Below, piece by piece: positions 1 through 64,000 of a DNA stretch of 64,000 nucleotides. The notes below the pieces were generated by a model that worked only from the letters and a program-made list of their open reading frames with translations, did no database searches and was not told where the DNA came from. The stretch's first letter is position 1. The number at the start of each line of letters is the position of its first letter. Location: NCBI GenBank assembly GCA_009914755.4, contig CP086569.2:57440001-57504000 (forward strand). The letters run 5' to 3'. Both the position numbers and the translations under genes were made by a program. This DNA comes from the human T2T-CHM13v2.0 reference genome, Homo sapiens.

Positions 1-50
1 GTGCTTCTTAAAAAAAGTTATGAGATGGGAAATAGGGCACCCACAATTAT
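1..50. other. Short non-AT-rich leader (gtgcttcttaaaaaaagttatgagatgggaaatagggcacccacaattat) preceding the AT-rich block; identity unknown. It could be the edge of a different sub-domain of the flanking satellite unit, for example an Alu-like or poly-A-adjacent part of a DYZ2-type unit.
   Basis: Its composition differs from the following roughly 900 bp of near-pure A/T. It contains an A7 run. It has no ORF and no recognisable motif. Confidence 0.2.
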
Positions 51-956
51 ATCTATACATTATGTATATAATAATATATAGAATCATATATATAATATAT
101 GTAACATATATATATAATACTGTTTTACATCCTGCAGTTATATTATATATATTATATGTATTATAATAACTGGTAATGTATAAGTATTATATTTATACAC
201 TATGACATATAATAATTATATTTTATGCCGTATATAATATATATTATATATCATATACCAAATATATTATATGGTTAATATACGTATTAAATATATAATA
301 TACATTATAAATATTATATCTACGTTATATATAACATTCACTATAGTTAATATATATATTATATCTAGCTTATATATAATATAAAATAACATATAATAAT
401 ATATAACTGTATATATAAAATATGACATATAATATATATTATATTTTATGACATATATATGATATGTATTATATATTATATATAATATGTTGTAAGTATA
501 ATACATGTATTAAATATATATTATATGTCTATGTTATTAATTATATGTAATATATGTTATATATTACATATTTGATATAGAATACACATGTTACATAGAA
601 TATATTCTATGTTACATATAACGTAGAATTTATTATGTGTAATATAATGTATGGCATATATTATAAATTCCTTATAATATACAATATGTGGAATGTGATA
701 TATATAACTTGTAATATATGATATATGATATACAATATATGTTATATAACATAGAATATATGATACATAATATATATGGTATAGAATATATATTTTATGT
801 TATATATTATATATGTTTTATATTTTATTATATATAAATATTTAAAATTATATATAACTGTATAATGTTATACGTAAATATATAATATACTACATATAAC
901 CATATATTATGTTATATAAAATTTTATTACATACTTTCCATAATATATCATATGGA
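51..956. repeat. AT-rich low-complexity, satellite-like block made of degenerate ATATA / TATAAT / ACATATAAT motifs. It is possibly HSat1-type, which would be HSat1B/DYZ2 if the window comes from Yq12.
   Basis: Direct reading shows more than 90% A+T, with repeated short motifs (tatataatatat, atgacatataat, gttatatataac) that recur at irregular spacing. For example, similar ~60-bp stretches occur near 200-260 and 419-490. The only ORF here (267-506, minus strand) is a Tyr/Ile/Asn-rich artefact. Confidence 0.55.
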
Positions 957-3735
957 CTCCTTTGGAATGGTCTAGTATGCAATGCAATCGACTGGCAGGG
1001 AATTAAAAGGCATGCAATCGAATGGATTGCACAGGAATGCAATGGACTCGAATAGATTGGAAACAGAATGCAAAGGAATGGAATGGAATAGTATGGAATG
1101 GAATGGAAAGGAATGGAGTGGAATAGACTAGAGTAGAATGGAATTTACTCGAAAGCAATGGACTGGAATAGAACTTTCTTGAATGGGCTGGAATCAAACG
1201 GAATGGAATGCTGTGCAATCAAATAGAATGAAAGAGAATCAAATCCAATCGAATGGATTGGAAAGGAATTGACTGAAATGGAATGGACTAGAATGGAAGG
1301 CAAAGGAATGGAATCTATAGGAATGGACTGTAATGGAATGGAATGGAAGGGATTGGAATGGAATCGAATGGAATGGACTGCAATAGAAAGGATTCGAATG
1401 GAATGAAAAAGAATTGAATGGAATAGAACAGAATGGAATCAAATCGAATGAAATGGAATGGAATAGAAAGGATTCGAATGGAATGCAATCGAACGGAATG
1501 GAATCGAACGGAATGGAATAAAATGGAAGAAAACTGGCAAGAAATGGAATCGAAATGAATGGAGTGTTATGGAACGGACTCAAAAGGAATTGAATGTAAT
1601 AGAATGGAGTGGAGTGGACTCGAATATAATGGACTGGAATGGAATGAAATCACATGGAATGGGAACGAATGGAATGGAATGGAAAGGAATGGAATCGAAT
1701 GGAAAGGAATCGAATGGAAGGGAATGAAATTGAATCAACAGGAATGGAAGGGAATAGAATAGACGGTAATGGAATGGACTCGAATAGAATGGACACGAAT
1801 GCTCAAATTGAATGGACTCGAATGGAATGGAAACGAAAGGAATGTCATCGAATGTAATTGAATCGATTGGAATGAAATCGCATAGAATGGAGTGGAATCA
1901 AATGGAATTGAGTCGAAAGGAAAGGAAGCGAATGGACTGAAATGAAATGGAATGGAATTGAATGGAAAGTAATGCAATGGAATAGAATGGAACGAAATTT
2001 CACGGAATGGAATCAAACTGAATGGAATCAAATCAATGGAATCAAATCAAATGGAATGGAAAGGAATTGAATGGAGTAGATGGGATTGGATGGGATTGGA
2101 ATGAAATGTACTGGAAAGAACTCGAATTTCATGAAACGGAATGGAATGAATTGGAACGGAATGGACTCGAATGGAATGGAATGTCATGGAATGGCATCAA
2201 ATGGAATGGCATCAAATGGAATGGAATCGAATGCAATGGAATGCTATGGAATGGAATGGAATGCATTGGAATGGAATGTCCTCTAATGGAATGGATTCGA
2301 GTGGAATGGAATCGAATATAATGGAGTCGAATGAAATGTAATTGAAAGGAATGGGATCGAATACCATGTAATATACTGGAATGTAATGTAATGAACTCGA
2401 ATGTAATTGACTGGAATGGAATGTACATGAATGGAATGTAATCGAATGGAAAGTAATCCAATGGAATAGAATCTAATGCAATAAAATCGACTCAAATAGA
2501 ATAGAATGTAATGGAATGGAGTGCAGAGCAATGGAATGGAATGGAATGGAATGCAGTGGAATGGAATGGAATGGAATGCAATGGAATGGAATGTATTAGA
2601 ATGTAATGAACATTAATGGAATGTACTCGAATGGATTCGACTGGAATGGAATGTTCTGGAAGTTTATGGACTCCAATGGAATAGATTCGAAAGGAATGGA
2701 ATCGAACGGAATGGAATCTAATGGAATGGAATTAAATGGAAATGAATCAAATTGAATAGCACGGAATTGAATTGAATGGAATAGAATGCAATGTAATCTA
2801 ATGAAACAGAAAGGAAAGGAATGGAATGGAATGGAATGGGCTGGAATGGAATGGAATCGAAACGAATGGAATGGAATCGAACTAAAGAGACTGGAATGGA
2901 ATGCACTGGAATGGAAGGGAGTGTAATGGAAGGTTCTCGAAAAAAATGGAATCGAATGGAATGGAATTGAATGGAACGGAATAGAGTCGAATGGAATTGA
3001 ATGGAATGGAATGGACTAGAGTGAAATGGAATCGAACCACAAGGAATGGACAGGAATAGAATGGTCTCGAATTGAATGGAATCGTATGGAATGGCATCAA
3101 ACGGAATGGAATGGACAGCCACGGAATGGAATGCACTCGAATGTAATGGAGTCGAAACTAATGGACTGGAATAGAATGGACTCGACTGGTACGGACTCCA
3201 ATGGAATGGAATCGAATGGAAGGGAATCGAACAGAATGGACTCGAAGGGAAAAGACTGCAATGGAAAGGTCTCGAATGGAATGGAAATTAATGGAATGGA
3301 ATGGAATCGAATGAAGTGGAGTCTAAAGGAATGGAATCGAATGGCAAGAAATCGAATGTAATGGAATCGCAAGGAATTGATGTGAACGGAACGGAATGGA
3401 ATGGAATCCAAAGGAATGTAATAGAATGGAATGGAATCAAATGGAAAGGACTCGAATGGAAATCACTCGAATAGAATGCAATTTAATAAAATAGGATCAA
3501 ATGTAATGGAATGGAATGGAAAGGAATCGAAACGAAAGGAATGGAGACAGATGGAATGGAATGGAACAGAGAGCAATGGTATAGAATGGAATGGAATCAT
3601 CTGGAATGGAATTGAATGGAATGCAATAACATGAAATGGAATGGAATGGAATGGAATGCCCTTGAATTAAATGGACTGGAATGGAATGGACTCGAACAGA
3701 GTGGAATGGAAAGTGTTGAAATAGAATGGAATGGA
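957..3735 (+). repeat. HOR unit U0, the array-edge unit. It is about 2779 bp, divergent, and lacks ~680 bp plus several small segments that are present in downstream units.
   Basis: Its landmarks align to U1 with an offset of 2779 at 1003/3782, 2869-2870 between 1535 and 2531, and 3549 from ~2595 onward. About 3-4% of bases are substituted relative to downstream units; the artefactual ORF at 1003-1218 differs at 6 of 71 residues from its downstream counterparts. Confidence 0.8.
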
Positions 3736-6700
3736 CTCGTTTGGAATGGTCTAGTATGCAATGCAATCGACTGGCAGGGAATCAAAAGGAATGTAATCGA
3801 ATGGATTGGACTGGAATGCAATGGACTCGAATAGATTGGAAACGGAATGCAAAGGAATGGAATGGAATAGTATGGAATGGAATGGAAAGGAATGGAGTGG
3901 AATAGACTAGAGTGGAATGGAATGGACTCAAAAGCAATGGACTGGAATGGAACTTTCTTGAATGGACTGGAATCAAACGGAATGGAATGCAATGCAATCA
4001 AATGGCATGGAATAACATAGAATGAAAGAGAATCAAATGGAATTGAATGGAATGGAATCGAATGGATTGGAAAGGAATAGAATGGAATGGAATGGAATTG
4101 ACTCAAATGGAATGGACTAGAATGGAATGGATTCGAATGGAAGGCAAAGGAATGGAATCTATTGGAATGGACTGTAATGGAATGGAATGGAAGGGATTGG
4201 AATGGACTCGAATGGAATGGACTGCAATAGAAAGGATTCGAATGGAATGAAAAAGAATTGAATGGAATAGAACAGAATGGAATCAAATCGAATGAAATGG
4301 AATGGAATAGAAAGGAATGGAATGAAATGGAATGGAAAGGATTCGAATGGAATGCAATAGAATGGAATGGAATCGAACGGAATGGAATAAAATGGAAGAA
4401 AACTGGCAAGAAATGGAATCGAAATGAATGGAGTGTTATGGAACGGACTCATAAGGAATTGAATGTAATAGAATTGAGTGAAGTGGACTCGAATATAATG
4501 GACTGGAATGGAATGAAATCACATGGAATGGGAACGAATGGAATGGAATGGAAAGGAATGGAATCGAATGGAAAGGAATGGAATGGAAGGGAATGAAACT
4601 GAATCAACAGGAATGGAAGGGAGTAGAATAGACGGTAATGGAATGGACTCGAATAGAATGGACACGAATGCACAAATTGAATGGACTCGAATGGAATGGA
4701 AACGAAAGGAATGTCATCGAATGGAATTGAATCGATTGGAATGAAATCGCATAGAATGGAGTGGAATCAAATGGAATTGAGTCGAAAGGAAAGGAAGCGA
4801 ATGGACTGAAATGAAATGGAATGGAATGGAATGGAAAGTAATGCAATGGAATAGAATGGAACGAAATTTCACGGAATGGAATCAAACTGAATGGAATAAA
4901 ATCAATGGAATATAATCAAATGGAATGGAAAGGAATTGAATGGAGTAGATTGGATTGGATGGGATTGGAATGAAATGGAATGGAAAGGACTCGAATTTCA
5001 TGAAACGGAATGGAATGAATTGGAACGGAATGGACTCGAATGGAATGGAATGTCATGGAATTGCATCAAATGGAATGGCATCAAAGGGAATGGAATCGAA
5101 TGCAATGGAATGCTATGGAATGGATTGGAATGCATTGGAATGGAATGTCCTCTAATGGAATGGATTCGAGTGGAATGGAATCGAATATAATGGAGTCGAA
5201 TGAAATGGAATTGAAAGGAATGGGATCGAATACAATGGAATATACTGGAATGTAACGTAATGAACTCGAATGTAATTGACTGGAATGGAATGTACACGAA
5301 TGGAATGTAATCGAATGGAAAGTAATCCAATGGAATAGAATGTAATGCAATAAAATCGACTCAAATAGAATAGAATGCAATGGAATGGAGTGCAGTGCAA
5401 TGGAATGGAATGGAATGGAATGCAATGGAATGGAATGGAATGGAATGGAATGCAATGGGATGGAATGGTATGGAATGGATAGTAATGGACTGGAGTGAAA
5501 TGGACTGGAAAGGAATGGACTCAAATTGAAAGGTCTCGAAAGGAATGGAGTCAAATGGAATGGTCTGGAATGGAATGAACACGAATGTAATGCAATCCAA
5601 TAGAATGGAATCGAATGGCATGGAATATAAAGAAATGGAATCGAAGAGAATGGAAACAAATGGAATGGAATTGAATGGAATGGAATTGAATGGAATGGGA
5701 ACGAATGGAGTGAAATTGTATGCAGTAGAAGAGAATAGAATGGAATGCAAGCGAAAGGAAAGGAATGGATTGGAATGGAATGGAATTCATTGGAATGGAA
5801 GGGAATGTAGTGTAATGGACAGGCCTGGAATAAAGTGGAATGCTACGGTCTCGAATGGAATAAAAATGTATGGAATGGAATGCAATGAAACGGAATCGAA
5901 TGTCATAGAATGTAATGGAATGCAAAAAAATGGAATCCAAAATCATTGACTGGAAAGGCTGGGTGTCGAAAGGAATTGACTCCAATGGAATGGAATCGAA
6001 TGGAATGGAAGTGAATAGAATCGAACTAAATCGAATGGAATGGAATTGATAGGAACGGAATGGAAAGGAATGCAATGATTTGGCATGGAATGGAATCGAA
6101 TGGCATCGAATGGAATGGAATGGAATGCAATGGAATGGAATATATTAGAATGTAATGAACTTTAATGGAATGTACTCGAATGGATTCGACTGGAATGGAA
6201 TGTTCTGGAAGTGAATGGACTCCAATGGAATGGATTCGAAAGGAATGGAATCGTACGGAATGGAATCTAATGGAATGGAATTAAATGGAAATGAATCAAA
6301 TTGAATAGCACGGAATTGAATTGAATGGAATGGAATGCAATGGAATCTAATGAAACGGAAAGGAAAGGAATGGAATGGAATGGAATGGGCTGGAATGGAA
6401 AGGAATCGAAACGAATGGAATGGAATCGAACTGAAGAGACTGGAATGGAATGCACTGGAATGGAAGGGAGTGTAATGGAAGGTTCTCGAAAAAAATGGAA
6501 TCGAATGGAATGGAATTGAATGGAACGGAATAGAGTCGAATGGAATTGAATGGAATGGAATGGACTAGAGTGAAATGGAATCGAACCACAAGGAATGGAC
6601 AGGAATAGAATGGTCTCGAATTGAATGGAATCGTATGGAATGGCATCAAACGGAATGGAATGGACAGACACGGAATGGAATGCACTCGAATGCAATGGAG

Positions 6701-7284
6701 TCGAAACTAATGGACTGGAATAGAATGGACTCGACTGGTACGGACTCCAATGGAATGGAATCGAATGCAAGGGAATCGAACGGAATGGACTCGAAGGGAA
6801 AAGACTGCAATGGAAAGGTCTCGAATGGAATGGAAATTAATGGAATGGATTGGAATCGAATGAAATGGAGTCAAAAGGAATGGAATCGAATGGCAAGAAA
6901 TCGAATGTAATGGAATCGCAAGGAATTGATGTGAACGGAACGGAATGGAATGGAATCCAAAGGAATGGAATAGAATGGAATGGAATCGAATGGAAAGGAC
7001 TCGAATGGAAATCACTCGAATAGAATGCAATTTAATAAAATAGGATCAAATGTAATGGAATGGAATGGAAAGGAATCGAAACGAAAGGAATGGAGACAGA
7101 TGGAATGGAATGGAACAGAGAGCAATGGTATAGAATGGAATGGAATCATCTGGAATGGAATTGAATGGAATGGAATAACATGAAATGGAATGGAATGGAA
7201 TGGAATGCCCTTGAATTAAATGGACTTGAATGGAATGGACTCGAACAGAGTGGAATGGAAAGTGTTGAAATATAATGGAATGGA
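3736..7284 (+). repeat. HOR unit U1 (~3549 bp)
   Basis: Spacing of recurring landmark strings and ORF-track motifs: 'MESNGKDSNG' at 3431 and 6980, and 'ggactc(c/g)tttggaatggtctagtatgcaatgcaatcgactggcaggg' at 3733 and 7284. Confidence 0.85.
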
Positions 7285-10200
7285 CTCCTTTGGAATGGTC
7301 TAGTATGCAATGCAATCGACTGGCAGGGAATCAAAAGGAATGTAATCGAATGGATTGGACTGGAATGCAATGGATTCGAATAGATTGGAAACGGAATGCA
7401 AAGGAATGGAATGGAATAGTATGGAATGGAATGGAAAGGAATGGAGTGGAATAGACTAGAGTGGAATGGAATGGACTGGAAAGCAATGGACTGGAATGGA
7501 ACTTTCTTGAATGGACTGGAATCAAACGGAATGGAATGCAATGCAATCAAATGGCATGGAATAAAATAGAATGAAAGAGAATCAAACGGAATTGAATCGA
7601 ATGGAATCGAATGGATTGGAAAGGAATAGAATGGAATGGAATGGAATTGACTCAAATGGAATGGACTAGAATGGAATGGATTCGAATGGAAGGCAAAGGA
7701 ATGGAATCTATTGGAATGGACTGTAATGGAATGGAATGGAAGGGATTGGAATGGACTCGAATGGAATGGACTGCAATAGAAAGGATTCGAATGGAATGAA
7801 AAAGAATTGAATGGAATAGAACAGAATGGAATCAAACCTCATGAAATAGAATGGAATAGAAAGGAATGGAATGAAATGGAATGGAAAGGATTCGAATGGA
7901 ATGCAATCGAATGGAATGCAATCGAATGGAATGGAATCGAACGGAATGGAATAAAATGGAAGAAAACTGGCAAGAAATGGAATCGAAATGAATGGAGTGT
8001 TATGGATCGGACTCAAAAGGAATTGAATGTAATAGAATGGAGTGGAGTGGACTCGAATATAATGGACTGGAATGGAATGAAATCACATGGAATGGGAACG
8101 AATGGAATGGAATGGAAAGGAATGGAATCGAATGGAAAGGAATCGAATGGAAGGGAATGAAATTGAATCAACAGGAATGGAAGGGAGTAGAATAGACGGT
8201 AATGGAATGGACTCGAATAGAATGGACACGAATGCTCAAATTGAATGGACTCGAATGGAATGGAAACGAAAGGAATGTCATCGAATGGAATTGAATCGGT
8301 TGGAATGAAATCGCATAGAATGGAGTGGAATCAAATGGAATTGAATCGAAAGGAAAGGAAGCGAATGGACTGAAATGAAATGGAATGGAATTGAATGGAA
8401 AGTAATGCAATGGAATAGAATGGAACGAAATTTCACGGAATGGAATCAAACTGAATGGAATCAAATCAATGGAATATAATCAAATGGAATGGAAAGGAAT
8501 TGAATGGAGTAGATTGGGTTGGATGGGATTGGAATGAAATGGAATGGAAAGGACTCGAATTTCATGAAACGGAATGGAATGAATTGGAACGGAATGGACT
8601 CGAATGGAATGGAATGACATGGAATGGCAAGAAATGGAATGGCATCAAAGGGAATGGAATCGAATGCAATGGAATGCTATGGAATGGAATGGAATGCATT
8701 GGAATGGAATGTCCTCTAATGGAATGGATTCGAGTGGAATGGAATCGAATATAATGGAGTCTAATGAAATGGAATTGAAAGGAATGGGATCCAATACAAT
8801 GGAATATACTGGAATGTAATGTAATGAACTCGAATGTAATTGACTGGAATGGAATGTACATGAGTGGAATGTAATCGAATGGAAAGTAATCCAATGGAAT
8901 AGAATCTAATGCAATAAAATCGACTCAAATAGAGTAGAATGTAATGGAATGGAGTGTAGTGCAATGGAATGGAATGGAATGGGATGGAATGGTATGGAAT
9001 GGATAGTAATGGACTGGAGTGAAATGGACTGGAAAATAATGGACTCAAATTGAAAGGGCTCGAAAGGAATGGAGTCAAATGGAATGGTCTGGAATGGAAT
9101 GAACACGAATGTAATGCAATCCAATAGAATGGAATCGAATGGCATGGAATATAAAGAAATGGAATCGAAGAGAATGGAAACAAATGGAATGGAATTGAAT
9201 GGAATGGAATTGAATGGAATGGGAACGAATGGAGTGAAATTGTATGCAGTAGAAGAGAATAGAATGGAATGCAAGCGAAAGGAAAGGAATGGATTGGAAT
9301 GGAATGGAATTCATTGGAATGGAAGGGAATGTAGTGTAATGGACAGGCCTGGAATAAAGTGGAATGCTACGGTCTCGAATGGAATAAAAATGTATGGAAT
9401 GGAATGCAATGAAACGGAATCGAATGTCATAGAATGTAATGGAATGCAAAAAAATGGACTCCAAAATCATTGACTGGAAAGGCTGGGTGTCGAAAGGAAT
9501 TGACTCCAATGGAATGGAATCGAATGGAATGGAAGTGAATAGAATCGAACTAAATCGAATGGAATGGAATTGATAGGAACGGAATGGAAAGGAATGCAAT
9601 GATTTGGCATGGAATGGAATCGAAAGGCATCGAATGGAATGGAATGGAATGCAATGGAATGGAATGTATTAGAATGTAATGAACATTAATGGAAAGTACT
9701 CGAATGGATTCGACTGGAATGGAATGTTCTGGAAGTGAATGGACTCCAATGGAATGGATTCGAAAGGAATGGAATCGAACGGAATGGAATTAAACGGAAA
9801 TGAATCAAATAGAATAGAACGGAATTGAATTGAATGGAATCGAATGCAATGGAATCTAATGAAACGGAAAGGAATGGAATGGAATGGGCTGGAATGGAAT
9901 GGAATCGAAACGAATGGAATGGAATCGAACTGAAGAGACTGGAATGGAATACACTGGAATGGAAGGGAATGTAATGGAAGGTTCTCGAAAAAAATGTAAT
10001 TGAAAGGAATGGAATTGAGTGGAACGGAATAGAGTCGAATGGAATTCAATGGAATGGAATGGACTAGAGTGAAATGGAATCGAACCACAAGGAATGGACA
10101 GGAATAGAATGGTCTCGAATTGAATGGAATCGTATGGAATGGCATCAAACGGAATGGAATGGACAGCCACGGAATGGAATGCACTCGAATGCAATGGAGT

Positions 10201-10783
10201 CGAAACTAATGGACTGGAATAGAATGGACTCGACTGGTACGGACTCCAATGGAATGGAATCGAATGGAAGGGAATCGAACGGAATGGACTCGAAGGGAAA
10301 AGACTGCAATGGAAAGGTCTCGAATGGAATGGAAATTAATGGAATGGAATGGAATCGAATGAAATGGAGTCAAAAGGAATGGAATCGAATGGCAAGAAAT
10401 CGAATGTAATGGAATCACAAGGAATTGATGTGAACGGAACGGAATGGAATGGAATCCAAAGGAATGGAATAGAATGGAATGGAATCGAATGGAAAGGACT
10501 CGAATGGAAATCACTCGAATAGAATGCAATTTAATAAAATAGGATCAAATGTAATGGAATGGAATGGAAAGGAATCGAAACGAAAGGAATGGAGACAGAT
10601 GGAATGGAATGGAACAGAGAGCAATGGTATAGAATGGAATGGAATCATCTGGAATGGAATTGAATGGAATGGAATAACATGAAATGGACTGGAATGGAAT
10701 GGAATGCCCTTGAATTAAATGGACTGGAATGGAATGGACTCGAACAGAGTGGAATGGAAAGTGTTGAAATAGAATGGAATGGA
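7285..10783 (+). repeat. HOR unit U2 (~3499 bp; subtype A)
   Basis: Landmark spacing 6980 to 10479. It lacks the 15-bp 'aaggaaaggaatggaatggatt' insertion that is present in subtype-B units. Confidence 0.85.
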
Positions 10784-13700
10784 CTCGTTTGGAATGGTCT
10801 AGTATGCAATGCAATCGACTGGCAGGGAATCAAAAGGAATGTAATCGAATGGATTGGACTGGAATGCAATGGACTCGAATAGATTGGAAACGGAATGCAA
10901 AGGAATGGAATGGAATAGTATGGAATGGAATGGAAAGGAATGGAGTGGAATAGACTAGAGTGGAATGGAATGGACTCGAAAGCAATGGACTGGAATGGAA
11001 CTTTCTTGAATGGACTGGAATCAAACGGAATGGAATGTAATGCAATCAAATGGCATGGAATAAAATAGAATGAAAGAGAATCAAATGGAATTGAATCGAA
11101 TGGAATCGAATGGATTGGAAAGGAATAGAATGGAATGGAATGGAATTGACTCAAATGGAATGGACTAGAATGGAATGGATTCGAATGGAAGGCAAAGGAA
11201 TGGAATCTATTGGAATGGACTGTAATGGAATGGAATGGAAGGGATTGGAATGGACTCGAATGGAATGGACTGCAATAGAAAGGATTCGAATGGAATGAAA
11301 AAGAATTGAATGGAATAGAACAGAATGGAATCAAATCGAATGAAATGGAATGGAATAGAAAGGAATGGAATGAAATGGAATGGAAAGGATTCGAATGGAA
11401 TGCAATCGAATGGAATGGAATCGAACGGAATGGAATAAAATGGAAGAAAACTGGCAAGAAATGGAATCGAAATGAATGGAGTGTTATGGAACGGACTCAA
11501 AAGGAATTGAATGTAATAGAATGGAGTGGAGTGGACTCGAATATAATAGACTGGAATGGAATGAAATCACATGGAATGGGAACGAATGGAATGGAATGGA
11601 AAGGAATGGAATCGAATGGAAAGGAATCGAATGGAAGGGAATGAAATTGAATCAACAGGAATGGAAAGGAGTAGAATAGACGGTAATGGAATGGGCTCGA
11701 ATAGAATGGACACGAATGCTCAAATTAAATGGACTCGAATTGAATGGAAACGAAAGGAATGTCATCGAATGGAATTGAATCGATTGGAATGAAATCACAT
11801 ATAATGGAGTGGAATCAAATGGAATTGAATCGAAAGGAAAGGAAGCGAATGGACTGAAATGAAATGGAATGGAATTGAATGGAAAGTAATGCAATGGAAT
11901 AGAATGGAAAGAAATTTCACGGAATGGAATCAAACTGAATGGAATCAAATCAATGGAATATAATCAAATGGAATGGAAAGGAATTGAATGGAGTAGATAG
12001 GATTGGATGGGATTGGAATGAAATGTACTGGAAAGGACTCGAATTTCATGAAACGGAATGGAATGAATTAGAACGGAATGGACTCGAATGGAATGGAATA
12101 TCACGGAATGGCATCAAATGGAATGGCATCAATTGGAATGGAATCGAATGCAATGGAATGCTATGGAATGGAATGGAAAGCATTGGAATGGAATGTCCTC
12201 TAATGGAATGGATTCGAGTGGAATGGAATCGAATATAATGGAGTCTAATGAAATGGAATTGAAAGGAATGGGATCCAATACAATGGAATATACTGGAATG
12301 TAATGTAATGAACTCGAATGTAATTGACTGGAATGGAATGTACATGAATGGAATGTAATCGAATGGAAAGTAATCCAATGGAATAGAATCTAATGCAATA
12401 AAATCGACTCAAGTAGAGTAGAATATAATGGAATGGAGTGCAGTGCAATGGAATGGAATGGAATGGAATGCAATGGAATGGAATGGAATGGAATGGAATG
12501 GAATGGGATGGAATGGTATGGAATGGATAGTAATGGACTGGAGTGAAATGGACTGGAAAGGAATGGACTCAAATTGAAAGGGCTCGAAAGGAATGGAGTC
12601 AAATGGAATGGTCTGGAATGGAATGAACACGAATGTAATGCAATCCAATAGAATGGAATCGAATGGCATGGAATATAAAGAAATGGAATCGAAGAGAATG
12701 GAAACAAATGGAATGGAATTGAATGGAATGGAATTGAATGGAATGGGAACGAATGGAGTGAAATTGTATGCAGTAGAAGAGAATAGAATGGAATGCAAGC
12801 GAAAGGAAAGGAATGGATTGGAATGGAATGGAATTCATTGGAATGGAAGGGAATGTAGTGTAATGGACAGGCCTGGAATAAAGTGGAATGCTACGGTCTC
12901 GAATGGAATAAAAATGTATGGAATGGAATGCAATGAAACGGAATCGAATGTCATAGAATGTAATGGAATGCAAAAAAATGGAATCCAAAATCATTGACTG
13001 GAAAGGCTGGGTGTCGAAAGGAATTGACTCCAATGGAATGGAATCGAATGGCATGGAAGTGAATAGAATGGAACTAAATCGAATGGAATGGAATTGATAG
13101 GAACGGAATGGAAAGGAATGCAATGATTTGGCATGGAATGGAATCGAATGGCATCGAATGGAATGGAATGGAATGCAATGGAATGGAATGTATTAGAATG
13201 TAATGAACTTTAATGGAATGTACTCGAATGGATTCGACTGGAATGGAATGTTCTCGAAGTGAATGGACTCCAATGGAATGGATTCGAAAGGAATGGAATC
13301 TAATGGAATGGAATTAAATGGAAATGAATCAAATTGAATAGAACGGAATTGAATTGAATGGAATCGAATGCAATGGAATCTAATGAAAAGGAAAGGAAAG
13401 GAATGGAATGGATTGGAATGGAATGGGCTGGAATGGAATGGAATCGAAACGAATGGAATGGAATCGAACTGAAGAGACTGGAATGGAATGCACTGGAATG
13501 GAAGGGAATGTAATGGAAGGTTCTCAAGAAAAATGGAATCGAAAGGAATGGAATTGAATGGAACGGAATAGAGTCGAATGGAATTCAATGGAATGGAATG
13601 GACTAGAGTGAAATGGAATCGAACCACAAGGAATGGACAGGAATAGAATGGTCTCGAATTGAATAGAATCGTATGGAATGGCATCAAACGGAATGGAATG

Positions 13701-14322
13701 GACAGCCACGGAATGGAATGCACTCGAATGCAATGGAGTCGAAACTAATGGAGTGGAATAGAATGGACTCGACTGGTACGGACTCCAATGGAATGGAATC
13801 GAATGGAAGGGTATCGAACGGAATGGACTCGAAGGGAAAAGACTGCAATGGAAAGGTCTCGAATGGAATGGAAATTAATGGAATGGAATGGAATCGAATG
13901 AAATGGAGTCAAAAGGAATGGAATCGAATGGCAAGAAATCGAATGTAATGGAATCGCAAGGAATTGAAGTGAACGGAACGGAATGCAATGGAATCCAAAG
14001 GAATGGAATAGAATGGAATGGAATCGAATGGAAAGGACTCGAATGGAAATCACTCGAATAGAATGCAATTTAATAAAATAGGATCAAATGTAATGGAATG
14101 GAATGGAAAGGAATCGAAACGAAAGGAATGGAGACAGATGGAATGGAATGGAACAGAGAGCAATGGTATAGAATGGAATGGAATCATCTGGAATGGAATT
14201 GAATGGAATGGAATAATATGAAATGGAATGGAATGGAATGGAATGCCCTTGAATTAAATGGACTGGAATGGAATGGACTCGAACAGAGTGGAATGGAAAG
14301 TGTTGAAATAGAATGGAATGGA
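10784..14322 (+). repeat. HOR unit U3 (~3539 bp; subtype B, near-identical to U4)
   Basis: Landmark spacing 10479 to 14018. It shares private variants with U4: identical artefactual ORFs at 13193 and 16707, and at 13300 and 16814. Confidence 0.85.
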
Positions 14323-17300
14323 CTCGTTTGGAATGGTCTAGTATGCAATGCAATCGACTGGCAGAGAATCAAAAGGAATGTAATCGAATGGATTGGACTG
14401 GAATGCAATGGACTCGAATAGATTGGAAACGGAAAGCAAAGGAATGGAATGGAATAGTATGGAATGGAATGGAAAGGAATGGAGTGGAATAGACTAGAGT
14501 GGAATGGAATGGACTGGAAAGCAATGGACTGGAATGGAACTTTCTTGAATGGACTGGAATCAAACGGAATGGAATGCAATGCAATCAAATGGCATGGAAT
14601 AAAATAGAATGAAAGAGAATCAAATGGAATTGAATCGAATGGAATCGAATGGATTGGAAAGGAATAGAATGGAATGGAACGGAATTGACTCAAATGGAAT
14701 GGACTAGAATGGAATGGATTCGAATGGAAGGCAAATGAATGGAATCTATTGGAATGGACTGTAATGGAATGGAATGGAAGGGATTGGAATGGACTCGAAT
14801 GGAATGGACTGCAATAGAAAGGATTCGAATGGAATGAAAAAGAATTGAATGGAATAGAACAGAATGGAATCAAATCGAATGAAATGGAATGGAAGAGAAA
14901 GGAATGGAATGAAATGGAATGGAAAGGATTCGAATGGAATGCAATCGAATGGAATGGAATCGAACGGAATGGAATAAAATGGAAGAAAACTGGCAAGAAA
15001 TGGAATCGAAATGAATGGAGTGTTATGGAACGGACTCAAAAGGAATTGAATGTAATAGAATGGAGTGGAGTGGACTCGAATATAATGGACTGGAATGGAA
15101 TGAAATCACATGGAATGGGAACGAATGGAATGGAATGGAAAGGAATGGAATCGAATGGAAAGGAATCGAATGGAAGGGAATGAAATTGAATCAACAGGAA
15201 TGGAAGGGAATAGAATAGACGGTAATGGAATGGACTCGAATAGAATGGACACGAATGCTCAAATTGAATGGACTCGAATGGAATGGAAACGAAAGGAATG
15301 TCATCGAATGGAATTGAATCGATTGGAATGAAATCGCATAGAATGGAGTGGAATCAAATGGAATTGAATCGAAAGGAAAGGAAGCGAATGGACTGAAATG
15401 AAATGGAATGGAATTGAATGGAAAGTAATGCAATGGAATAGAATGGAACGAAATTTCACGGAATGGAATCAAACTGAATGGAATCAAATCAATGGAATCA
15501 AATCAAATGGAATGGAAAGGAATTGAATGGAGTAGATTGGATTGGATGGGATTGGAATGAAATGTACTGGAAAGGACTCGAAATTCATGAAACGGAATGG
15601 AATGAACTGGAACGGAATGGAATCGAATGGAATGGAATGTCATGGAATGGCATCAAATGGAATGGAATCGAATGCGATGGAATGCTATGGAATGGAATGG
15701 AATGCATAGGAATGGAATGTCCTCTAATGGAATGTATTCGAGTGGAATGGAATCGAATATAATGGAGTCTAATGAAATGGAATTGAAAGGAATGGGATCG
15801 AATACAATGGAATAAACTGGAATGTAATGTAATGAACTCGAATGTAATTGACTGGAATGGAATGTACATGAATGGAATGTAATCGAATGGAAAGCAATCC
15901 AATGGAATAGAATCTAATGCAATAAAATCGACTCAAATAGAGTAGAATGTAATGGAATGGAGTGCAGTGCAATGGAATGGAATGGAATGCAACGGAATGG
16001 AATGGAATGGAATGGAATGGGATGGAATGGTATGGAATGGATAGTAATGGACTGGAGTGAAATGGACTGGAAAAGAATGGACTCAAATTGAAAGGGCTCG
16101 AAAGGAATGGAGTCAAATGGAATGGTCTGGAATGGAATGAACACGAATGTAATGCAATCCAATAGAATGGAATCGAATGGCATAGAATATAAAGAAATGG
16201 AATCGAAGAGAATGGAAACAAATGGAATGGAATTGAATGGAATGGAATTGAATGGAATGGGAACGAATGGAGTGAAATTGTATGCAGTAGAAGAGAATAG
16301 AATGGAATGCAAGCGAAAGGAAAGGAATGGATTGGAATGGAATGGAATTCATTGGAATGGAAGGGAATGTAGTGTAATGGACAGGCCTGGAATAAAGTGG
16401 AATGCTACGGTCTCGAATGGAATAAAAATGTATGGAATGGAATGCAATGAAACGGAATCGAATGTCATAGAATGTAATGGAATGCAAAAAAATGGACTCC
16501 AAAATCATTGACTGGAAAGGCTGGGTGTCGAAAGGAATTGACTCCAATGGAATGGAATCGAATGGAATGGAAGTGAATAGAATCGAACTAAATCGAATGG
16601 AATGGAATTGATAGGAACGGAATGGAAAGGAATGCAATGATTTGGCATGGAATGGAATCGAATGGCATCGAATGGAATGGAATGGAATGCAATGGAATGG
16701 AATGTATTAGAATGTAATGAACTTTAATGGAATGTACTCGAATGGATTCGACTGGAATGGAATGTTCTCGAAGTGAATGGACTCCAATGGAATGGATTCG
16801 AAAGGAATAGAATCTAATGGAATGGAATTAAATGGAAATGAATCAAATTGAATAGAACGGAATTGAATTGAATGGAATCGAATGCAATGGAATCTAATGA
16901 AAAGGAAAGGAAAGGAATGGAATGGATTGGAATGGAATGGGCTGGAATGGAATGGAATCGAAACGAATGGAATGGAATCGAACTGAAGAGACTGGAATGG
17001 AATGCACTGGAATGGAAGGGAATGTAATGGAAGGTTCTCAAGAAAAATGGAATCGAAAGGAATGGAATTGAATGGAACGGAATAGAGTCGAATGGAATTC
17101 AATGGAATGGAATGGACTAGAGTGAAATGGAATCGAACCACAAGGAATGGACAGGAATAGAATGGTCTCGAATTGAATGGAATCGTATGGAATGGCATCA
17201 AACGGAATGGAATGGACAGCCACGGAATGGAATGCACTCGAATGCAATGGAGTCGACACTAACGGAGTGGAATAGAATGGACTCGACTGGTACGGACTCC

Positions 17301-17836
17301 AATGGAATGGAATCGAATGGAAGGGTATCGAACGGAATGGGCTCGAAGGGAAAAGACTGCAATGGAAAGGTCTCGAATGGAATGGAAATTAATGGAATGG
17401 AATGGAATCGAATGAAATGGAGTCAAAAGGAATGGAATCGAATGGCAAGAAATCGAATGTAATGGAATCGCAAGGAATTGAAGTGAACGGAACGGAATGC
17501 AATGGAATCCAAAGGAATGGAATAGAATGGAATGGAATCGAATGGAAAGGACTCGAATGGAAATCACTCGAATAGAATGCAATTTAATAAAATAGGATCA
17601 AATGTAATGGAATGGAACGGAAAGGAATCGAAACGAAAGGAATGGAGACAGATGGAATGGAATGGAACAGAGAGCAATGGTATAGAATGGAATGGAATCA
17701 TCTGGAATGGAATTGAATGGAATGGAATAATATGAAATGGAATGGAATGGAATGGAATGCCCTTGAATTAAATGGACTGGAATGGAATGGACTCGAACAG
17801 AGTGGAATGGAAAGTGTTGAAATAGAATGGAATGGA
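14323..17836 (+). repeat. HOR unit U4 (~3514 bp; subtype B)
   Basis: Landmark spacing 14018 to 17532. Confidence 0.85.
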
Positions 17837-20800
17837 CTCGTTTGGAATGGTCTAGTATGCAATGCAATCGACTGGCAGGGAATCAAAAGGAATGTAATCG
17901 AATGGATTGGACTGGAATGCAATGGACTCGAATAGATTGGAAACGGAAAGCAAAGGAATGGAATGGAATAGTATGGAATGGAATGGAAAGGAATGGAGTG
18001 GAATAGACTAGAGTGGAATGGAATGGACTGGAAAGCAATGGACTGGAATGGAACTTTCTTGAATGGACTGGAATCAAACGGAATGGAATGCAATGCAATC
18101 AAATGGCATGGAATAAAATAGAATGAAAGAGAATCAAATGGAATTGAATCGAATGGAATCGAATGGATTGGAAAGGAATAGAATGGAATGGAACGGAATT
18201 GACTCAAATGGAATGGACTAGAATGGAATGGATTCGAATGGAAGGCAAATGAATGGAATCTATTGGAATGGACTGTAATGGAATGGAATGGAAGGGATTG
18301 GAATGGACTCGAATGGAATGGACTGCAATAGAAAGGATTCGAATGTAATGAAAAAGAATTGAATGGAATAGAACAGAATGGAATCAAATCGAATGAAATG
18401 GAATGGAAGAGAAAGGAATGGAATGAAATGGAATGGAAAGGATTCGAATGGAATGCAATCGAATGGAATGGAATCGAACGGAATGGAATAAAATGGAAGA
18501 AAACTGGCAAGAAATGGAATCGAAATGAATGGAGTGTTATGGAACGGACTCAAAAGGAATTGAATGTAATAGAATGGAGTGGAGTGGACTCGAATATAAT
18601 GGACTGGAATGGAATGAAATCACATGGAATGGGAACGAATGGAATGGAATGGAAAGGAATGGAATCGAATGGAAAGGAATCGAATGGAAGGGAATGAAAT
18701 TGAATCAACAGGAATGGAAGGGAGTAGAATAGACGGTAATGGAATGGACTCGAATAGAATGGACACGAATGCTCAAATTGAATGGACTCGAATGGAATGG
18801 AAACGAAAGGAATGTCATCGAATGGAATTGAATCGATTGGAATGAAATCGCATAGAATGGAGTGGAATCAAATGGAATTGAATCGAAAGGAAAGGAAGCG
18901 AATGGACTGAAATGAAATGGAATGGAATTGAATGGAAAGTAATGCAATGGAATAGAATGGAACGAAATTTCACGGAATGGAATCAAACTGAATGGAATCA
19001 AATCAATGGAATATAATCAAATGGAATGGAAAGGAATTGAATGGAGTAGATTGGATTGGATGGGATTGGAATGAAATGTACTGGAAAGGACACGAAATTC
19101 ATGAAACGGAATGGAATGAACTGGAACGGAATGGACTCGAATGGAATGGAATGTCATGGAATGGCATCAAATGGAATGGAATCGAATGCGATGGAATGCT
19201 ATGGAATGGAATGGAATGCATTGGAATGGAATGTCCTCTAATGGAATGTATTCGAGTGGAATGGAATCGAATATAATGGAGTCTAATGAAATGGAATTGA
19301 AAGGAATGGGACCGAATACAATGGAATAAACTGGAATGTAATGTAATGAACTCGAATGTAATTGACTGGAATGGAATGTACATGAATGGAATGTAATCGA
19401 ATGGAAAGCAATCCAATGGAATAGAATCTAATGCAATAAAATCGACTCAAATAGAGTAGAATGTAATGGAATGGAGTGCAGTGCAATGGAATGGAATGGA
19501 ATGCAACGGAATGGAATGGAATGGAATGGAATGGGATGGAATGGTATGGAATGGATAGTAATGGACTGGAGTGAAATGGACTGGAAAAGAATGGACTCAA
19601 ATTGAAAGGGCTCGAAAGGAATGGAGTCAAATGGAATGGTCTGGAATGGAATGAACACGAATGTAATGCAATCCAATAGAATGGAATCGAATGGCATGGA
19701 ATATAAAGAAATGGAATCGAAGAGAATGGAAACAAATGGAATGGAATTGAATGGAATGGAATTGAATGGAATGGGAACGAATGGAGTGAAATTGTATGCA
19801 GTAGAAGAGAATAGAATGGAATGCAAGCGAAAGGAAAGGAATGGATTGGAATGGAATGGAATTCATTGGAATGGAAGGGAATGTAGTGTAATGGACAGGC
19901 CTGGAATAAAGTGGAATGCTACGGTCTCGAATGGAATAAAAATGTATGGAATGGAATGCAATGAAACGGAATCGAATGTCATAGAATGTAATGGAATGCA
20001 AAAAAATGGACTCCAAAATCATTGACTGGAAAGGCTGGGTGTCGAAAGGAATTGACTCCAATGGAATGGAATCGAATGGAATGGAAGTGAATAGAATCGA
20101 ACTAAATCGAATGGAATGGAATTGATAGGAACGGAATGGAAAGGAATGCAATGACTTGGCATGGAATGGAATCGAAAGGCATCGAATGGAATGGAATGGA
20201 ATGCAATGGAATGGAATGTATTAGAATGTAATGAACATTAATGGAAAGTACTCGAATGGATTCGACTGGAATGGAATGTTCTGGAAGTGAATGGACTCCA
20301 ATGGAATGGATTCGAAAGGAATGGAATCGAACGGAATGGAATTAAACGGAAATGAATCAAATAGAATAGAACGGAATTGAATTGAATGGAATCGAATGCA
20401 ATGGAATCTAATGAAACGGAAAGGAATGAAATGGAATGGGCTGGAATGGAATGGAATCGAAACGAATGGAATGGAATCGAACTGAAGAGACTGGAATGGA
20501 ATGCACTGGAATGGAAGGGAATGTAATGGAAGGTTCTCGAAAAAAATGGAATCGAAAGGAATGGAATTGAATGGAACGGAATAGAGTCGAATGGAATTGA
20601 ATGGAATGGAATGGACTAGAGTGAAATGGAATCGAACCACAAGGAATGGACAGGAATAGAATGGTCTCGAATTGAATGGAATCGTATGGAATGGCATCAA
20701 ACGGAATGGAATGGACGGCCACGGAATGGAATGCACTCGAATGCAATGGAGTCGAAACTAATGGACTGGAATAGAATGGACTCGACTGGTACGGACTCCA

Positions 20801-21335
20801 ATGGAATGGAATCGAATGGAAGGGAATCGAACGGAATGGACTCGAAGGGAAAAGACTGCAATGGAAAGGTCTCGAATGGAATGGAAATTAATGGAATGGA
20901 ATGGAATCGAATGAAATGGAGTCAAAAGGAATGGAATCGAATGGCAAGAAATCGAATGTAATGGAATCGCAAGGAATTGATGTGAACGGAACGGAATGGA
21001 ATGGAATCCAAAGGAATGGAATAGAATGGAATGGAATCGAATGGAAAGGACTCGAATGGAAATCACTCGAATAGAATGCAATTTAATAAAATAGGATCAA
21101 ATGTAATGGAATGGAATGGAAAGGAATCGAAACGAAAGGAATGGAGACAGATGGAATGGAATGGAACAGAGAGCAATGGTATAGAATGGAATGGAATCAT
21201 CTGGAATGGAATTGAATGGAATGGAATAATATGAAATGGAATGGAATGGAATGGAATGCCCTTGAATTAAATGGACTGGAATGGAATGGACTCGAACAGA
21301 GTGGAATGGAAAGTGTTGAAATAGAATGGAATGGA
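17837..21335 (+). repeat. HOR unit U5 (~3499 bp; subtype A, near-identical to U6)
   Basis: Landmark spacing 17532 to 21031. It has a private 'gacggccacgg' variant that creates an extra GGCC at 20717-20720. Confidence 0.85.
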
Positions 21336-24300
21336 CTCGTTTGGAATGGTCTAGTATGCAATGCAATCGACTGGCAGGGAATCAAAAGGAATGTAATCGA
21401 ATGGATTGGACTGGAATGCAATGGACTCGAATAGATTGGAAACGGAAAGCAAAGGAATGGAATGGAATAGTATGGAATGGAATGGAAAGGAATGGAGTGG
21501 AATAGACTAGAGTGGAATGGAATGGACTCGAAAGCAATGGACTGGAATGGAACTTTCTTGAATGGACTGGAATCAAACGGAATGGAATGCAATGCAATCA
21601 AATGGCATGGAATAAAATAGAATGAAAGAGAATCAAATGGAATTGAATCGAATGGAATCGAATGGATTGGAAAGGAATAGAATGGAATGGAATGGAATTG
21701 ACTCAAATGGAATGGACTAGAATGGAATGGATTCGAATGGAAGGCAAAGGAATGGAATCTATTGGAATGGACTGTAATGGAATGGAATGGAAGGGATTGG
21801 AATGGACTCGAATGGAATGGACTGCAGTAGAAAGGATTCGAATGGAATGAAAAAGAATTGAATGGAATAGAACAGAATGGAATCAAATCGAATGAAATGG
21901 AATGGAATAGAAAGGAATGGAATGAAATGGAATGGAAAGGATTCGAATGGAATGCAATCGAATGGAATGCAATCGAATGGAATGGAATCGAACGGAATGG
22001 AATAAAATGGAAGAAAACTGGCAAGAAATGGAATCGAAATGAATGGAGTGTTACGGAACGGACTCAAAAGGAATTGAATGTAATAGAATGGAGTGGAGTG
22101 GACTCGAATATAATGGACTAGAATGGAATGAAATCACATGGAATGGGAACGAATGGAATGGAATGGAAAGGAATGGAATCGAATGGAAAGGAATCGAATG
22201 GAAGGGAATGAAATTGAATCAACAGGAATGGAAGGGAGTAGAATAGACGGTAATGGAATGGACTCGAATAGAATGGACACGAATGCTCAAATTGAATGGA
22301 CTCGAATGGAATGGCAACGAAAGGAATGTCATCGAATGGAATTGAATCGTTGGAATGAAATCACATAGAATGGAGTGGAATCAAATGGAATTGAATCGAA
22401 AGGAAAGGAAGCGAATGGACTGAAATGAAATGGAATGGAATTGAATGGAAATTAATGCAATGGAATAGAATGGAACGAAATTTCACGGAATGGAATCAAA
22501 CTGAATGGAATCAAATCAATGGAATCAAATCAAATGGAATGGAAAGGAATTGAATGGAGTAGATTGGATTGGATGGGATTGGAATGAAATGTACTGGAAA
22601 GGACTCGAATTTCATGAAACGGAATGGAATGAATTGGAACGGAATGGACTCGAATGGAATGGAATGTCATGGAATGGCATCAAATGGAATGGAATCGAAT
22701 GCAATGGAATGCTATGGAATGGAATGGAATGCATTGGAATGGAATGTCCTCTAATGGAATGTATTCGAGTGGAATGGAATCGAATATAATGGAGTCTATT
22801 GAAATGGAATTGAAAGGAATGGGACCGAATACAATGGAACAAACTGGAATGTAATGTAATGAACTCGAATGTAATTGACTGGAATGGAATGTACATGAAT
22901 GGAATGTAATCGAATGGAAAGCAATCCAATGGAATAGAATCTAATGCAATAAAATCGACTCAAATAGAGTAGAATGTAATGGAATGGAGTGCAGTGCAAT
23001 GGAATGGAATGGAATGCAATGGAATGGAATGGAATGGAATGGAATGGGATGGAATGGTATGGAATGGATAGTAATGGACTGGAGTGAAATGGACTGGAAA
23101 AGAATGGACTCAAATTGAAAGGGCTCGAAAGGAATGGAGTCAAATGGAATGGTCTGGAATGGAATGAACACGAATGTAATGCAATCCAATAGAATGGAAT
23201 CGAATGGCATGGAATATAAAGAAATGGAATCGAAGAGAATGGAAACAAATGGAATGGAATTGAATGGAATGGAATTGAATGGAATGGGAACGAATGGAGT
23301 GAAATTGTATGCAGTAGAAGAGAATAGAATGGAATGCAAGCGAAAGGAAAGGAATGGATTGGAATGGAATGGAATTCATTGGAATGGAAGGGAATGTAGT
23401 GTAATGGACAGGCCTGGAATAAAGTGGAATGCTACGGTCTCGAATGGAATAAAAATGTATGGAATGGAATGCAATGAAACGGAATCGAATGTCATAGAAT
23501 GTAATGGAATGCAAAAAAATGGACTCCAAAATCATTGACTGGAAAGGCTGGGTGTCGAAAGGAATTGACTCCAATGGAATGGAATCGAATGGAATGGAAG
23601 TGAATAGAATCGAACTAAATCGAATGGAATGGAATTGATAGGAACGGAATGGAAAGGAATGCAATGATTTGGCATGGAATGGAATCGAAAGGCATCGAAT
23701 GGAATGGAATGGAATGCAATGGAATGGAATGTATTAGAATGTAATGAACATTAATGGAAAGTACTCGAATGGATTCGACTGGAATGGAATGTTCTGGAAG
23801 TGAATGGACTCCAATGGAATGGATTCGAAAGGAATGGAATCGAACGGAATGGAATTAAACGGAAATGAATCAAATAGAATAGAACGGAATTGAATTGAAT
23901 GGAATCGAATGCAATGGAATCTAATGAAACGGAAAGGAATGGAATGGAATGGGCTGGAATGGAATGGAATCGAAACGAATGGAATGGAATCGAACTGAAG
24001 AGACTGGAATGGAATGCACTGGAATGGAAGGGAATGTAATGGAAGGTTCTCGAAAAAAATGGAATCGAAAGGAATGGAATTGAATGGAACGGAATAGAGT
24101 CGAATGGAATTGAATGGAATGGAATGGACTAGAGTGAAATGGAATCGAACCACAAGGAATGGACAGGAATAGAATGGTCTCGAATTGAATGGAATCGTAT
24201 GGAATGGCATCAAACGGAATGGAATGGACGGCCACGGAATGGAATGCACTCGAATGCAATGGAGTCGAAACTAATGGACTGGAATAGAATGGACTCGACT

Positions 24301-24848
24301 GGTACGGACTCCAATGGAATGGAATCGAATGGAAGGGAATCGAACGGAATGGACTCGAAGGGAAAAGACTGCAATGGAAAGGTCTCGAATGGAATGGAAA
24401 TTAATGGAATGGAATGGAATCGAATGAAATGGAGTCAAAAGGAATGGAATCGAATGGCAAGAAATCGAATGTAATGGAATCGCAAGGAATTGATGTGAAC
24501 GGAACGGAATGGAATGGAATCCAAAGGAATGGAATAGAATGGAATGGAATCGAATGGAAAGGACTCGAATGGAAATCACTCGAATAGAATGCAATTTAAT
24601 AAAATAGGATCAAATGTAATGGAATGGAATGGAAAGGAATCGAAACGAAAGGAATGGAGACAGATGGAATGGAATGGAACAGAGAGCAATGGTATAGAAT
24701 GGAATGGAATCATCTGGAATGGAATTGAATGGAATGGAATAATATGAAATGGAATGGAATGGAATGGAATGCCCTTGAATTAAATGGACTGGAATGGAAT
24801 GGACTCGAACAGAGTGGAATGGAAAGTGTTGAAATAGAATGGAATGGA
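21336..24848 (+). repeat. HOR unit U6 (~3513 bp; subtype A)
   Basis: Landmark spacing 21031 to 24544. It carries the same extra GGCC at 24230-24233. Confidence 0.85.
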
Positions 24849-27800
24849 CTCGTTTGGAATGGTCTAGTATGCAATGCAATCGACTGGCAGGGAATCAAAA
24901 GGAATGTAATCGAATGGATTGGACTGGAATGCAATGGACTCGAATAGATTGGAAACGGAAAGCAAAGGAATGGAATGGAATAGTATGGAATGGAATGGAA
25001 AGGAATGGAGTGGAATAGACTAGAGTGGAATGGAATGGACTCGAAAGCAATGGACTGGAATGGAACTTTCTTGAATGGACTGGAATCAAACGGAATGGAA
25101 TGCAATGCAATCAAATGGCATGGAATAAAATAGAATGAAAGAGAATCAAATGGAATTGAATCGAATGGAATCGAATGGATTGGAAAGGAATAGAATGGAA
25201 TGGAATGGAATTGACTCAAATGGAATGGACTAGAATGGAATGGATTGGAATGGAAGGCAAAGGAATGGAATCTATTGGAATGGACTGTAATGGAATGGAA
25301 TGGAAGGGATTGGAATGGACTCGAATGGAATGGACTGCAGTAGAAAGGATTCGAATGGAATGAAAAAGAATTGAATGGAATAGAACAGAATGGAATCAAA
25401 TCGAATGAAATGGAATGGAATAGAAAGGAATGGAATGAAATGGAATGGAAAGGATTCGAATGGAATGCAATCGAATGGAATGAAATCGAATGGAATGGAA
25501 TCGAACGGAATGGAGTAAAATGGAAGAAAACTGGCAAGAAATGGAATCGAAATGAATGGAGTGTTATGGAACGGACTCAAAAGGAATTGAATGTAATAGA
25601 ATGGAGTGGAGTGGACTCGAATATAATGGACTAGAATGGAATGAAATCACATGGAATGGGAACGAATGGAATGGAATGGAAAGGAATGGAATCGAATGGA
25701 AAGGAATCGAATGGAAGGGAATGAAATTGAATCAACAGGAATGGAAGGGAGTAGAATAGACGGTAATGGAATGGACTCGAATAGAATGGACACGAATGCT
25801 CAAATTGAATGGACTCGAATGGAATGGCAACGAAAGGAATGTCATCGAATGGAATTGAATCGATTGGAATGAAATCACATAGAATGGAGTGGAATCAAAT
25901 GGAATTGAATCGAAAGGAAAGGAAGCGAATGGACTGAAATGAAATGGAATGGAATTGAATGGAAATTAATGCAATGGAATAGAATGGAACGAAATTTCAC
26001 GGAATGGAATCAAACTGAATGGAATCAAATCAATGGAATATAATCAAATGGAATGGAAAGGAATTGAATGGAGTAGATTGGATTGGATGGGATTGGAATG
26101 AAATGTACTGGAAAGGACTCGAATTTCATGAAACGGAATGGAATGAATTGGAACGGAATGGACTCGAATGGAATGGAATGTCATGGAATGGCATCAAATG
26201 GAATGGAATCGAATGCGATGGAATGCTATGGAATGGAATGGAATGCATTGGAATGGAATGTCCTCTAATGGAATGTATTCGAGTGGAATGGAATCGAATA
26301 TAATGGAGTCTAATGAAATGGAATTGAAAGGAATGGGACCGAATACAATGGAATATACTGGAATGTAATGTAATGAACTCGAATGTAATTGACTGGAATG
26401 GAATGTACATGAATGGAATGTAATCGAATGGAAAGCAATCCAATGGAATAGAATCTAATGCAATAAAATCGACTCAAATAGAGTAGAATGTACTGGAATG
26501 GAGTACAGTGCAATGGAATGGAATGGAATGGAATGCAATGGAATGGAATGGAATGGAATGGGATGGAATGGTATGGAATGGATAGTAATGGACTGGAGTG
26601 AAATGGACTGGAAAAGAATGGACTCAAATTGAAAGGGCTCGAAAGGAATGGAGTCAAATGGAATGGTCTGGAATGGAATGAACACGAATGTAATGCAATC
26701 CAATAGAATGGAATCGAATGGCATGGAATATAAAGAAATGGAATCGAAGAGAATGGAAACAAATGGAATGGAATTGAATGGAATGGAATTGAATGGAATG
26801 GGAACGAATGGAGTGAAATTGTATGCAGTAGAAGAGAATAGAATGGAATGCAAGCGAAAGGAAAGGAATGGATTGGAATGGAATGGAATTCATTGGAATG
26901 GAAGGGAATGTAGTGTAATGGACAGGCCTGGAATAAAGTGGAATGCTACGGTCTCGAATGGAATAAAAATGTATGGAATGGAATGCAATGAAACGGAATC
27001 GAATGTCATAGAATGTAATGGAATGCAAAAAAATGGACTCCAAAATCATTGACTGGAAAGGCTGGGTGTCGAAAGGAATTGACTCCAATGGAATGGAATC
27101 GAATGGAATGGAAGTGAATAGAATCGAACTAAATCGAATGGAATGGAATTGATAGGAACGGAATGGAAAGGAATGCAATGATTTGGCATGGAATGGAATC
27201 GAATGGCATCGAATGGAATGGAATGGAATGCAATGGAATGGAATGTATTAGAATGTAATGAACTTTAATGGAATGTACTCGAATGGATTCGACTGGAATG
27301 GAATGTTCTGGAAGTGAATGGACTCCAATGGAATGGATTCGAAAGGAATGGAATCTAATGGAATGGAATTAAATGGAAATGAATCAAATTGAATAGAACG
27401 GAATTGAATTGAATGGAATCGAATGCAATGGAATCTAATGAAACGGAAAGGAAAGGAATGGAATGGATTGGAATGGAATGGGCTGGAATGGAATGGAATC
27501 GAAACGAATGGAATGGAATCGAACTGAAGAGACTGGAATGGAATGCACTGGAATGGAAGGGAATGTAATGGAAGGTTCTCGAAAAAAATGGAATCGAAAG
27601 GAATGGAATTGAATGGAACGGAATAGAGTCGAATGGAATTCAATGGAATGGAATGGACTAGAGTGAAATGGAATCGAACCACAAGGAATGGACAGGAATA
27701 GAATGGTCTCGAATTGAATGGAATCGTATGGAATGGCATCAAACGGAATGGAATGGACAGCCACGGAATGGAATGGACACCCACGGAATGGAATGCACTC

Positions 27801-28397
27801 GAATGCAATGGAGTCGACACTAATGGACTGGAATAGAATGGACTCGACTGGTACGGACTCCAATGGAATGGAATCGAATGGAAGGGAATCGAAAGGAATG
27901 GACTCGAAGGGAAAAGACTGCAATGGAAAGGTCTCGAATGGAATGGAAATTAATGGAATGGAATGGAATCGAATGAAATGGAGTCAAAAGGAATGGAATC
28001 GAATGGCAAGAAATCGAATGTAATGGAATCGCAAGGAATTGATGTGAACGGAACGGAATGGAATGGAATCCAAAGGAATGGAATAGAATGGAATGGAATC
28101 GAATGGAAAGGACTCGAATGGAAATCACTCGAATAGAATGCAATTTAATAAAATAGGATCAAATGTAATGGAATGGAACGGAAAGGAATCGAAACGAAAG
28201 GAATGGAGACAGATGGAATGGAATGGAACAGAGAGCAATGGTATAGAATGGAATGGAATCATCTGGAATGGAATTGAATGGAATGGAATAATATGAAATG
28301 GAATGGAATGGAATGGAATGCCCTTGAATTAAATGGACTGGAATGGAATGGACTCGAACAGAGTGGAATGGAAAGTGTTGAAATAGAATGGAATGGA
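24849..28397 (+). repeat. HOR unit U7 (~3549 bp; subtype B, near-identical to U8)
   Basis: Landmark spacing 24544 to 28093. It contains a 20-bp tandem duplication at 27745-27784. Confidence 0.85.
27745..27784 (+). repeat. 20-bp direct tandem duplication (ggaatggaatggacagccac / ggaatggaatggacacccac), private to U7 and U8.
   Basis: Read directly; other units have a single copy. The same duplication is at 31294-31333 in U8. Confidence 0.8.
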
Positions 28398-31300
28398 CTC
28401 GTTTGGAATGGTCTAGTATGCAATGCAATCGACTGGCAGGGAATCAAAAGGAATGTAATCGAATGGATTGGACTGGAATGCAATGGACTCGAATAGATTG
28501 GAAACGGAAAGCAAAGGAATGGAATGGAATAGTATGGAATGGAATGGAAAGGAATGGAGTGGAATAGACTAGAGTGGAATGGAATGGACTCGAAAGCAAT
28601 GGACTGGAATGGAACTTTCTTGAATGGACTGGAATCAAACGGAATGGAATGCAATGCAATCAAATGGCATGGAATAAAATAGAATGAAAGAGAATCAAAT
28701 GGAATTGAATCGAATGGAATCGAATGGATTGGAAAGGAATAGAATGGAATGGAATGGAATTGACTCAAATGGAATGGACTAGAATGGAATGGATTCGAAT
28801 GGAAGGCAAAGGAATGGAATCTATTGGAATGGACTGTAATGGAATGGAATGGAAGGGATTGGAATGGACTCGAATGGAATGGACTGCAGTAGAAAGGATT
28901 CGAATGGAATGAAAAAGAATTGAATGGAATAGAACAGAATGGAATCAAATCGAATGAAATGGAATGGAATAGAAAGGAATGGAATGAAATGGAATGGAAA
29001 GGATTCGAATGGAATGCAATCGAATGGAATGAAATCGAATGGAATGGAATCGAACGGAATGGAATAAAATGGAAGAAAACTGGCAAGAAATGGAATCGAA
29101 ATGAATGGAGTGTTATGGAACGGACTCAAAAGGAATTGAATGTAATAGAATGGAGTGGAGTGGACTCGAATATAATGGACTAGAATGGAATGAAATCACA
29201 TGGAATGGGAACGAATGGAATGGAATGGAAAGGAATGGAATCGAATGGAAAGGAATCGAATGGAAGGGAATGAAATTGAATCAACAGGAATGGAAGGGAG
29301 TAGAATAGACGGTAATGGAATGGACTCGAATAGAATGGACACGAATGCTCAAATTGAATGGACTCGAATGGAATGGCAACGAAAGGAATGTCATCGAATG
29401 GAATTGAATCGATTGGAATGAAATCACATAGAATGGAGTGGAATCAAATGGAATTGAATCGAAAGGAAAGGAAGCGAATGGACTGAAATGAAATGGAATG
29501 GAATTGAATGGAAATTAATGCAATGGAATAGAATGGAACGAAATTTCACGGAATGGAATCAAACTGAATGGAATCAAATCAATGGAATATAATCAAATGG
29601 AATGGAAAGGAATTGAATGGAGTAGATTGGATTGGATGGGATTGGAATGAAATGTACTGGAAAGGACTCGAATTTCATGAAACGGAATGGAATGAATTGG
29701 AACGGAATGGACTCGAATGGAATGGAATGTCATGGAATGGCATCAAATGGAATGGAATCGAATGCGATGGAATGCTATGGAATGGAATGGAATGCATTGG
29801 AATGGAATGTCCTCTAATGGAATGTATTCGAGTGGAATGGAATCGAATATAATGGAGTCTAATGAAATGGAATTGAAAGGAATGGGACCGAATACAATGG
29901 AATATACTGGAATGTAATGTAATGAACTCGAATGTAATTGACTGGAATGGAATGTACATGAATGGAATGTAATCGAATGGAAAGCAATCCAATGGAATAG
30001 AATCTAATGCAATAAAATCGACTCAAATAGAGTAGAATGTAATGGAATGGAGTACAGTGCAATGGAATGGAATGGAATGGAATGCAATGGAATGGAATGG
30101 AATGGAATGGGATGGAATGGTATGGAATGGATAGTAATGGACTGGAGTGAAATGGACTGGAAAAGAATGGACTCAAATTGAAAGGGCTCGAAAGGAATGG
30201 AGTCAAATGGAATGGTCTGGAATGGAATGAACACGAATGTAATGCAATCCAATAGAATGGAATCGAATGGCATGGAATATAAAGAAATGGAATCGAAGAG
30301 AATGGAAACAAATGGAATGGAATTGAATGGAATGGAATTGAATGGAATGGGAACGAATGGAGTGAAATTGTATGCAGTAGAAGAGAATAGAATGGAATGC
30401 AAGCGAAAGGAAAGGAATGGATTGGAATGGAATGGAATTCATTGGAATGGAAGGGAATGTAGTGTAATGGACAGGCCTGGAATAAAGTGGAATGCTACGG
30501 TCTCGAATGGAATAAAAATGTATGGAATGGAATGCAATGAAACGGAATCGAATGTCATAGAATGTAATGGAATGCAAAAAAATGGACTCCAAAATCATTG
30601 ACTGGAAAGGCTGGGTGTCGAAAGGAATTGACTCCAATGGAATGGAATCGAATGGAATGGAAGTGAATAGAATCGAACTAAATCGAATGGAATGGAATTG
30701 ATAGGAACGGAATGGAAAGGAATGCAATGATTTGGCATGGAATGGAATCGAATGGCATCGAATGGAATGGAATGGAATGCAATGGAATGGAATGTATTAG
30801 AATGTAATGAACTTTAATGGAATGCACTCGAATGGATTCGACTGGAATGGAATGTTCTGGAAGTGAATGGACTCCAATGGAATGGATTCGAAAGGAATGG
30901 AATCTAATGGAATGGAATTAAATGGAAATGAATCAAATTGAATAGAACGGAATTGAATTGAATGGAATCGAATGCAATGGAATCTAATGAAACGGAAAGG
31001 AAAGGAATGGAATGGATTGGAATGGAATGGGCTGGAATGGAATGGAATCGAAACGAATGGAATGGAATCGAACTGAAGAGACTGGAATGGAATGCACTGG
31101 AATGGAAGGGAATGTAATGGAAGGTTCTCGAAAAAAATGGAATCGAAAGGAATGGAATTGAATGGAACGGAATAGAGTCGAATGGAATTGAATGGAATGG
31201 AATGGACTAGAGTGAAATGGAATCGAACCACAAGGAATGGACAGGAATAGAATGGTCTCGAATTGAATGGAATCGTATGGAATGGCATCAAACGGAATGG

Positions 31301-31946
31301 AATGGACAGCCACGGAATGGAATGGACACCCACGGAATGGAATGCACTCGAATGCAATGGAGTCGACACTAATGGACTGGAATAGAATGGACTCGACTGG
31401 TACGGACTCCAATGGAATGGAATCGAATGGAAGGGAATCGAAAGGAATGGACTCGAAGGGAAAAGACTGCAATGGAAAGGTCTCGAATGGAATGGAAATT
31501 AATGGAATGGAATGGAATCAAATGAAATGGAGTCAAAAGGAATGGAATCGAATGGCAAGAAATCAAATGTAATGGAATCGCAAGGAATTGATGTGAACGG
31601 AACGGAATGGAATGGAATCCAAAGGAATGGAATAGAATGGAATGGAATCGAATGGAAAGGACTCGAATGGAAATCACTCGAATAGAATGCAATTTAATAA
31701 AATAGGATCAAATGTAATGGAATGGAACGGAAAGGAATCGAAACGAAAGGAATGGAGACAGATGGAATGGAATGGAACAGAGAGCAATGGTATAGAATGG
31801 AATGGAATCATCTGGAATGGAATTGAATGGAATGGAATAATATGAAATGGAATGGAATGGAATGGAATGCCCTTGAATTAAATGGACTGGAATGGAATGG
31901 ACTCGAACAGAGTGGAATGGAAAGTGTTGAAATAGAATGGAATGGA
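28398..31946 (+). repeat. HOR unit U8 (~3549 bp; subtype B)
   Basis: Landmark spacing 28093 to 31642. It carries the same 20-bp tandem duplication at 31294-31333. Confidence 0.85.
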
Positions 31947-34900
31947 CTCGTTTGGAATGGTCTAGTATGCAATGCAATCGACTGGCAGGGAATCAAAAGG
32001 AATGTAATCGAATGGATTGGACTGGAATGCAATGGACTCGAATAGATTGGAAACGGAAAGCAAAGGAATGGAATGGAATAGTATGGAATGGAATGGAAAG
32101 GAATGGAGTGGAATAGACTAGAGTGGAATGGAATGGACTGGAAAGCAATGGACTGGAATGGAACTTTCTTGAATGGACTGGAATCAAACGGAATGGAATG
32201 CAATGCAATCAAATGGCATGGAATAAAATAGAATGAAAGAGAATCAAATGGAATTGAATCGAATGGAATCGAATGGATTGGAAAGGAATAGAATGGAATG
32301 GAATGGAATTGACTCAAATGGAATGGACTAGAATGGAATGGATTCGAATGGAAGGCAAAGGAATGGAATCTATTGGAATGGACTGTAATGGAATGGAATG
32401 GAAGGGATTGGAATGGACTCGAATGGAATGGACTGCAGTAGAAAGGATTCGAATGGAATGAAAAAGAATTGAATGGAATAGAACAGAATGGAATCAAATC
32501 GAATGAAATGGAATGGAATAGAAAGGAATGGAATGAAATGGAATGCAAAGGATTCGAATGGAATGCAATCGAATGGAATGGAATCGAACGGAATGGAATA
32601 AAATGGAAGAAAACTGGCAAGAAATGGAATCGAAATGAATGGAGTGTTATGGAACGGACTCAAAAGGAATTGAATGTAATAGAATGGAGTGGAGTGGACT
32701 CGAATATAATGGACTGGAATGGAATGAAATCACATGGAATGGGAACGAATGGAATGGAATGGAAAGGAATGGAATCGAATGGAAAGGAATCGAATGGAAG
32801 GGAATGAAATTGAATCAACAGGAATGGAAGGGAATAGAATAGACGGTAATGGAATGGACTCGAATAGAATGGACACGAATGCTCAAATTGAATGGACTCG
32901 AATGGAATGGAAACGAAAGGAATGTCATCGAATGGAATTGAATCGATTGGAATGAAATTGCATAGAATGGAGTGGAATCAAATGGAATTGAATCGAAAGG
33001 AAAGGAAGCGAATGGACTGAAATGAAATGGAATGGAATTGAATGGAAAGTAATGCAATGGAATAGAATGGAACGAAATTTCACGGAATGGAATGAAACTG
33101 AATGGAATCAAATCAATGGAATCTAATCAAGTGGAATGGAAAGGAATTGAATGGAGTAGATTGGATTGGATGGGATTGGAATGAAATGTACTGGAAAGGA
33201 CTCGAGTTTCATGAAACGGAATGGAATGAATTGGAACGGAATGGACTCGAATGGAATGCAATGTCATGGAATGGCATCAAATGGAATGGCATCAAATGGA
33301 ATGGAATCGAATGCAATGGAATGCTATGGAATGGAATGGAATGCATTGGAATGGAATGTCCTCTAATGGAATGGATTCGAGTGGAATGGAATCGAATATA
33401 ATGGAGTCGAATGAAATGGAATTGAAAGGAATGGGATCGAATACAATGGAATATACTGGAATGTAATGTAATGAACTCGAATGTAATTGACTGGAATGGA
33501 ATGTACATGAATGGAATGTAATCGAATGGAAAGTAATCCAATGGAATAGAATCTAATGCAATAAAATCGACTCAGATAGAGTAGAATGTAATGGAATGGA
33601 GTGCAGTGCAATGGAATGGAATGGAATGGAATGCAATGGAATGGAATGGAATGGAAAGGAATGGAATGGATTGGGATGGAATGGTATGGAATGGATAGTA
33701 ATGGACTGGAGTGAAATGGACTGGAAATGAATGGACTCAAATTGAAAGGGCTCGAAAGGAATGGAGTCAAAAGGAATGGTCTGGAATGGAATGAACACGA
33801 ATGTAATGCAATCCAATAGAATGGAATCGAATGGCATGGAATATAAAGAAATGGAATCGAAGAGAATGGAAACAAATGGAATGGAATTGAATGGAATGGA
33901 ATTGAATGGAATGGGAACGAATGGAGTGAAATTGTATGCAGTAGAAGAGAATAGAATGGAATGCAAGCGAAAGGAAAGGAATGGATTGGAATGGAATGGA
34001 ATTCATTGGAATGGAAGGGAATGTAGTGTAATGGACAGGCCTGGAATAAAGTGGAATGCTACGGTCTCAAATGGAATAAAAATGTATGGAATGGAATGCA
34101 ATGAAACGGAATCGAATGTCATAGAATGTAATGGAATGCAAAAAAATGGAATCCAAAATCATTGACTGGAAAGGCTGGGTGTCGAAAGGAATTGACTCCA
34201 ATGGAATGGAATCGAATGGAATGGAAGTGAATAGAATCGAACTAAATCGAATGGAATGGAACTGATAGGAACGGAATGGAAAGGAATGCAATGATTTGGC
34301 ATGGAATGGAATCGAATGGCATCGAATGGAATGGAATGGAATGCAATGGAATGGAATGTATTAGAATGTAATGAACTTTAATGGAATGTACTCGAAAGGA
34401 TTTGACTGGAATGGAATCTTCTGGAAGTGAATGGACTCCAATGGAATGGATTCGAAAGGAATGGAATCGTACGGAATGGAATCTAATGGAATGGAATTAA
34501 ATGGAAATGAATCAAATTGAATAGCACGGAATTGAATTGAATGTAATGGAATGCAATGGAATCTAATGAAACGGAAAGGAAAGGAATGCAATGGAATGGA
34601 ATGGGCTGGAATGGAAAGGAATCGAAACGAATGGAATGGAATCGAACTGAAGAGACTGGAATGGAATGCACTGGAATGGAAGGGAGTGTAATGGAAGGTT
34701 CTCGAAAAAAATGGAATCGAATGGAATGGAATTGAGTGGAACGGAATAGAGTCGAATGCAGTTGAATGGAGTGGAATGGACTAGAGTGAAATGGAATCGA
34801 ACCACAAGGAATGGACAGGAATAGAATGGTCTCGAATTGAATGGAATCGTATGGAATGGCATCAAACGGAATGGAATGGACAGCCACGGAATGGAATGCA

Positions 34901-35500
34901 CTCGAATGCAATGGAGTCGACACTAATGGACTGGAATAGAATGGACTCGACTGGTACGGACTCCAATGGAATGGAATCGAATGGAAGGGAATCGAACGGA
35001 ATGGACTCGAAGGGAAAAGACTGCAATGGAACGGTCTCGAATGGAATGGAAATTAATGGAATGGAATAGAATCGAATGAAATGGAGTCAAAAGGAATGGA
35101 ATCGAATGGCAAGAAATCGAATGTAATGGAATCGCAAGGAATTGATGTGAACGGAACGGAATGGAATGGAATCCAAAGGAATGGAATAGAATGGAATGGA
35201 ATCGAATGGAAAGGACTCGAATGGAAATCACTCGAATAGAATGCAATTTAATAAAATAGGATCAAATGTAATGGAATGGAATGGAAAGGAATCGAAACGA
35301 AAGGAATGGAGACAGATGGAATGGAATGGAACAGATAGCAATGGTATACAATGGAATGGAATCATCTGGAATGGAATTGAATGGAATGGAATAATATGAA
35401 ATGGAATGGAATGGAATGGAATGGAATGCCCTTGAATTAAATGGACTGGACTCGAACAGAGTGGAATGGAAAGTGTTGAGATAGAATGGAATGGACTCCT
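31947..35500 (+). repeat. HOR unit U9 (~3554 bp)
   Basis: Landmark spacing 31642 to 35196. It has a 10-bp deletion at ~35440 ('aaatggactggactcg' against the canonical 'aaatggactggaatggaatggactcg'). Confidence 0.85.
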
Positions 35501-38500
35501 TTGGAATGGTCTAGTATGCAATGCAATCGACTGGCAGGGAATCAAAAGGAATGTAATGGAATGGATTGGACTGGAATGCAATGGACTCGAATAGATTGGA
35601 AACGGAATGCAAAGGAATGGAATGGAATAGTATGGAATGGAATGGAAAGGAATGGAGTGGAATAGACTAGAGTGGAATGGAATGGACTGGAAAGCAATGG
35701 ACTGGAATGAAACTTTCTTGAATGGACTGGAATCAAACGGAATGGAATGCAATGCAATCAAATGGCATGGAATAAGATAGAATGAAAGAGAATCAAATGG
35801 AATTGAATCGAATGGAATCGAATGGATTGGAAAGGAAGAGAATGGAATGGAATGGAATTGACTCAAATGGAATGGACTAGAATGGAATGGATTCGAATGG
35901 AAGGCAAAGGAATGGAATCTATTGGAATGGACTGTAATGGAATGGAATGGAAGGGATTGGAATGGACTCAAATGGAATGGACTGCAATAGAAAGGATTCG
36001 AATGGAATGAAAAAGAATTGAATGGAATAGAACAGAATGGAATCAAATCGAATGAAATGGAATGGAATAGAAAGGAATGGAATGAAATGGAATGGAAAGG
36101 ATTCGAATGGAATGCAATCGAATGGAATGGAATCGAACGGAATGGAATAAAATGGAAGAAAACTGGCAAGAAATGGAATCGAAATGAATGGAGTGTTATG
36201 GAACGGACTCAAAAGGAATTGAATGTAATAGAATGGAGTGGAGTGGACTCGAATATAATGGACTGGAATGGAATGAAATCACATGGAATGGGAACGAATG
36301 GAATGGAATGGAAAGGAATGGAATCGAATGTAAAGGAATCGAACGGAAGGGAATGAAATTGAATCAACAGGAATGGAAGGGAATAGAATAGACTGTAATG
36401 GAATGGACACGAATAGAATGGACACGAATGCTCAAGTTGAATGGACTCGAATGGAATGGAAAGGAAAGGAAAGTCATCGAATGGAATTGAATCGATTGGA
36501 ATGAAATCGCATAGAATGGAGTGGAATCAAATGGAATTGAATCGAAAGGAAAGGAAGCGAATGGACTGAAATGAAATGGAATGGAATTGAATGGAAAGTA
36601 ATGCAATGGAATAGAATGGAACGAAATTTCACGGAATGGAATCAAACTGAATGGAATCAAATCAATGGAATCTAATCAAATGGAATGGAAAGGAATTGAA
36701 TGGAGTATATTGGATTGGATGGGATTGGAATGAAATGTACTGGAAAGGACTCGAATTTCATGAAACGGAATGGAATGAATTGGAACGGAATGGACTCGAA
36801 TGGAATGGAATGACATGGAATGGCATCAAATGGAATGGCATCAAATGGAATGGAATCGAATACAATGGAATGCTATGGAATGGAATGGAATGCATTGGAA
36901 TGGAATGTCCTCTAATGGAATGGATTCGAGTGGAATGGAATCGAATATAATGGAGTCGAATGAAATGGAATTGAAAGGAATGGGATCGAATAGAATGGAA
37001 TATACTGGAATGTAATGTAATGAACTCGAATGTAATTGACTGGAATGGAATGTACATGAATGGAATGTAATCGAATGGAAAGTAATCCAATGGAATAGAA
37101 TCTAATGCAATAAAATCGACTCAGATAGAGTAGAATGTAATGGAATGGAGTGCAGTGCAATGGAATGGAATGGAATGGAATGCAATGGAATGGAATGGAA
37201 TGGAATGGAATGGAATGGAATGGGATGGAATGGTATGGAATGGTATGGAATGGATAGTAATGGACTGGAGTGAAATGGACTGGAAAGGAATGGACTCAAA
37301 TTGAAAGGGCTCGAAAGGAATGGAGACAAATGAAATGGTCTGGAATGGAATGAACACGAATGTAATGCAATCCAATAGAATGGAGTCGAATGGCATGGAA
37401 TATAAAGAAATGGAATCGAAGAGAATGGAAACAAATGGAATGGAATTGAATGGAATGGAATTGAATGGAATGGGAACGAATGGAGTGAAATTGTATGCAG
37501 TAGAAGAGAATAGAATGGAATGCAAGCGAAAGGAAAGGAATGGATTGGAATGGAATGGAATTCATTGGAATGGAAGGGAATGTAGTGTAATGGACAGGCC
37601 TGGAATAAAGTGGAATGCTACGGTCTCGAATGGAATAAAAATGTATGGAATGGAATGCAATGAAACGGAATCGAATGTCATAGAATGTAATGGAATGCAA
37701 AAAAATGGAATCCAAAATCATTGACTGGAAAGGCTGGGTGTCGAAAGGAATTGACTCCAATGGAATGGAATCGAATGGAATGGAAGTGAATAGAATCGAA
37801 CTAAATCGAATGGAATGGAATTGATAGGAACGGAATGGAAAGGAATGCAATGATTTGGCATGGAATGGAATCGAATGGCATCGAATGGAATGGAATGGAA
37901 TGCAATGGAATGGAATGTATTAGAATGTAATGAACTTTAATGGAATGTACTCGAATGGATTCGACTGGAATGGAATGTTCTGGAAGTGAATGGACTCCAA
38001 TGGAATGGATTCAAAAGGAATGGAATCGTACGGAATGGAATCTAATGGAATGGAATTAAATGGAAATGAATCAAATTGAATAGCACGGAATTGAATTGAA
38101 TGGAATGGAATGCAATGGAATCTAATGAAACGGAAAGGAAAGGAATGGAATGGAATGGAATGGGCTGGAATGGAAAGGAATCGAAACGAATGGAATAGAA
38201 TCGAACTGAAGAGACTGGAATGGAATGCACTGGAATGGAAGGGAGTGTAATGGAAGGTTCTCGAAAAAAATGGAATCGAATGGAATGGAATTGAATGGAA
38301 CGGAATAGAGTCGAATGGAATTGAATGGAATGGAATGGACTAGAGTGAAATGGAATCGAACCACAAGGAATGGACAGGAATAGAATGGTCTCGAATTGAA
38401 TGGAATCGTATGGAATGGCATCAAACGGAATGGAATGGACAGCCACGGAATGGAATGCACTCGAATGCAATGGAGTCGAAACTAATGGACTGGAATAGAA

Positions 38501-39059
38501 TGGATTCGACTGGTACGGACTCCAATGGAATGGAATCGAATGGAAGGGAATCGAACGGAATGGACTCGAAGGGAAAAGACTGCAATGGAAAGGTCTCGAA
38601 TGGAATGGAAATTAATGGAATGGAATGGAATCGAATGAAATGGAGTCAAAAGGAATGGAATCGAATGGCAAGAAATCAAATGTAATGGAATCGCAAGGAA
38701 TTGATGTGAACGGAACGGAATGGAATGGAATCCAAAGGAATGGAATAGAATGGAATGGAATCGAATGGAAAGGACTCGAATGGAAATCACTCGAATAGAA
38801 TGCAATTTAATAAAATAGGATCAAATGTAATGGAATGGAATGGAAAGGAATCGAAACGGAAGGAATGGAGACCGATGGAATGGAATGGAACAGAGAGCAA
38901 TGGTATAGAATGGAATGGAATCATCTGGAATGGAATTGAATGGAATGGAATAATATGAAATGGAATGGAATGGAATGGAATGGAATGCCCTTGAATTAAA
39001 TGGACTGGAATGGAATGGACTCGAACAGAGTGGAATGGAAAGTGTTGAGATAGAATGGA
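35501..39059 (+). repeat. HOR unit U10 (~3559 bp)
   Basis: Landmark spacing 35196 to 38755. Confidence 0.85.
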
Positions 39060-40570
39060 ATGGACTCCTTTGGAATGGTGTAGTATGCAATGTAATCGAC
39101 TGGCAGGGAATCAAAAGGAATGTAATGGAATGGATTGGACTGGAATGCAATGGACTCGAATAGATTGGAAACGGAATGCAAAGGAATGGAATGGAATAGT
39201 ATGGAATGGAATGGAAAGGAATGGAGTGGAATAGACTAGAGTGGAATGGAATGGACTGGAAAGCAATGGACTGGAATGGAACTTTCTTGAATGGACTGGA
39301 ATCAAACGGAATGGAATGCAATGCAATCAAATGGCATGGAATAAAATAGAATGAAAGAGAATCAAATGGAATTGAATCGAATGGAATCGAATGGATTGGA
39401 AAGGAATAGAATGGAATGGAATGGAATTGACTCAAATGGAATGGACTAGAATGGAATGGATTCGAATGGAAGGCAAAGGAATGGAATCTATTGGAATGGA
39501 CTGTAATGGAATGGAATGGAAGGGATTGGAATGGACTCGAATGGAATGGACTGCAATAGAAAGGATTCGAATGGAATGAAAAAGAATTGAATGGAATAGA
39601 ACAGAATGGAATCAAATCGAATGAAATGGAATGGAATAGAAAGGAATGGAATGAAATGGAATGGAAAGGATTCGAATGGAATGCAATCGAATGGAATGGA
39701 ATCGAACGGAATGGAATAAAATGGAAGAAAACTGGCAAGAAATGGAATCGAAATGAATGGAGTGTTATGGAACGGACTCAAAAGGAATTGAATGTAATAG
39801 AATGGAGTGGAGTGGACTCGAATATAATGGACTGGAATGGAATGAAATCACATGGAATGGGAACGAATGGAATGGAATGGAAAGGAATGGAATCGAATGG
39901 AAAGGAATCGAACGGAAGGGAATGAAATTGAATCAACAGGAATGGAAGGGAATAGAATAGACTGTAATGGAATGGACACGAATAGAATGGACACGAATGC
40001 TCAAGTTGAATGGACTCGAATGGAATGGAAAGGAAAGGAAAGTCATCGAATGGAATTGAATCGATTGGAATGAAATCGCATAGAATGGAGTGGAATCAAA
40101 TGGAATTGAATCGAAAGGAAAGGAAGCGAATGGACTGAAATGAAATGGAATGGAATTGAATGGAAAGTAATGCAATGGAATAGAATGGAACGAAATTTCA
40201 CGGAATGGAATCAAACTGAATGGAATCAAATCAATGGAATCTAATCAAATGGAATGGAAAGGAATTGAATGGAGTATATTGGATTGGATGGGATTGGAAT
40301 GAAATGTACTGGAAAGGACTCGAATTTCATGAAACGGAATGGAATGAATTGGAACGGAATGGACTCGAATGGAATGGAATGACATGGAATGGCATCAAAT
40401 GGAATGGCATCAAATGGAATGGAATCGAATACAATGGAATGCTATGGAATGGAATGGAATGCATTGGAATGGAATGTCCTCTAATGGAATGGATTCGAGT
40501 GGAATGGAATCGAATATAATGGAGTCGAATGAAATGGAATTGAAAGGAATGGGATCGAATAGAATGGAAT

Positions 40571-41355
40571 ATACTGGAATGTAATGTAATGAACTCGAAT
40601 GTAATTGACTGGAATGGAATGTACATGAATGGAATGTAATCGAATGGAAAGTAATCCAATGGAATAGAATCTAATGCAATAAAATCGACTCAGATAGAGT
40701 AGAATGTAATGGAATGGAGTGCAGTGCAATGGAATGGAATGGAATGGAATGCAATGGAATGGAATGGAATGGAATGGAATGGAATGGAATGGGATGGAAT
40801 GGGATGGAATGGTATGGAATGGATAGTAATGGACTGGAGTGAAATGGACTGGAAAGGAATGGACTCAAATTGAAAGGGCTCGAAAGGAATGGAGACAAAT
40901 GTAATGGTCTGGAATGGAATGAACACGAATGTAATGCAATCCAATAGAATGGAGTCGAATGGCATGGAATATAAAGAAATGGAATCGAAGAGAATGGAAA
41001 CAAATGGAATGGAATTGAATGGAATGGAATTGAATGGAATGGGAACGAATGGAGTGAAATTGTATGCAGTAGAAGAGAATAGAATGGAATGCAAGCGAAA
41101 GGAAAGGAATGGATTGGAATGGAATGGAATTCATTGGAATGGAAGGGAATGTAGTGTAATGGACAGGCCTGGAATAAAGTGGAATGCTACGGTCTCGAAT
41201 GGAATAAAAATGTATGGAATGGAATGCAATGAAACGGAATCGAATGTCATAGAATGTAATGGAATGCAAAAAAATGGAATCCAAAATCATTGACTGGAAA
41301 GGCTGGGTGTCGAAAGGAATTGACTCCAATGGAATGGAATCGAATGGAATGGAAT
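40571..41355 (+). repeat. Intra-unit tandem duplication in U11, copy A (785 bp)
   Basis: 'ggaatatactggaatgtaatgtaatgaactcgaatgtaattgactgg' begins at 40566 and again at 41351. At the junction (~41355) the canonical continuation '...gaatggaatggaagtgaatagaatcg' is replaced by '...gaatggaatggaa|tatactggaatg'. Confidence 0.8.
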
Positions 41356-42140
41356 ATACTGGAATGTAATGTAATGAACTCGAATGTAATTGACTGGAAT
41401 GGAATGTACATGAATGGAATGTAATCGAATGGAAAGTAATCCAATGGAATAGAATCTAATGCAATAAAATCGACTCAGATAGAGTAGAATGTAATGGAAT
41501 GGAGTGCAGTGCAATGGAATGGAATGGAATGGAATGCAATGGAATGGAAGGCAATGCAATGGAATGGAATGGAATGGAATGGAATGGGATGGAATGGTAT
41601 GGAATGGATAGTAATGGACTGGAGTGAAATGGACTGGAAAGGAATGGACTCAAATTGAAAGGGCTCGAAAGGAATGGAGACAAATGGAATGGTCTGGAAT
41701 GGAATGAACACGAATGTAATGCAATCCAATAGAATGGAGTCGAATGGCAGGGAATATAAAGAAATGGAATCGAAGAGAATGGAAACAAACGGAATGGAAT
41801 TGAATGGAATGGAATTGAATGGAATGGGAACGAATGGAGTGAAATTGTATGCAGTAGAAGAGAATAGAATGGAATGCAAGCGAAAGGAAAGGAATGGATT
41901 GGAATGGAATGGAATTCATTGGAATGGAAGGGAATGTAGTGTAATGGACAGGCCTGGAATAAAGTGGAATGCTACGGTCTCGAATGGAATAAAAATGTAT
42001 GGAATGGAATGCAATGAAACGGAATCGAATGTCATAGAATGTAATGGAATGCAAAAAAATGGACTCCAAAATCATTGACTGGAAAGGCTGGGTGTCGAAA
42101 GGAATTGACTCCAATGGAATGGAATCGAATGGAATGGAAG
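41356..42140 (+). repeat. Intra-unit tandem duplication in U11, copy B (785 bp)
   Basis: The second copy ends at ~42140, after which the canonical 'gtgaatagaatcaaactaaatcgaatgg' resumes. The two copies differ by a few substitutions, for example gtaatggtctgg against ggaatggtctgg. Confidence 0.8.
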
Positions 42141-43411
42141 TGAATAGAATCAAACTAAATCGAATGGAATGGAATTGATAGGAACGGAATGGAAAGGAAT
42201 GCAATGATTTGGCATGGAATGGAATCGAATGGCATCGAATGGAATGGAATGGAATGCAATGGAATGGAATGTATTAGAATGTAATGAACTTTAATGGAAT
42301 GTACTCGAATGGATTCGACTGGAATGGAATGTTCTGGAAGTGAATGGACTCCAATGGAATGGATTCAAAAGGAATGGAATCGTACGGAATGGAATCTAAT
42401 GGAATGGAATTAAATGGAAATGAATCAAATTGAATAGCACGGAATTGAATTGAATGGAATCGAATGCAATGGAATCTAATGAAACGGAAAGGAAAGGAAT
42501 GGAATGGAATGGAATGGGCTGGAATGGAAAGGAATCGAAACGAATGGAATGGAATCGAACTGAAGAGACTGGAATGGAATGCACTGGAATGGAAGGGAGT
42601 GTAATGGAAGGTTCTCGAAAAAAATGGAACCGAATGGAATGGAATTGAATGGAACGGAATAGAGTCGAATGGAATTGAATGGAATGGAATGGACTAGAGT
42701 GAAATGGAATCGAACCACAAGGAATGGACAGGAATAGAATGGTCTCGAATTGAATGGAATCGTATGGAATGGTCAAACGGAATGGAATGGACAGTCACGG
42801 AATGGAATGCACTCGAATGCAATGGAGTCGAAACTAATGGACTGGAATAGAATGGATTCGACTGGTACGGACTCCAATGGAATGGAATCGAATGGAAGGG
42901 AATCGAACGGAATGGACTCGAAGGGAAAAGACTGCAATGGAAAGGTCTCGAATGGAATGGAAATTAATGGAATGGAATGGAATCGAATGAAATGGAGTCA
43001 AAAGGAATGGAATCGAATGGCAAGAAATCAAATGTAATGGAATCGCAAGGAATTGATGTGAACGGAACGGAATGGAATGGAATCCAAAGGAATGGAATAG
43101 AATGGAATGGAATCGAATGGAAAGGACTCGAATGGAAATCACTCGAATAGAATGCAATTTAATAAAATAGGATCAAATGTAATGGAATGGAATGGAAAGG
43201 AATCGAAACGAAAGGAATGGAGACCGATGGAATGGAATGGAACAGAGAGCAATGGTATAGAATGGAATGGAATCATCTGGAATGGAATTGAATGGAATGG
43301 AATAATATGAAATGGAATGGAATGGAATGGAATGGAATGCCCTTGAATTAAATGGACTGGAATGGAATGGACTCGAACAGAGTGGAATGGAAAGTGTTGA
43401 GATAGAATGGA

Positions 43412-46400
43412 ATGGACTCCTTTGGAATGGTGTAGTATGCAATGTAATCGACTGGCAGGGAATCAAAAGGAATGTAATCGAATGGATTGGACTGGAATGC
43501 AATGGACTCGAATAGATTGGAAACGGAATGCAAAGGAATGGAATGGAATAGTATGGAATGGAATGGAAAGGAATGGAGTGGAATAGACTAGAGTGGAATG
43601 GAATGGACTGGAAAGCAATGGACTGGAATGGAACTTTCTTGAATGGACTGGAATCAAACGGAATGGAATGCAATGCAATCAAATGGCATGGAATAAAATA
43701 GAATGAAAGAGAATCAAATGGAATTGAATCGAATGGAATCGAATGGATTGGAAAGGAATAGAATGGAATGGAATGGAATTGACTCAAATGGAATGGACTA
43801 GAATGGAATGGATTCGAATGGAAGGCAAAGGAATGGAATCTATTGGAATGGAATGTAATGGAATGGAATGGAAGGGATTGGAATGGACTCGAATGGAATG
43901 GACTGCAATAGAAAGGATTCGAATGGAATGAAAAAGAATTGAATGGAATAGAACAGAATGGAATCAAATCGAATGAAATGGAATGGAATAGAAAGGAATG
44001 GAATGAAATGGAATGGAAAGGATTCGAATGGAATGCAATCGAATGGAATGGAATCGAACGGAATGGAATAAAATGGAAGAAAACTGGCAAGAAATGGAAT
44101 CGAAATGAATGGAGTGTTATGGAACGGACTCAAAAGGAATTGAATGTAATAGAATGGAGTGGAGTGGACTCGAATATAATGGACTGGAATGGAATGAAAT
44201 CACATGGAATGGGAACGAATGGAATGGAATGGAAAGGAATGGAATGGAATGGAAAGGAATCGAATGGAAGGGAATGAAAATGAATCAACAGGAATGGAAG
44301 GGAATAGAATAGACGGTAATGGAATGGACTCGAATAGAATGGACACGAATGCTCAAATTGAATGGACTCGAAAGGAATGGAAAGGAAAGGAATGTCATCG
44401 AATGGAATTGAATCGATTGGAATGAAATCGCATAGAATGGAGTGGAATCAAATGGAATTGAATCGAAAGGAAAGGAAGCGAATGGACTGAAATGAAATGG
44501 AATGGAATTGAATGGAAAGTAATGCAATGGAATAGAATGGAACGAAATTTCACGGAATGGAATCAAACTGAATGGAATCAAATCAATGGAATCTAATCAA
44601 ATGGAATGGAAAGGAATTGAATGGAGTAGATTGGATTGGATGGGATTGGAATGAAATGTACTGGAAAGGACTCGAATTTCATGAAACGGAATGGAATGAA
44701 TTGGAACGGAATGGACTCGAATGGAATGGAATGTCATCGAATGGCATCAAATGGAATGGCATCAAATGGAATGGAATCGAATGCAATGGAATGCTATGGA
44801 ATGGAATGGAATGCATTGGAATGGAATGTCCTCTAATGGAATGGATTCGAGTGGAATGGAATCGAATATAATGGAGTCGAATGAAATGGAATTGAAAAGA
44901 ATGGGATCGAATACAATGGAATATACTGGAATGTAATGTAATGAACTCGAATGTAATTGACTGGAATGGAATGTACATGAATGGAATGTAATCGAATAGA
45001 AAGTAATCCAATGGAATAGAATGTAAAGCAATAAAATCGACTCAGATAGAGTAGAATGTAATGGAATGGAGTGTAGTGCAATGGAATGGAATGGAATGGA
45101 ATGCAATGGAATGGAATGGAATGGGATGGAATGGTATGGAATGGATAGTAATGGACTGGAGTGAAATGGACTGGAAAGGAATGGACTCAAATTGAAAGGG
45201 CTCGAAAGGAATGGAGACAAATGGAATGGTCTGGAATGGAATGAACACGAATGTAATGCAATCCAATAGAATGGAGTCGAATGGCAGGGAATATAAAGAA
45301 ATGGAATCGAAGAGAATGGAAACAAATGGAATGGAATTGAATGGAATGGAATTGAATGGAATGGGAACGAATGGAGTGAAATTGTATGCAGTAGAAGAGA
45401 ATAGAATGGAATGCAAGCGAAAGGAAAGGAATGGATTGGAATGGAATGGAATTCATTGGAATGGAAGGGAATGTAGTGTAATGGACAGGCCTGCAATAAA
45501 GTGGAATGCTACGGTCTCGAATGGAATAAAAATGTATGGAATGGAATGCAATGAAACGGAATCGAATGTCATAGAATGTAATGGAATGCAAAAAAATGGA
45601 ATCCAAAATCATTGACTGGAAAGGCTGGGTGTCGAAAGGAATTGACTCCAATGGAATGGAATCGAATGGAATGGAAGTGAATAGAATCAAACTAAATCGA
45701 ATGGAATGGAATTGATAGGAACGGAATGGAAAGGAATGCAATGATTTGGCATGGAATGGAATCGAATGGCATCAAATGGAATGGAATGGAATGCAATGGA
45801 ATGGAATGTATTAGAATATAATGAACTTTAATGGAATGTACTCGAATGGATTCGACTGGAATGGAATGTTCTGGAAGTGAATGGACTCCAATGGAATGGA
45901 TTCCAAAGGAATGGAATCGTACGGAATGGAATCTAATGGAATGGAATTAAATGGAAATGAATCAAATTGAATAGCACGGAATTGAATTGAATGGAATGGA
46001 ATGCAATGGAATCTAATGAAACGGAAAGGAAAGGAATGCAATGGAATGGAATGGGCTGGAATGGAAAGGAATCGAAACGAATGGAATGGAATCGAACTGA
46101 AGAGACTGGAATGGAAAGCACTGGAATGGAAGGGAGTGTAATGGAAGGTTCTCGAAAAAAATGGAATCGAATGGAATGGAATTGAATGGAACGGAATAGA
46201 GTCGAATGCAATTGAATGGAATGGAATGGACTAGAGTGAAATGGAATCGAACCACAAGGAATGGACAGGAATAGAATGGTCTCGAATTGAATGGAATCGT
46301 ATGGAATGGCATCAAACGGAATGGAATGGACAGCCACGGAATGGAATGCACTCGAATGCAATGGAGTCGAAACTAATGGACTGGAATAGAATGGATTCGA

Positions 46401-46950
46401 CTGGTACGGACTCCAATGGAATGGAATCGAATGGAAGGGAATCGAACGGAATGGACTCGAAGGGAAAAGACTGCAATGGAAAGGTCTCGAATGGAATGGA
46501 AATTAATGGAATGGAATGGAATCGAATGAAATGGAGTCAAAAGGAATGGAATCGAATGGCAAGAAATCAAATGTAATGGAATCGCAAGGAATTGATGTGA
46601 ACGGAACGGAATGGAATGGAATCCAAAGGAATGGAATAGAATGGAATGGAATCGAATGGAAAGGACTCGAATGGAAATCACTCGAATAGAATGCAATTTA
46701 ATAAAATAGGATCAAATGTAATGGAATGGAATGGAAAGGAATCGAAACGAAAGGAATGGAGACCGATGGAATGGAATGGAACAGAGAGCAATGGTATAGA
46801 ATGGAATGGAATCATCTGGAATGGAATTGAATGGAATGGAATAATATGAAATGGAATGGAATGGAATGGAATGGAATGCCCTTGAATTAAATGAACTGGA
46901 ATGGAATGGACTCGAACAGAGTGGAATGGAAAGTGTTGAGATAGAATGGA
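43412..46950 (+). repeat. HOR unit U12 (~3539 bp)
   Basis: Landmark spacing 43107 to 46646. Confidence 0.85.
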
Positions 46951-49900
46951 ATGGACTCCTTTGGAATGGTCTAGCATGCAATGCAATCGACTGGCAGGGA
47001 ATCAAAAGGAATGTAATAGAATGGATTGGACTGGAATGCAATGGACTCGAATAGATTGGAAACGGAATGCAAAGGAATGGAATGGAATAGTATGGAATGG
47101 AATGGAAAGGAATGGAGTGGAATAGACTAGAGTGGAATGGAATGGACTCGAAAGCAATGGACTGGAATGGAACTTTCTTGAATGGACTGGAATCAAACGG
47201 AATGGAATGCAATGCAATCAAATGGCATGGAATAAGATAGAATGAAAGAGAATCAAATGGAATTGAATGGAATGGAATCGAATGGATTGGAAAGGAATAG
47301 AATGGAATGGAATGGAATTGACTCAAATGGAATGGACTAGAATGGAATGGATTCGAATGGAAGGCAAAGGAATGGAATCTATTGGAATGGACTGTAATGG
47401 AATGCAATGAAAGGGATTGGAATGGACTCGAATGGAATGGACTGCAATAGAAAGGATTCGAATGGAATGAAAAAGAATTGAATGGAATAGAACAGAATGG
47501 AATCAAATCGAATGAAATGGAATGGAATAGAAAGGAATGGAATGAAATGGAATGGAAAGGATTCGAATGGAATGCAATCGAATGGAATGGAATCGAACGG
47601 AATGGAATAAAATGGAAGAAAACTGGCAAGAAATGGAATCGAAATGAATGGAGTGTTATGGAATGGACTCAAAAGGAATTGAATGTAATAGAATGGAGTG
47701 GAGTGGACTCGAATATAATGGACTGGAATGGAATGAAATCACACGGAATGGGAACGAATGGAATGGAATGGAAAGGAATGGAATCGAATGGAAAGGAATC
47801 GAATGGAAGGGAATGAAATTGAATCAACAGGAATGGAAGGGAATAGAATAGACGGTAATGGAATGGACTCGAATAGAATGGACACGAATGCTCAAATTGA
47901 ATGGACTTGAATGGAATGGAAACGAAAGGAATGTCATCGAATGGAATTGAATCGATTGGAATGAAATCGCATAGAATGGAGTGGAATCAAATGGAATTGA
48001 ATCGAAAGGAAAGGAAGCGAATGGACTGAAATGAAATGGAATGGAATTGAATGGAAAGTAATGCAATGGAATAGAATGGAACGAAATTTCACGGAATGGA
48101 ATCAAACTGAATGGAATCAAATCAATAGAATCAAATCAAATGGAATGGAAAGGAATTGAATGGAGTAGATTGGATTGGATGGGATTGGAATGAAATGTAC
48201 TGGAAAGGACTCGAATTTCATGAAACGGAATGGAATGAATTGGAACGGAATGGACTCGAATGGAATGGAATGTCATGGAATGGCATCAAATGGAATGGCA
48301 TCAAATGGAATGGAATCGAATGCAATGGAATGCTATGGAATGGAATGGAATGCATTGGAATGGAATGTCCTCTAATGGAATGGATTCGAGTGGAATGGAA
48401 TCGAATATAATGGAGTCGAATGAAATGGAATTGAAAAGAATGGGATCGAATACAATGGAATATACTGGAATGTAATGTAATGAACTCGAATGTAATTGAC
48501 TGGAATGGAATGTACATGAATGGAATGTAATCGAATGGAAAGTAATCCAATGGAATAGAATCTAATGCAATAAAATCGACTCAGATAGAGTAGAATGTAA
48601 TGGAATGGAGTGCAGTGCAATGGAATGGAATGGAATGCAATGGAATGGAATGGAATGGAATGGAATGGGATGGAATGGTATGGAATGGATAGTAATGGAC
48701 TGGAAAGGAATGGACTCAAATTGAAAGGGCTCGAAAGGAATGGAGACAAATGGAATGGTCTGGAATGGAATGAACACGAATGTAATGCAATCCAATAGAA
48801 TGGAGTCGAATGGCAGGGAATATAAAGAAATGGAATCGAAGAGAATGGAAGCAAATGGAATGGAATTGAATGGAATGGAATTGAATGGAATGGGAACGAA
48901 TGGAGTGAAATTGTATGCAGTAGAAGAGAATAGAATGGAATGCAAGCGAAAGGAAAGGAATGGATTGGAATGGAATGGAATGGAATTCATTGGAATGGAA
49001 GGGAATGTAGTGTAATGGACAGGCCTGCAATAAAGTGGAATGCTACGGTCTTGAATGGAATAAAAATGTATGGAATGGAAAGCAATGAAACGGAATCGAA
49101 TGTCATAGAATGTAATGCAATGCAAAAAAATGGAATCCAAAATCATTGACTGGAAAGTCTGGGTGTCGAAAGGAATTGACTCCGATGGAGTGGAATCGAA
49201 TGGAATGGAAGTGAATAGAATCAAACTAAATCGAATGGAATGGAATTGATAGGAACGGAATGGAAAGGAATGCAATGATTTGGCATGGAATGGAATCGAA
49301 TGTCTTCAAATGGAATGGAATGGAATGCAATGGAATGGAATGTATTAGAATGTAATGAACTTTAATGGAATATACTCGAATGGATTCGACTGGAATGGAA
49401 TGTTCTGGAAGTGAATGGACTCCAATGGAATGGATTCAAAAGGAATGGAATCGTACGCAATGGAATCTAATGGAATGGAATTAAATGGAAATGAATCAAA
49501 TTGAATAGCACGGAATTGAATTGAATGGAATGGAATGCAATGGAATCTAATGAAACGGAAAGGAAAGGAATGCAATGGAATGGAATGGGCTGGAATGGAA
49601 AGGAATCGAAACGAATGGAATGGAATCGAACTGAAGAGACTGGAATGGAAAGCACTGGAATGGAAGGGAGTGTAATGTAAGGTTCTCGAAAAAAATGGAA
49701 TCGAATGGAATGCAATTGAATGGAACGGAATAGAGTCGAATGCAATTGAATGGAATGGAATGGACTAGAGTGAAATGGAATCGAACCACAAGGAATGGAC
49801 AGGAATAGAATGGTCTCGAATTGAATGGAATCGTATGGAATGGCATCAAACGGAATGGAATGGACAGCCACGGAATGGAATGCACTCGAATGCAATGGAG

Positions 49901-50484
49901 TCGAAACTAATGGACTGGAATAGAATAGACTCGACTGGTAAGGACTCCAATGGAATGGAATCGAATGGAAGGGAAACGAACGGAATGGACTCGAAGGGAA
50001 AAGACTGCAATGGAAAGGTCTCGAATGGAATGGAAATTAATGGAATGGAATGGAATCGAATGAAATGGAGGCAAAAGGAATGGAATCGAATGGCAAGAAA
50101 TCGAATGTAATGGAATCGCAAGGAATTGATGTGAACGGAACGGAATGGAATGGAATCCAAAGGAATGGAATAGAATGGAATGGAATCGAATGGAAAGGAC
50201 TCGAATGGAAATCACTCGAATAGAATGCAATTTAATAAAATAGGATCAAATGTAATGGAATGGAATGGAAAGGAATCGAAACGAAAGGAATGGAGACCGA
50301 TGGAATGGAATGGAACAGAGAGCAATGGTATAGAATGGAATGGAATCATCTGGAATGGAATTGAATGGAATGGAATAATATGAAATGGAATGGAATGGAA
50401 TGGAATGGAATGCCCTTGAATTAAATGGACTGGAATGGAATGGACTCGAACAGAGTGGAATGGAAAGTGTTGAGATAGAATGGA
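46951..50484 (+). repeat. HOR unit U13 (~3534 bp)
   Basis: Landmark spacing 46646 to 50180. It has a 15-bp deletion near 48700 and an extra pentamer near 48975. Confidence 0.85.
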
Positions 50485-53400
50485 ATGGACTCCTTTGGAA
50501 TGGTGTAGTATGCAATGCAATCGACTGGCAGGGAATCAAAAGGAATGTAATCGAATGGATTGGACTGGAATGCAATGGACTCGAATAGATTGGAAACGGA
50601 ATGCAAAGGAATGGAATGGAATAGTATGGAATGGAATGGAAAGGAATGGAGTGGAATAGACTAGAGTGGAATGGAATGGACTCGAAAGCAATGGACTGGA
50701 ATGGAACTTTCTTGAATGGACTGGAATCAAACGGAATGGAATGCAATGCAATCAAATGACATGGAATAAGATAGAATGAAAGAGAATCAAATGGAGTTAA
50801 ATCGAATGGAATCGAATGGATTGGAAAGGAATAGAATGGAATGGAATGGAATTGACTCAAATGGAATGGACTAGAATGGAATGGATTCGAATGGAAGGCA
50901 AAGGAATGGAATCTATTGGAATGGACTGTAATGGAATGCAATGGAAGGGATTGGAATGGACTCGAATGGAATGGACTGCAATAGAAAGGATTCGAATGGA
51001 ATGAAAAAGAATTGAATGGAATAGAACAGAATGGAATCAAATCGAATGAAATGGAATGGAATAGAAAGGAATGGAATGAAATGGAATGCAAAGGATTCGA
51101 ATGGAATGCAATCGAATGGAATGGAATCGAACGGAATGGAATAAAATGGAAGAAAACTGGCAAGAAATGGAATCGAAATGAATGGAGTGTTATGGAACGG
51201 ACTCAAAAGGAATTGAATGTAATAGAATGGAGTGGAGTGGACTCGAATATAATGGACTGGAATGGAATGAAATCACATGGAATGGGAACGAATGGAATGG
51301 AATGGAAAGGAATGGAATCGAATGGAAAGGAATCGAATGGAAGGGAATGAAATTGAATCAACAGGAATGGAAGGGAATAGAATAGACGGTAATGGAATGG
51401 ACTCGAATAGAATGGACACGAATGCTCAAATTGAATGGACTCGAATGGAATGGAAACGAAAGGAATGTCATCGAATGGAATTGAATCGATTGGAATGAAA
51501 TCACATAGAATGGAGTGGAATCAAATGGAATTGAATCGAAAGGAAAGGAAGCGAATGGACTGAAATGAAATGGAATGGAATTGAATGGAAAGTAATGCAA
51601 TGGAATAGAATGGAACGAAATTTCACGGAACGGAATCAAACTGAATGGAATCAAATCAATGGAATCTAATCAAATGGAATGGAAAGGAATTGAATGGAGT
51701 AGATTGGATTGGATGGGATTGGAATGAAATGTACTGGAAAGGACTCGAATTTCATGAAACGGAATGGAATGAATTGGAACGGAAGGGACTCGAATGGAAT
51801 GGAATGTCATGGAATGGCATCAAATGGAATGGCATCAAATGGAATGGAATCGAATGCAATGGAATGTTATGGAATGGAATGGAATGCATTGGAATGGAAT
51901 GTCCTCTAATGGAATGGATTCGAGTGGAATGGAATCGAATATAATGGAGTCGAATGAAATGGAATTGAAAAGAATGGGATCGAATACAATGGAATATACT
52001 GGAATGAAATGTAATGAACTCGAATGTAATTGACTGGAATGGAATGTACATGAATGGAATGTAATCGAATGGAAGGTAATCCAATGGAATAGAATCTAAT
52101 GCAATAAAATCGACTCAGATAGAGTAGAATGTAATGGAATGGAGTGCAGTGCAATGGAATGGAATGGAATGGAATGCAATGGAATGGAATGGAATGGAAT
52201 GGAATGGGATGGAATGGTATGGAATGGATAGTAATGGACTGGAGTGAAATGGACTGGAAAGGGATGGACTCAAATTGAAAGGGCTCGAAAGGAATGGAGA
52301 CAAATGGAATGGTCTGGAATGGAATGAACACGAATGTAATGCAATCCAATAGAATGGAGTCGAATGGCATGGAATATAAAGAAATGGAATCGAAGAGAAT
52401 GGAAACAAATGGAATGGAATTGAATGGAATGGAATTGAATGGAATGGGAACGAATGGAGTGAAATTGTATGCAGTAGAAGAGAATAGAATGGAATGCAAG
52501 CGAAAGGAAAGGAATGGATTGGAATGGAATGGAATTCATTGGAATGGAAGGGAATGTAGTGTAATGGACAGGCCTGGAATAAAGTGGAATGCTACGGTCT
52601 CGAATGGAATAAAAATGTATGGAATGGAATGCAATGAAACGGAATCGAATGTCATAGAATGTAATGGAATGCAAAAAAATGGACTCCAAAATCATTGACT
52701 GGAAAGGCTGGGTGTCGAAAGGAATTGACTCCAATGGAATGGAATCGAATGGAATGGAAGTGAATAGAATCAAACTAAATCGAATGGAATGGAATTGATA
52801 GGAACGGAATGGAAAGGAATGCAATGATTTGGCATGGAATGGAACCGAATGGCATCGAATGGAATGGAATGGAATGCAATGGAATGGAATGTATTAGAAT
52901 GTAATGAACTTTAATGGAATGTACTCGAATGGATTCGACTGGAATGGAATGTTCTGGAAGTGAATGGACTCCAATGGAATGGATTCAAAAGGAATGCAAT
53001 CGTACGGAATGGAATCTAATGGAATGGAATTAAATGGAAATGAATCAAATTGAATAGCACGGAATTGAATTGAATGGAATGGAATGCAATGGAATCTAAT
53101 GAAACGGAAAGGAAAGGAATGGAATGGAATGGAATGGGCTGGAATGGAAAGGAATCGAAACGAATGGAATGGAATCGAACTGAAGAGACTGGAATGGAAT
53201 GCACTGGAATGGAAGGGAGTGTAATGGAAGGTTCTCGAAAAAAAGGAATCGAATGGAATGGAATTGAATGGAACGGAATAGAGTCGAATGGAATTGAATG
53301 GAATGGAATGGACTAGAGTGAAATGGAATCGAACCACAAGGAATGGGCAGGAATAGAATGGTCTCGAATTGAATGGAATCGTATGGAATGGCATCAAACG

Positions 53401-54032
53401 GAATGGAATGGACAGCCCCGGAATGGAATGCACTCGAATGCAATGGAGTCGAAACTAATGGACTGGAATAGAATGGACTCGACTGGTACGGACTCCAATG
53501 GAATGGAATCGAATGGAAGGGAATCGAACGGAATGGACTCGAAGGGAAAAGACTGCAATGGAAAGGTCTCGAATGGAATGGAAATTAATGGAATGGAATG
53601 GAATCGAATGAAATGGAGTCAAAAGGAATGGAATCGAAGGGCAAGAAATCGAATGTAATGGAATCGCAAGGAATTGATGTGAACGGAACGGAATGGAATG
53701 GAATCCAAAGGAATGGAATAGAATGGAATGGAATCGAATGGAAAGGACTCGAATGGAAATCACTCGAATAGAATGCAATTTAATAAAATAGGATCAAATG
53801 TAATGGAATGGAATGGAAGGGAATCGAAACGAAAGGAATGGAGACAGATGGAATGGAATGGAACAGAGAGCAATGGTATAGAATGGAATGGAATCATCTG
53901 GAATGGAATTGAATGGAATGGAATAATATGAAATGGAATGGAATGGAATGGAATGGAATGCCCTCGAATTAAATGGACTGGAATGGAATGGACTCGAACA
54001 GAGTGGAATGGAAAGTGTTGAGATAGAATGGA
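50485..54032 (+). repeat. HOR unit U14 (~3548 bp)
   Basis: Landmark spacing 50180 to 53728. Confidence 0.85.
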
Positions 54033-57000
54033 ATGGACTCCTTTGGAATGGTGTAGTATGCAATGCAATCGACTGGCAGGGAATCAAAAGCAATGTAATG
54101 GAATGGATTGGACTGGAATGCAATGGACTCGAATAGATTGGAAACGGCATGCAAAGGAATGGAATGGAATAGTATGGAATGGAATGGAAAGGAATGGAGT
54201 GGAATAGACTAGAGTGGAATGGAATGGACTGGAAAGCAATGGACTGGAATGGAAGTTTCTTGAATGGACTGGAATCAAACGGAATGGAATGCAATGCAAT
54301 CAAATGGCATGGAATAAAATAGAATGAAAGAGAATCAAATGGAATTGAATCGAATGGAATCGAATGGATTGGAAAGGAATAGAATGGAATGGAATGGAAT
54401 TGACTCAAATGGAATGGACTAGAATGGAATGGATTCGAATGGAAGGCAAAGGAATGGAATCTATTGGAATGGACTGTAATGGAATGGAATGGAAGGGATT
54501 GGAATGGACTCGAATGGAATGGACTGCAATAGAAAGGATTCGAATGGAATGAAAAAGAATTGAATGGAATAGAACAGAATGGAATCAAATCGAATGAAAT
54601 GGAATGGAATAGAAAGGAATGGAATGAAATGGAATGGAAAGGATTCGAATGGAATGCAATCGAATGGAATGGAATCGAACGGAATGGAATAAAATGGAAG
54701 AAAACTGGCAAGAAATGGAATCGAAATGAATGGAGTGTTATGGAACGGACTCAAAAGGAATTGAATGTAATAGAATGGAGTGGAGTGGACTCGAATATAA
54801 TGGACTGGAATGGAATGAAATCACATGGAATGGGAACGAATGGAATGGAATGGAAAGGAATGGAATCGAATGGAAAGGAATCGAATGGAAGGGAATGAAA
54901 TTGAATCAACAGGAATGGAAGGGAATAGAATAGACGGTAATGGAATGGACTCGAATAGAATGGACACGAATGCTCAAATTGAATGGACTCGAAAGGAATG
55001 GAAAGGAAAGGAATGTCATCGAATGGAATTGAATCGATTGGAATGAAATCGCATAGAATGGAGTGGAATCAAATGGAATTGAATCGAAAGGAAAGGAAGC
55101 GAATGGACTGAAATGAAATGGAATGGAATTGAATGGAAAGTAATGCAATGGAATAGAATGGAACGAAATTTCACGGAATGGAATCAAACTGAATGGAATC
55201 AAATCAATGGAATCTAATCAAATGGAATGGAAAGGAATTGAATGGAGTAGATTGGATTGGATGGGATTGGAATGAAATGTACTGGAAAGGACTCGAATTT
55301 CATGAAACGGAATGGAATGAATTGGAACGGAATGGACTCGAATGGAATGGAATGTCATGGAATGGCATCAAATGGAATGGCATCAAATGGAATGGAATCG
55401 AATGCAATGGAATGCTATGGAATGGAATGGAATGCATTGGAATGGAATGTCCTCTAATGGAATGGATTCGAGTGGAATGGAATCGAATATAATGGAGTCG
55501 AATGAAATGGAATTGAAAGGAATGGGATCGAATAGAATAGAATATACTGGAATGTAATGTAATGAACTCGAATGTAATTGACTGGAATGGAATGTACATG
55601 AATGGAATGTAATCGAATGGAAAGTAATCCAATGGAATAGAATCTAATGCAATAAAATCGACTCAAATAGAGTAGAATGTAATGGAATGGAGTGCAGTGC
55701 AATGGAATGCAATGGAATGGAATGGAATGGAATGGAATGGGATGGAATGGTATGGAATGGATAGTAATGGACTGGAGTGAAATGGACTGGAAAGGAATGG
55801 ACTCAAATTGAAAGGGCTCGAAAGGAATGGAGTCAAATGGAATGGTCTGGAATGGAATGAACACGAATGTAATGCAATCCAATAGAATGGAATCGAATGG
55901 CATGGAATATAAAGAAATGGAATCGAAGAGAATGGAAACAAATTGAATGGAATTGAATGGAATGGAATTGAATGGAATGGGAACGAATGGAGTGAAATTG
56001 TATGCAGTAGAAGAGAATAGAATGGAATGCAAGCGAAAGGAAAGGAATGGATTGGAATGGAATGGAATTCATTGGAATGGAAGGGAATGTAGTGTAATGG
56101 ACAGGCCTGGAATAAAGTGGAATGCTACGGTCTCGAATGGAATAAAAATGTATTGAATGGAATGCAATGAAACGGAATCGAATGTCATAGAATGTAATGG
56201 AATGCAAAAAATGGAATCCAAAATCATTGACTGGAAAGGCTGGGTGTCGAAAGGAATTGACTCCAATGGAATGGAATCGAATGGAATGGAAGTGAATAGA
56301 ATCGAACTAAATCGAATGGAATGGAATTGATAGGAACGGAATGGAAAGGAATGCAATGATTTGGCATGGAATGGAATCGAATGGCATCGAATGGAATGGA
56401 ATGGAATGCAATGGAATGGAATGTGTTAGAATGTAATGAACTTTAATGGAATGTACTCGAATGGATTCGACTGGAATGGAATGTTCTGGAAGTGAATGGA
56501 CTCCAATGGAATGGATTCCAAAGGAATGGAATCGTACGGAATGGAATCTAATGGAATGGAATTAAATGGAAATGAATCAAATGGAATAGCACGGAATTGA
56601 ATTGAATGGAATGGAATGCAATGGAATCTAATGAAACGGAAAGGAAAGGAATGGAATGGAATGGAATGGGCCTGAATGGAAAGGAATCGAAATGAATGGA
56701 ATAGAATCGAACTGAAGAGACTGGAATGGAATGCACTGGAATGGAAGGGACTGTAATGGAAGGTTCTCGAAAAAAATGGAATGGAATGGAATGGAATTGA
56801 ATGGAACGGAATAGAGTCGAATGCAATTGAATGGAATGGAATGGACTAGAGTGAAATGGAATCGAACCACAAGGAATGGACAGGAATAGAATGGTCTCGA
56901 ATTGAATGTAATCGTATGGAATGGCATCAAACGGAATGGAATGGACAGCCACGGAATGGAATGCACTCGAATGCAATGGAGTCGAAACTAATGGACTGGA

Positions 57001-57565
57001 ATAGAATGGACTCGACTGGTACGGACTCCAATGGAATGGAATCGAATGGAAGGGAATCGAACGGAATGGACTCGAAGGGAAAAGACTGCAATGGAAAGGT
57101 CTGGAATGGAATGGAAATTAATGGAATGGAATGGAATCGAATGAAATGGAGTCAAAAGGAATGGAATCGAATGGCAAGAAATCGAATGTAATGGAATCAC
57201 AAGGAATTGATGTGAACGGAACGGAATGGAATGGAATCCAAAGGAATGGAATAGAATGGAATGGAATCGAATGGAAAGGACTCGAATGGAAATCACTCGA
57301 ATAGAATGCAATTTAATAAAATAGGATCAAATGTAATGGAATGGAATGGAAAGGAATCGAAACGAAAGGAATGGAGACAGATGGAATGGAATGGAACAGA
57401 GAGCAATGGTATAGAATGGAATGGAATCATCTGGAATGGAATTGAATGGAATGGAATAATATGAAATGGAATGGAATGGAATGGAATGGAATGGAATGCC
57501 CTTGAATTAAATGGAATGGACTCGAACAGAGTGGAATGGAAAGTGTTGAGATAGCATGGAATGGA
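54033..57565 (+). repeat. HOR unit U15 (~3533 bp)
   Basis: Landmark spacing 53728 to 57261. It has an extra GGCC at 56669-56672 ('aatgggcctgaatgg'). Confidence 0.85.
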
Positions 57566-60500
57566 CTCCTTCGGAATGGTCTAGTATGCAATGCAATCGA
57601 CTGGCAGGGAATCAAAAGGAATGTAATCGAATGGATTGGACTGGAATGCAATGGACTCGAATAGATTGGAAACGGAATGCAAAGGAATGGAATGGAATAG
57701 TATGGAATGGAATGGAAAGGAATGGAGTGGAATAGACTAGAGTGGAATGGAATGGACTGGAAAGCAATGGACTGGAATGGAACTTTCTTGAATGGACTGG
57801 AATCAAACGGAATGGAATGCAATGCAATCAAATGGCATGGAATAAAATAGAATGAAAGAGAATCAAATGGAATTGAATCGAATGGAATCGAATGGATTGG
57901 AAAGGAATAGAATGGAATGGAATGGAATTGACTCAAATGGAATGGACTAGAATGGAATGGATTCGAATGGAAGGCAAAGGAATGGAATCTATTGGAATGG
58001 ACTGTAATGGAATGGAATGGAAGGGATTGGAATGGACTCGAATGGAATGGACTGCAATAGAAAGGATTCGAATGGAATGAAAAAGAATTGAATGGAATAG
58101 AACAGAATGGAATCAAATCGAATGAAATGGAATGGAATAGAAAGGAATGGAATGAAATGGAATGGAAAGGATTCGAATGGAATGCAATCGAATGGAATGG
58201 AATCGAACGGAATGGAATAAAATGGAAGAAAACTGGCAAGAAATGGAATCGAAATGAATGGAGTGTTATGGAACGGACTCAAAAGGAATTGAATGTAATA
58301 GAATGGAGTGGAGTGGACTCGAATATAATGGACTGGAATGGAATGAAATCACATGGAATGGGAACGAATGGAATGGAATGGAAAGGAATGGAATCGAATG
58401 GAAAGGAATCGAATGGAAGGGAATGAAATTGAATCAACAGGAATGGAAGGGAATAGAATAGACGGTAATGGAATGGACTCGAATAGAATGGACACGAATG
58501 CTCAAATTGAATGGACTCGAATGGAATGGAAACGAAAGGAATGTCATCGAATGGAATTGAATGGATTGGAATGAAATCGCATAGAATGGAGTGGAATCAA
58601 ATGGAATTGAATCGAAAGGAAAGGAAGCGAATGGACTGAAATGAAATGGAATGGAATTGAATGGAAAGTAATGCAATGGAATAGAATGGAAGGAAATTTC
58701 ACGGAATGGAATCAAACTGAATGGAATCAAATCAATGGAATCTAATCAAATGGAATGGAAAGGAATTGAATGGAGTAGATTGGATTGGATGGGATTGGAA
58801 TGAAATGTACTGGAAAGGACTCGAATTTCATGAAACGGAATGGAATGAATTGGAACGGAATGGACTCGAATGGAATGGAATGTCATGGAATGGCATCAAA
58901 TGGAATGGCATCAAATGGATTGGAATCGAATGCAATGGAATGCTATGGAATGGAATGGAATGCATTGGAATGGAATGTCCTCTAATGGAATGGATTCGAG
59001 TGGAATGGAATCGAATATAATGGAGTCGAATGAAATGGAATTGAAAGGAATGGGATCGAATACAATGGAATATACTGGAATGTAATGTAATGAACTCGAA
59101 TGTAATTGACTGGAATGGAATGTACATGAATGGAATGTAATCGAATGGAAAGTAATCCAATGGAATAGAATCTAATGCAATAAAATCGACTCAGATAGAG
59201 TAGAATGTAATGGAATGGAGTGCAGTGGAATGGAATGGAATGGAATGGAATGCAATGGAATGGAATGGAATGGAATGGAATGGGATGGAATGGTATGGAA
59301 TGGATAGTAATGGACTGGAGTGAAATGGACTGGAAAGGAATGGACTCAAATTGAAAGGGCTCGAAAGGAATGGAGTCAAATGGAATGGTCTGGAATGGAA
59401 TGAACACGAATGTAATGCAATCCAATAGAATGGAATCGAATGGCATGGAATATAAATAAATGGAATCGAAGAGAATGGAAACAAATGGAATGGAATTGAA
59501 TGGAATGGAATTGAATGGAATGGGAACGAATGGAGTGAAATTGTATGCAGTAGAAGAGAATAGAATGGAATGCAAGCGAAAGGAAAGGAATGGATTGGAA
59601 TGGAATGGAATTCATTGGAATGGAAGGGAATGTAGTGTAATGGACAGGCCTGGAATAAAGTGGAATGCTACGGTCTCGAATGGAATAAAAATGTATGGAA
59701 TGGAATGCAATGAAACGGAATCGAATGTCATAGAATGTAATGGAATGCAAAAAAATGGAATCCAAAATCATTGACTGGAAAGGCTGGGTGTCGAAAGGAA
59801 TTGACTCCAATGGAATGGAATCGAATGGAATGGAAGTGAATAGAATCGAACTAAATCGAATGGAATGGAATTGATAGGAACGGAATGGAAAGGAATGCAA
59901 TGATTTGGCATGGAATGGAATCGAATGGCATCGAATGGAATGGAATGGAATGCAATGGAATGGAATGTATTAGAAAGTAATGAACTTTAATGGAATGTAC
60001 TCGAATGGATTCGACTGGAATGGAATGTTCTGGAAGTGAATGGACTCCAATGGAATGGATTCAAAAGGAATGGAATCGTACGGAATGGAATCTAATGGAA
60101 TGGAATTAAATGGAAATGAATCAAATGGAATAGCACGGAATTGAATTGAATGGAATCGAATGCAATGGAATCTAATGAAACGGAAAGGAAAGGAATGGAA
60201 TGGAATGGAATGGGCTGGAATGGAAAGGAATCGAAACGAATGGAATGGAATCGAACTGAAGAGACTGGAATGGAATGCACTGGAATGGAAGGGAGTGTAA
60301 TGGAAGGTTCTCGAAAAAAATGGAATCGAATGGAATGGAATTGAATGGAACGGAATAGAGTCGAATGGAATTGAATGGAATGGAATGGACTAGAGTGAAA
60401 TGGAATCGAACCACAAGGAATGGACAGGAATAGAATGGTCTCGAATTGAATGGAATCGTATGGAATGGCATCAAACGGAATGGAATGGACAGCCACGGAA

Positions 60501-61094
60501 TGGAATGCACTCGAATGCAATGGAGTCGAAACTAATGGACTGGAATAGAATGGACTCGACTGGTACGGACTCCAATGGAATGGAATTGAATGGAAGGGAA
60601 TCGAACGGAATGGACTCGAGGGGAAAAGACTGCAATGGAAAGGTCTCGAATGGAATGGAAATTAATGGAATGGAATGGAATCGAATGAAATGGAGTCAAA
60701 AGGAATGGAATCGAATGGCAAGAAATCGAATGTAATGGAATCGCAAGGAATTGATGTGAATGGAGCGGAATGGAGTGGAATCCAAAGGAATGGAATCGAA
60801 TGGAAAGGACTCGAATGGAAATCACTCGAATAGAATGCAATTTAATAAAATAGGATCAAATGTAATGGAATGGAATGGAAAGGAATCGAAACGAAAGGAA
60901 TGGAGACAGATGGAATGGAATGGAACAGAGAGCAATGGTATAGAATGGAATGGAATCATCTGGAATGGAATTGAATGGAATGGAATAATATGAAATGGAA
61001 TGGAATGGAATGGAATTGAATGCCCTTGAATTAAATGGACTGGAATGGAATGGACTCGAACAGAGTGGAATGGAAAGTGTTGAGATAGAATGGA
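57566..61094 (+). repeat. HOR unit U16 (~3529 bp)
   Basis: Landmark spacing 57261 to ~60790. It has a 10-bp deletion at ~57515 and a 15-bp deletion at ~60780. Confidence 0.85.
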
Positions 61095-64000
61095 ATGGAC
61101 TCCTTTGGAATGGTGTAGTATGCAATGCAATCGACTGGCAGGGAATCAAAAGGAATGTAATGGAATGGATTGGACTGGAATGCAATGGACTCGAATAGAT
61201 TGGAAACGGAATGCAAAGGAATGGAATGGAATAGGATGGAATGGAATGGAAAAGAATGGAGTGGAATAGACTAGAGTGGAATGGAATGGACTGGAAAGCA
61301 ATGGACTGGAATGGAACTTTCTTGAATGGACTGGAATCAAACGGAATAGAATGCAATGCAATCAAATGGCATGGAATAAAATAGAATGAAAGAGAATCAA
61401 ATGGAATTGAATCGAATGGAATCGAATGGATTGGAAAGGAATAGAATGGAATGGAATGGAATTGTCTCAAATGGAATGGATTCGAATGGAATGGATTCGA
61501 ATGGAAGGCAAAGGAATGGAATCTATTGGAATGGACTGTAATGGAATGGAATGGAATGGAATGGAAAGGATTGGAATGGACTCGAATGGAATGGACTGCA
61601 ATAGAAAGGATTCGAATGGAATTAAAAAGAATTGAATGGAATAGAACAGAATGGAATCAAATCGAATGAAATGGAATGGAATAGAAAGGAATGGAATGAA
61701 ATGGAATGGAAAGGATTCGAATGGAATGCAATCGAATGGAATGGAATCGAACAGAATGGAATAAAATGGAAGAAAACTGGCAAGAAATGGAATCGAAATG
61801 AATGGAGTGTTATGGAACGGACTCAAAAGGAATTGAATGTAATAGAATGGAGTGGAGTGGACTCGAATATAATGGACTGGAATGGAATGAAATCACATGG
61901 AATGGGAACGAATGGAATGGAATGGAAAGGAATGGAATCGAATGGAAAGGAATCGAATGGAAGGGAATGAAATTGAATCAACAGGAATGGAAGGGAATAG
62001 AATAGACGGTAATGGAATGGACTCGAATAGAATGGACACGAATGCTCAAATTGAATGGACTCGAATGGAATGGAAACGAAAGGAATGTCATCGAATGGAA
62101 TTGAATGGATTGGAATGAAATCGCATAGAATGGAGTGGAATCAAATGGAATTGAATCGAAAGGAAAGGAAGCGAATGGACTGAAATGAAATGGAATGGAA
62201 TTGAATGGAAAGTAATGCAATGGAATAGAATGGAAGGAAATTTCACGGAATGGAATCAAACTGAATGGAATCAAATCAATGGAATCTAATCAAATGGAAT
62301 GGAAAGGAATTGAATGGAGTAGATTGGATTGGATGGGATTGGAATGAAATGTACTGGAAAGGACTCGAATTTCATGAAACGGAATGGAATGAATTGGAAC
62401 GGAATGGACTCGAATGGAATGGAATGTCATGGAATGGCATCAAATGGAATGGCATCAAATGGAATGGAATCGAATGCAATGGAATGCTATGGAATGGAAT
62501 GGAATGCATTGGAATGGAATGTCCTCTAATGGAATGGATTCGAGTGGAATGGAATCGAATATAATGGAGTCGAATGAAATGGAATTGAAAGGAATGGGAT
62601 CGAATACAATGGAATATACTGGAATGTAATGTAATGAACTCGAATGTAATTGACTGGAATGGAATGTACATGAATGGAATGTAATCGAATGGAAAGTAAT
62701 CCAATGGAATAGAATCTAATGCAATAAAATCGACTCAGATAGAGTAGAATGTAATGGAATGGAGTGCAGTGCAATGGAATGGAATGGAATGGAATGCAAT
62801 GGAATGGAATGGAATGGAATGGAATGGGATGGAATGGTATGGAATGGATAGTAATGGACTGGAGTGAAATGGACTGGAAAGGAATGGACTCAAATTGAAA
62901 GGGCTCGAAAGGAATGGAGTCAAATGGAATGGTCTGGAATGGAATGAACACGAATGTAATGCAATCCAATAGAATGGAATCGAATGGCATGGAATATAAA
63001 TAAATGGAATCGAAGAGAATGGAAACAAATGGAATGGAATTGAATGGAATGGAATTGAATGGAATGGGAACGAATGGAGTGAAATTGTATGCAGTAGAAG
63101 AGAATAGAATGGAATGCAAGCGAAAGGAAAGGAATGGATTGGAATGGAATGGAATTCATTGGAATGGAAGGGAATGTAGTGTAATGGACAGGCCTGGAAT
63201 AAAGTGGAATGCTACGGTCTCGAATGGAATAAAAATGTATGGAATGGAATGCAATGAAACGGAATCGAATGTCATAGAATGTAATGGAATGCAAAAAAAT
63301 GGAATCCAAAATCATTGACTGGAAAGGCTGGGTGTCGAAAGGAATTGACTCCAATGGAATGGAATCGAATGGAATGGAAGTGAATAGAATCGAACTAAAT
63401 CGAATGGAATGGAATTGATAGGAACGGAATGGAAAGGAATGCAATGATTTGGCATGGAATGGAATCGAATGGCATCGAATGGAATGGAATGGAATGCAAT
63501 GGAATGGAATGTATTAGAAAGTAATGAACTTTAATGGAATGTACTCGAATGGATTCGACTGGAATGGAATGTTCTGGAAGTGAATGGACTCCAATGGAAT
63601 GGATTCAAAAGGAATGGAATCGTACGGAATGGAATCTAATGGAATGGAATTAAATGGAAATGAATCAAATGGAATAGCACGGAATTGAATTGAATGGAAT
63701 GGAATGCAATGGAATCTAATGAAACGGAAAGGAAAGGAATGGAATGGAATGGAATGGGCTGGAATGGAAAGGAATCGAAACGAATGGAATGGAATCGAAC
63801 TGAAGAGACTGGAATGGAATGCACTGGAATGGAAGGGAGTGTAATGGAAGGTTCTCGAAAAAAATGGAATCGAATGGAATGGAATTGAATGGAACGGAAT
63901 AGAGTCGAATGGAATTGAATGGAATGGAATGGACTAGAGTGAAATGGAATCGAACCACAAGGAATGGACAGGAATAGAATGGTCTCGAATTGAATGGAAT
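61095..64000 (+). repeat. HOR unit U17 (partial, truncated by the window end)
   Basis: Landmarks continue in register: 61774, 62914 and 63192 are equivalents of upstream landmarks. It has a 10-bp pentamer gain near 61545. Confidence 0.85.

What the first reader, a model, noticed from the sequence alone, without database searches (positions are those of the whole stretch)
957..64000. 63-kb HSat3 (GGAAT)n array with a ~3.5-kb higher-order repeat and one HaeIII site per unit, a DYZ1-like (Yq12) signature
Conserved GGCC sites sit inside 'ggacaggcctgg' at about 5823, 9347, 12871, 16385, 19899, 23412, 26926, 30475, 34039, 37598, 41167 (with a second site 785 bp later inside the U11 duplication), 45489, 49023, 52572, 56105, 59648 and 63192. 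An in-silico HaeIII digest would therefore give a ~3.5-kb ladder. This matches the classical male-specific 3.4/3.56-kb HaeIII repeat made of TTCCA pentamers. If correct, the window is Y-heterochromatin.
Basis: partly seen in the sequence, partly recalled or inferred. Interest (0 to 1): 0.5.

Follow-up and report, generated by a model that had tools for sequence, protein, structure and literature searches.

The report
Human Y-chromosome DYZ1 satellite array
The window is an ordinary, well-known piece of the human Y chromosome's long-arm heterochromatin: the edge of a DYZ2 satellite block followed by about 18 tandem 3.5-kb DYZ1 repeat units.

Summary
From about 956 to 64000 the window is one uninterrupted, single-orientation (GGAAT)n satellite with a 3.5-kb higher-order repeat: 16 full units of 3,513-3,569 bp, mean 3,536 bp. 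Each unit has one HaeIII site in the same context. Every HaeIII-to-HaeIII unit aligns end to end with a published 3,564-bp DYZ1 unit at 96.4-99.1% identity. Of the 14 HSat2/3 subfamily-diagnostic 24-mers in Altemose 2014, only the HSat3A6 (DYZ1, chrY) one is present, 21 times. A published human DYZ qPCR primer pair hits once per unit. GC content (38.7%) and CpG density (1 per 35 bp) match published DYZ1 values.

DYZ1/DYZ2 alternation is the published hallmark of Yq12.

Corrections:
- There are 21 GGCC sites, not 18. Extra sites at 20717, 24230 and 56669 split three units.
- The number of GGCC sites is no higher than chance. Only their spacing and shared context are non-random.
- The array edge is degenerate.

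Y linkage rests on sequence identity and the literature. No human reference was available for direct mapping. The feature is already known and of low interest.

The parts
1..47 (+). Last ~47 bp of the GC-richer ('HSATI') part of a DYZ2/HSat1B unit
   Evidence: Metagenome contig L014 extends it leftwards into 47%-GC sequence. 26 DYZ2-like contigs share the 20-mer at window 26-45. In L008 the heptamer ACATACG, which Hallast et al. place at the HSATI/AT-rich intersection, lies at the position that corresponds to window ~48-54. The window carries a variant there.
48..952 (+). AT-rich simple-repeat part of a DYZ2/HSat1B unit, truncated where it meets DYZ1
   Evidence: Window 1-956 is 84.9% A+T. Window 3-947/952 aligns at 84-89% to units that recur every 2,399-2,420 bp in contigs L011, L018, L020 and L023. 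Each of those units carries one ~290-bp Alu at 75-77% identity to AluY. This matches the published DYZ2 description.
953..956 (.). DYZ2|DYZ1 block junction (within a few bases)
   Evidence: DYZ2 homology ends at 947-952 and DYZ1 homology starts at 956. The same junction is present at 99.6% identity over window 1-1100 in an independent contig, L014 = PKQM01000722.1.
956..1224 (-). Terminal DYZ1 fragment (unit positions 1831-2099), 94.8% identity
   Evidence: blastn against a dimer of the published unit.
1277..2593 (-). DYZ1 fragment (unit positions 372-1713), 96.4% identity
   Evidence: The 52 bp at 1225-1276 between this fragment and the previous one are pentamer-like but were not aligned.
2536..5823 (-). 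DYZ1 unit lacking its last ~0.5-0.6 kb (unit positions 1-3303), 97.6% identity. The join to the previous fragment skips about 0.6 kb of a unit.
   Evidence: The breakpoint is ambiguous over about 60-100 bp because of internal repetition.
5824..41167 (-). Ten full DYZ1 units, HaeIII to HaeIII (3,524, 3,524, 3,514, 3,514, 3,513, 3,514, 3,549, 3,564, 3,559, 3,569 bp)
   Evidence: Each aligns over positions 1-3564 of the published unit at 96.4-99.1%.
40553..42122 (-). 785-bp tandem duplication (two copies, ~99% identical) spanning the HaeIII site. It creates the 785-bp HaeIII fragment 41168-41952.
   Evidence: Identity at a lag of 785 bp is 0.92-1.0 between 40551 and 41350 and drops outside that range.
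41953..63192 (-). Six full DYZ1 units (3,537, 3,534, 3,549, 3,533, 3,543, 3,544 bp)
   Evidence: Identity to the published unit is 97.9-98.4%.
63193..64000 (-). Partial DYZ1 unit (positions 2757-3564) cut by the window end, 99.6% identity
20717..20720 (.). Extra HaeIII site (GGACAGCCACGG > GGACGGCCACGG). The same change is at 24230-24233 in the sister unit.
   Evidence: The site lies inside the published DYZ qPCR probe target TGGCTGTCCATTCCA, which these two units match with one mismatch.
56669..56672 (.). Extra HaeIII site private to one unit (GGAATGGGCCTGAATGG)

Best explanation
The window is human Yq12 heterochromatin. It starts in the last ~950 bp of a DYZ2 (HSat1B) block and continues with the first ~63 kb of the neighbouring DYZ1 (HSat3A6) block. 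DYZ1 is read here on its GGAAT strand, the reverse complement of the published TTCCA clones.

DYZ1 is non-coding satellite DNA. An ancestral (CATTC/GGAAT)n pentamer array diverged, and a ~3.56-kb stretch of it was then amplified as a higher-order unit.

What the sequence shows about how the array is maintained:
- Adjacent units are 98-99.6% alike.
- Some neighbouring units form sister pairs that share private mutations.
- Indels come in multiples of 5 bp.
- There is a 785-bp tandem duplication.
- The array edge is more diverged and rearranged than the interior.

The inferred mechanism is unequal sister-chromatid exchange, replication slippage and conversion on a non-recombining chromosome, as proposed in the T2T-Y and 43-Y papers.

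By inference from the literature, the function is constitutive, methylated heterochromatin with no established essential role. The array carries about 45 TEAD-core GGAATG motifs per kb, so like other HSat3 it could act as a sink or platform for TEAD and NFAT-type factors. Testis transcripts have been reported. None of this can be tested from sequence.
For: - Pentamer array: 4,129 GGAAT against 3 ATTCC, and TRF finds one continuous array from 977 to 64000.
- 3.5-kb HOR: 98-100% identity between successive copies. There are 16 full units, mean 3,536 bp, against a published mean of 3,543 bp.
- Published unit: full-length alignment of every unit to the published 3,564-bp DYZ1 unit at 96.4-99.1%. 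The clone is as close to the window's units (98.5-99.2%) as they are to each other (97.6-99.6%).
- Subfamily marker: the HSat3A6-specific 24-mer occurs 21 times, and the 13 other subfamily 24-mers occur 0 times.
- qPCR assay: the human DYZ primer pair of PMC4184833 matches exactly 16-17 times, once per unit.
- PCR primers: seven of the eight DYZ1 primers of PMC3925983 match once per unit with 0-2 mismatches.
- Composition: GC 38.7% and 1 CpG per 35.3 bp, against published values of 38% and 1 per 35 bp. There are 223-240 GGAAT per unit, against 235 in the published unit.
- Left flank: it is DYZ2, with 2,399-2,420-bp periodicity and a diverged Alu in the homologous contigs. Yq12 is described as alternating DYZ1 and DYZ2 arrays.
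- Indels: gap runs are 5, 10, 15, 20 or 25 bp in 117 of 124 cases.
- Divergence: it is higher at the array edge (94.8-97.6%) than further in (98-99%), as published for array peripheries.
Against: - No human genome assembly or male/female read data is available in these tools, so chromosomal position was not tested directly.
- Altemose 2014 lists HSat3A6 as 'Y, 7', so a minor non-Y location of the subfamily exists.
- Primer H of PMC3925983 finds no match within 2 mismatches. As printed it lacks one G of the HaeIII site, so this looks like a typographical or design feature of the primer.
- Identity of the AT-rich flank to most DYZ2-like contigs is only 84-89%, lower than the >98% quoted for typical DYZ2 units. 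The AT-rich part is described as the most variable part of the unit, and array edges as more diverged.
Confidence: 0.95

Rival explanations
1. An autosomal HSat3 block (9q12 HSat3B5, 15p HSat3A5, or acrocentric HSat3A1/A2/A4) that happens to have a ~3.5-kb periodicity.
For: The pentamer family (GGAAT)n is the same. HSat1B, the family of the left flank, also occurs in small amounts on acrocentric short arms.
Against: None of the diagnostic 24-mers of the 13 other HSat2/3 subfamilies occurs, while the HSat3A6 one occurs 21 times. All units align full length to a cloned DYZ1 unit at 96-99%. Out-of-register alignments within the pentamer family reach only about 70%, which shows what mere family resemblance looks like.
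Confidence: 0.01
2. The 2.7-kb repeat array next to DYZ18 at the Yq11/Yq12 border, whose unit is 77% DYZ1-derived (97% identity) and 23% DYZ18-derived.
For: That array shares 97% identity with DYZ1 over most of its unit. The first two kb of the array in the window are rearranged unit fragments.
Against: Units in the window are 3,513-3,569 bp and cover all 3,564 positions of DYZ1 with no foreign 23% segment. The neighbour is DYZ2, not DYZ18.
Confidence: 0.01
3. Genuine DYZ1/DYZ2 sequence that is not on a Y chromosome in this individual, for example Yq heterochromatin translocated to an acrocentric short arm or another autosome, or an unplaced or misjoined assembly contig.
For: Y-autosome translocations of the heterochromatic block, including in healthy females, are mentioned in the literature. 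Sequence alone cannot tell where a satellite block sits.
Against: Such carriers are rare. Nothing in the window is non-Yq12 sequence: there is no rDNA, beta-satellite, ACRO or other acrocentric material. Rfam finds nothing.
Confidence: 0.03
4. An orthologous HSat3 array from a non-human great ape Y chromosome.
For: Great apes also carry large HSat3 arrays (mentions ape HSat3 next to rDNA).
Against: A human clone falls inside the window's own unit-to-unit divergence range. The Yq12 heterochromatin is described as having evolved after the human lineage split. Human DYZ1 PCR and qPCR oligonucleotides match exactly.
Confidence: 0.01

Closest known systems
DYZ1 (HSat3 subfamily A6), the 3.4/3.56-kb HaeIII male-specific repeat of human Yq12
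   Same: - Pentamer base, unit length and one HaeIII site per unit.
- 96-99% full-length identity to a cloned unit.
- The subfamily 24-mer and the PCR/qPCR primer sites.
- GC and CpG content, 5-bp-multiple indels, a diverged array edge, and adjacency to DYZ2.
   Different: Nothing of substance. The private features are ordinary polymorphism:
- three extra HaeIII sites;
- a 785-bp internal tandem duplication;
- a truncated and rearranged edge unit.
DYZ2 (HSat1B), the ~2.42-kb AT-rich + Alu + HSATI repeat of Yq12
   Same: Window 1-952 is homologous to the end of the HSATI part plus the first ~900 bp of the AT-rich part of units that recur every 2,399-2,420 bp and carry one ~23-25% diverged Alu.
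   Different: Only a truncated unit lies in the window, and its Alu is outside it. Identity to most sampled units is 84-89%, and 99.6% to one contig that carries the same junction.
Other HSat3 arrays (9q12 HSat3B5, 15p HSat3A5, acrocentric HSat3A1/A2/A4)
   Same: The same (GGAAT)n ancestry and a dense supply of GGAATG TEAD-core motifs (45 per kb).
   Different: Their diagnostic 24-mers are absent. The literature read here attributes the 3.56-kb HOR only to the Y subfamily.

Membership tests
DYZ1 / HSat3A6 | Built from diverged TTCCA/GGAAT pentamers in one orientation | tested here: met
   4,129 GGAAT against 3 ATTCC. TRF finds one array from 977 to 64000. There are 223-240 GGAAT per unit, against 235 in the published unit.
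DYZ1 / HSat3A6 | Higher-order unit of ~3.5-3.6 kb, highly homogenised | tested here: met
   16 full units of 3,513-3,569 bp, mean 3,536 bp. Pairwise identity is 97.6-99.6%. The published mean is 3,543 bp.
DYZ1 / HSat3A6 | One HaeIII (GGCC) site per unit, giving the 3.4/3.56-kb HaeIII fragment | tested here: met
   There are 18 canonical sites in an identical context. 13 of the 20 internal fragments are 3,513-3,569 bp. Three units carry an extra site, and one 785-bp fragment comes from a duplication.
DYZ1 / HSat3A6 | Sequence identity over the whole unit to a cloned DYZ1 unit | tested here: met
   All units align over positions 1-3564 of the MZT1a unit (PMC3925983 Additional file 1) at 96.4-99.1%.
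DYZ1 / HSat3A6 | Carries HSat3A6-specific k-mers and not those of other HSat2/3 subfamilies (Altemose 2014, Table 1) | tested here: met
   The HSat3A6 24-mer occurs 21 times. The 13 other subfamily 24-mers occur 0 times. Only the single most common 24-mer per subfamily was available.
DYZ1 / HSat3A6 | Amplifiable by published DYZ1 assays | tested here: met
   The DYZ qPCR primers of PMC4184833 match exactly 16-17 times, and the probe matches exactly 12 times and 19 times allowing one mismatch. Primers A-G of PMC3925983 match once per unit at 0-2 mismatches. Primer H does not match. The Kogan Y1.1/Y1.2 primers, recalled from memory and not found in the library, match exactly and are spaced for a 154-bp product.
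DYZ1 / HSat3A6 | Base composition of about 38% GC and about 1 CpG per 35 bp | tested here: met
   38.7% GC and 1 CpG per 35.3 bp, against the values in Hallast et al..
DYZ1 / HSat3A6 | Lies in blocks that alternate with DYZ2/HSat1B blocks | tested here: met
   Window 1-952 is homologous to DYZ2 units. The junction is at about 953-956.
DYZ1 / HSat3A6 | Male-specific, located on Yq12 | not testable with these tools
   No human assembly or sex-stratified read data is available. This is inferred from the literature, which calls this subfamily Y-specific.
DYZ2 / HSat1B (left flank only) | ~2.42-kb unit made of an AT-rich simple repeat, one ~290-bp ~20% diverged Alu and a ~570-bp GC-richer HSATI part | tested here: inconclusive
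   The window holds only the last ~47 bp of the HSATI part and ~900 bp of AT-rich repeat, 84.9% A+T. The full architecture (2,399-2,420-bp period, Alu at 75-77% identity) was seen in the homologous metagenome contigs, not in the window itself.

The most novel reading that the evidence does not exclude
The DYZ2|DYZ1 junction seen here may be a conserved 'scar' copied along with whole blocks during the multi-block duplications that built Yq12. At this junction the AT-rich repeat is cut after ~900 bp and joined to DYZ1 unit position ~2100, followed by an edge unit with a ~0.6-kb deletion. If so, junction types like this one could serve as markers to reconstruct the order of those duplications and to compare Y haplogroups. 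The only support is that an unrelated metagenome contig (L014) carries the same junction at 99.6% identity.
Probability: 0.3. Interest if true: 0.2.

Novelty: already known. Interest (0 to 1): 0.07.

Why it matters
It matters mainly for annotation. It fixes the origin of the window as human, male, Yq12 heterochromatin at a DYZ2/DYZ1 block boundary. It also tells later readers that nothing in the window should be interpreted as genes or as a microbial feature.

The array is a clean small-scale illustration of satellite dynamics already described in the T2T-Y and 43-Y papers:
- local sister units;
- indels in multiples of 5 bp;
- a 785-bp internal duplication;
- a degenerate array edge.

As a side result, DYZ1/DYZ2 sequence, including a 54.6-kb contig, sits in public metagenome assemblies as human contamination. 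This agrees with the warning in the T2T-Y paper.

Tried and rejected
- A full-text search for the recalled Kogan primer TCCACTTTATTCCAGGCCTGTCC found no paper. Its exact matches in the window therefore rest on my memory of the primer, and I rank them below the verified assays.
- An exact 37-mer from window 17-53 found nothing in the GTDB genome contigs. The window's copy differs from the common DYZ2 variants at two positions inside that 37-mer. A shorter 20-mer in the metagenome collection then gave 26 contigs.
- The Nature version of Hallast et al. is not held. I used the bioRxiv version and its supplement instead. No DYZ2 consensus sequence is printed there.
- The heptamer ACATACG and its reverse complement are absent from window 1-1000. 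It is present at the homologous position of L008, so the window carries a variant.
The DYZ2 Alu would lie just left of the window start.
- An Rfam scan of the whole window found nothing.
- The 57 'ORFs' of 150 aa or more are all on the minus strand with TTG or GTG starts. I rejected them as stop-free reading frames of (TTCCA)n.
- I looked for a multi-unit super-repeat in the unit identity matrix. Only local sister pairs appear, with no regular higher period.
Full report
**Observation.** The window has 21 GGCC sites. Eighteen lie in the identical context GTAATGGACAGGCCTG, at 5822, 9346, 12870, 16384, 19898, 23411, 26925, 30474, 34038, 37597, 41166, 41951, 45488, 49022, 52571, 56104, 59647 and 63191. 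Two of them have GCAAT instead of GGAAT just downstream. Spacings are 3,513-3,569 bp, except for the 785 + 3,537 pair.

Those at 20717 and 24230 share the same A>G change, GGACAGCCACGG to GGACGGCCACGG, in two adjacent units. The third is at 56669. An in-silico HaeIII digest therefore gives 13 fragments of 3.51-3.57 kb, plus 819+2,694, 819+2,695, 565+2,978 and 785 bp.

The number of GGCC sites is not remarkable. Base composition predicts about 41 and a first-order Markov model about 18. What is non-random is the spacing and the shared context.

**Periodicity.** TRF reports one continuous pentamer-derived array from 977 to 64000. GGAAT occurs 4,129 times and ATTCC 3 times, so the array has a single orientation. 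From about 2950 onward, 500-bp blocks match the sequence about 3.5 kb downstream at 98-100%.

Cutting at the canonical sites gives 16 full units with a mean of 3,536 bp. Twelve of them have a length of 4 mod 5, like the 3,564-bp reference. Pairwise substitution identity is 97.6-99.6%. Alignment gaps are 5, 10, 15, 20 or 25 bp in 117 of 124 runs, which is the signature of pentamer slippage.

Neighbouring units form local sister pairs: 12872-16385 with 16386-19899, and 19900-23412 with 23413-26926, each at 99.5%. The second pair shares the extra HaeIII site. The 'U11 duplication' is a 785-bp tandem duplication, about 40553-41337 and 41338-42122, roughly 99% identical.

**Identity.** Additional file 1 of PMC3925983 prints complete 3,564-bp DYZ1 HaeIII units (GenBank KF941192-KF941199). 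I transcribed the MZT1a blood unit and aligned it to the window. Every unit aligns over positions 1-3564 on the minus strand at 96.4-99.1%, and the partial unit at the right end at 99.6%. Out-of-register alignments score only about 70%, which shows what mere membership of the pentamer family looks like.

In the multiple alignment the clone is 98.5-99.2% identical to the window's units. That places it inside their own range of mutual identity.

Independent markers agree:
- **Subfamily 24-mers.** Of the 14 diagnostic 24-mers in Table 1 of Altemose et al. 2014, only the HSat3A6 one (chromosomes 'Y, 7'; equated with DYZ1) occurs, 21 times. The other 13 occur 0 times.
- **qPCR assay.** The human DYZ primers printed in PMC4184833 match exactly once per unit.
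- **PCR primers.** Seven of the eight primers in Table 5 of PMC3925983 match once per unit with 0-2 mismatches.
- **Composition.** GC content is 38.7% and CpG density is 1 per 35.3 bp. The values given for DYZ1 by Hallast et al. are 38% and 1 per 35 bp.

A 20-mer from window 26-45 found 26 contigs in public metagenome assemblies. They align to window 3-947/952 at 84-89%. Where a contig holds two copies, the copies are 2,399-2,420 bp apart (L011, L018, L020, L023). Each unit contains one ~290-bp Alu at 75-77% identity to AluY.

This is the published architecture of DYZ2/HSat1B: a 2,420-bp unit with an AT-rich simple repeat of ~1.4 kb, a 290-bp Alu about 20% diverged, and a 566-bp HSATI part. 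In L008 the heptamer ACATACG, which Hallast et al. place at the HSATI/AT-rich intersection, sits at the position homologous to window ~48-54. The window has a variant there.

So window 1-47 is the end of the HSATI part, and 48-952 is a truncated AT-rich part. One contig, L014 (PKQM01000722.1), carries exactly the same DYZ2|DYZ1 junction at 99.6% identity over window 1-1100. Another, L008 (from a 54.6-kb contig, BNJU01004413.1), holds DYZ1 units at 97-98% and a different junction, DYZ1 position 496 joined to AT-rich sequence. Both the T2T-Y paper and Hallast et al. describe Yq12 as alternating DYZ1 and DYZ2 blocks.

**Array edge.** In DYZ1 orientation the array ends with three pieces:
- unit positions 1-3303 (window 5823-2536, 97.6%);
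- a jump to positions 372-1713 (window 2593-1277, 96.4%), which skips about 0.6 kb;
- after 52 unaligned bases, positions 1831-2099 (window 1224-956, 94.8%).

Identity to the clone rises from about 96.5-97.5% in the left half of the window to 98-99% in the right half. This fits the published observation that units at array peripheries are more diverged than central ones.

**Mechanism.** Shown by the sequence:
- a homogenised 3.5-kb HOR built on pentamers;
- indels in multiples of 5 bp;
- sister units that share private mutations;
- an internal tandem duplication;
- a degenerate edge.

Inferred, following Rhie et al. and Hallast et al.: these patterns arise from replication slippage and unequal sister-chromatid exchange or conversion on a non-recombining chromosome. 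Turnover is fastest in array interiors.

Function is inferred from the literature only. The region is constitutive, methylated heterochromatin whose size varies several-fold among healthy men. The array offers 2,818 GGAATG TEAD-core motifs, or 45 per kb, and HSat3 arrays have been shown to bind TEAD, NFAT and other factors. A testis DYZ1 transcript trans-spliced to CDC2L2 has been reported, with unclear function.

No Rfam family matches. The many minus-strand 'ORFs' are stop-free frames of (TTCCA)n.

**Rivals.**
- Autosomal HSat3 blocks are excluded by the subfamily markers and the full-length clone match.
- The DYZ1-derived 2.7-kb array beside DYZ18 is excluded by the unit length and the DYZ2 neighbour.
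- A non-human origin is very unlikely, because a human clone falls within the window's own divergence range.
- A rare translocated copy of Yq heterochromatin cannot be excluded from sequence alone.

Direct proof of Y linkage, by mapping to a T2T Y or by sex-specific read depth, could not be run here.

**Verdict.** This is the classical DYZ1 repeat at a DYZ2/DYZ1 block boundary. It is already known and fully described in complete Y assemblies.

Noticed in passing
window 1-952: The AT-rich left end that the finding left out is the truncated edge of a DYZ2/HSat1B unit: the end of the HSATI part plus ~900 bp of AT-rich repeat. The window therefore spans a DYZ2|DYZ1 block boundary.
   Followed up: yes
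L014 1-1841 (PKQM01000722.1) against window 1-1100: An independent public 'metagenome' contig carries the identical DYZ2|DYZ1 junction at 99.6% identity. This junction type therefore recurs, either in other males or in other Yq12 blocks.
   Followed up: partly
L008 1-5892 (from the 54.6-kb contig BNJU01004413.1): A long contig in a metagenome assembly is human Yq12. It holds DYZ1 units at 97-98% identity and then a different junction (DYZ1 unit position 496 joined to AT-rich sequence, Alu and HSATI), with the ACATACG heptamer. This is human male contamination of the kind the T2T-Y paper warns about.
   Followed up: partly
window 956-5823: The DYZ1 array edge is degenerate. It consists of three unit fragments at 94.8-97.6% identity, with a ~0.6-kb deletion between two of them and a 52-bp unaligned stretch at 1225-1276.
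   Followed up: yes
window 20717 and 24230; 56669: Three extra HaeIII sites. Two are the same A>G change in adjacent sister units and fall inside the target of a published DYZ qPCR probe. The third is private to one unit.
   Followed up: yes
window 3597-63444, minus strand: There are 57 mechanical ORFs of 150-313 aa, all on the minus strand with TTG or GTG starts, and they recur once per unit. They are stop-free frames of (TTCCA)n, not genes.
   Followed up: partly
L001 1-25 and L006 1-3250: L001 begins with a Nextera-adapter-like sequence (AGATGTGTATAAGAGACAG) followed by non-satellite sequence. L006 joins 3.2 kb of non-satellite, 39%-GC sequence to DYZ2-like AT-rich repeat. These may be chimeric or unfiltered metagenome contigs.
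   Followed up: no
loci L001-L026, position homologous to window 46-75: The DYZ2-like contigs fall into at least two sequence variants just after the HSATI part: ...AAATATATATACACATTATG... and ...AAATATATCTATACATTATG.... The window belongs to the second group, with a further private change.
   Followed up: no

What the first reader, a model, noticed from the sequence alone, without database searches (positions are those of the whole stretch)
10784..31946. Mosaic of two unit subtypes and near-identical adjacent pairs (U3/U4, U5/U6, U7/U8)
Subtype B units (U3, U4, U7, U8) share a ~15-bp insertion, 'taatgaaa(a/c)ggaaaggaaaggaatggaatggattgg', and 'IPLKFITF'-type variants. Subtype A units (U2, U5, U6) lack the insertion and share 'YFPLMFITF'. 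Within each adjacent pair the sequences are almost identical, including private changes. These are the extra GGCC 'gacggccacgg' in U5 and U6, the 20-bp duplication in U7 and U8, and the 15-bp 'HSIAFHSIAFHS' pentamer gain in U5-U7 at about 21.2, 24.7 and 28.3 kb. Separately, the 'FLCFPFPIY' substitution marks U3-U8. Units U10-U14 form another homogeneous block that shares the fused 305-aa artefactual ORF. The pattern A B B A A B B suggests single-unit and possibly multi-unit unequal crossing-over.
Basis: seen in the sequence. Interest (0 to 1): 0.5.

Follow-up and report, generated by a model that had tools for sequence, protein, structure and literature searches.

The report
Human Y DYZ1 satellite, local duplications
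This is the well-known 3.5-kb DYZ1 (HSat3A6) satellite of the human Y chromosome long arm, and the near-identical neighbouring repeats are best explained as hybrid units left by three separate one-unit duplications, which is how such arrays are already known to evolve.

Summary
The window is a human Y-chromosome DYZ1 / HSat3A6 array. It holds 17 complete units of about 3.5 kb plus one partial unit, and it starts at position 957 after an 85% AT flank. The evidence is the (GGAAT)n base, one HaeIII site per unit, published DYZ1 primers and an HSat3A6 24-mer at the expected positions, 38.7% GC and one CpG per 35 bp.

All the marker indels are clean multiples of 5 bp. Several labels are off by one unit, and the A/B split is too simple. 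The "B insertion" site has three states. IPLKFITF is the majority state, not a B marker. Only U7/U8 are near-identical over a whole unit (0.2%). U3/U4 differ by 1.3%.

Units U4 and U6 are mosaics:
- U4 has the left part of U5 and the right part of U3, with a breakpoint at 16584-16641.
- U6 has the left part of U7/U8 and the right part of U5, with a breakpoint at 22634-22842.

This is the pattern expected from a one-unit unequal exchange. Three unit-long tracts of near-identity between neighbours, each in a different phase, explain A B B A A B B starting from A B A B.

Divergence rises steadily with distance (Mantel r = 0.50, p = 0.0003), so there is no super-HOR. The same variants occur in DYZ1 fragments from unrelated samples. 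The finding is ordinary and already known.

The parts
1..956 (.). AT-rich non-DYZ1 flank, probably the AT-rich part of a DYZ2 / HSat1B unit
   Evidence: This stretch is 85% AT with one CpG per 191 bp. The literature describes DYZ1 arrays alternating with DYZ2, which has a region of more than 85% AT. Locus L017 also has DYZ1 next to AT-rich DNA and matches window 6-94 at 90%. No named DYZ2 reference was available for a direct comparison.
957..3735 (-). U0, a degenerate edge unit of the DYZ1 array (2779 bp)
   Evidence: About 770 bp are deleted, including the HaeIII site. U0 is 2.5-3.1% divergent from all other units and has 47 private substitutions.
3736..64000 (-). DYZ1 / HSat3A6 array: units U1-U16 (3499-3569 bp, U11 4352 bp) and partial U17. 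The published DYZ1 orientation (TTCCA strand) is the window's minus strand.
   Evidence: Supported by unit segmentation, one HaeIII site per unit, DYZ1 primers, the HSat3A6 24-mer, and GC and CpG content.
7285..10783 (-). U2, with a type A right part (10-bp loss, YFPLMFITF variant)
10784..14322 (-). U3, inferred parent unit with a type B right part (5-bp TGGAT gain at 13409-13413)
14323..17836 (-). U4, a hybrid unit. The left part is like U5 and the right part is like U3. The TGGAT gain lies at 16923-16927.
   Evidence: The triplet test found 56 of 60 sites concordant with a single breakpoint, p = 0.0002. Segment trees agree.
16584..16641 (.). Breakpoint interval of hybrid U4
17837..21335 (-). 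U5, inferred parent unit. It is U4-like up to 19507-19698 and U6-like after that. The extra HaeIII site lies at 20717-20720.
21336..24848 (-). U6, a hybrid unit. The left part is like U7/U8 and the right part is like U5. The 15-bp gain lies at 21943-21957 and the extra HaeIII site at 24230-24233.
   Evidence: The triplet test found 34 of 38 sites concordant, p = 0.0002.
22634..22842 (.). Breakpoint interval of hybrid U6
24849..28397 (-). U7. It carries the 15-bp gain at 25456-25470, the TGGAT gain at 27464-27468 and the 20-bp duplication at 27761-27780.
28398..31946 (-). U8, a near-copy of U7 with 7 substitutions and no indel. It carries the 15-bp gain at 29005-29019, the TGGAT gain at 31013-31017 and the 20-bp duplication at 31310-31329.
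12785..16600 (.). Tract I, nearly identical to the sequence one unit downstream (about 0.5% differences)
19600..22634 (.). Tract II, nearly identical to the sequence one unit downstream (0.3% differences)
24285..28785 (.). Tract III, nearly identical to the sequence one unit downstream (0.2% differences)
40562..42139 (.). 785-bp tandem duplication inside U11. It gives a second HaeIII site (41951) and a second EcoRI site (41912).

Best explanation
**What it is.** The window is the edge of a DYZ1 (HSat3A6) satellite array from the heterochromatic long arm (Yq12) of the human Y chromosome. It begins next to an AT-rich, DYZ2-like flank.

It reflects local turnover of 3.5-kb units. Three separate misaligned exchanges, each offset by one unit, each added one unit. 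They were most probably between sister chromatids, because this region has no homologue to pair with.

**Expected signature.** An exchange between neighbours P and Q leaves P-H-Q. The new unit H has Q's left part and P's right part, joined at the crossover point. U4 lies between U3 and U5 and fits this pattern. U6 lies between U5 and U7 and also fits. U8 is a near-copy of U7.

**History.** Starting from U2(A) U3(B) U5(A) U7(B'), these three events give the observed A B B A A B' B'.

**Small indels.** They are multiples of 5 bp, as expected from slippage in the pentamer register.

**What is shown.** The identity of the repeat, the reality of the indels, the mosaic structure with its breakpoints, and the decay of similarity with distance.

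**What is inferred.** That the mosaics arose by reciprocal unequal exchange rather than by long gene conversion, the order of events (U4 oldest, U8 youngest, from 0.5%, 0.3% and 0.2% differences), and the sister-chromatid setting.

**ORFs.** They are by-products of a stop-free pentamer repeat and are not genes.
For: **Identity of the repeat**
- The array is based on (GGAAT)n with a period of about 3.5 kb.
- There is one HaeIII site per unit, and unit U10 is 3569 bp, the modal DYZ1 HaeIII fragment length in Hallast et al..
- Primers recalled from memory as the classic DYZ1 pair hit once per unit and are spaced to give 154 bp.
- Six of the eight DYZ1 primers in PMC3925983 hit about once per unit, at the published distances from the HaeIII site.
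- The HSat3A6 24-mer from PMC4022460 hits twice per unit.
- GC is 38.7% and CpG density is 1 per 35.3 bp. The published DYZ1 values are 38% and 1 per 35 bp.

**Mosaics**
- The informative-site matrix shows block-wise sharing.
- Left and right trees conflict with 90-99% bootstrap support.
- Single-breakpoint triplet tests give p = 0.0002 for U4 and U6 and p = 0.015 for U11, which has the left part of U12 and the right part of U10.
- There are three unit-long tracts of near-identity between neighbours, in different phases.

**Local homogenisation**
- Mantel r = 0.50, p = 0.0003. Neighbour divergence is 1.19% against 1.60% overall, p = 0.0001.

**Literature**
- Yq12 rearrangement patterns fit unequal exchange, and sister chromatid exchanges were seen in Yq12 in about 15% of Strand-seq libraries.
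- Units in the middle of arrays are more homogeneous than those at the edges.
Against: - A long gene-conversion tract of 2 kb or more, copied from one neighbour, would produce the same hybrid units without changing the unit count. Nothing in one haplotype separates the two mechanisms.
- U5 and U16 have the opposite orientation, left like the upstream neighbour and right like the downstream one. This fits their role as parents of neighbouring hybrids, or a deletion-type hybrid, but it is not independent support.
- The U8 test is uninformative (p = 1.0), because U8 is almost wholly U7-like.
- The pairs still differ by 0.2-0.5%, so these are not recent events. Later conversion may have blurred the history.
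- The 15-bp gain shared by U2 and U6-U8 on otherwise different backgrounds needs either recurrence or a short conversion.
Confidence: 0.7

Rival explanations
1. The hybrid units arose by non-reciprocal gene conversion between neighbouring units. Tracts of about 1.5-2.5 kb were copied into existing units, with no change in unit number.
For: - The mosaic pattern is equally compatible with this reading.
- Pedigree work classed 6 of 35 de novo Yq12 events as gene conversion.
- The 15-bp gain shared by U2 and U6-U8 looks like a short patch.
Against: - Each hybrid shows one breakpoint within the unit, not two.
- The near-identity tracts between neighbours are each about one unit long and run across unit boundaries, as a one-unit duplication predicts.
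- The required tracts would be long for gene conversion.
Confidence: 0.2
2. There is a multi-unit higher-order periodicity, or a multi-unit duplication. A 2- or 4-unit block (A B or A B B A) was copied as a whole.
For: - In the right third of U2-U8, divergence at a lag of 4 units (0.99%) is about the same as at a lag of 1 unit (0.96%) and lower than at a lag of 2 units (1.52%).
- After removing the hybrids, the right parts alternate A B A B'.
Against: - That comparison rests on only three unit pairs.
- The left part and the whole unit show monotonic decay, and so does the whole array up to a lag of 12 units.
- The alternation is confined to one segment of about 450 bp.
- B in U3/U4 and B' in U7/U8 differ at about 10 informative sites.
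Confidence: 0.05
3. The mosaic units are assembly or polishing chimeras, made when reads from different near-identical units were merged.
For: Satellite arrays are error-prone in assemblies. Some of the external long-read contigs are very noisy, with up to 149 gap openings over roughly 11.8-11.9 kb of alignment.
Against: - The blocks are long and internally consistent, and each changes state once.
- Private substitutions per unit are few in U5-U8, only 2-4.
- The U7/U8 haplotype, including the 20-bp duplication, recurs at 99.07% identity in an independent sample, L006.
Confidence: 0.05

Closest known systems
DYZ1 / HSat3A6, the 3.56-kb HaeIII repeat of human Yq12
   Same: - The window has the same pentamer base, unit length and single HaeIII site per unit.
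- Published primers and the subfamily 24-mer match at the expected positions.
- GC and CpG content match.
- Units are 97-99.8% identical to one another, and the window units are mostly about 97-99.5% identical to external DYZ1 fragments (a few noisy long-read contigs 94-97%).
- An AT-rich neighbour is present.
- Supported.
   Different: Nothing differs in kind. The window sits at an array edge, so it shows a degenerate first unit and somewhat more diverged units than the more than 98% identity reported for the bulk of the array.
Local homogenisation of tandem arrays by unequal exchange, as reported for Yq12, DYZ19 and centromeric alpha-satellite HOR arrays
   Same: Similarity decays with distance. 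Edge units are the most diverged. Adjacent near-copies and hybrid units are present.
   Different: Published Yq12 descriptions work at the scale of whole arrays and 5-kb windows. Here single-unit hybrids and their breakpoints are resolved, which is a finer view of the same process.
Alpha-satellite super-HORs, meaning periodicities above the basic HOR
   Same: Variant unit types occur in a short, patterned run (A B B A A B B).
   Different: There is no periodic signal at 2, 3 or 4 units. The pattern is explained by three independent duplications.

Membership tests
DYZ1 / HSat3A6 (human Y) | Built from diverged copies of the pentamer GGAAT / TTCCA | tested here: met
   Tandem Repeats Finder reports periods of 15, 30 and 45 with a consensus of (ATGGA)n across 977-64000. 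The five rotations of GGAAT are by far the commonest 5-mers.
DYZ1 / HSat3A6 (human Y) | Higher-order unit of about 3.5-3.6 kb, released by HaeIII | tested here: met
   Units are 3499-3569 bp long. One canonical GGCC site recurs per unit at 5822, 9346 and so on to 63191. One unit is exactly 3569 bp, the modal fragment length in Hallast et al..
DYZ1 / HSat3A6 (human Y) | Matches published DYZ1-specific primers at the published positions | tested here: met
   Primers B-G of PMC3925983 Table 5 hit about once per unit (12-18 sites each, the fewest for B) with 0-1 mismatch. Four of them (E, C/F, D and G) were checked for position and lie 868, 1688, 2581 and 2639 bp from the HaeIII site. Primers A and H did not match at 1 mismatch or fewer. 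A 154-bp primer pair recalled from memory also fits, but its source could not be confirmed in the paper library.
DYZ1 / HSat3A6 (human Y) | Carries the HSat3A6 subfamily 24-mer | tested here: met
   TCGTTTCGATTCCTTTCCATTCCA from PMC4022460 gives 34 hits at 1 mismatch or fewer, against 0 expected by chance.
DYZ1 / HSat3A6 (human Y) | Base composition of 38% GC and about one CpG per 35 bp | tested here: met
   The array is 38.7% GC with one CpG per 35.3 bp (compared).
DYZ1 / HSat3A6 (human Y) | Located on Yq12 and male-specific | not testable with these tools
   No human genome assembly is available to search. Related fragments were found only as human contamination in metagenome contigs.
DYZ1 / HSat3A6 (human Y) | Arrays alternate with DYZ2 / HSat1B | tested here: inconclusive
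   The flank 1-956 is 85% AT, like the AT-rich part of DYZ2. It was not matched to a named DYZ2 sequence, and a 23-mer from it found nothing in genome contigs.
Super-HOR (periodicity of several units) | Similarity peaks at a multiple of the unit length | tested here: not met
   Mean divergence at lags of 1 to 12 units rises steadily: 1.19, 1.45, 1.48, 1.51, 1.60 and on to 1.92%.
Protein-coding gene (the 270-313 aa ORFs) | Similarity to a protein family above threshold and a non-repetitive sequence | tested here: not met
   Only sub-threshold hits to low-complexity families were found: Extensin_1 at 39 bits against a cutoff of 105, and Pentapeptide_4 at 27 bits against 38. The translation is an FHSIP-type pentapeptide repeat.

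The most novel reading that the evidence does not exclude
Before the three single-unit duplications, this array edge may have carried a real two-unit (about 7 kb) alternation of A-type and B-type units. That would be a dimeric higher-order structure within DYZ1, surviving only at poorly homogenised array edges. Alternatively, unit-level exchange breakpoints in DYZ1 may recur at preferred positions in the unit.
Probability: 0.07. Interest if true: 0.3.

Novelty: already known. Interest (0 to 1): 0.12.

Why it matters
This has little importance beyond book-keeping. It shows that the window is ordinary human Y heterochromatin, and that its internal pattern is what unequal exchange in a tandem array is known to produce. 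It has two small uses. First, it is a worked example of single-unit hybrid repeats with mapped breakpoints in DYZ1. Second, the variant types seen here (10-bp loss, 5-bp gain, 20-bp duplication) are DYZ1-wide subfamily markers found in unrelated samples, so they could serve to type units across complete Y assemblies.

Tried and rejected
- **Super-HOR.** The lag profile over U1-U16 and within U2-U8 shows no peak. The only dip, at a lag of 4 units in the right third, rests on three unit pairs.
- **Ancestral two-unit duplication U2U3 to U5U7.** The alternation is limited to one segment of about 450 bp, and the left halves do not support it.
- **Micro-conversion between adjacent pentamers as the source of the many transversions.** Variant bases do not match the base 5 bp away more often than at other offsets. 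The figures are 0.22 against about 0.5, and the deficit simply reflects the periodicity.
- **Difference-free run lengths as a duplication detector.** They were too sensitive to scattered private changes and were replaced by binned difference counts.
- **Confirming the classic 154-bp primer pair in the paper library.** No paper holds the exact strings, so primers printed in PMC3925983 were used instead.
- **Identifying the left flank as DYZ2.** A genome-contig scan with a 23-mer from it gave no hit. No DYZ2 primers were found in the T2T-Y text.
- **Placing external fragments into the unit alignment.** Several long or noisy fragments were misaligned, with apparent divergence of 25-38%, so BLAST identities were used instead.
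- **ORFs as genes.** Rejected.
Full report
**What the window is**

Tandem Repeats Finder reports one array from 977 to 64000 built on (ATGGA)n. GC is a steady 0.38-0.40 with strong G-over-C skew after an AT-rich start. A 300-bp probe taken at 10784 recurs at 97-100% identity about every 3.5 kb. That gives these unit starts:
- U0 957, U1 3736, U2 7285, U3 10784, U4 14323, U5 17837
- U6 21336, U7 24849, U8 28398, U9 31947, U10 35496, U11 39065
- U12 43417, U13 46956, U14 50490, U15 54038, U16 57566, U17 61100 (partial)

Unit lengths are 3499-3569 bp, except U0 (2779 bp) and U11 (4352 bp).

Several lines identify the repeat as DYZ1:
- One canonical HaeIII site recurs per unit.
- A primer pair I recalled as the classic DYZ1 pair matches once per unit and is spaced to give 154 bp. 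I could not confirm its source in the library.
- I therefore tested the eight DYZ1 primers printed in PMC3925983. Six match about once per unit with 0-1 mismatch, on the strand that makes the window's minus strand the published orientation. Four of them lie 868, 1688, 2581 and 2639 bp from the HaeIII site, as published.
- The HSat3A6 24-mer listed in PMC4022460 hits twice per unit.
- The array is 38.7% GC with one CpG per 35.3 bp. Hallast et al. give 38% and one per 35 bp for DYZ1.
- The first 956 bases are 85% AT. This fits the AT-rich part of DYZ2, with which DYZ1 arrays alternate.

The window is therefore the edge of a human Yq12 DYZ1 array. Chromosomal position itself could not be tested.

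**Check of the observation**

The finding's span is exactly U3-U8.

Confirmed:
- The B motif is present only in U3, U4, U7 and U8.
- GACGGCCACGG is present only in U5 and U6.
- The 20-bp duplication is present only in U7 and U8.
- YFPLMFITF is present only in U2, U5 and U6.
- There are five 305-aa ORFs.
- All the marker indels are clean multiples of 5 bp in a MAFFT alignment of units that are 97-99.8% identical, so they are not artefacts.

Corrections:
- The B site has three states. The majority state is in U0, U1 and U9-U17. State A is a 10-bp loss. State B is a 5-bp gain.
- IPLKFITF is the majority state, present in 13 units.
- The 15-bp gain is in U2, U6, U7 and U8, at 7892, 21943, 25456 and 29005. 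The quoted 21.2, 24.7 and 28.3 kb are the ends of the 275-aa ORFs that contain it.
- FLCFPFPIY lies just inside U4-U9.
- Only U7/U8 are near-identical throughout (7 substitutions). U5/U6 have 22, of which 20 are in the left 1.7 kb. U3/U4 differ by 1.3%, more than U4/U5 at 1.0%.

**Mosaic structure**

The 105 parsimony-informative sites fall into blocks. Neighbour-joining trees with 200 bootstraps conflict between parts of the unit:

| Part of unit | Groupings and bootstrap support |
|---|---|
| Whole unit | U7+U8 100%, U10+U11 99%, U2-U8 99%, U5+U6 61%, U3+U4 50% |
| Left half | U4+U5 97%, U6+U7+U8 90% |
| Right third | U3+U4 99%, U2+U5+U6 99%, U3+U4+U7+U8 90% |

Triplet tests, with site order shuffled as the control, gave these results:

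| Unit | Left part like | Right part like | Breakpoint | Discordant sites | p |
|---|---|---|---|---|---|
| U4 | U5 | U3 | 16584-16641 | 4 of 60 | 0.0002 |
| U6 | U8 | U5 | 22634-22842 | 4 of 38 | 0.0002 |
| U11 | U12 | U10 | 39407-39501 | 7 of 42 | 0.015 |

Comparing the array with itself one unit downstream shows three low-difference tracts:
- about 12785-16600, 0.5% differences
- 19600-22634, 0.3% differences
- about 24285-28785, 0.2% differences

Each tract is about one unit long and each is in a different phase. They are separated by stretches with about 1.0-1.9% differences.

**Mechanism**

A crossover between chromatids misaligned by one unit leaves, in the duplication product, P-H-Q. 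The new unit H has the left part of Q and the right part of P. This follows from the geometry of unequal exchange.
- U3-U4-U5, U5-U6-U7 and U10-U11-U12 all have this orientation.
- U7-U8 fits a crossover near the unit start. U8 and U9 differ by only 1 site in the first eighth of the unit, but the test has no power there.
- Starting from U2(A) U3(B) U5(A) U7(B'), three single-unit duplications give A B B A A B' B'. No multi-unit event is needed.

The T2T-Y paper states that Yq12 patterns fit unequal exchange and reports sister chromatid exchanges there. Hallast et al. describe homogenisation in array centres and divergence at the edges. The second point matches U0, which is the most diverged unit at 2.5-3.1%.

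Long gene conversion cannot be excluded from one haplotype, and I give it about 0.2.

**Periodicity**

Mean divergence rises steadily from 1.19% at a lag of 1 unit to 1.92% at a lag of 12 units. Mantel r is 0.50 with p = 0.0003, and neighbours are closer than random orderings at p = 0.0001. The only non-monotonic signal is in the right third of U2-U8 (0.99% at a lag of 4 units), from three unit pairs. With the hybrids removed, the A/B alternation is confined to one segment of about 450 bp. There is no super-HOR.

**Related sequences elsewhere**

One metagenome scan with a pattern spanning the three-state site returned 35 human-derived contigs. Among 39 sites:
- 29 carry the majority state.
- 5 carry the B gain, one of them with the U3/U4-type A variant.
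- 1 carries the A loss.
- 4 carry other variants.

L006 matches U7/U8 at 99.07%, including the 20-bp duplication and both 15-bp losses. Its match to U4 is 97.8%. L001, L002, L005, L029 and L035 also match U7/U8 best. Most of the other loci match U10, U11, U14 or U16 best.

The "private" changes are therefore markers of DYZ1 subfamilies present in other samples. The U9-U17 type is close to the general consensus. Assembly collapse biases these frequencies.

**Age (rough inference)**

PMC13252187 reports 40 de novo Yq12 single-nucleotide variants in six father-son transmissions and a mean Yq12 length of 27 Mb. That is about 2.5e-7 per bp per generation. The 0.2-0.5% differences then correspond to roughly 4,000-10,000 generations. 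At an ordinary Y-chromosome rate (from memory, about 3e-8 per bp per generation) the events would be several times older. Either way they are old, which fits a quiet array edge.

**ORFs**

The 270-313 aa ORFs are read-through of a stop-free pentamer repeat. The translation is an FHSIP-type repeat, and only sub-threshold low-complexity Pfam hits appear.

**Verdict**

The object and the process are already known, so interest is low.

Noticed in passing
window 1-956: The non-satellite flank is 85% AT with one CpG per 191 bp, and DYZ1 homology begins at about 952-957. It is probably the AT-rich part of a DYZ2 / HSat1B unit. L017 (contig BNJU01004413.1) also has DYZ1 next to AT-rich DNA and matches window 6-94 at 90%.
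   Followed up: partly
window 957-3735 (U0): The first unit of the array is degenerate. About 770 bp are missing, including the HaeIII site and the 154-bp primer sites, and there are several further 15-35 bp losses. It has 47 private substitutions and is 2.5-3.1% divergent from every other unit. This fits the published finding that array edges are more diverged.
   Followed up: partly
window 40562-42139 (U11): A 785-bp tandem duplication lies inside one unit, with few mismatches between the copies. It creates a second HaeIII site (41951) and a second EcoRI site (41912), so this unit would give 785-bp and 3537-bp HaeIII fragments.
   Followed up: partly
whole array, 957-64000: Among 348 unit variants, transversions outnumber transitions (189 to 159). 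Only 49 variants lie at consensus CpG sites, although CpG is dense. This spectrum is unusual for human point mutation. A test for copying from the adjacent pentamer was negative.
   Followed up: partly
window 7892-7906, 21943-21957, 25456-25470, 29005-29019: The same 15-bp gain (TCGAATGGAATGCAA) is in U2 and in U6-U8, although the sequence around it in U2 belongs to a different haplotype. This needs either recurrent slippage or a short conversion patch.
   Followed up: no
window 57566-61099 (U16): U16 is also a mosaic. Its left part is like U15 and its right part is like U17, with a breakpoint at 58209-58522 (p = 0.0005). This is the opposite orientation to U4, U6 and U11.
   Followed up: partly
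window 10042, 13581, 17095, 27636: A second EcoRI site (GAATTC) is present in U2, U3, U4 and U7 but not in U5, U6 or U8, so it cuts across the A/B classes. The U7/U8 difference is one of their seven substitutions (27641, C in U7, G in U8).
   Followed up: no
loci L001-L035: Human DYZ1 sequence is present in 35 stretches of public metagenome assemblies from about 31 distinct contigs, including two contigs of about 55 kb (BNJT01001888.1 and BNJU01004413.1). This is the contamination of databases by Y satellites that the T2T-Y paper warns about.
   Followed up: partly
window 35400-35404 and equivalents in U9-U16: One extra AATGG pentamer near the unit end is shared by U9-U16, and U15 has two extra. 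This indel, together with a linked G variant, coincides with the switch from 270-aa to 305/313-aa artefactual ORFs across unit junctions.
   Followed up: partly

What the first reader, a model, noticed from the sequence alone, without database searches (positions are those of the whole stretch)
40566..42140. 785-bp tandem duplication inside a single HOR unit (U11), producing a 4352-bp variant unit
The segment from 'tatactggaatgtaatgtaatgaactcg' to 'gactccaatggaatggaatcgaatggaatggaa' occurs twice in direct tandem. The breakpoint has 'gaatggaa' microhomology. The two copies are almost identical, which means the event is recent. It adds an extra HaeIII site, so a digest would give a 785-bp sub-band. 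A length-variant unit of this kind could seed a new HOR subfamily if it is amplified.
Basis: seen in the sequence. Interest (0 to 1): 0.55.

Follow-up and report, generated by a model that had tools for sequence, protein, structure and literature searches.

The report
Extra 785-bp piece in one DYZ1 unit
One repeat unit of the human Y-chromosome satellite DYZ1 carries a real head-to-tail 785-bp duplication, but this is ordinary satellite turnover, is not shown to be recent, and shows no sign of spreading.

Summary
Window 40570-41354 and 41355-42139 are two colinear 785-bp copies with 777/785 identical bases and no gaps. They make a 4352-bp unit in an array of 3484-3569-bp units. The array is human DYZ1 (HSat3A6): a published 3564-bp DYZ1 HaeIII unit aligns full-length to every unit at 96.4-99.1%.

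The 8-nt GAATGGAA microhomology and the extra HaeIII site (785-bp fragment) are also real.

- **Not shown to be recent.** The copies differ by 1.0%, the same as neighbouring whole units (0.8-1.2%).
- **The copies are not closest relatives.** Copy 1 differs by 2 bases from the matching segment of the preceding unit. It lies in a 1454-bp tract that is 99.86% identical to the sequence 3569 bp upstream and ends at the junction. Copy 2 shares a derived base with downstream units.
- **Best reading.** An out-of-register (157-pentamer) repair or exchange event templated copy 1 from the preceding unit's lineage.
- **The HaeIII band is not diagnostic.** Point mutations give 819-bp and 565-bp fragments in the same window.
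- **No spread.** The junction occurs once here and in 0 of 43 DYZ1 boundaries in other public contigs.

Sub-unit rearrangements are common; a 680-bp deletion unit lies in the same window. Low interest.

The parts
40570..41354 (+). Copy 1 of the 785-bp segment ('A'). This is the copy that groups with the preceding unit, and it is probably the added one.
   Evidence: 2 differences from 37001-37785 and 8 from copy 2. It shares the derived G at 40793 with the preceding unit only.
41355..42139 (+). Copy 2 of the 785-bp segment. It continues into the rest of the unit and is probably the resident copy.
   Evidence: it has the private changes GGCAATGCAA (41550-41557) and C at 41790. Its derived G at 41750 is shared with the two downstream units. 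It keeps the ancestral bases at 41578 and 41687.
40570..44921 (+). The 4352-bp variant DYZ1 unit (A-A-B), in a phase that starts at TATACTGG.
   Evidence: the unit table, and the 4352/4354 k-mer spacing.
40562..40569 (+). GAATGGAA just upstream of copy 1 (microhomology, left breakpoint).
41347..41354 (+). GAATGGAA at the copy 1 / copy 2 junction. This junction is the only new sequence the event created.
   Evidence: the junction string GACTCCAATGGAATGGAATCGAATGGAATGGAATATACTGG occurs once in the window.
42132..42139 (+). GAATGGAA at the end of copy 2 (microhomology, right breakpoint).
41166..41169 (.). HaeIII site (GGCC) in copy 1.
41951..41954 (.). HaeIII site (GGCC) in copy 2, 785 bp from the first.
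39901..41354 (+). Near-identity tract (3' end of the preceding unit plus copy 1) that ends at the junction.
   Evidence: 2 differences in 1454 bp against 36332-37785. Only 4.6% of 1454-bp windows are this close to the next unit.
36332..37785 (+). Partner, and probable template, of the near-identity tract, exactly one 3569-bp unit upstream.
   Evidence: nine derived bases in the 3' part are shared only by these two units.

Best explanation
This is a real, single-copy structural variant of the human Y-chromosome satellite DYZ1 (HSat3A6), with no function of its own. The normal unit can be written A-B (A = 785 bp, B = about 2784 bp); this unit is A-A-B. It arose by out-of-register recombination or repair between DYZ1 units of the same or the sister chromatid. 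The offset was 785 bp (exactly 157 pentamers), and the join fell at an 8-nt GAATGGAA shared by the end of A and the end of B. The two A copies do not descend from one A by a recent in-place doubling. Copy 1 belongs to the lineage of the preceding unit, and copy 2 is the resident A of the downstream unit. The simplest single event is repair synthesis that invaded one unit out of place in the 3' part of B (around 36.0-36.3 kb). It then copied through the preceding unit's A to its end and rejoined at the start of the resident A through the microhomology. That adds exactly one A. An in-register unit gain followed by deletion of exactly one B gives the same product. Shown: the structure, the DYZ1 identity, the microhomology, and which copies are related to which. 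Inferred: the mechanism and the order of events.
For: Colinear copies, 777/785 identical, no gaps. DYZ1 identity: a published human 3564-bp HaeIII unit (PMC3925983, Additional file 1) aligns full-length at 96.4-99.1% to every unit. Copy 1 against the preceding unit's A shows 2 differences; against copy 2 it shows 8. Polarised with 20 outside copies, the G at 40793 is derived and shared only by copy 1 and the preceding unit, and the G at 41750 is derived and shared by copy 2 and the two downstream units. 36332-37785 against 39901-41354 shows 2 differences in 1454 bp and ends at the junction, whereas sequence further upstream differs by about 1.5%. The sequence after the junction differs from the preceding unit at the background rate, with the first difference at 42152. 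Tracts this similar cover 4.6% of the array. Microhomology of 8 nt has P=0.028 for random pairs. 785 is a multiple of 5, and flank identity of 0.66-0.77 equals in-phase pentamer alignment. A second event of the same class lies in the same window: a 680-bp (136-pentamer) deletion between two GGAAT runs at 2372-5240. The T2T-Y paper reports unequal-exchange patterns and sister-chromatid exchanges in Yq12. A pedigree study reports gene-conversion-like de novo changes in Yq12.
Against: The grouping of copy 1 with the preceding unit rests on a distance of 2 against 8 and on one or two shared derived sites. A later gene conversion onto copy 1 would give the same picture, and such a tract would have to stop at the junction anyway, because homology ends there. 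Near-identity tracts between neighbours occur at three other places in the window, so the tract could abut the junction by coincidence (about 5%). No second haplotype and no reads were available, so neither the ancestral state nor the order of events was observed.
Confidence: 0.55

Rival explanations
1. In-place tandem duplication. A sister-chromatid exchange or replication slip, offset by 785 bp within a single unit, made two initially identical copies. Later, an ordinary in-register gene conversion from the preceding unit overwrote the 3' end of B and copy 1, and a few point changes accumulated.
For: It needs only the classical mechanism plus the conversion already documented in Yq12 and visible elsewhere in the window as mosaic near-identity tracts. 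A conversion tract must end at or before the junction because homology stops there. The three A segments (preceding unit, copy 1, copy 2) share the same length configuration, with no gaps among them.
Against: It needs two events plus the tract end falling at the junction. The shared 785-bp length configuration also occurs in outside copies (L005 and L040), so it is not a shared derived feature. If the 8 differences had arisen only by new changes, a rough Yq12 rate would put the event at about 20,000 generations. That rate is my arithmetic: 40 SNVs in 6 transmissions over a mean of about 27 Mb, or about 2.5e-7 per bp per generation. Such an age is older than the sampled human Y tree (180,000 years).
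Confidence: 0.3
2. Assembly artefact: a false insertion or chimeric path in a highly repetitive array.
For: Yq12 is among the hardest regions to assemble, and manual graph curation was needed in recent Y assemblies. No read data could be examined.
Against: The new junction has only 8 nt of overlap between unrelated parts of the unit. An overlap or graph assembler would not create it without reads that contain it (inference). Each copy carries private bases: T at 40902 in copy 1; GGCAATGCAA and C at 41790 in copy 2. These are not expected from a duplicated read path.
Confidence: 0.05
3. An amplified length-variant subfamily: the A-A-B unit is one member of a 4.35-kb DYZ1 subfamily present elsewhere on the Y.
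For: Yq12 contains recent multi-megabase duplications spanning whole blocks, so any unit can exist in several copies. Variant-length repeats derived from DYZ1 have amplified before, such as the 2.7-kb transition repeat.
Against: There is one occurrence in 17 complete units. The 43-nt junction string is absent from metagenome contigs. All 43 boundaries in contaminant DYZ1 contigs are of the normal type. Most of those contigs are short-read collapses, so rare variants would be missed.
Confidence: 0.07

Closest known systems
Canonical human DYZ1 / HSat3A6 unit (3564-3569-bp HaeIII repeat of Yq12)
   Same: Pentamer GGAAT/TTCCA base, about 3.56-kb period, one HaeIII site per unit, and 96.4-99.1% full-length identity to a published unit. 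The modal 3569-bp fragment of Hallast et al. equals the preceding unit, 37599-41167.
   Different: This unit is 4352 bp. It carries the segment spanning the HaeIII site twice, at roughly published positions 3378-3564 plus 1-597 (my conversion).
DYZ1 unit-length heterogeneity reported from complete Y assemblies (Hallast et al. 2023 supplement)
   Same: DYZ1 units range from 1165 to 3608 bp, and 5% are shorter than 3 kb. Virtual HaeIII fragments run from under 25 bp to over 200 kb, and units near array edges are more diverged. The window starts at an array edge and shows the same features.
   Different: That description is aggregate only. I found no paper that describes this particular 785-bp duplication. 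An HMM-based partition would split such a unit rather than report a 4.35-kb unit.
Structural-variant higher-order repeats of alpha satellite (units with gained or lost monomers)
   Same: The same kind of event: out-of-register exchange inside a higher-order unit gives a longer or shorter unit embedded among canonical ones (my own knowledge of the centromere literature; not checked here).
   Different: There the register is the 171-bp monomer, with long homology. Here it is a 5-bp pentamer, with only 8 nt of exact identity and about 22/24 nt of imperfect identity at the join.
The 680-bp deletion unit in the same window (2372-5240)
   Same: A sub-unit rearrangement in the same first quarter of the unit, with a length that is a multiple of 5 and breakpoints in GGAAT runs.
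   Different: It is a loss rather than a gain, has about 20 nt of exact identity at the breakpoints, and lies in the most diverged, edge-proximal unit.

Membership tests
Human DYZ1 / HSat3A6 | Built from diverged GGAAT/TTCCA pentamers | tested here: met
   the Tandem Repeats Finder consensus is made of ATGGA/GGAAT multiples across 977-64000.
Human DYZ1 / HSat3A6 | Higher-order period of about 3.56 kb (3564/3569 bp modal) | tested here: met
   units of 3484-3569 bp. The unit before the variant is 3569 bp, the modal length in Hallast et al..
Human DYZ1 / HSat3A6 | One HaeIII (GGCC) site per unit | tested here: met
   one conserved site per unit, plus three extra sites from point changes and one from the duplication.
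Human DYZ1 / HSat3A6 | Full-length sequence identity to a published human DYZ1 unit | tested here: met
   the reverse complement of the MZT1a 3564-bp unit (PMC3925983, Additional file 1) aligns at 96.4-99.1% to every HaeIII unit, best at 37599-41167.
Human DYZ1 / HSat3A6 | Arrays alternate with DYZ2/HSat1B, which has a >85% AT part | tested here: inconclusive
   window 1-951 is 82-87% AT and abuts the array, but no DYZ2 reference was available to align.
Human DYZ1 / HSat3A6 | Located in Yq12 | not testable with these tools
   No human assembly could be searched.
Recent in-place tandem duplication | Two colinear head-to-tail copies with no spacer | tested here: met
Recent in-place tandem duplication | Microhomology at the breakpoints | tested here: met
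   8 nt (GAATGGAA), P=0.028 for random pairs. This is only mildly unusual in a pentamer satellite.
Recent in-place tandem duplication | The two copies are each other's closest relatives and are closer than neighbouring units | tested here: not met
   copy 1 is 2 differences from the preceding unit and 8 from copy 2. The 1.0% between the copies equals the background between neighbours.
Amplified higher-order-repeat length subfamily | The variant unit or its junction recurs | tested here: not met
   it occurs once in the window and in 0 of 43 outside boundaries. Complete Y assemblies were not searchable.

The most novel reading that the evidence does not exclude
The locus preserves the footprint of a single template-switch repair event. 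In-register invasion occurred one unit away, about 1.45-1.8 kb was copied, and the return was mediated by microhomology out of register. If so, it shows directly how pentameric HSat3 arrays create new unit lengths. The junction 43-mer would then be a clean, datable marker for one Yq12 block lineage across Y haplogroups.
Probability: 0.12. Interest if true: 0.3.

Novelty: new member of a known kind. Interest (0 to 1): 0.12.

Why it matters
It matters little on its own. It is one more length variant in a satellite already known to vary in unit length and to evolve by unequal exchange and conversion. Its modest value is as a worked example. The relatedness of the copies shows that a 'tandem duplication' in a satellite need not be a doubling of one copy. 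The unique junction string could also serve as a lineage marker for one DYZ1 block when complete Y assemblies are compared.

Tried and rejected
1. Chance or background pentamer similarity as the source of the repeat. Rejected: in-phase background identity is about 0.65 against 0.99 observed.

2. Extended homology at the breakpoints, i.e. classical homologous exchange between internal sub-repeats 785 bp apart. Rejected: identity at offset 785 is flat at 0.52-0.78 along the unit, with only a small local peak at the breakpoint.

3. The 680-bp deletion unit as the reciprocal product of the duplication. Rejected: the breakpoints differ (unit offsets 188-867 against 1-785) and so does the length.

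4. Shared length configuration of the three A segments as evidence that they form a group. Rejected: the same 785-bp configuration occurs in outside copies.

5. Search for the junction elsewhere. The junction 43-mer has no hit in metagenome contigs. The generic boundary 35-mer has 6 hits in 'bacterial' genome contigs and 37 in metagenome contigs, all of the normal type. This is a weak test, because most of those contigs are short-read collapses of human contamination.

6. Protein-based look-ups across the junction. Not pursued: ORFs spanning it are only 36-90 aa and the sequence is non-coding satellite.

7. Literature search for a described 4.35-kb or 785-bp DYZ1 variant. None found.

8. Dating from the 8 differences. 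Only a rough bound is possible, because conversion and mutation cannot be separated.

Full report
**What the window is.** From about 952 to 64000 the window is a GGAAT-pentamer satellite. It has a higher-order period of 3484-3569 bp and one conserved HaeIII site per unit. I transcribed a published human DYZ1 3564-bp HaeIII unit (MZT1a, Additional file 1 of PMC3925983). Its reverse complement aligns full-length to every HaeIII unit of the window at 96.4-99.1%, best at 37599-41167 (3569 bp). Hallast et al. report 3569 bp as the commonest virtual HaeIII fragment in six of seven complete Yq12 assemblies. The window is therefore human DYZ1 (HSat3A6), read on the GGAAT strand. Positions 1-951 are 82-87% AT. 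That fits the AT-rich part of DYZ2/HSat1B described in the T2T-Y paper, so the window starts at a DYZ2-to-DYZ1 block edge. Units are more diverged towards that edge (95.6-97% against 98-99%), as reported for DYZ1 arrays.

**The observation.** The two segments 40570-41354 and 41355-42139 are colinear 785-bp copies with 777/785 identical bases, 8 substitutions and no gaps.
- An 8-nt GAATGGAA precedes copy 1 (40562-40569), ends copy 1 (41347-41354) and ends copy 2 (42132-42139).
- All 24-mers repeated at distance 785 lie at this locus.
- The resulting unit is 4352 bp.
- GGCC sites at 41166 and 41951 are 785 bp apart. HaeIII would therefore cut this unit into 785-bp and 3537-bp fragments, not a 4.35-kb band.

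**Are the copies 'almost identical, hence recent'?** They are not, relative to the array.
- The copies differ by 1.0%.
- The remainder of the same unit differs from the preceding unit by 22/2784 = 0.8%.
- The whole resident unit is 99.08% identical to the preceding unit.
- Across the array, a unit differs from the next about once per 83 bp.

The copies are also not each other's nearest relatives.
- Copy 1 differs from the homologous segment of the preceding unit (37001-37785) at 2 positions, and from copy 2 at 8.
- I polarised the differences with 20 DYZ1 copies recovered from other public contigs.
- The G at 40793 is derived and found only in copy 1 and the preceding unit.
- Position 40902 is mutated in both of these (T and A; the ancestral G is kept in copy 2).
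- The G at 41750 is derived and shared by copy 2 and the two downstream units.
- GGCAATGCAA (41550-41557) and C at 41790 are private to copy 2.
- The next site after the junction (42152) again groups the resident unit with downstream units and not with the preceding unit.

**A near-identity tract that ends at the junction.** I aligned [unit at 33452 plus the next A] against [unit at 37001 plus copy 1].
- There are 38 substitutions and 2 indels up to 35970.
- After that there is one difference at 36331, and then only two differences (37234/40803 and 37333/40902) up to the junction.
- So 36332-37785 and 39901-41354 are 99.86% identical over 1454 bp.
- Nine derived bases in the 3' part of these two units occur nowhere else in the window.
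- Only 4.6% of 1454-bp windows are this similar to the next unit; such windows fall in three other regions.
- Copy 1 is thus the right-hand end of a recent copy of the sequence lying exactly one unit upstream.

**Mechanism (inferred).** All candidate routes are out-of-register recombination or repair on a non-recombining chromosome. They are consistent with the unequal-exchange patterns and sister-chromatid exchanges reported in Yq12 and with the conversion-like de novo changes seen in pedigrees.
- The offset is 157 pentamers.
- The join has 8 nt of exact identity and about 22/24 nt of imperfect identity.
- There is no longer homology at that offset.

There are three routes to the same product:
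- **(a) One event.** Repair synthesis invades one unit out of place in the 3' part of B, copies through the preceding unit's A, and rejoins at the start of the resident A by microhomology. This adds exactly 785 bp and explains the tract, the relatedness of the copies and the junction together.
- **(b) Two events, gain then loss.** An in-register unit gain is followed by deletion of exactly one B.
- **(c) Two events, doubling then conversion.** An in-place doubling is followed by in-register conversion of copy 1 from the preceding unit. Such a tract would have to stop at the junction because homology ends there.

I favour (a) or (b), in which copy 1 comes from the preceding unit's lineage, at about 0.55. 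I put (c) at about 0.3. With one haplotype and no reads they cannot be separated.

A rough rate can be taken from the pedigree study: 40 Yq12 SNVs in six transmissions over about 27 Mb, or about 2.5e-7 per bp per generation by my arithmetic. At that rate, 8 new differences would take on the order of 20,000 generations. This argues against doubling followed by mutation alone.

An assembly artefact is unlikely. An 8-nt overlap cannot create a graph edge, and each copy has private bases. This could not be tested.

**How ordinary is it?** Sub-unit variation is routine in this array.
- The same window holds a 2869-bp unit (2372-5240) with a 680-bp (136-pentamer) deletion between two GGAAT runs.
- Most units differ in length by multiples of 5.
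- Hallast et al. report DYZ1 units from 1165 to 3608 bp and virtual HaeIII fragments from under 25 bp to over 200 kb.
- Extra HaeIII sites made by point changes give two 819-bp fragments and one 565-bp fragment in this window, so a ~0.8-kb HaeIII band would not identify the duplication.

**Does it recur?** There is no sign of it.
- The junction string occurs once in the window and has no match in metagenome contigs.
- A generic boundary 35-mer recovered 6 'bacterial' genome contigs and 35 metagenome loci carrying DYZ1 at 96-99% identity. This is human contamination of the kind the T2T-Y paper describes.
- All 43 boundaries in those contigs are normal.
- These are mostly collapsed short-read contigs, so the test only excludes a common variant.
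- I found no paper describing this variant.

**Verdict.** The duplication is real and correctly located, and it lies in human DYZ1. It is a new instance of a well-known kind of satellite variation and is of low interest.

Noticed in passing
window 1-951: This stretch is 82-87% AT, non-pentameric sequence that abuts the satellite. It is probably the AT-rich part of a DYZ2/HSat1B unit, so the window starts at a DYZ2-to-DYZ1 block boundary. DYZ1-like sequence begins near 952, at about published unit position 2095.
   Followed up: partly
window 952-2371: The first roughly 1.4 kb of the array matches DYZ1 at only 90-95% and consists of partial units. This fits the higher divergence reported at array edges.
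   Followed up: partly
window 2372-5240: A 2869-bp unit with a 680-bp (136-pentamer) deletion at unit offsets 188-867. The deletion lies between two pure GGAAT runs that share about 20 nt. It also has a 15-bp gap.
   Followed up: yes
window 20717, 24230 and 56669: Extra HaeIII sites created by point changes. GACAGCC became GACGGCC in two adjacent units, giving 819-bp fragments. GGGCTGG became GGGCCTG in one unit, giving a 565-bp fragment.
   Followed up: yes
window 19500-22000 and 24600-27900: Other tracts of 1.4 kb or more that are nearly identical to the next unit. They show a mosaic pattern of local conversion or unit duplication along the array.
   Followed up: partly
window 37333 / 40902 / 41687: One homologous site has three states: A in the preceding unit, T in copy 1, and G in copy 2. 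G is ancestral in 20/20 outside copies. The site was hit twice in the same small lineage.
   Followed up: no
L001-L041 (e.g. BMRF01000076.1 Actinomadura cremea, CAYVXY010000078.1, JANCAF010000052.1): Forty-one contigs filed as bacterial genomes or metagenomes are human DYZ1 at 96-99% identity. Several are about 3.6 kb, i.e. one collapsed unit. This is human Y-satellite contamination of public assemblies.
   Followed up: partly
window 26354-33451 (around alignment column 1450): Two adjacent units share a private 10-bp insertion (CCACGGAATG) next to the site that became a HaeIII site in the two units before them.
   Followed up: no
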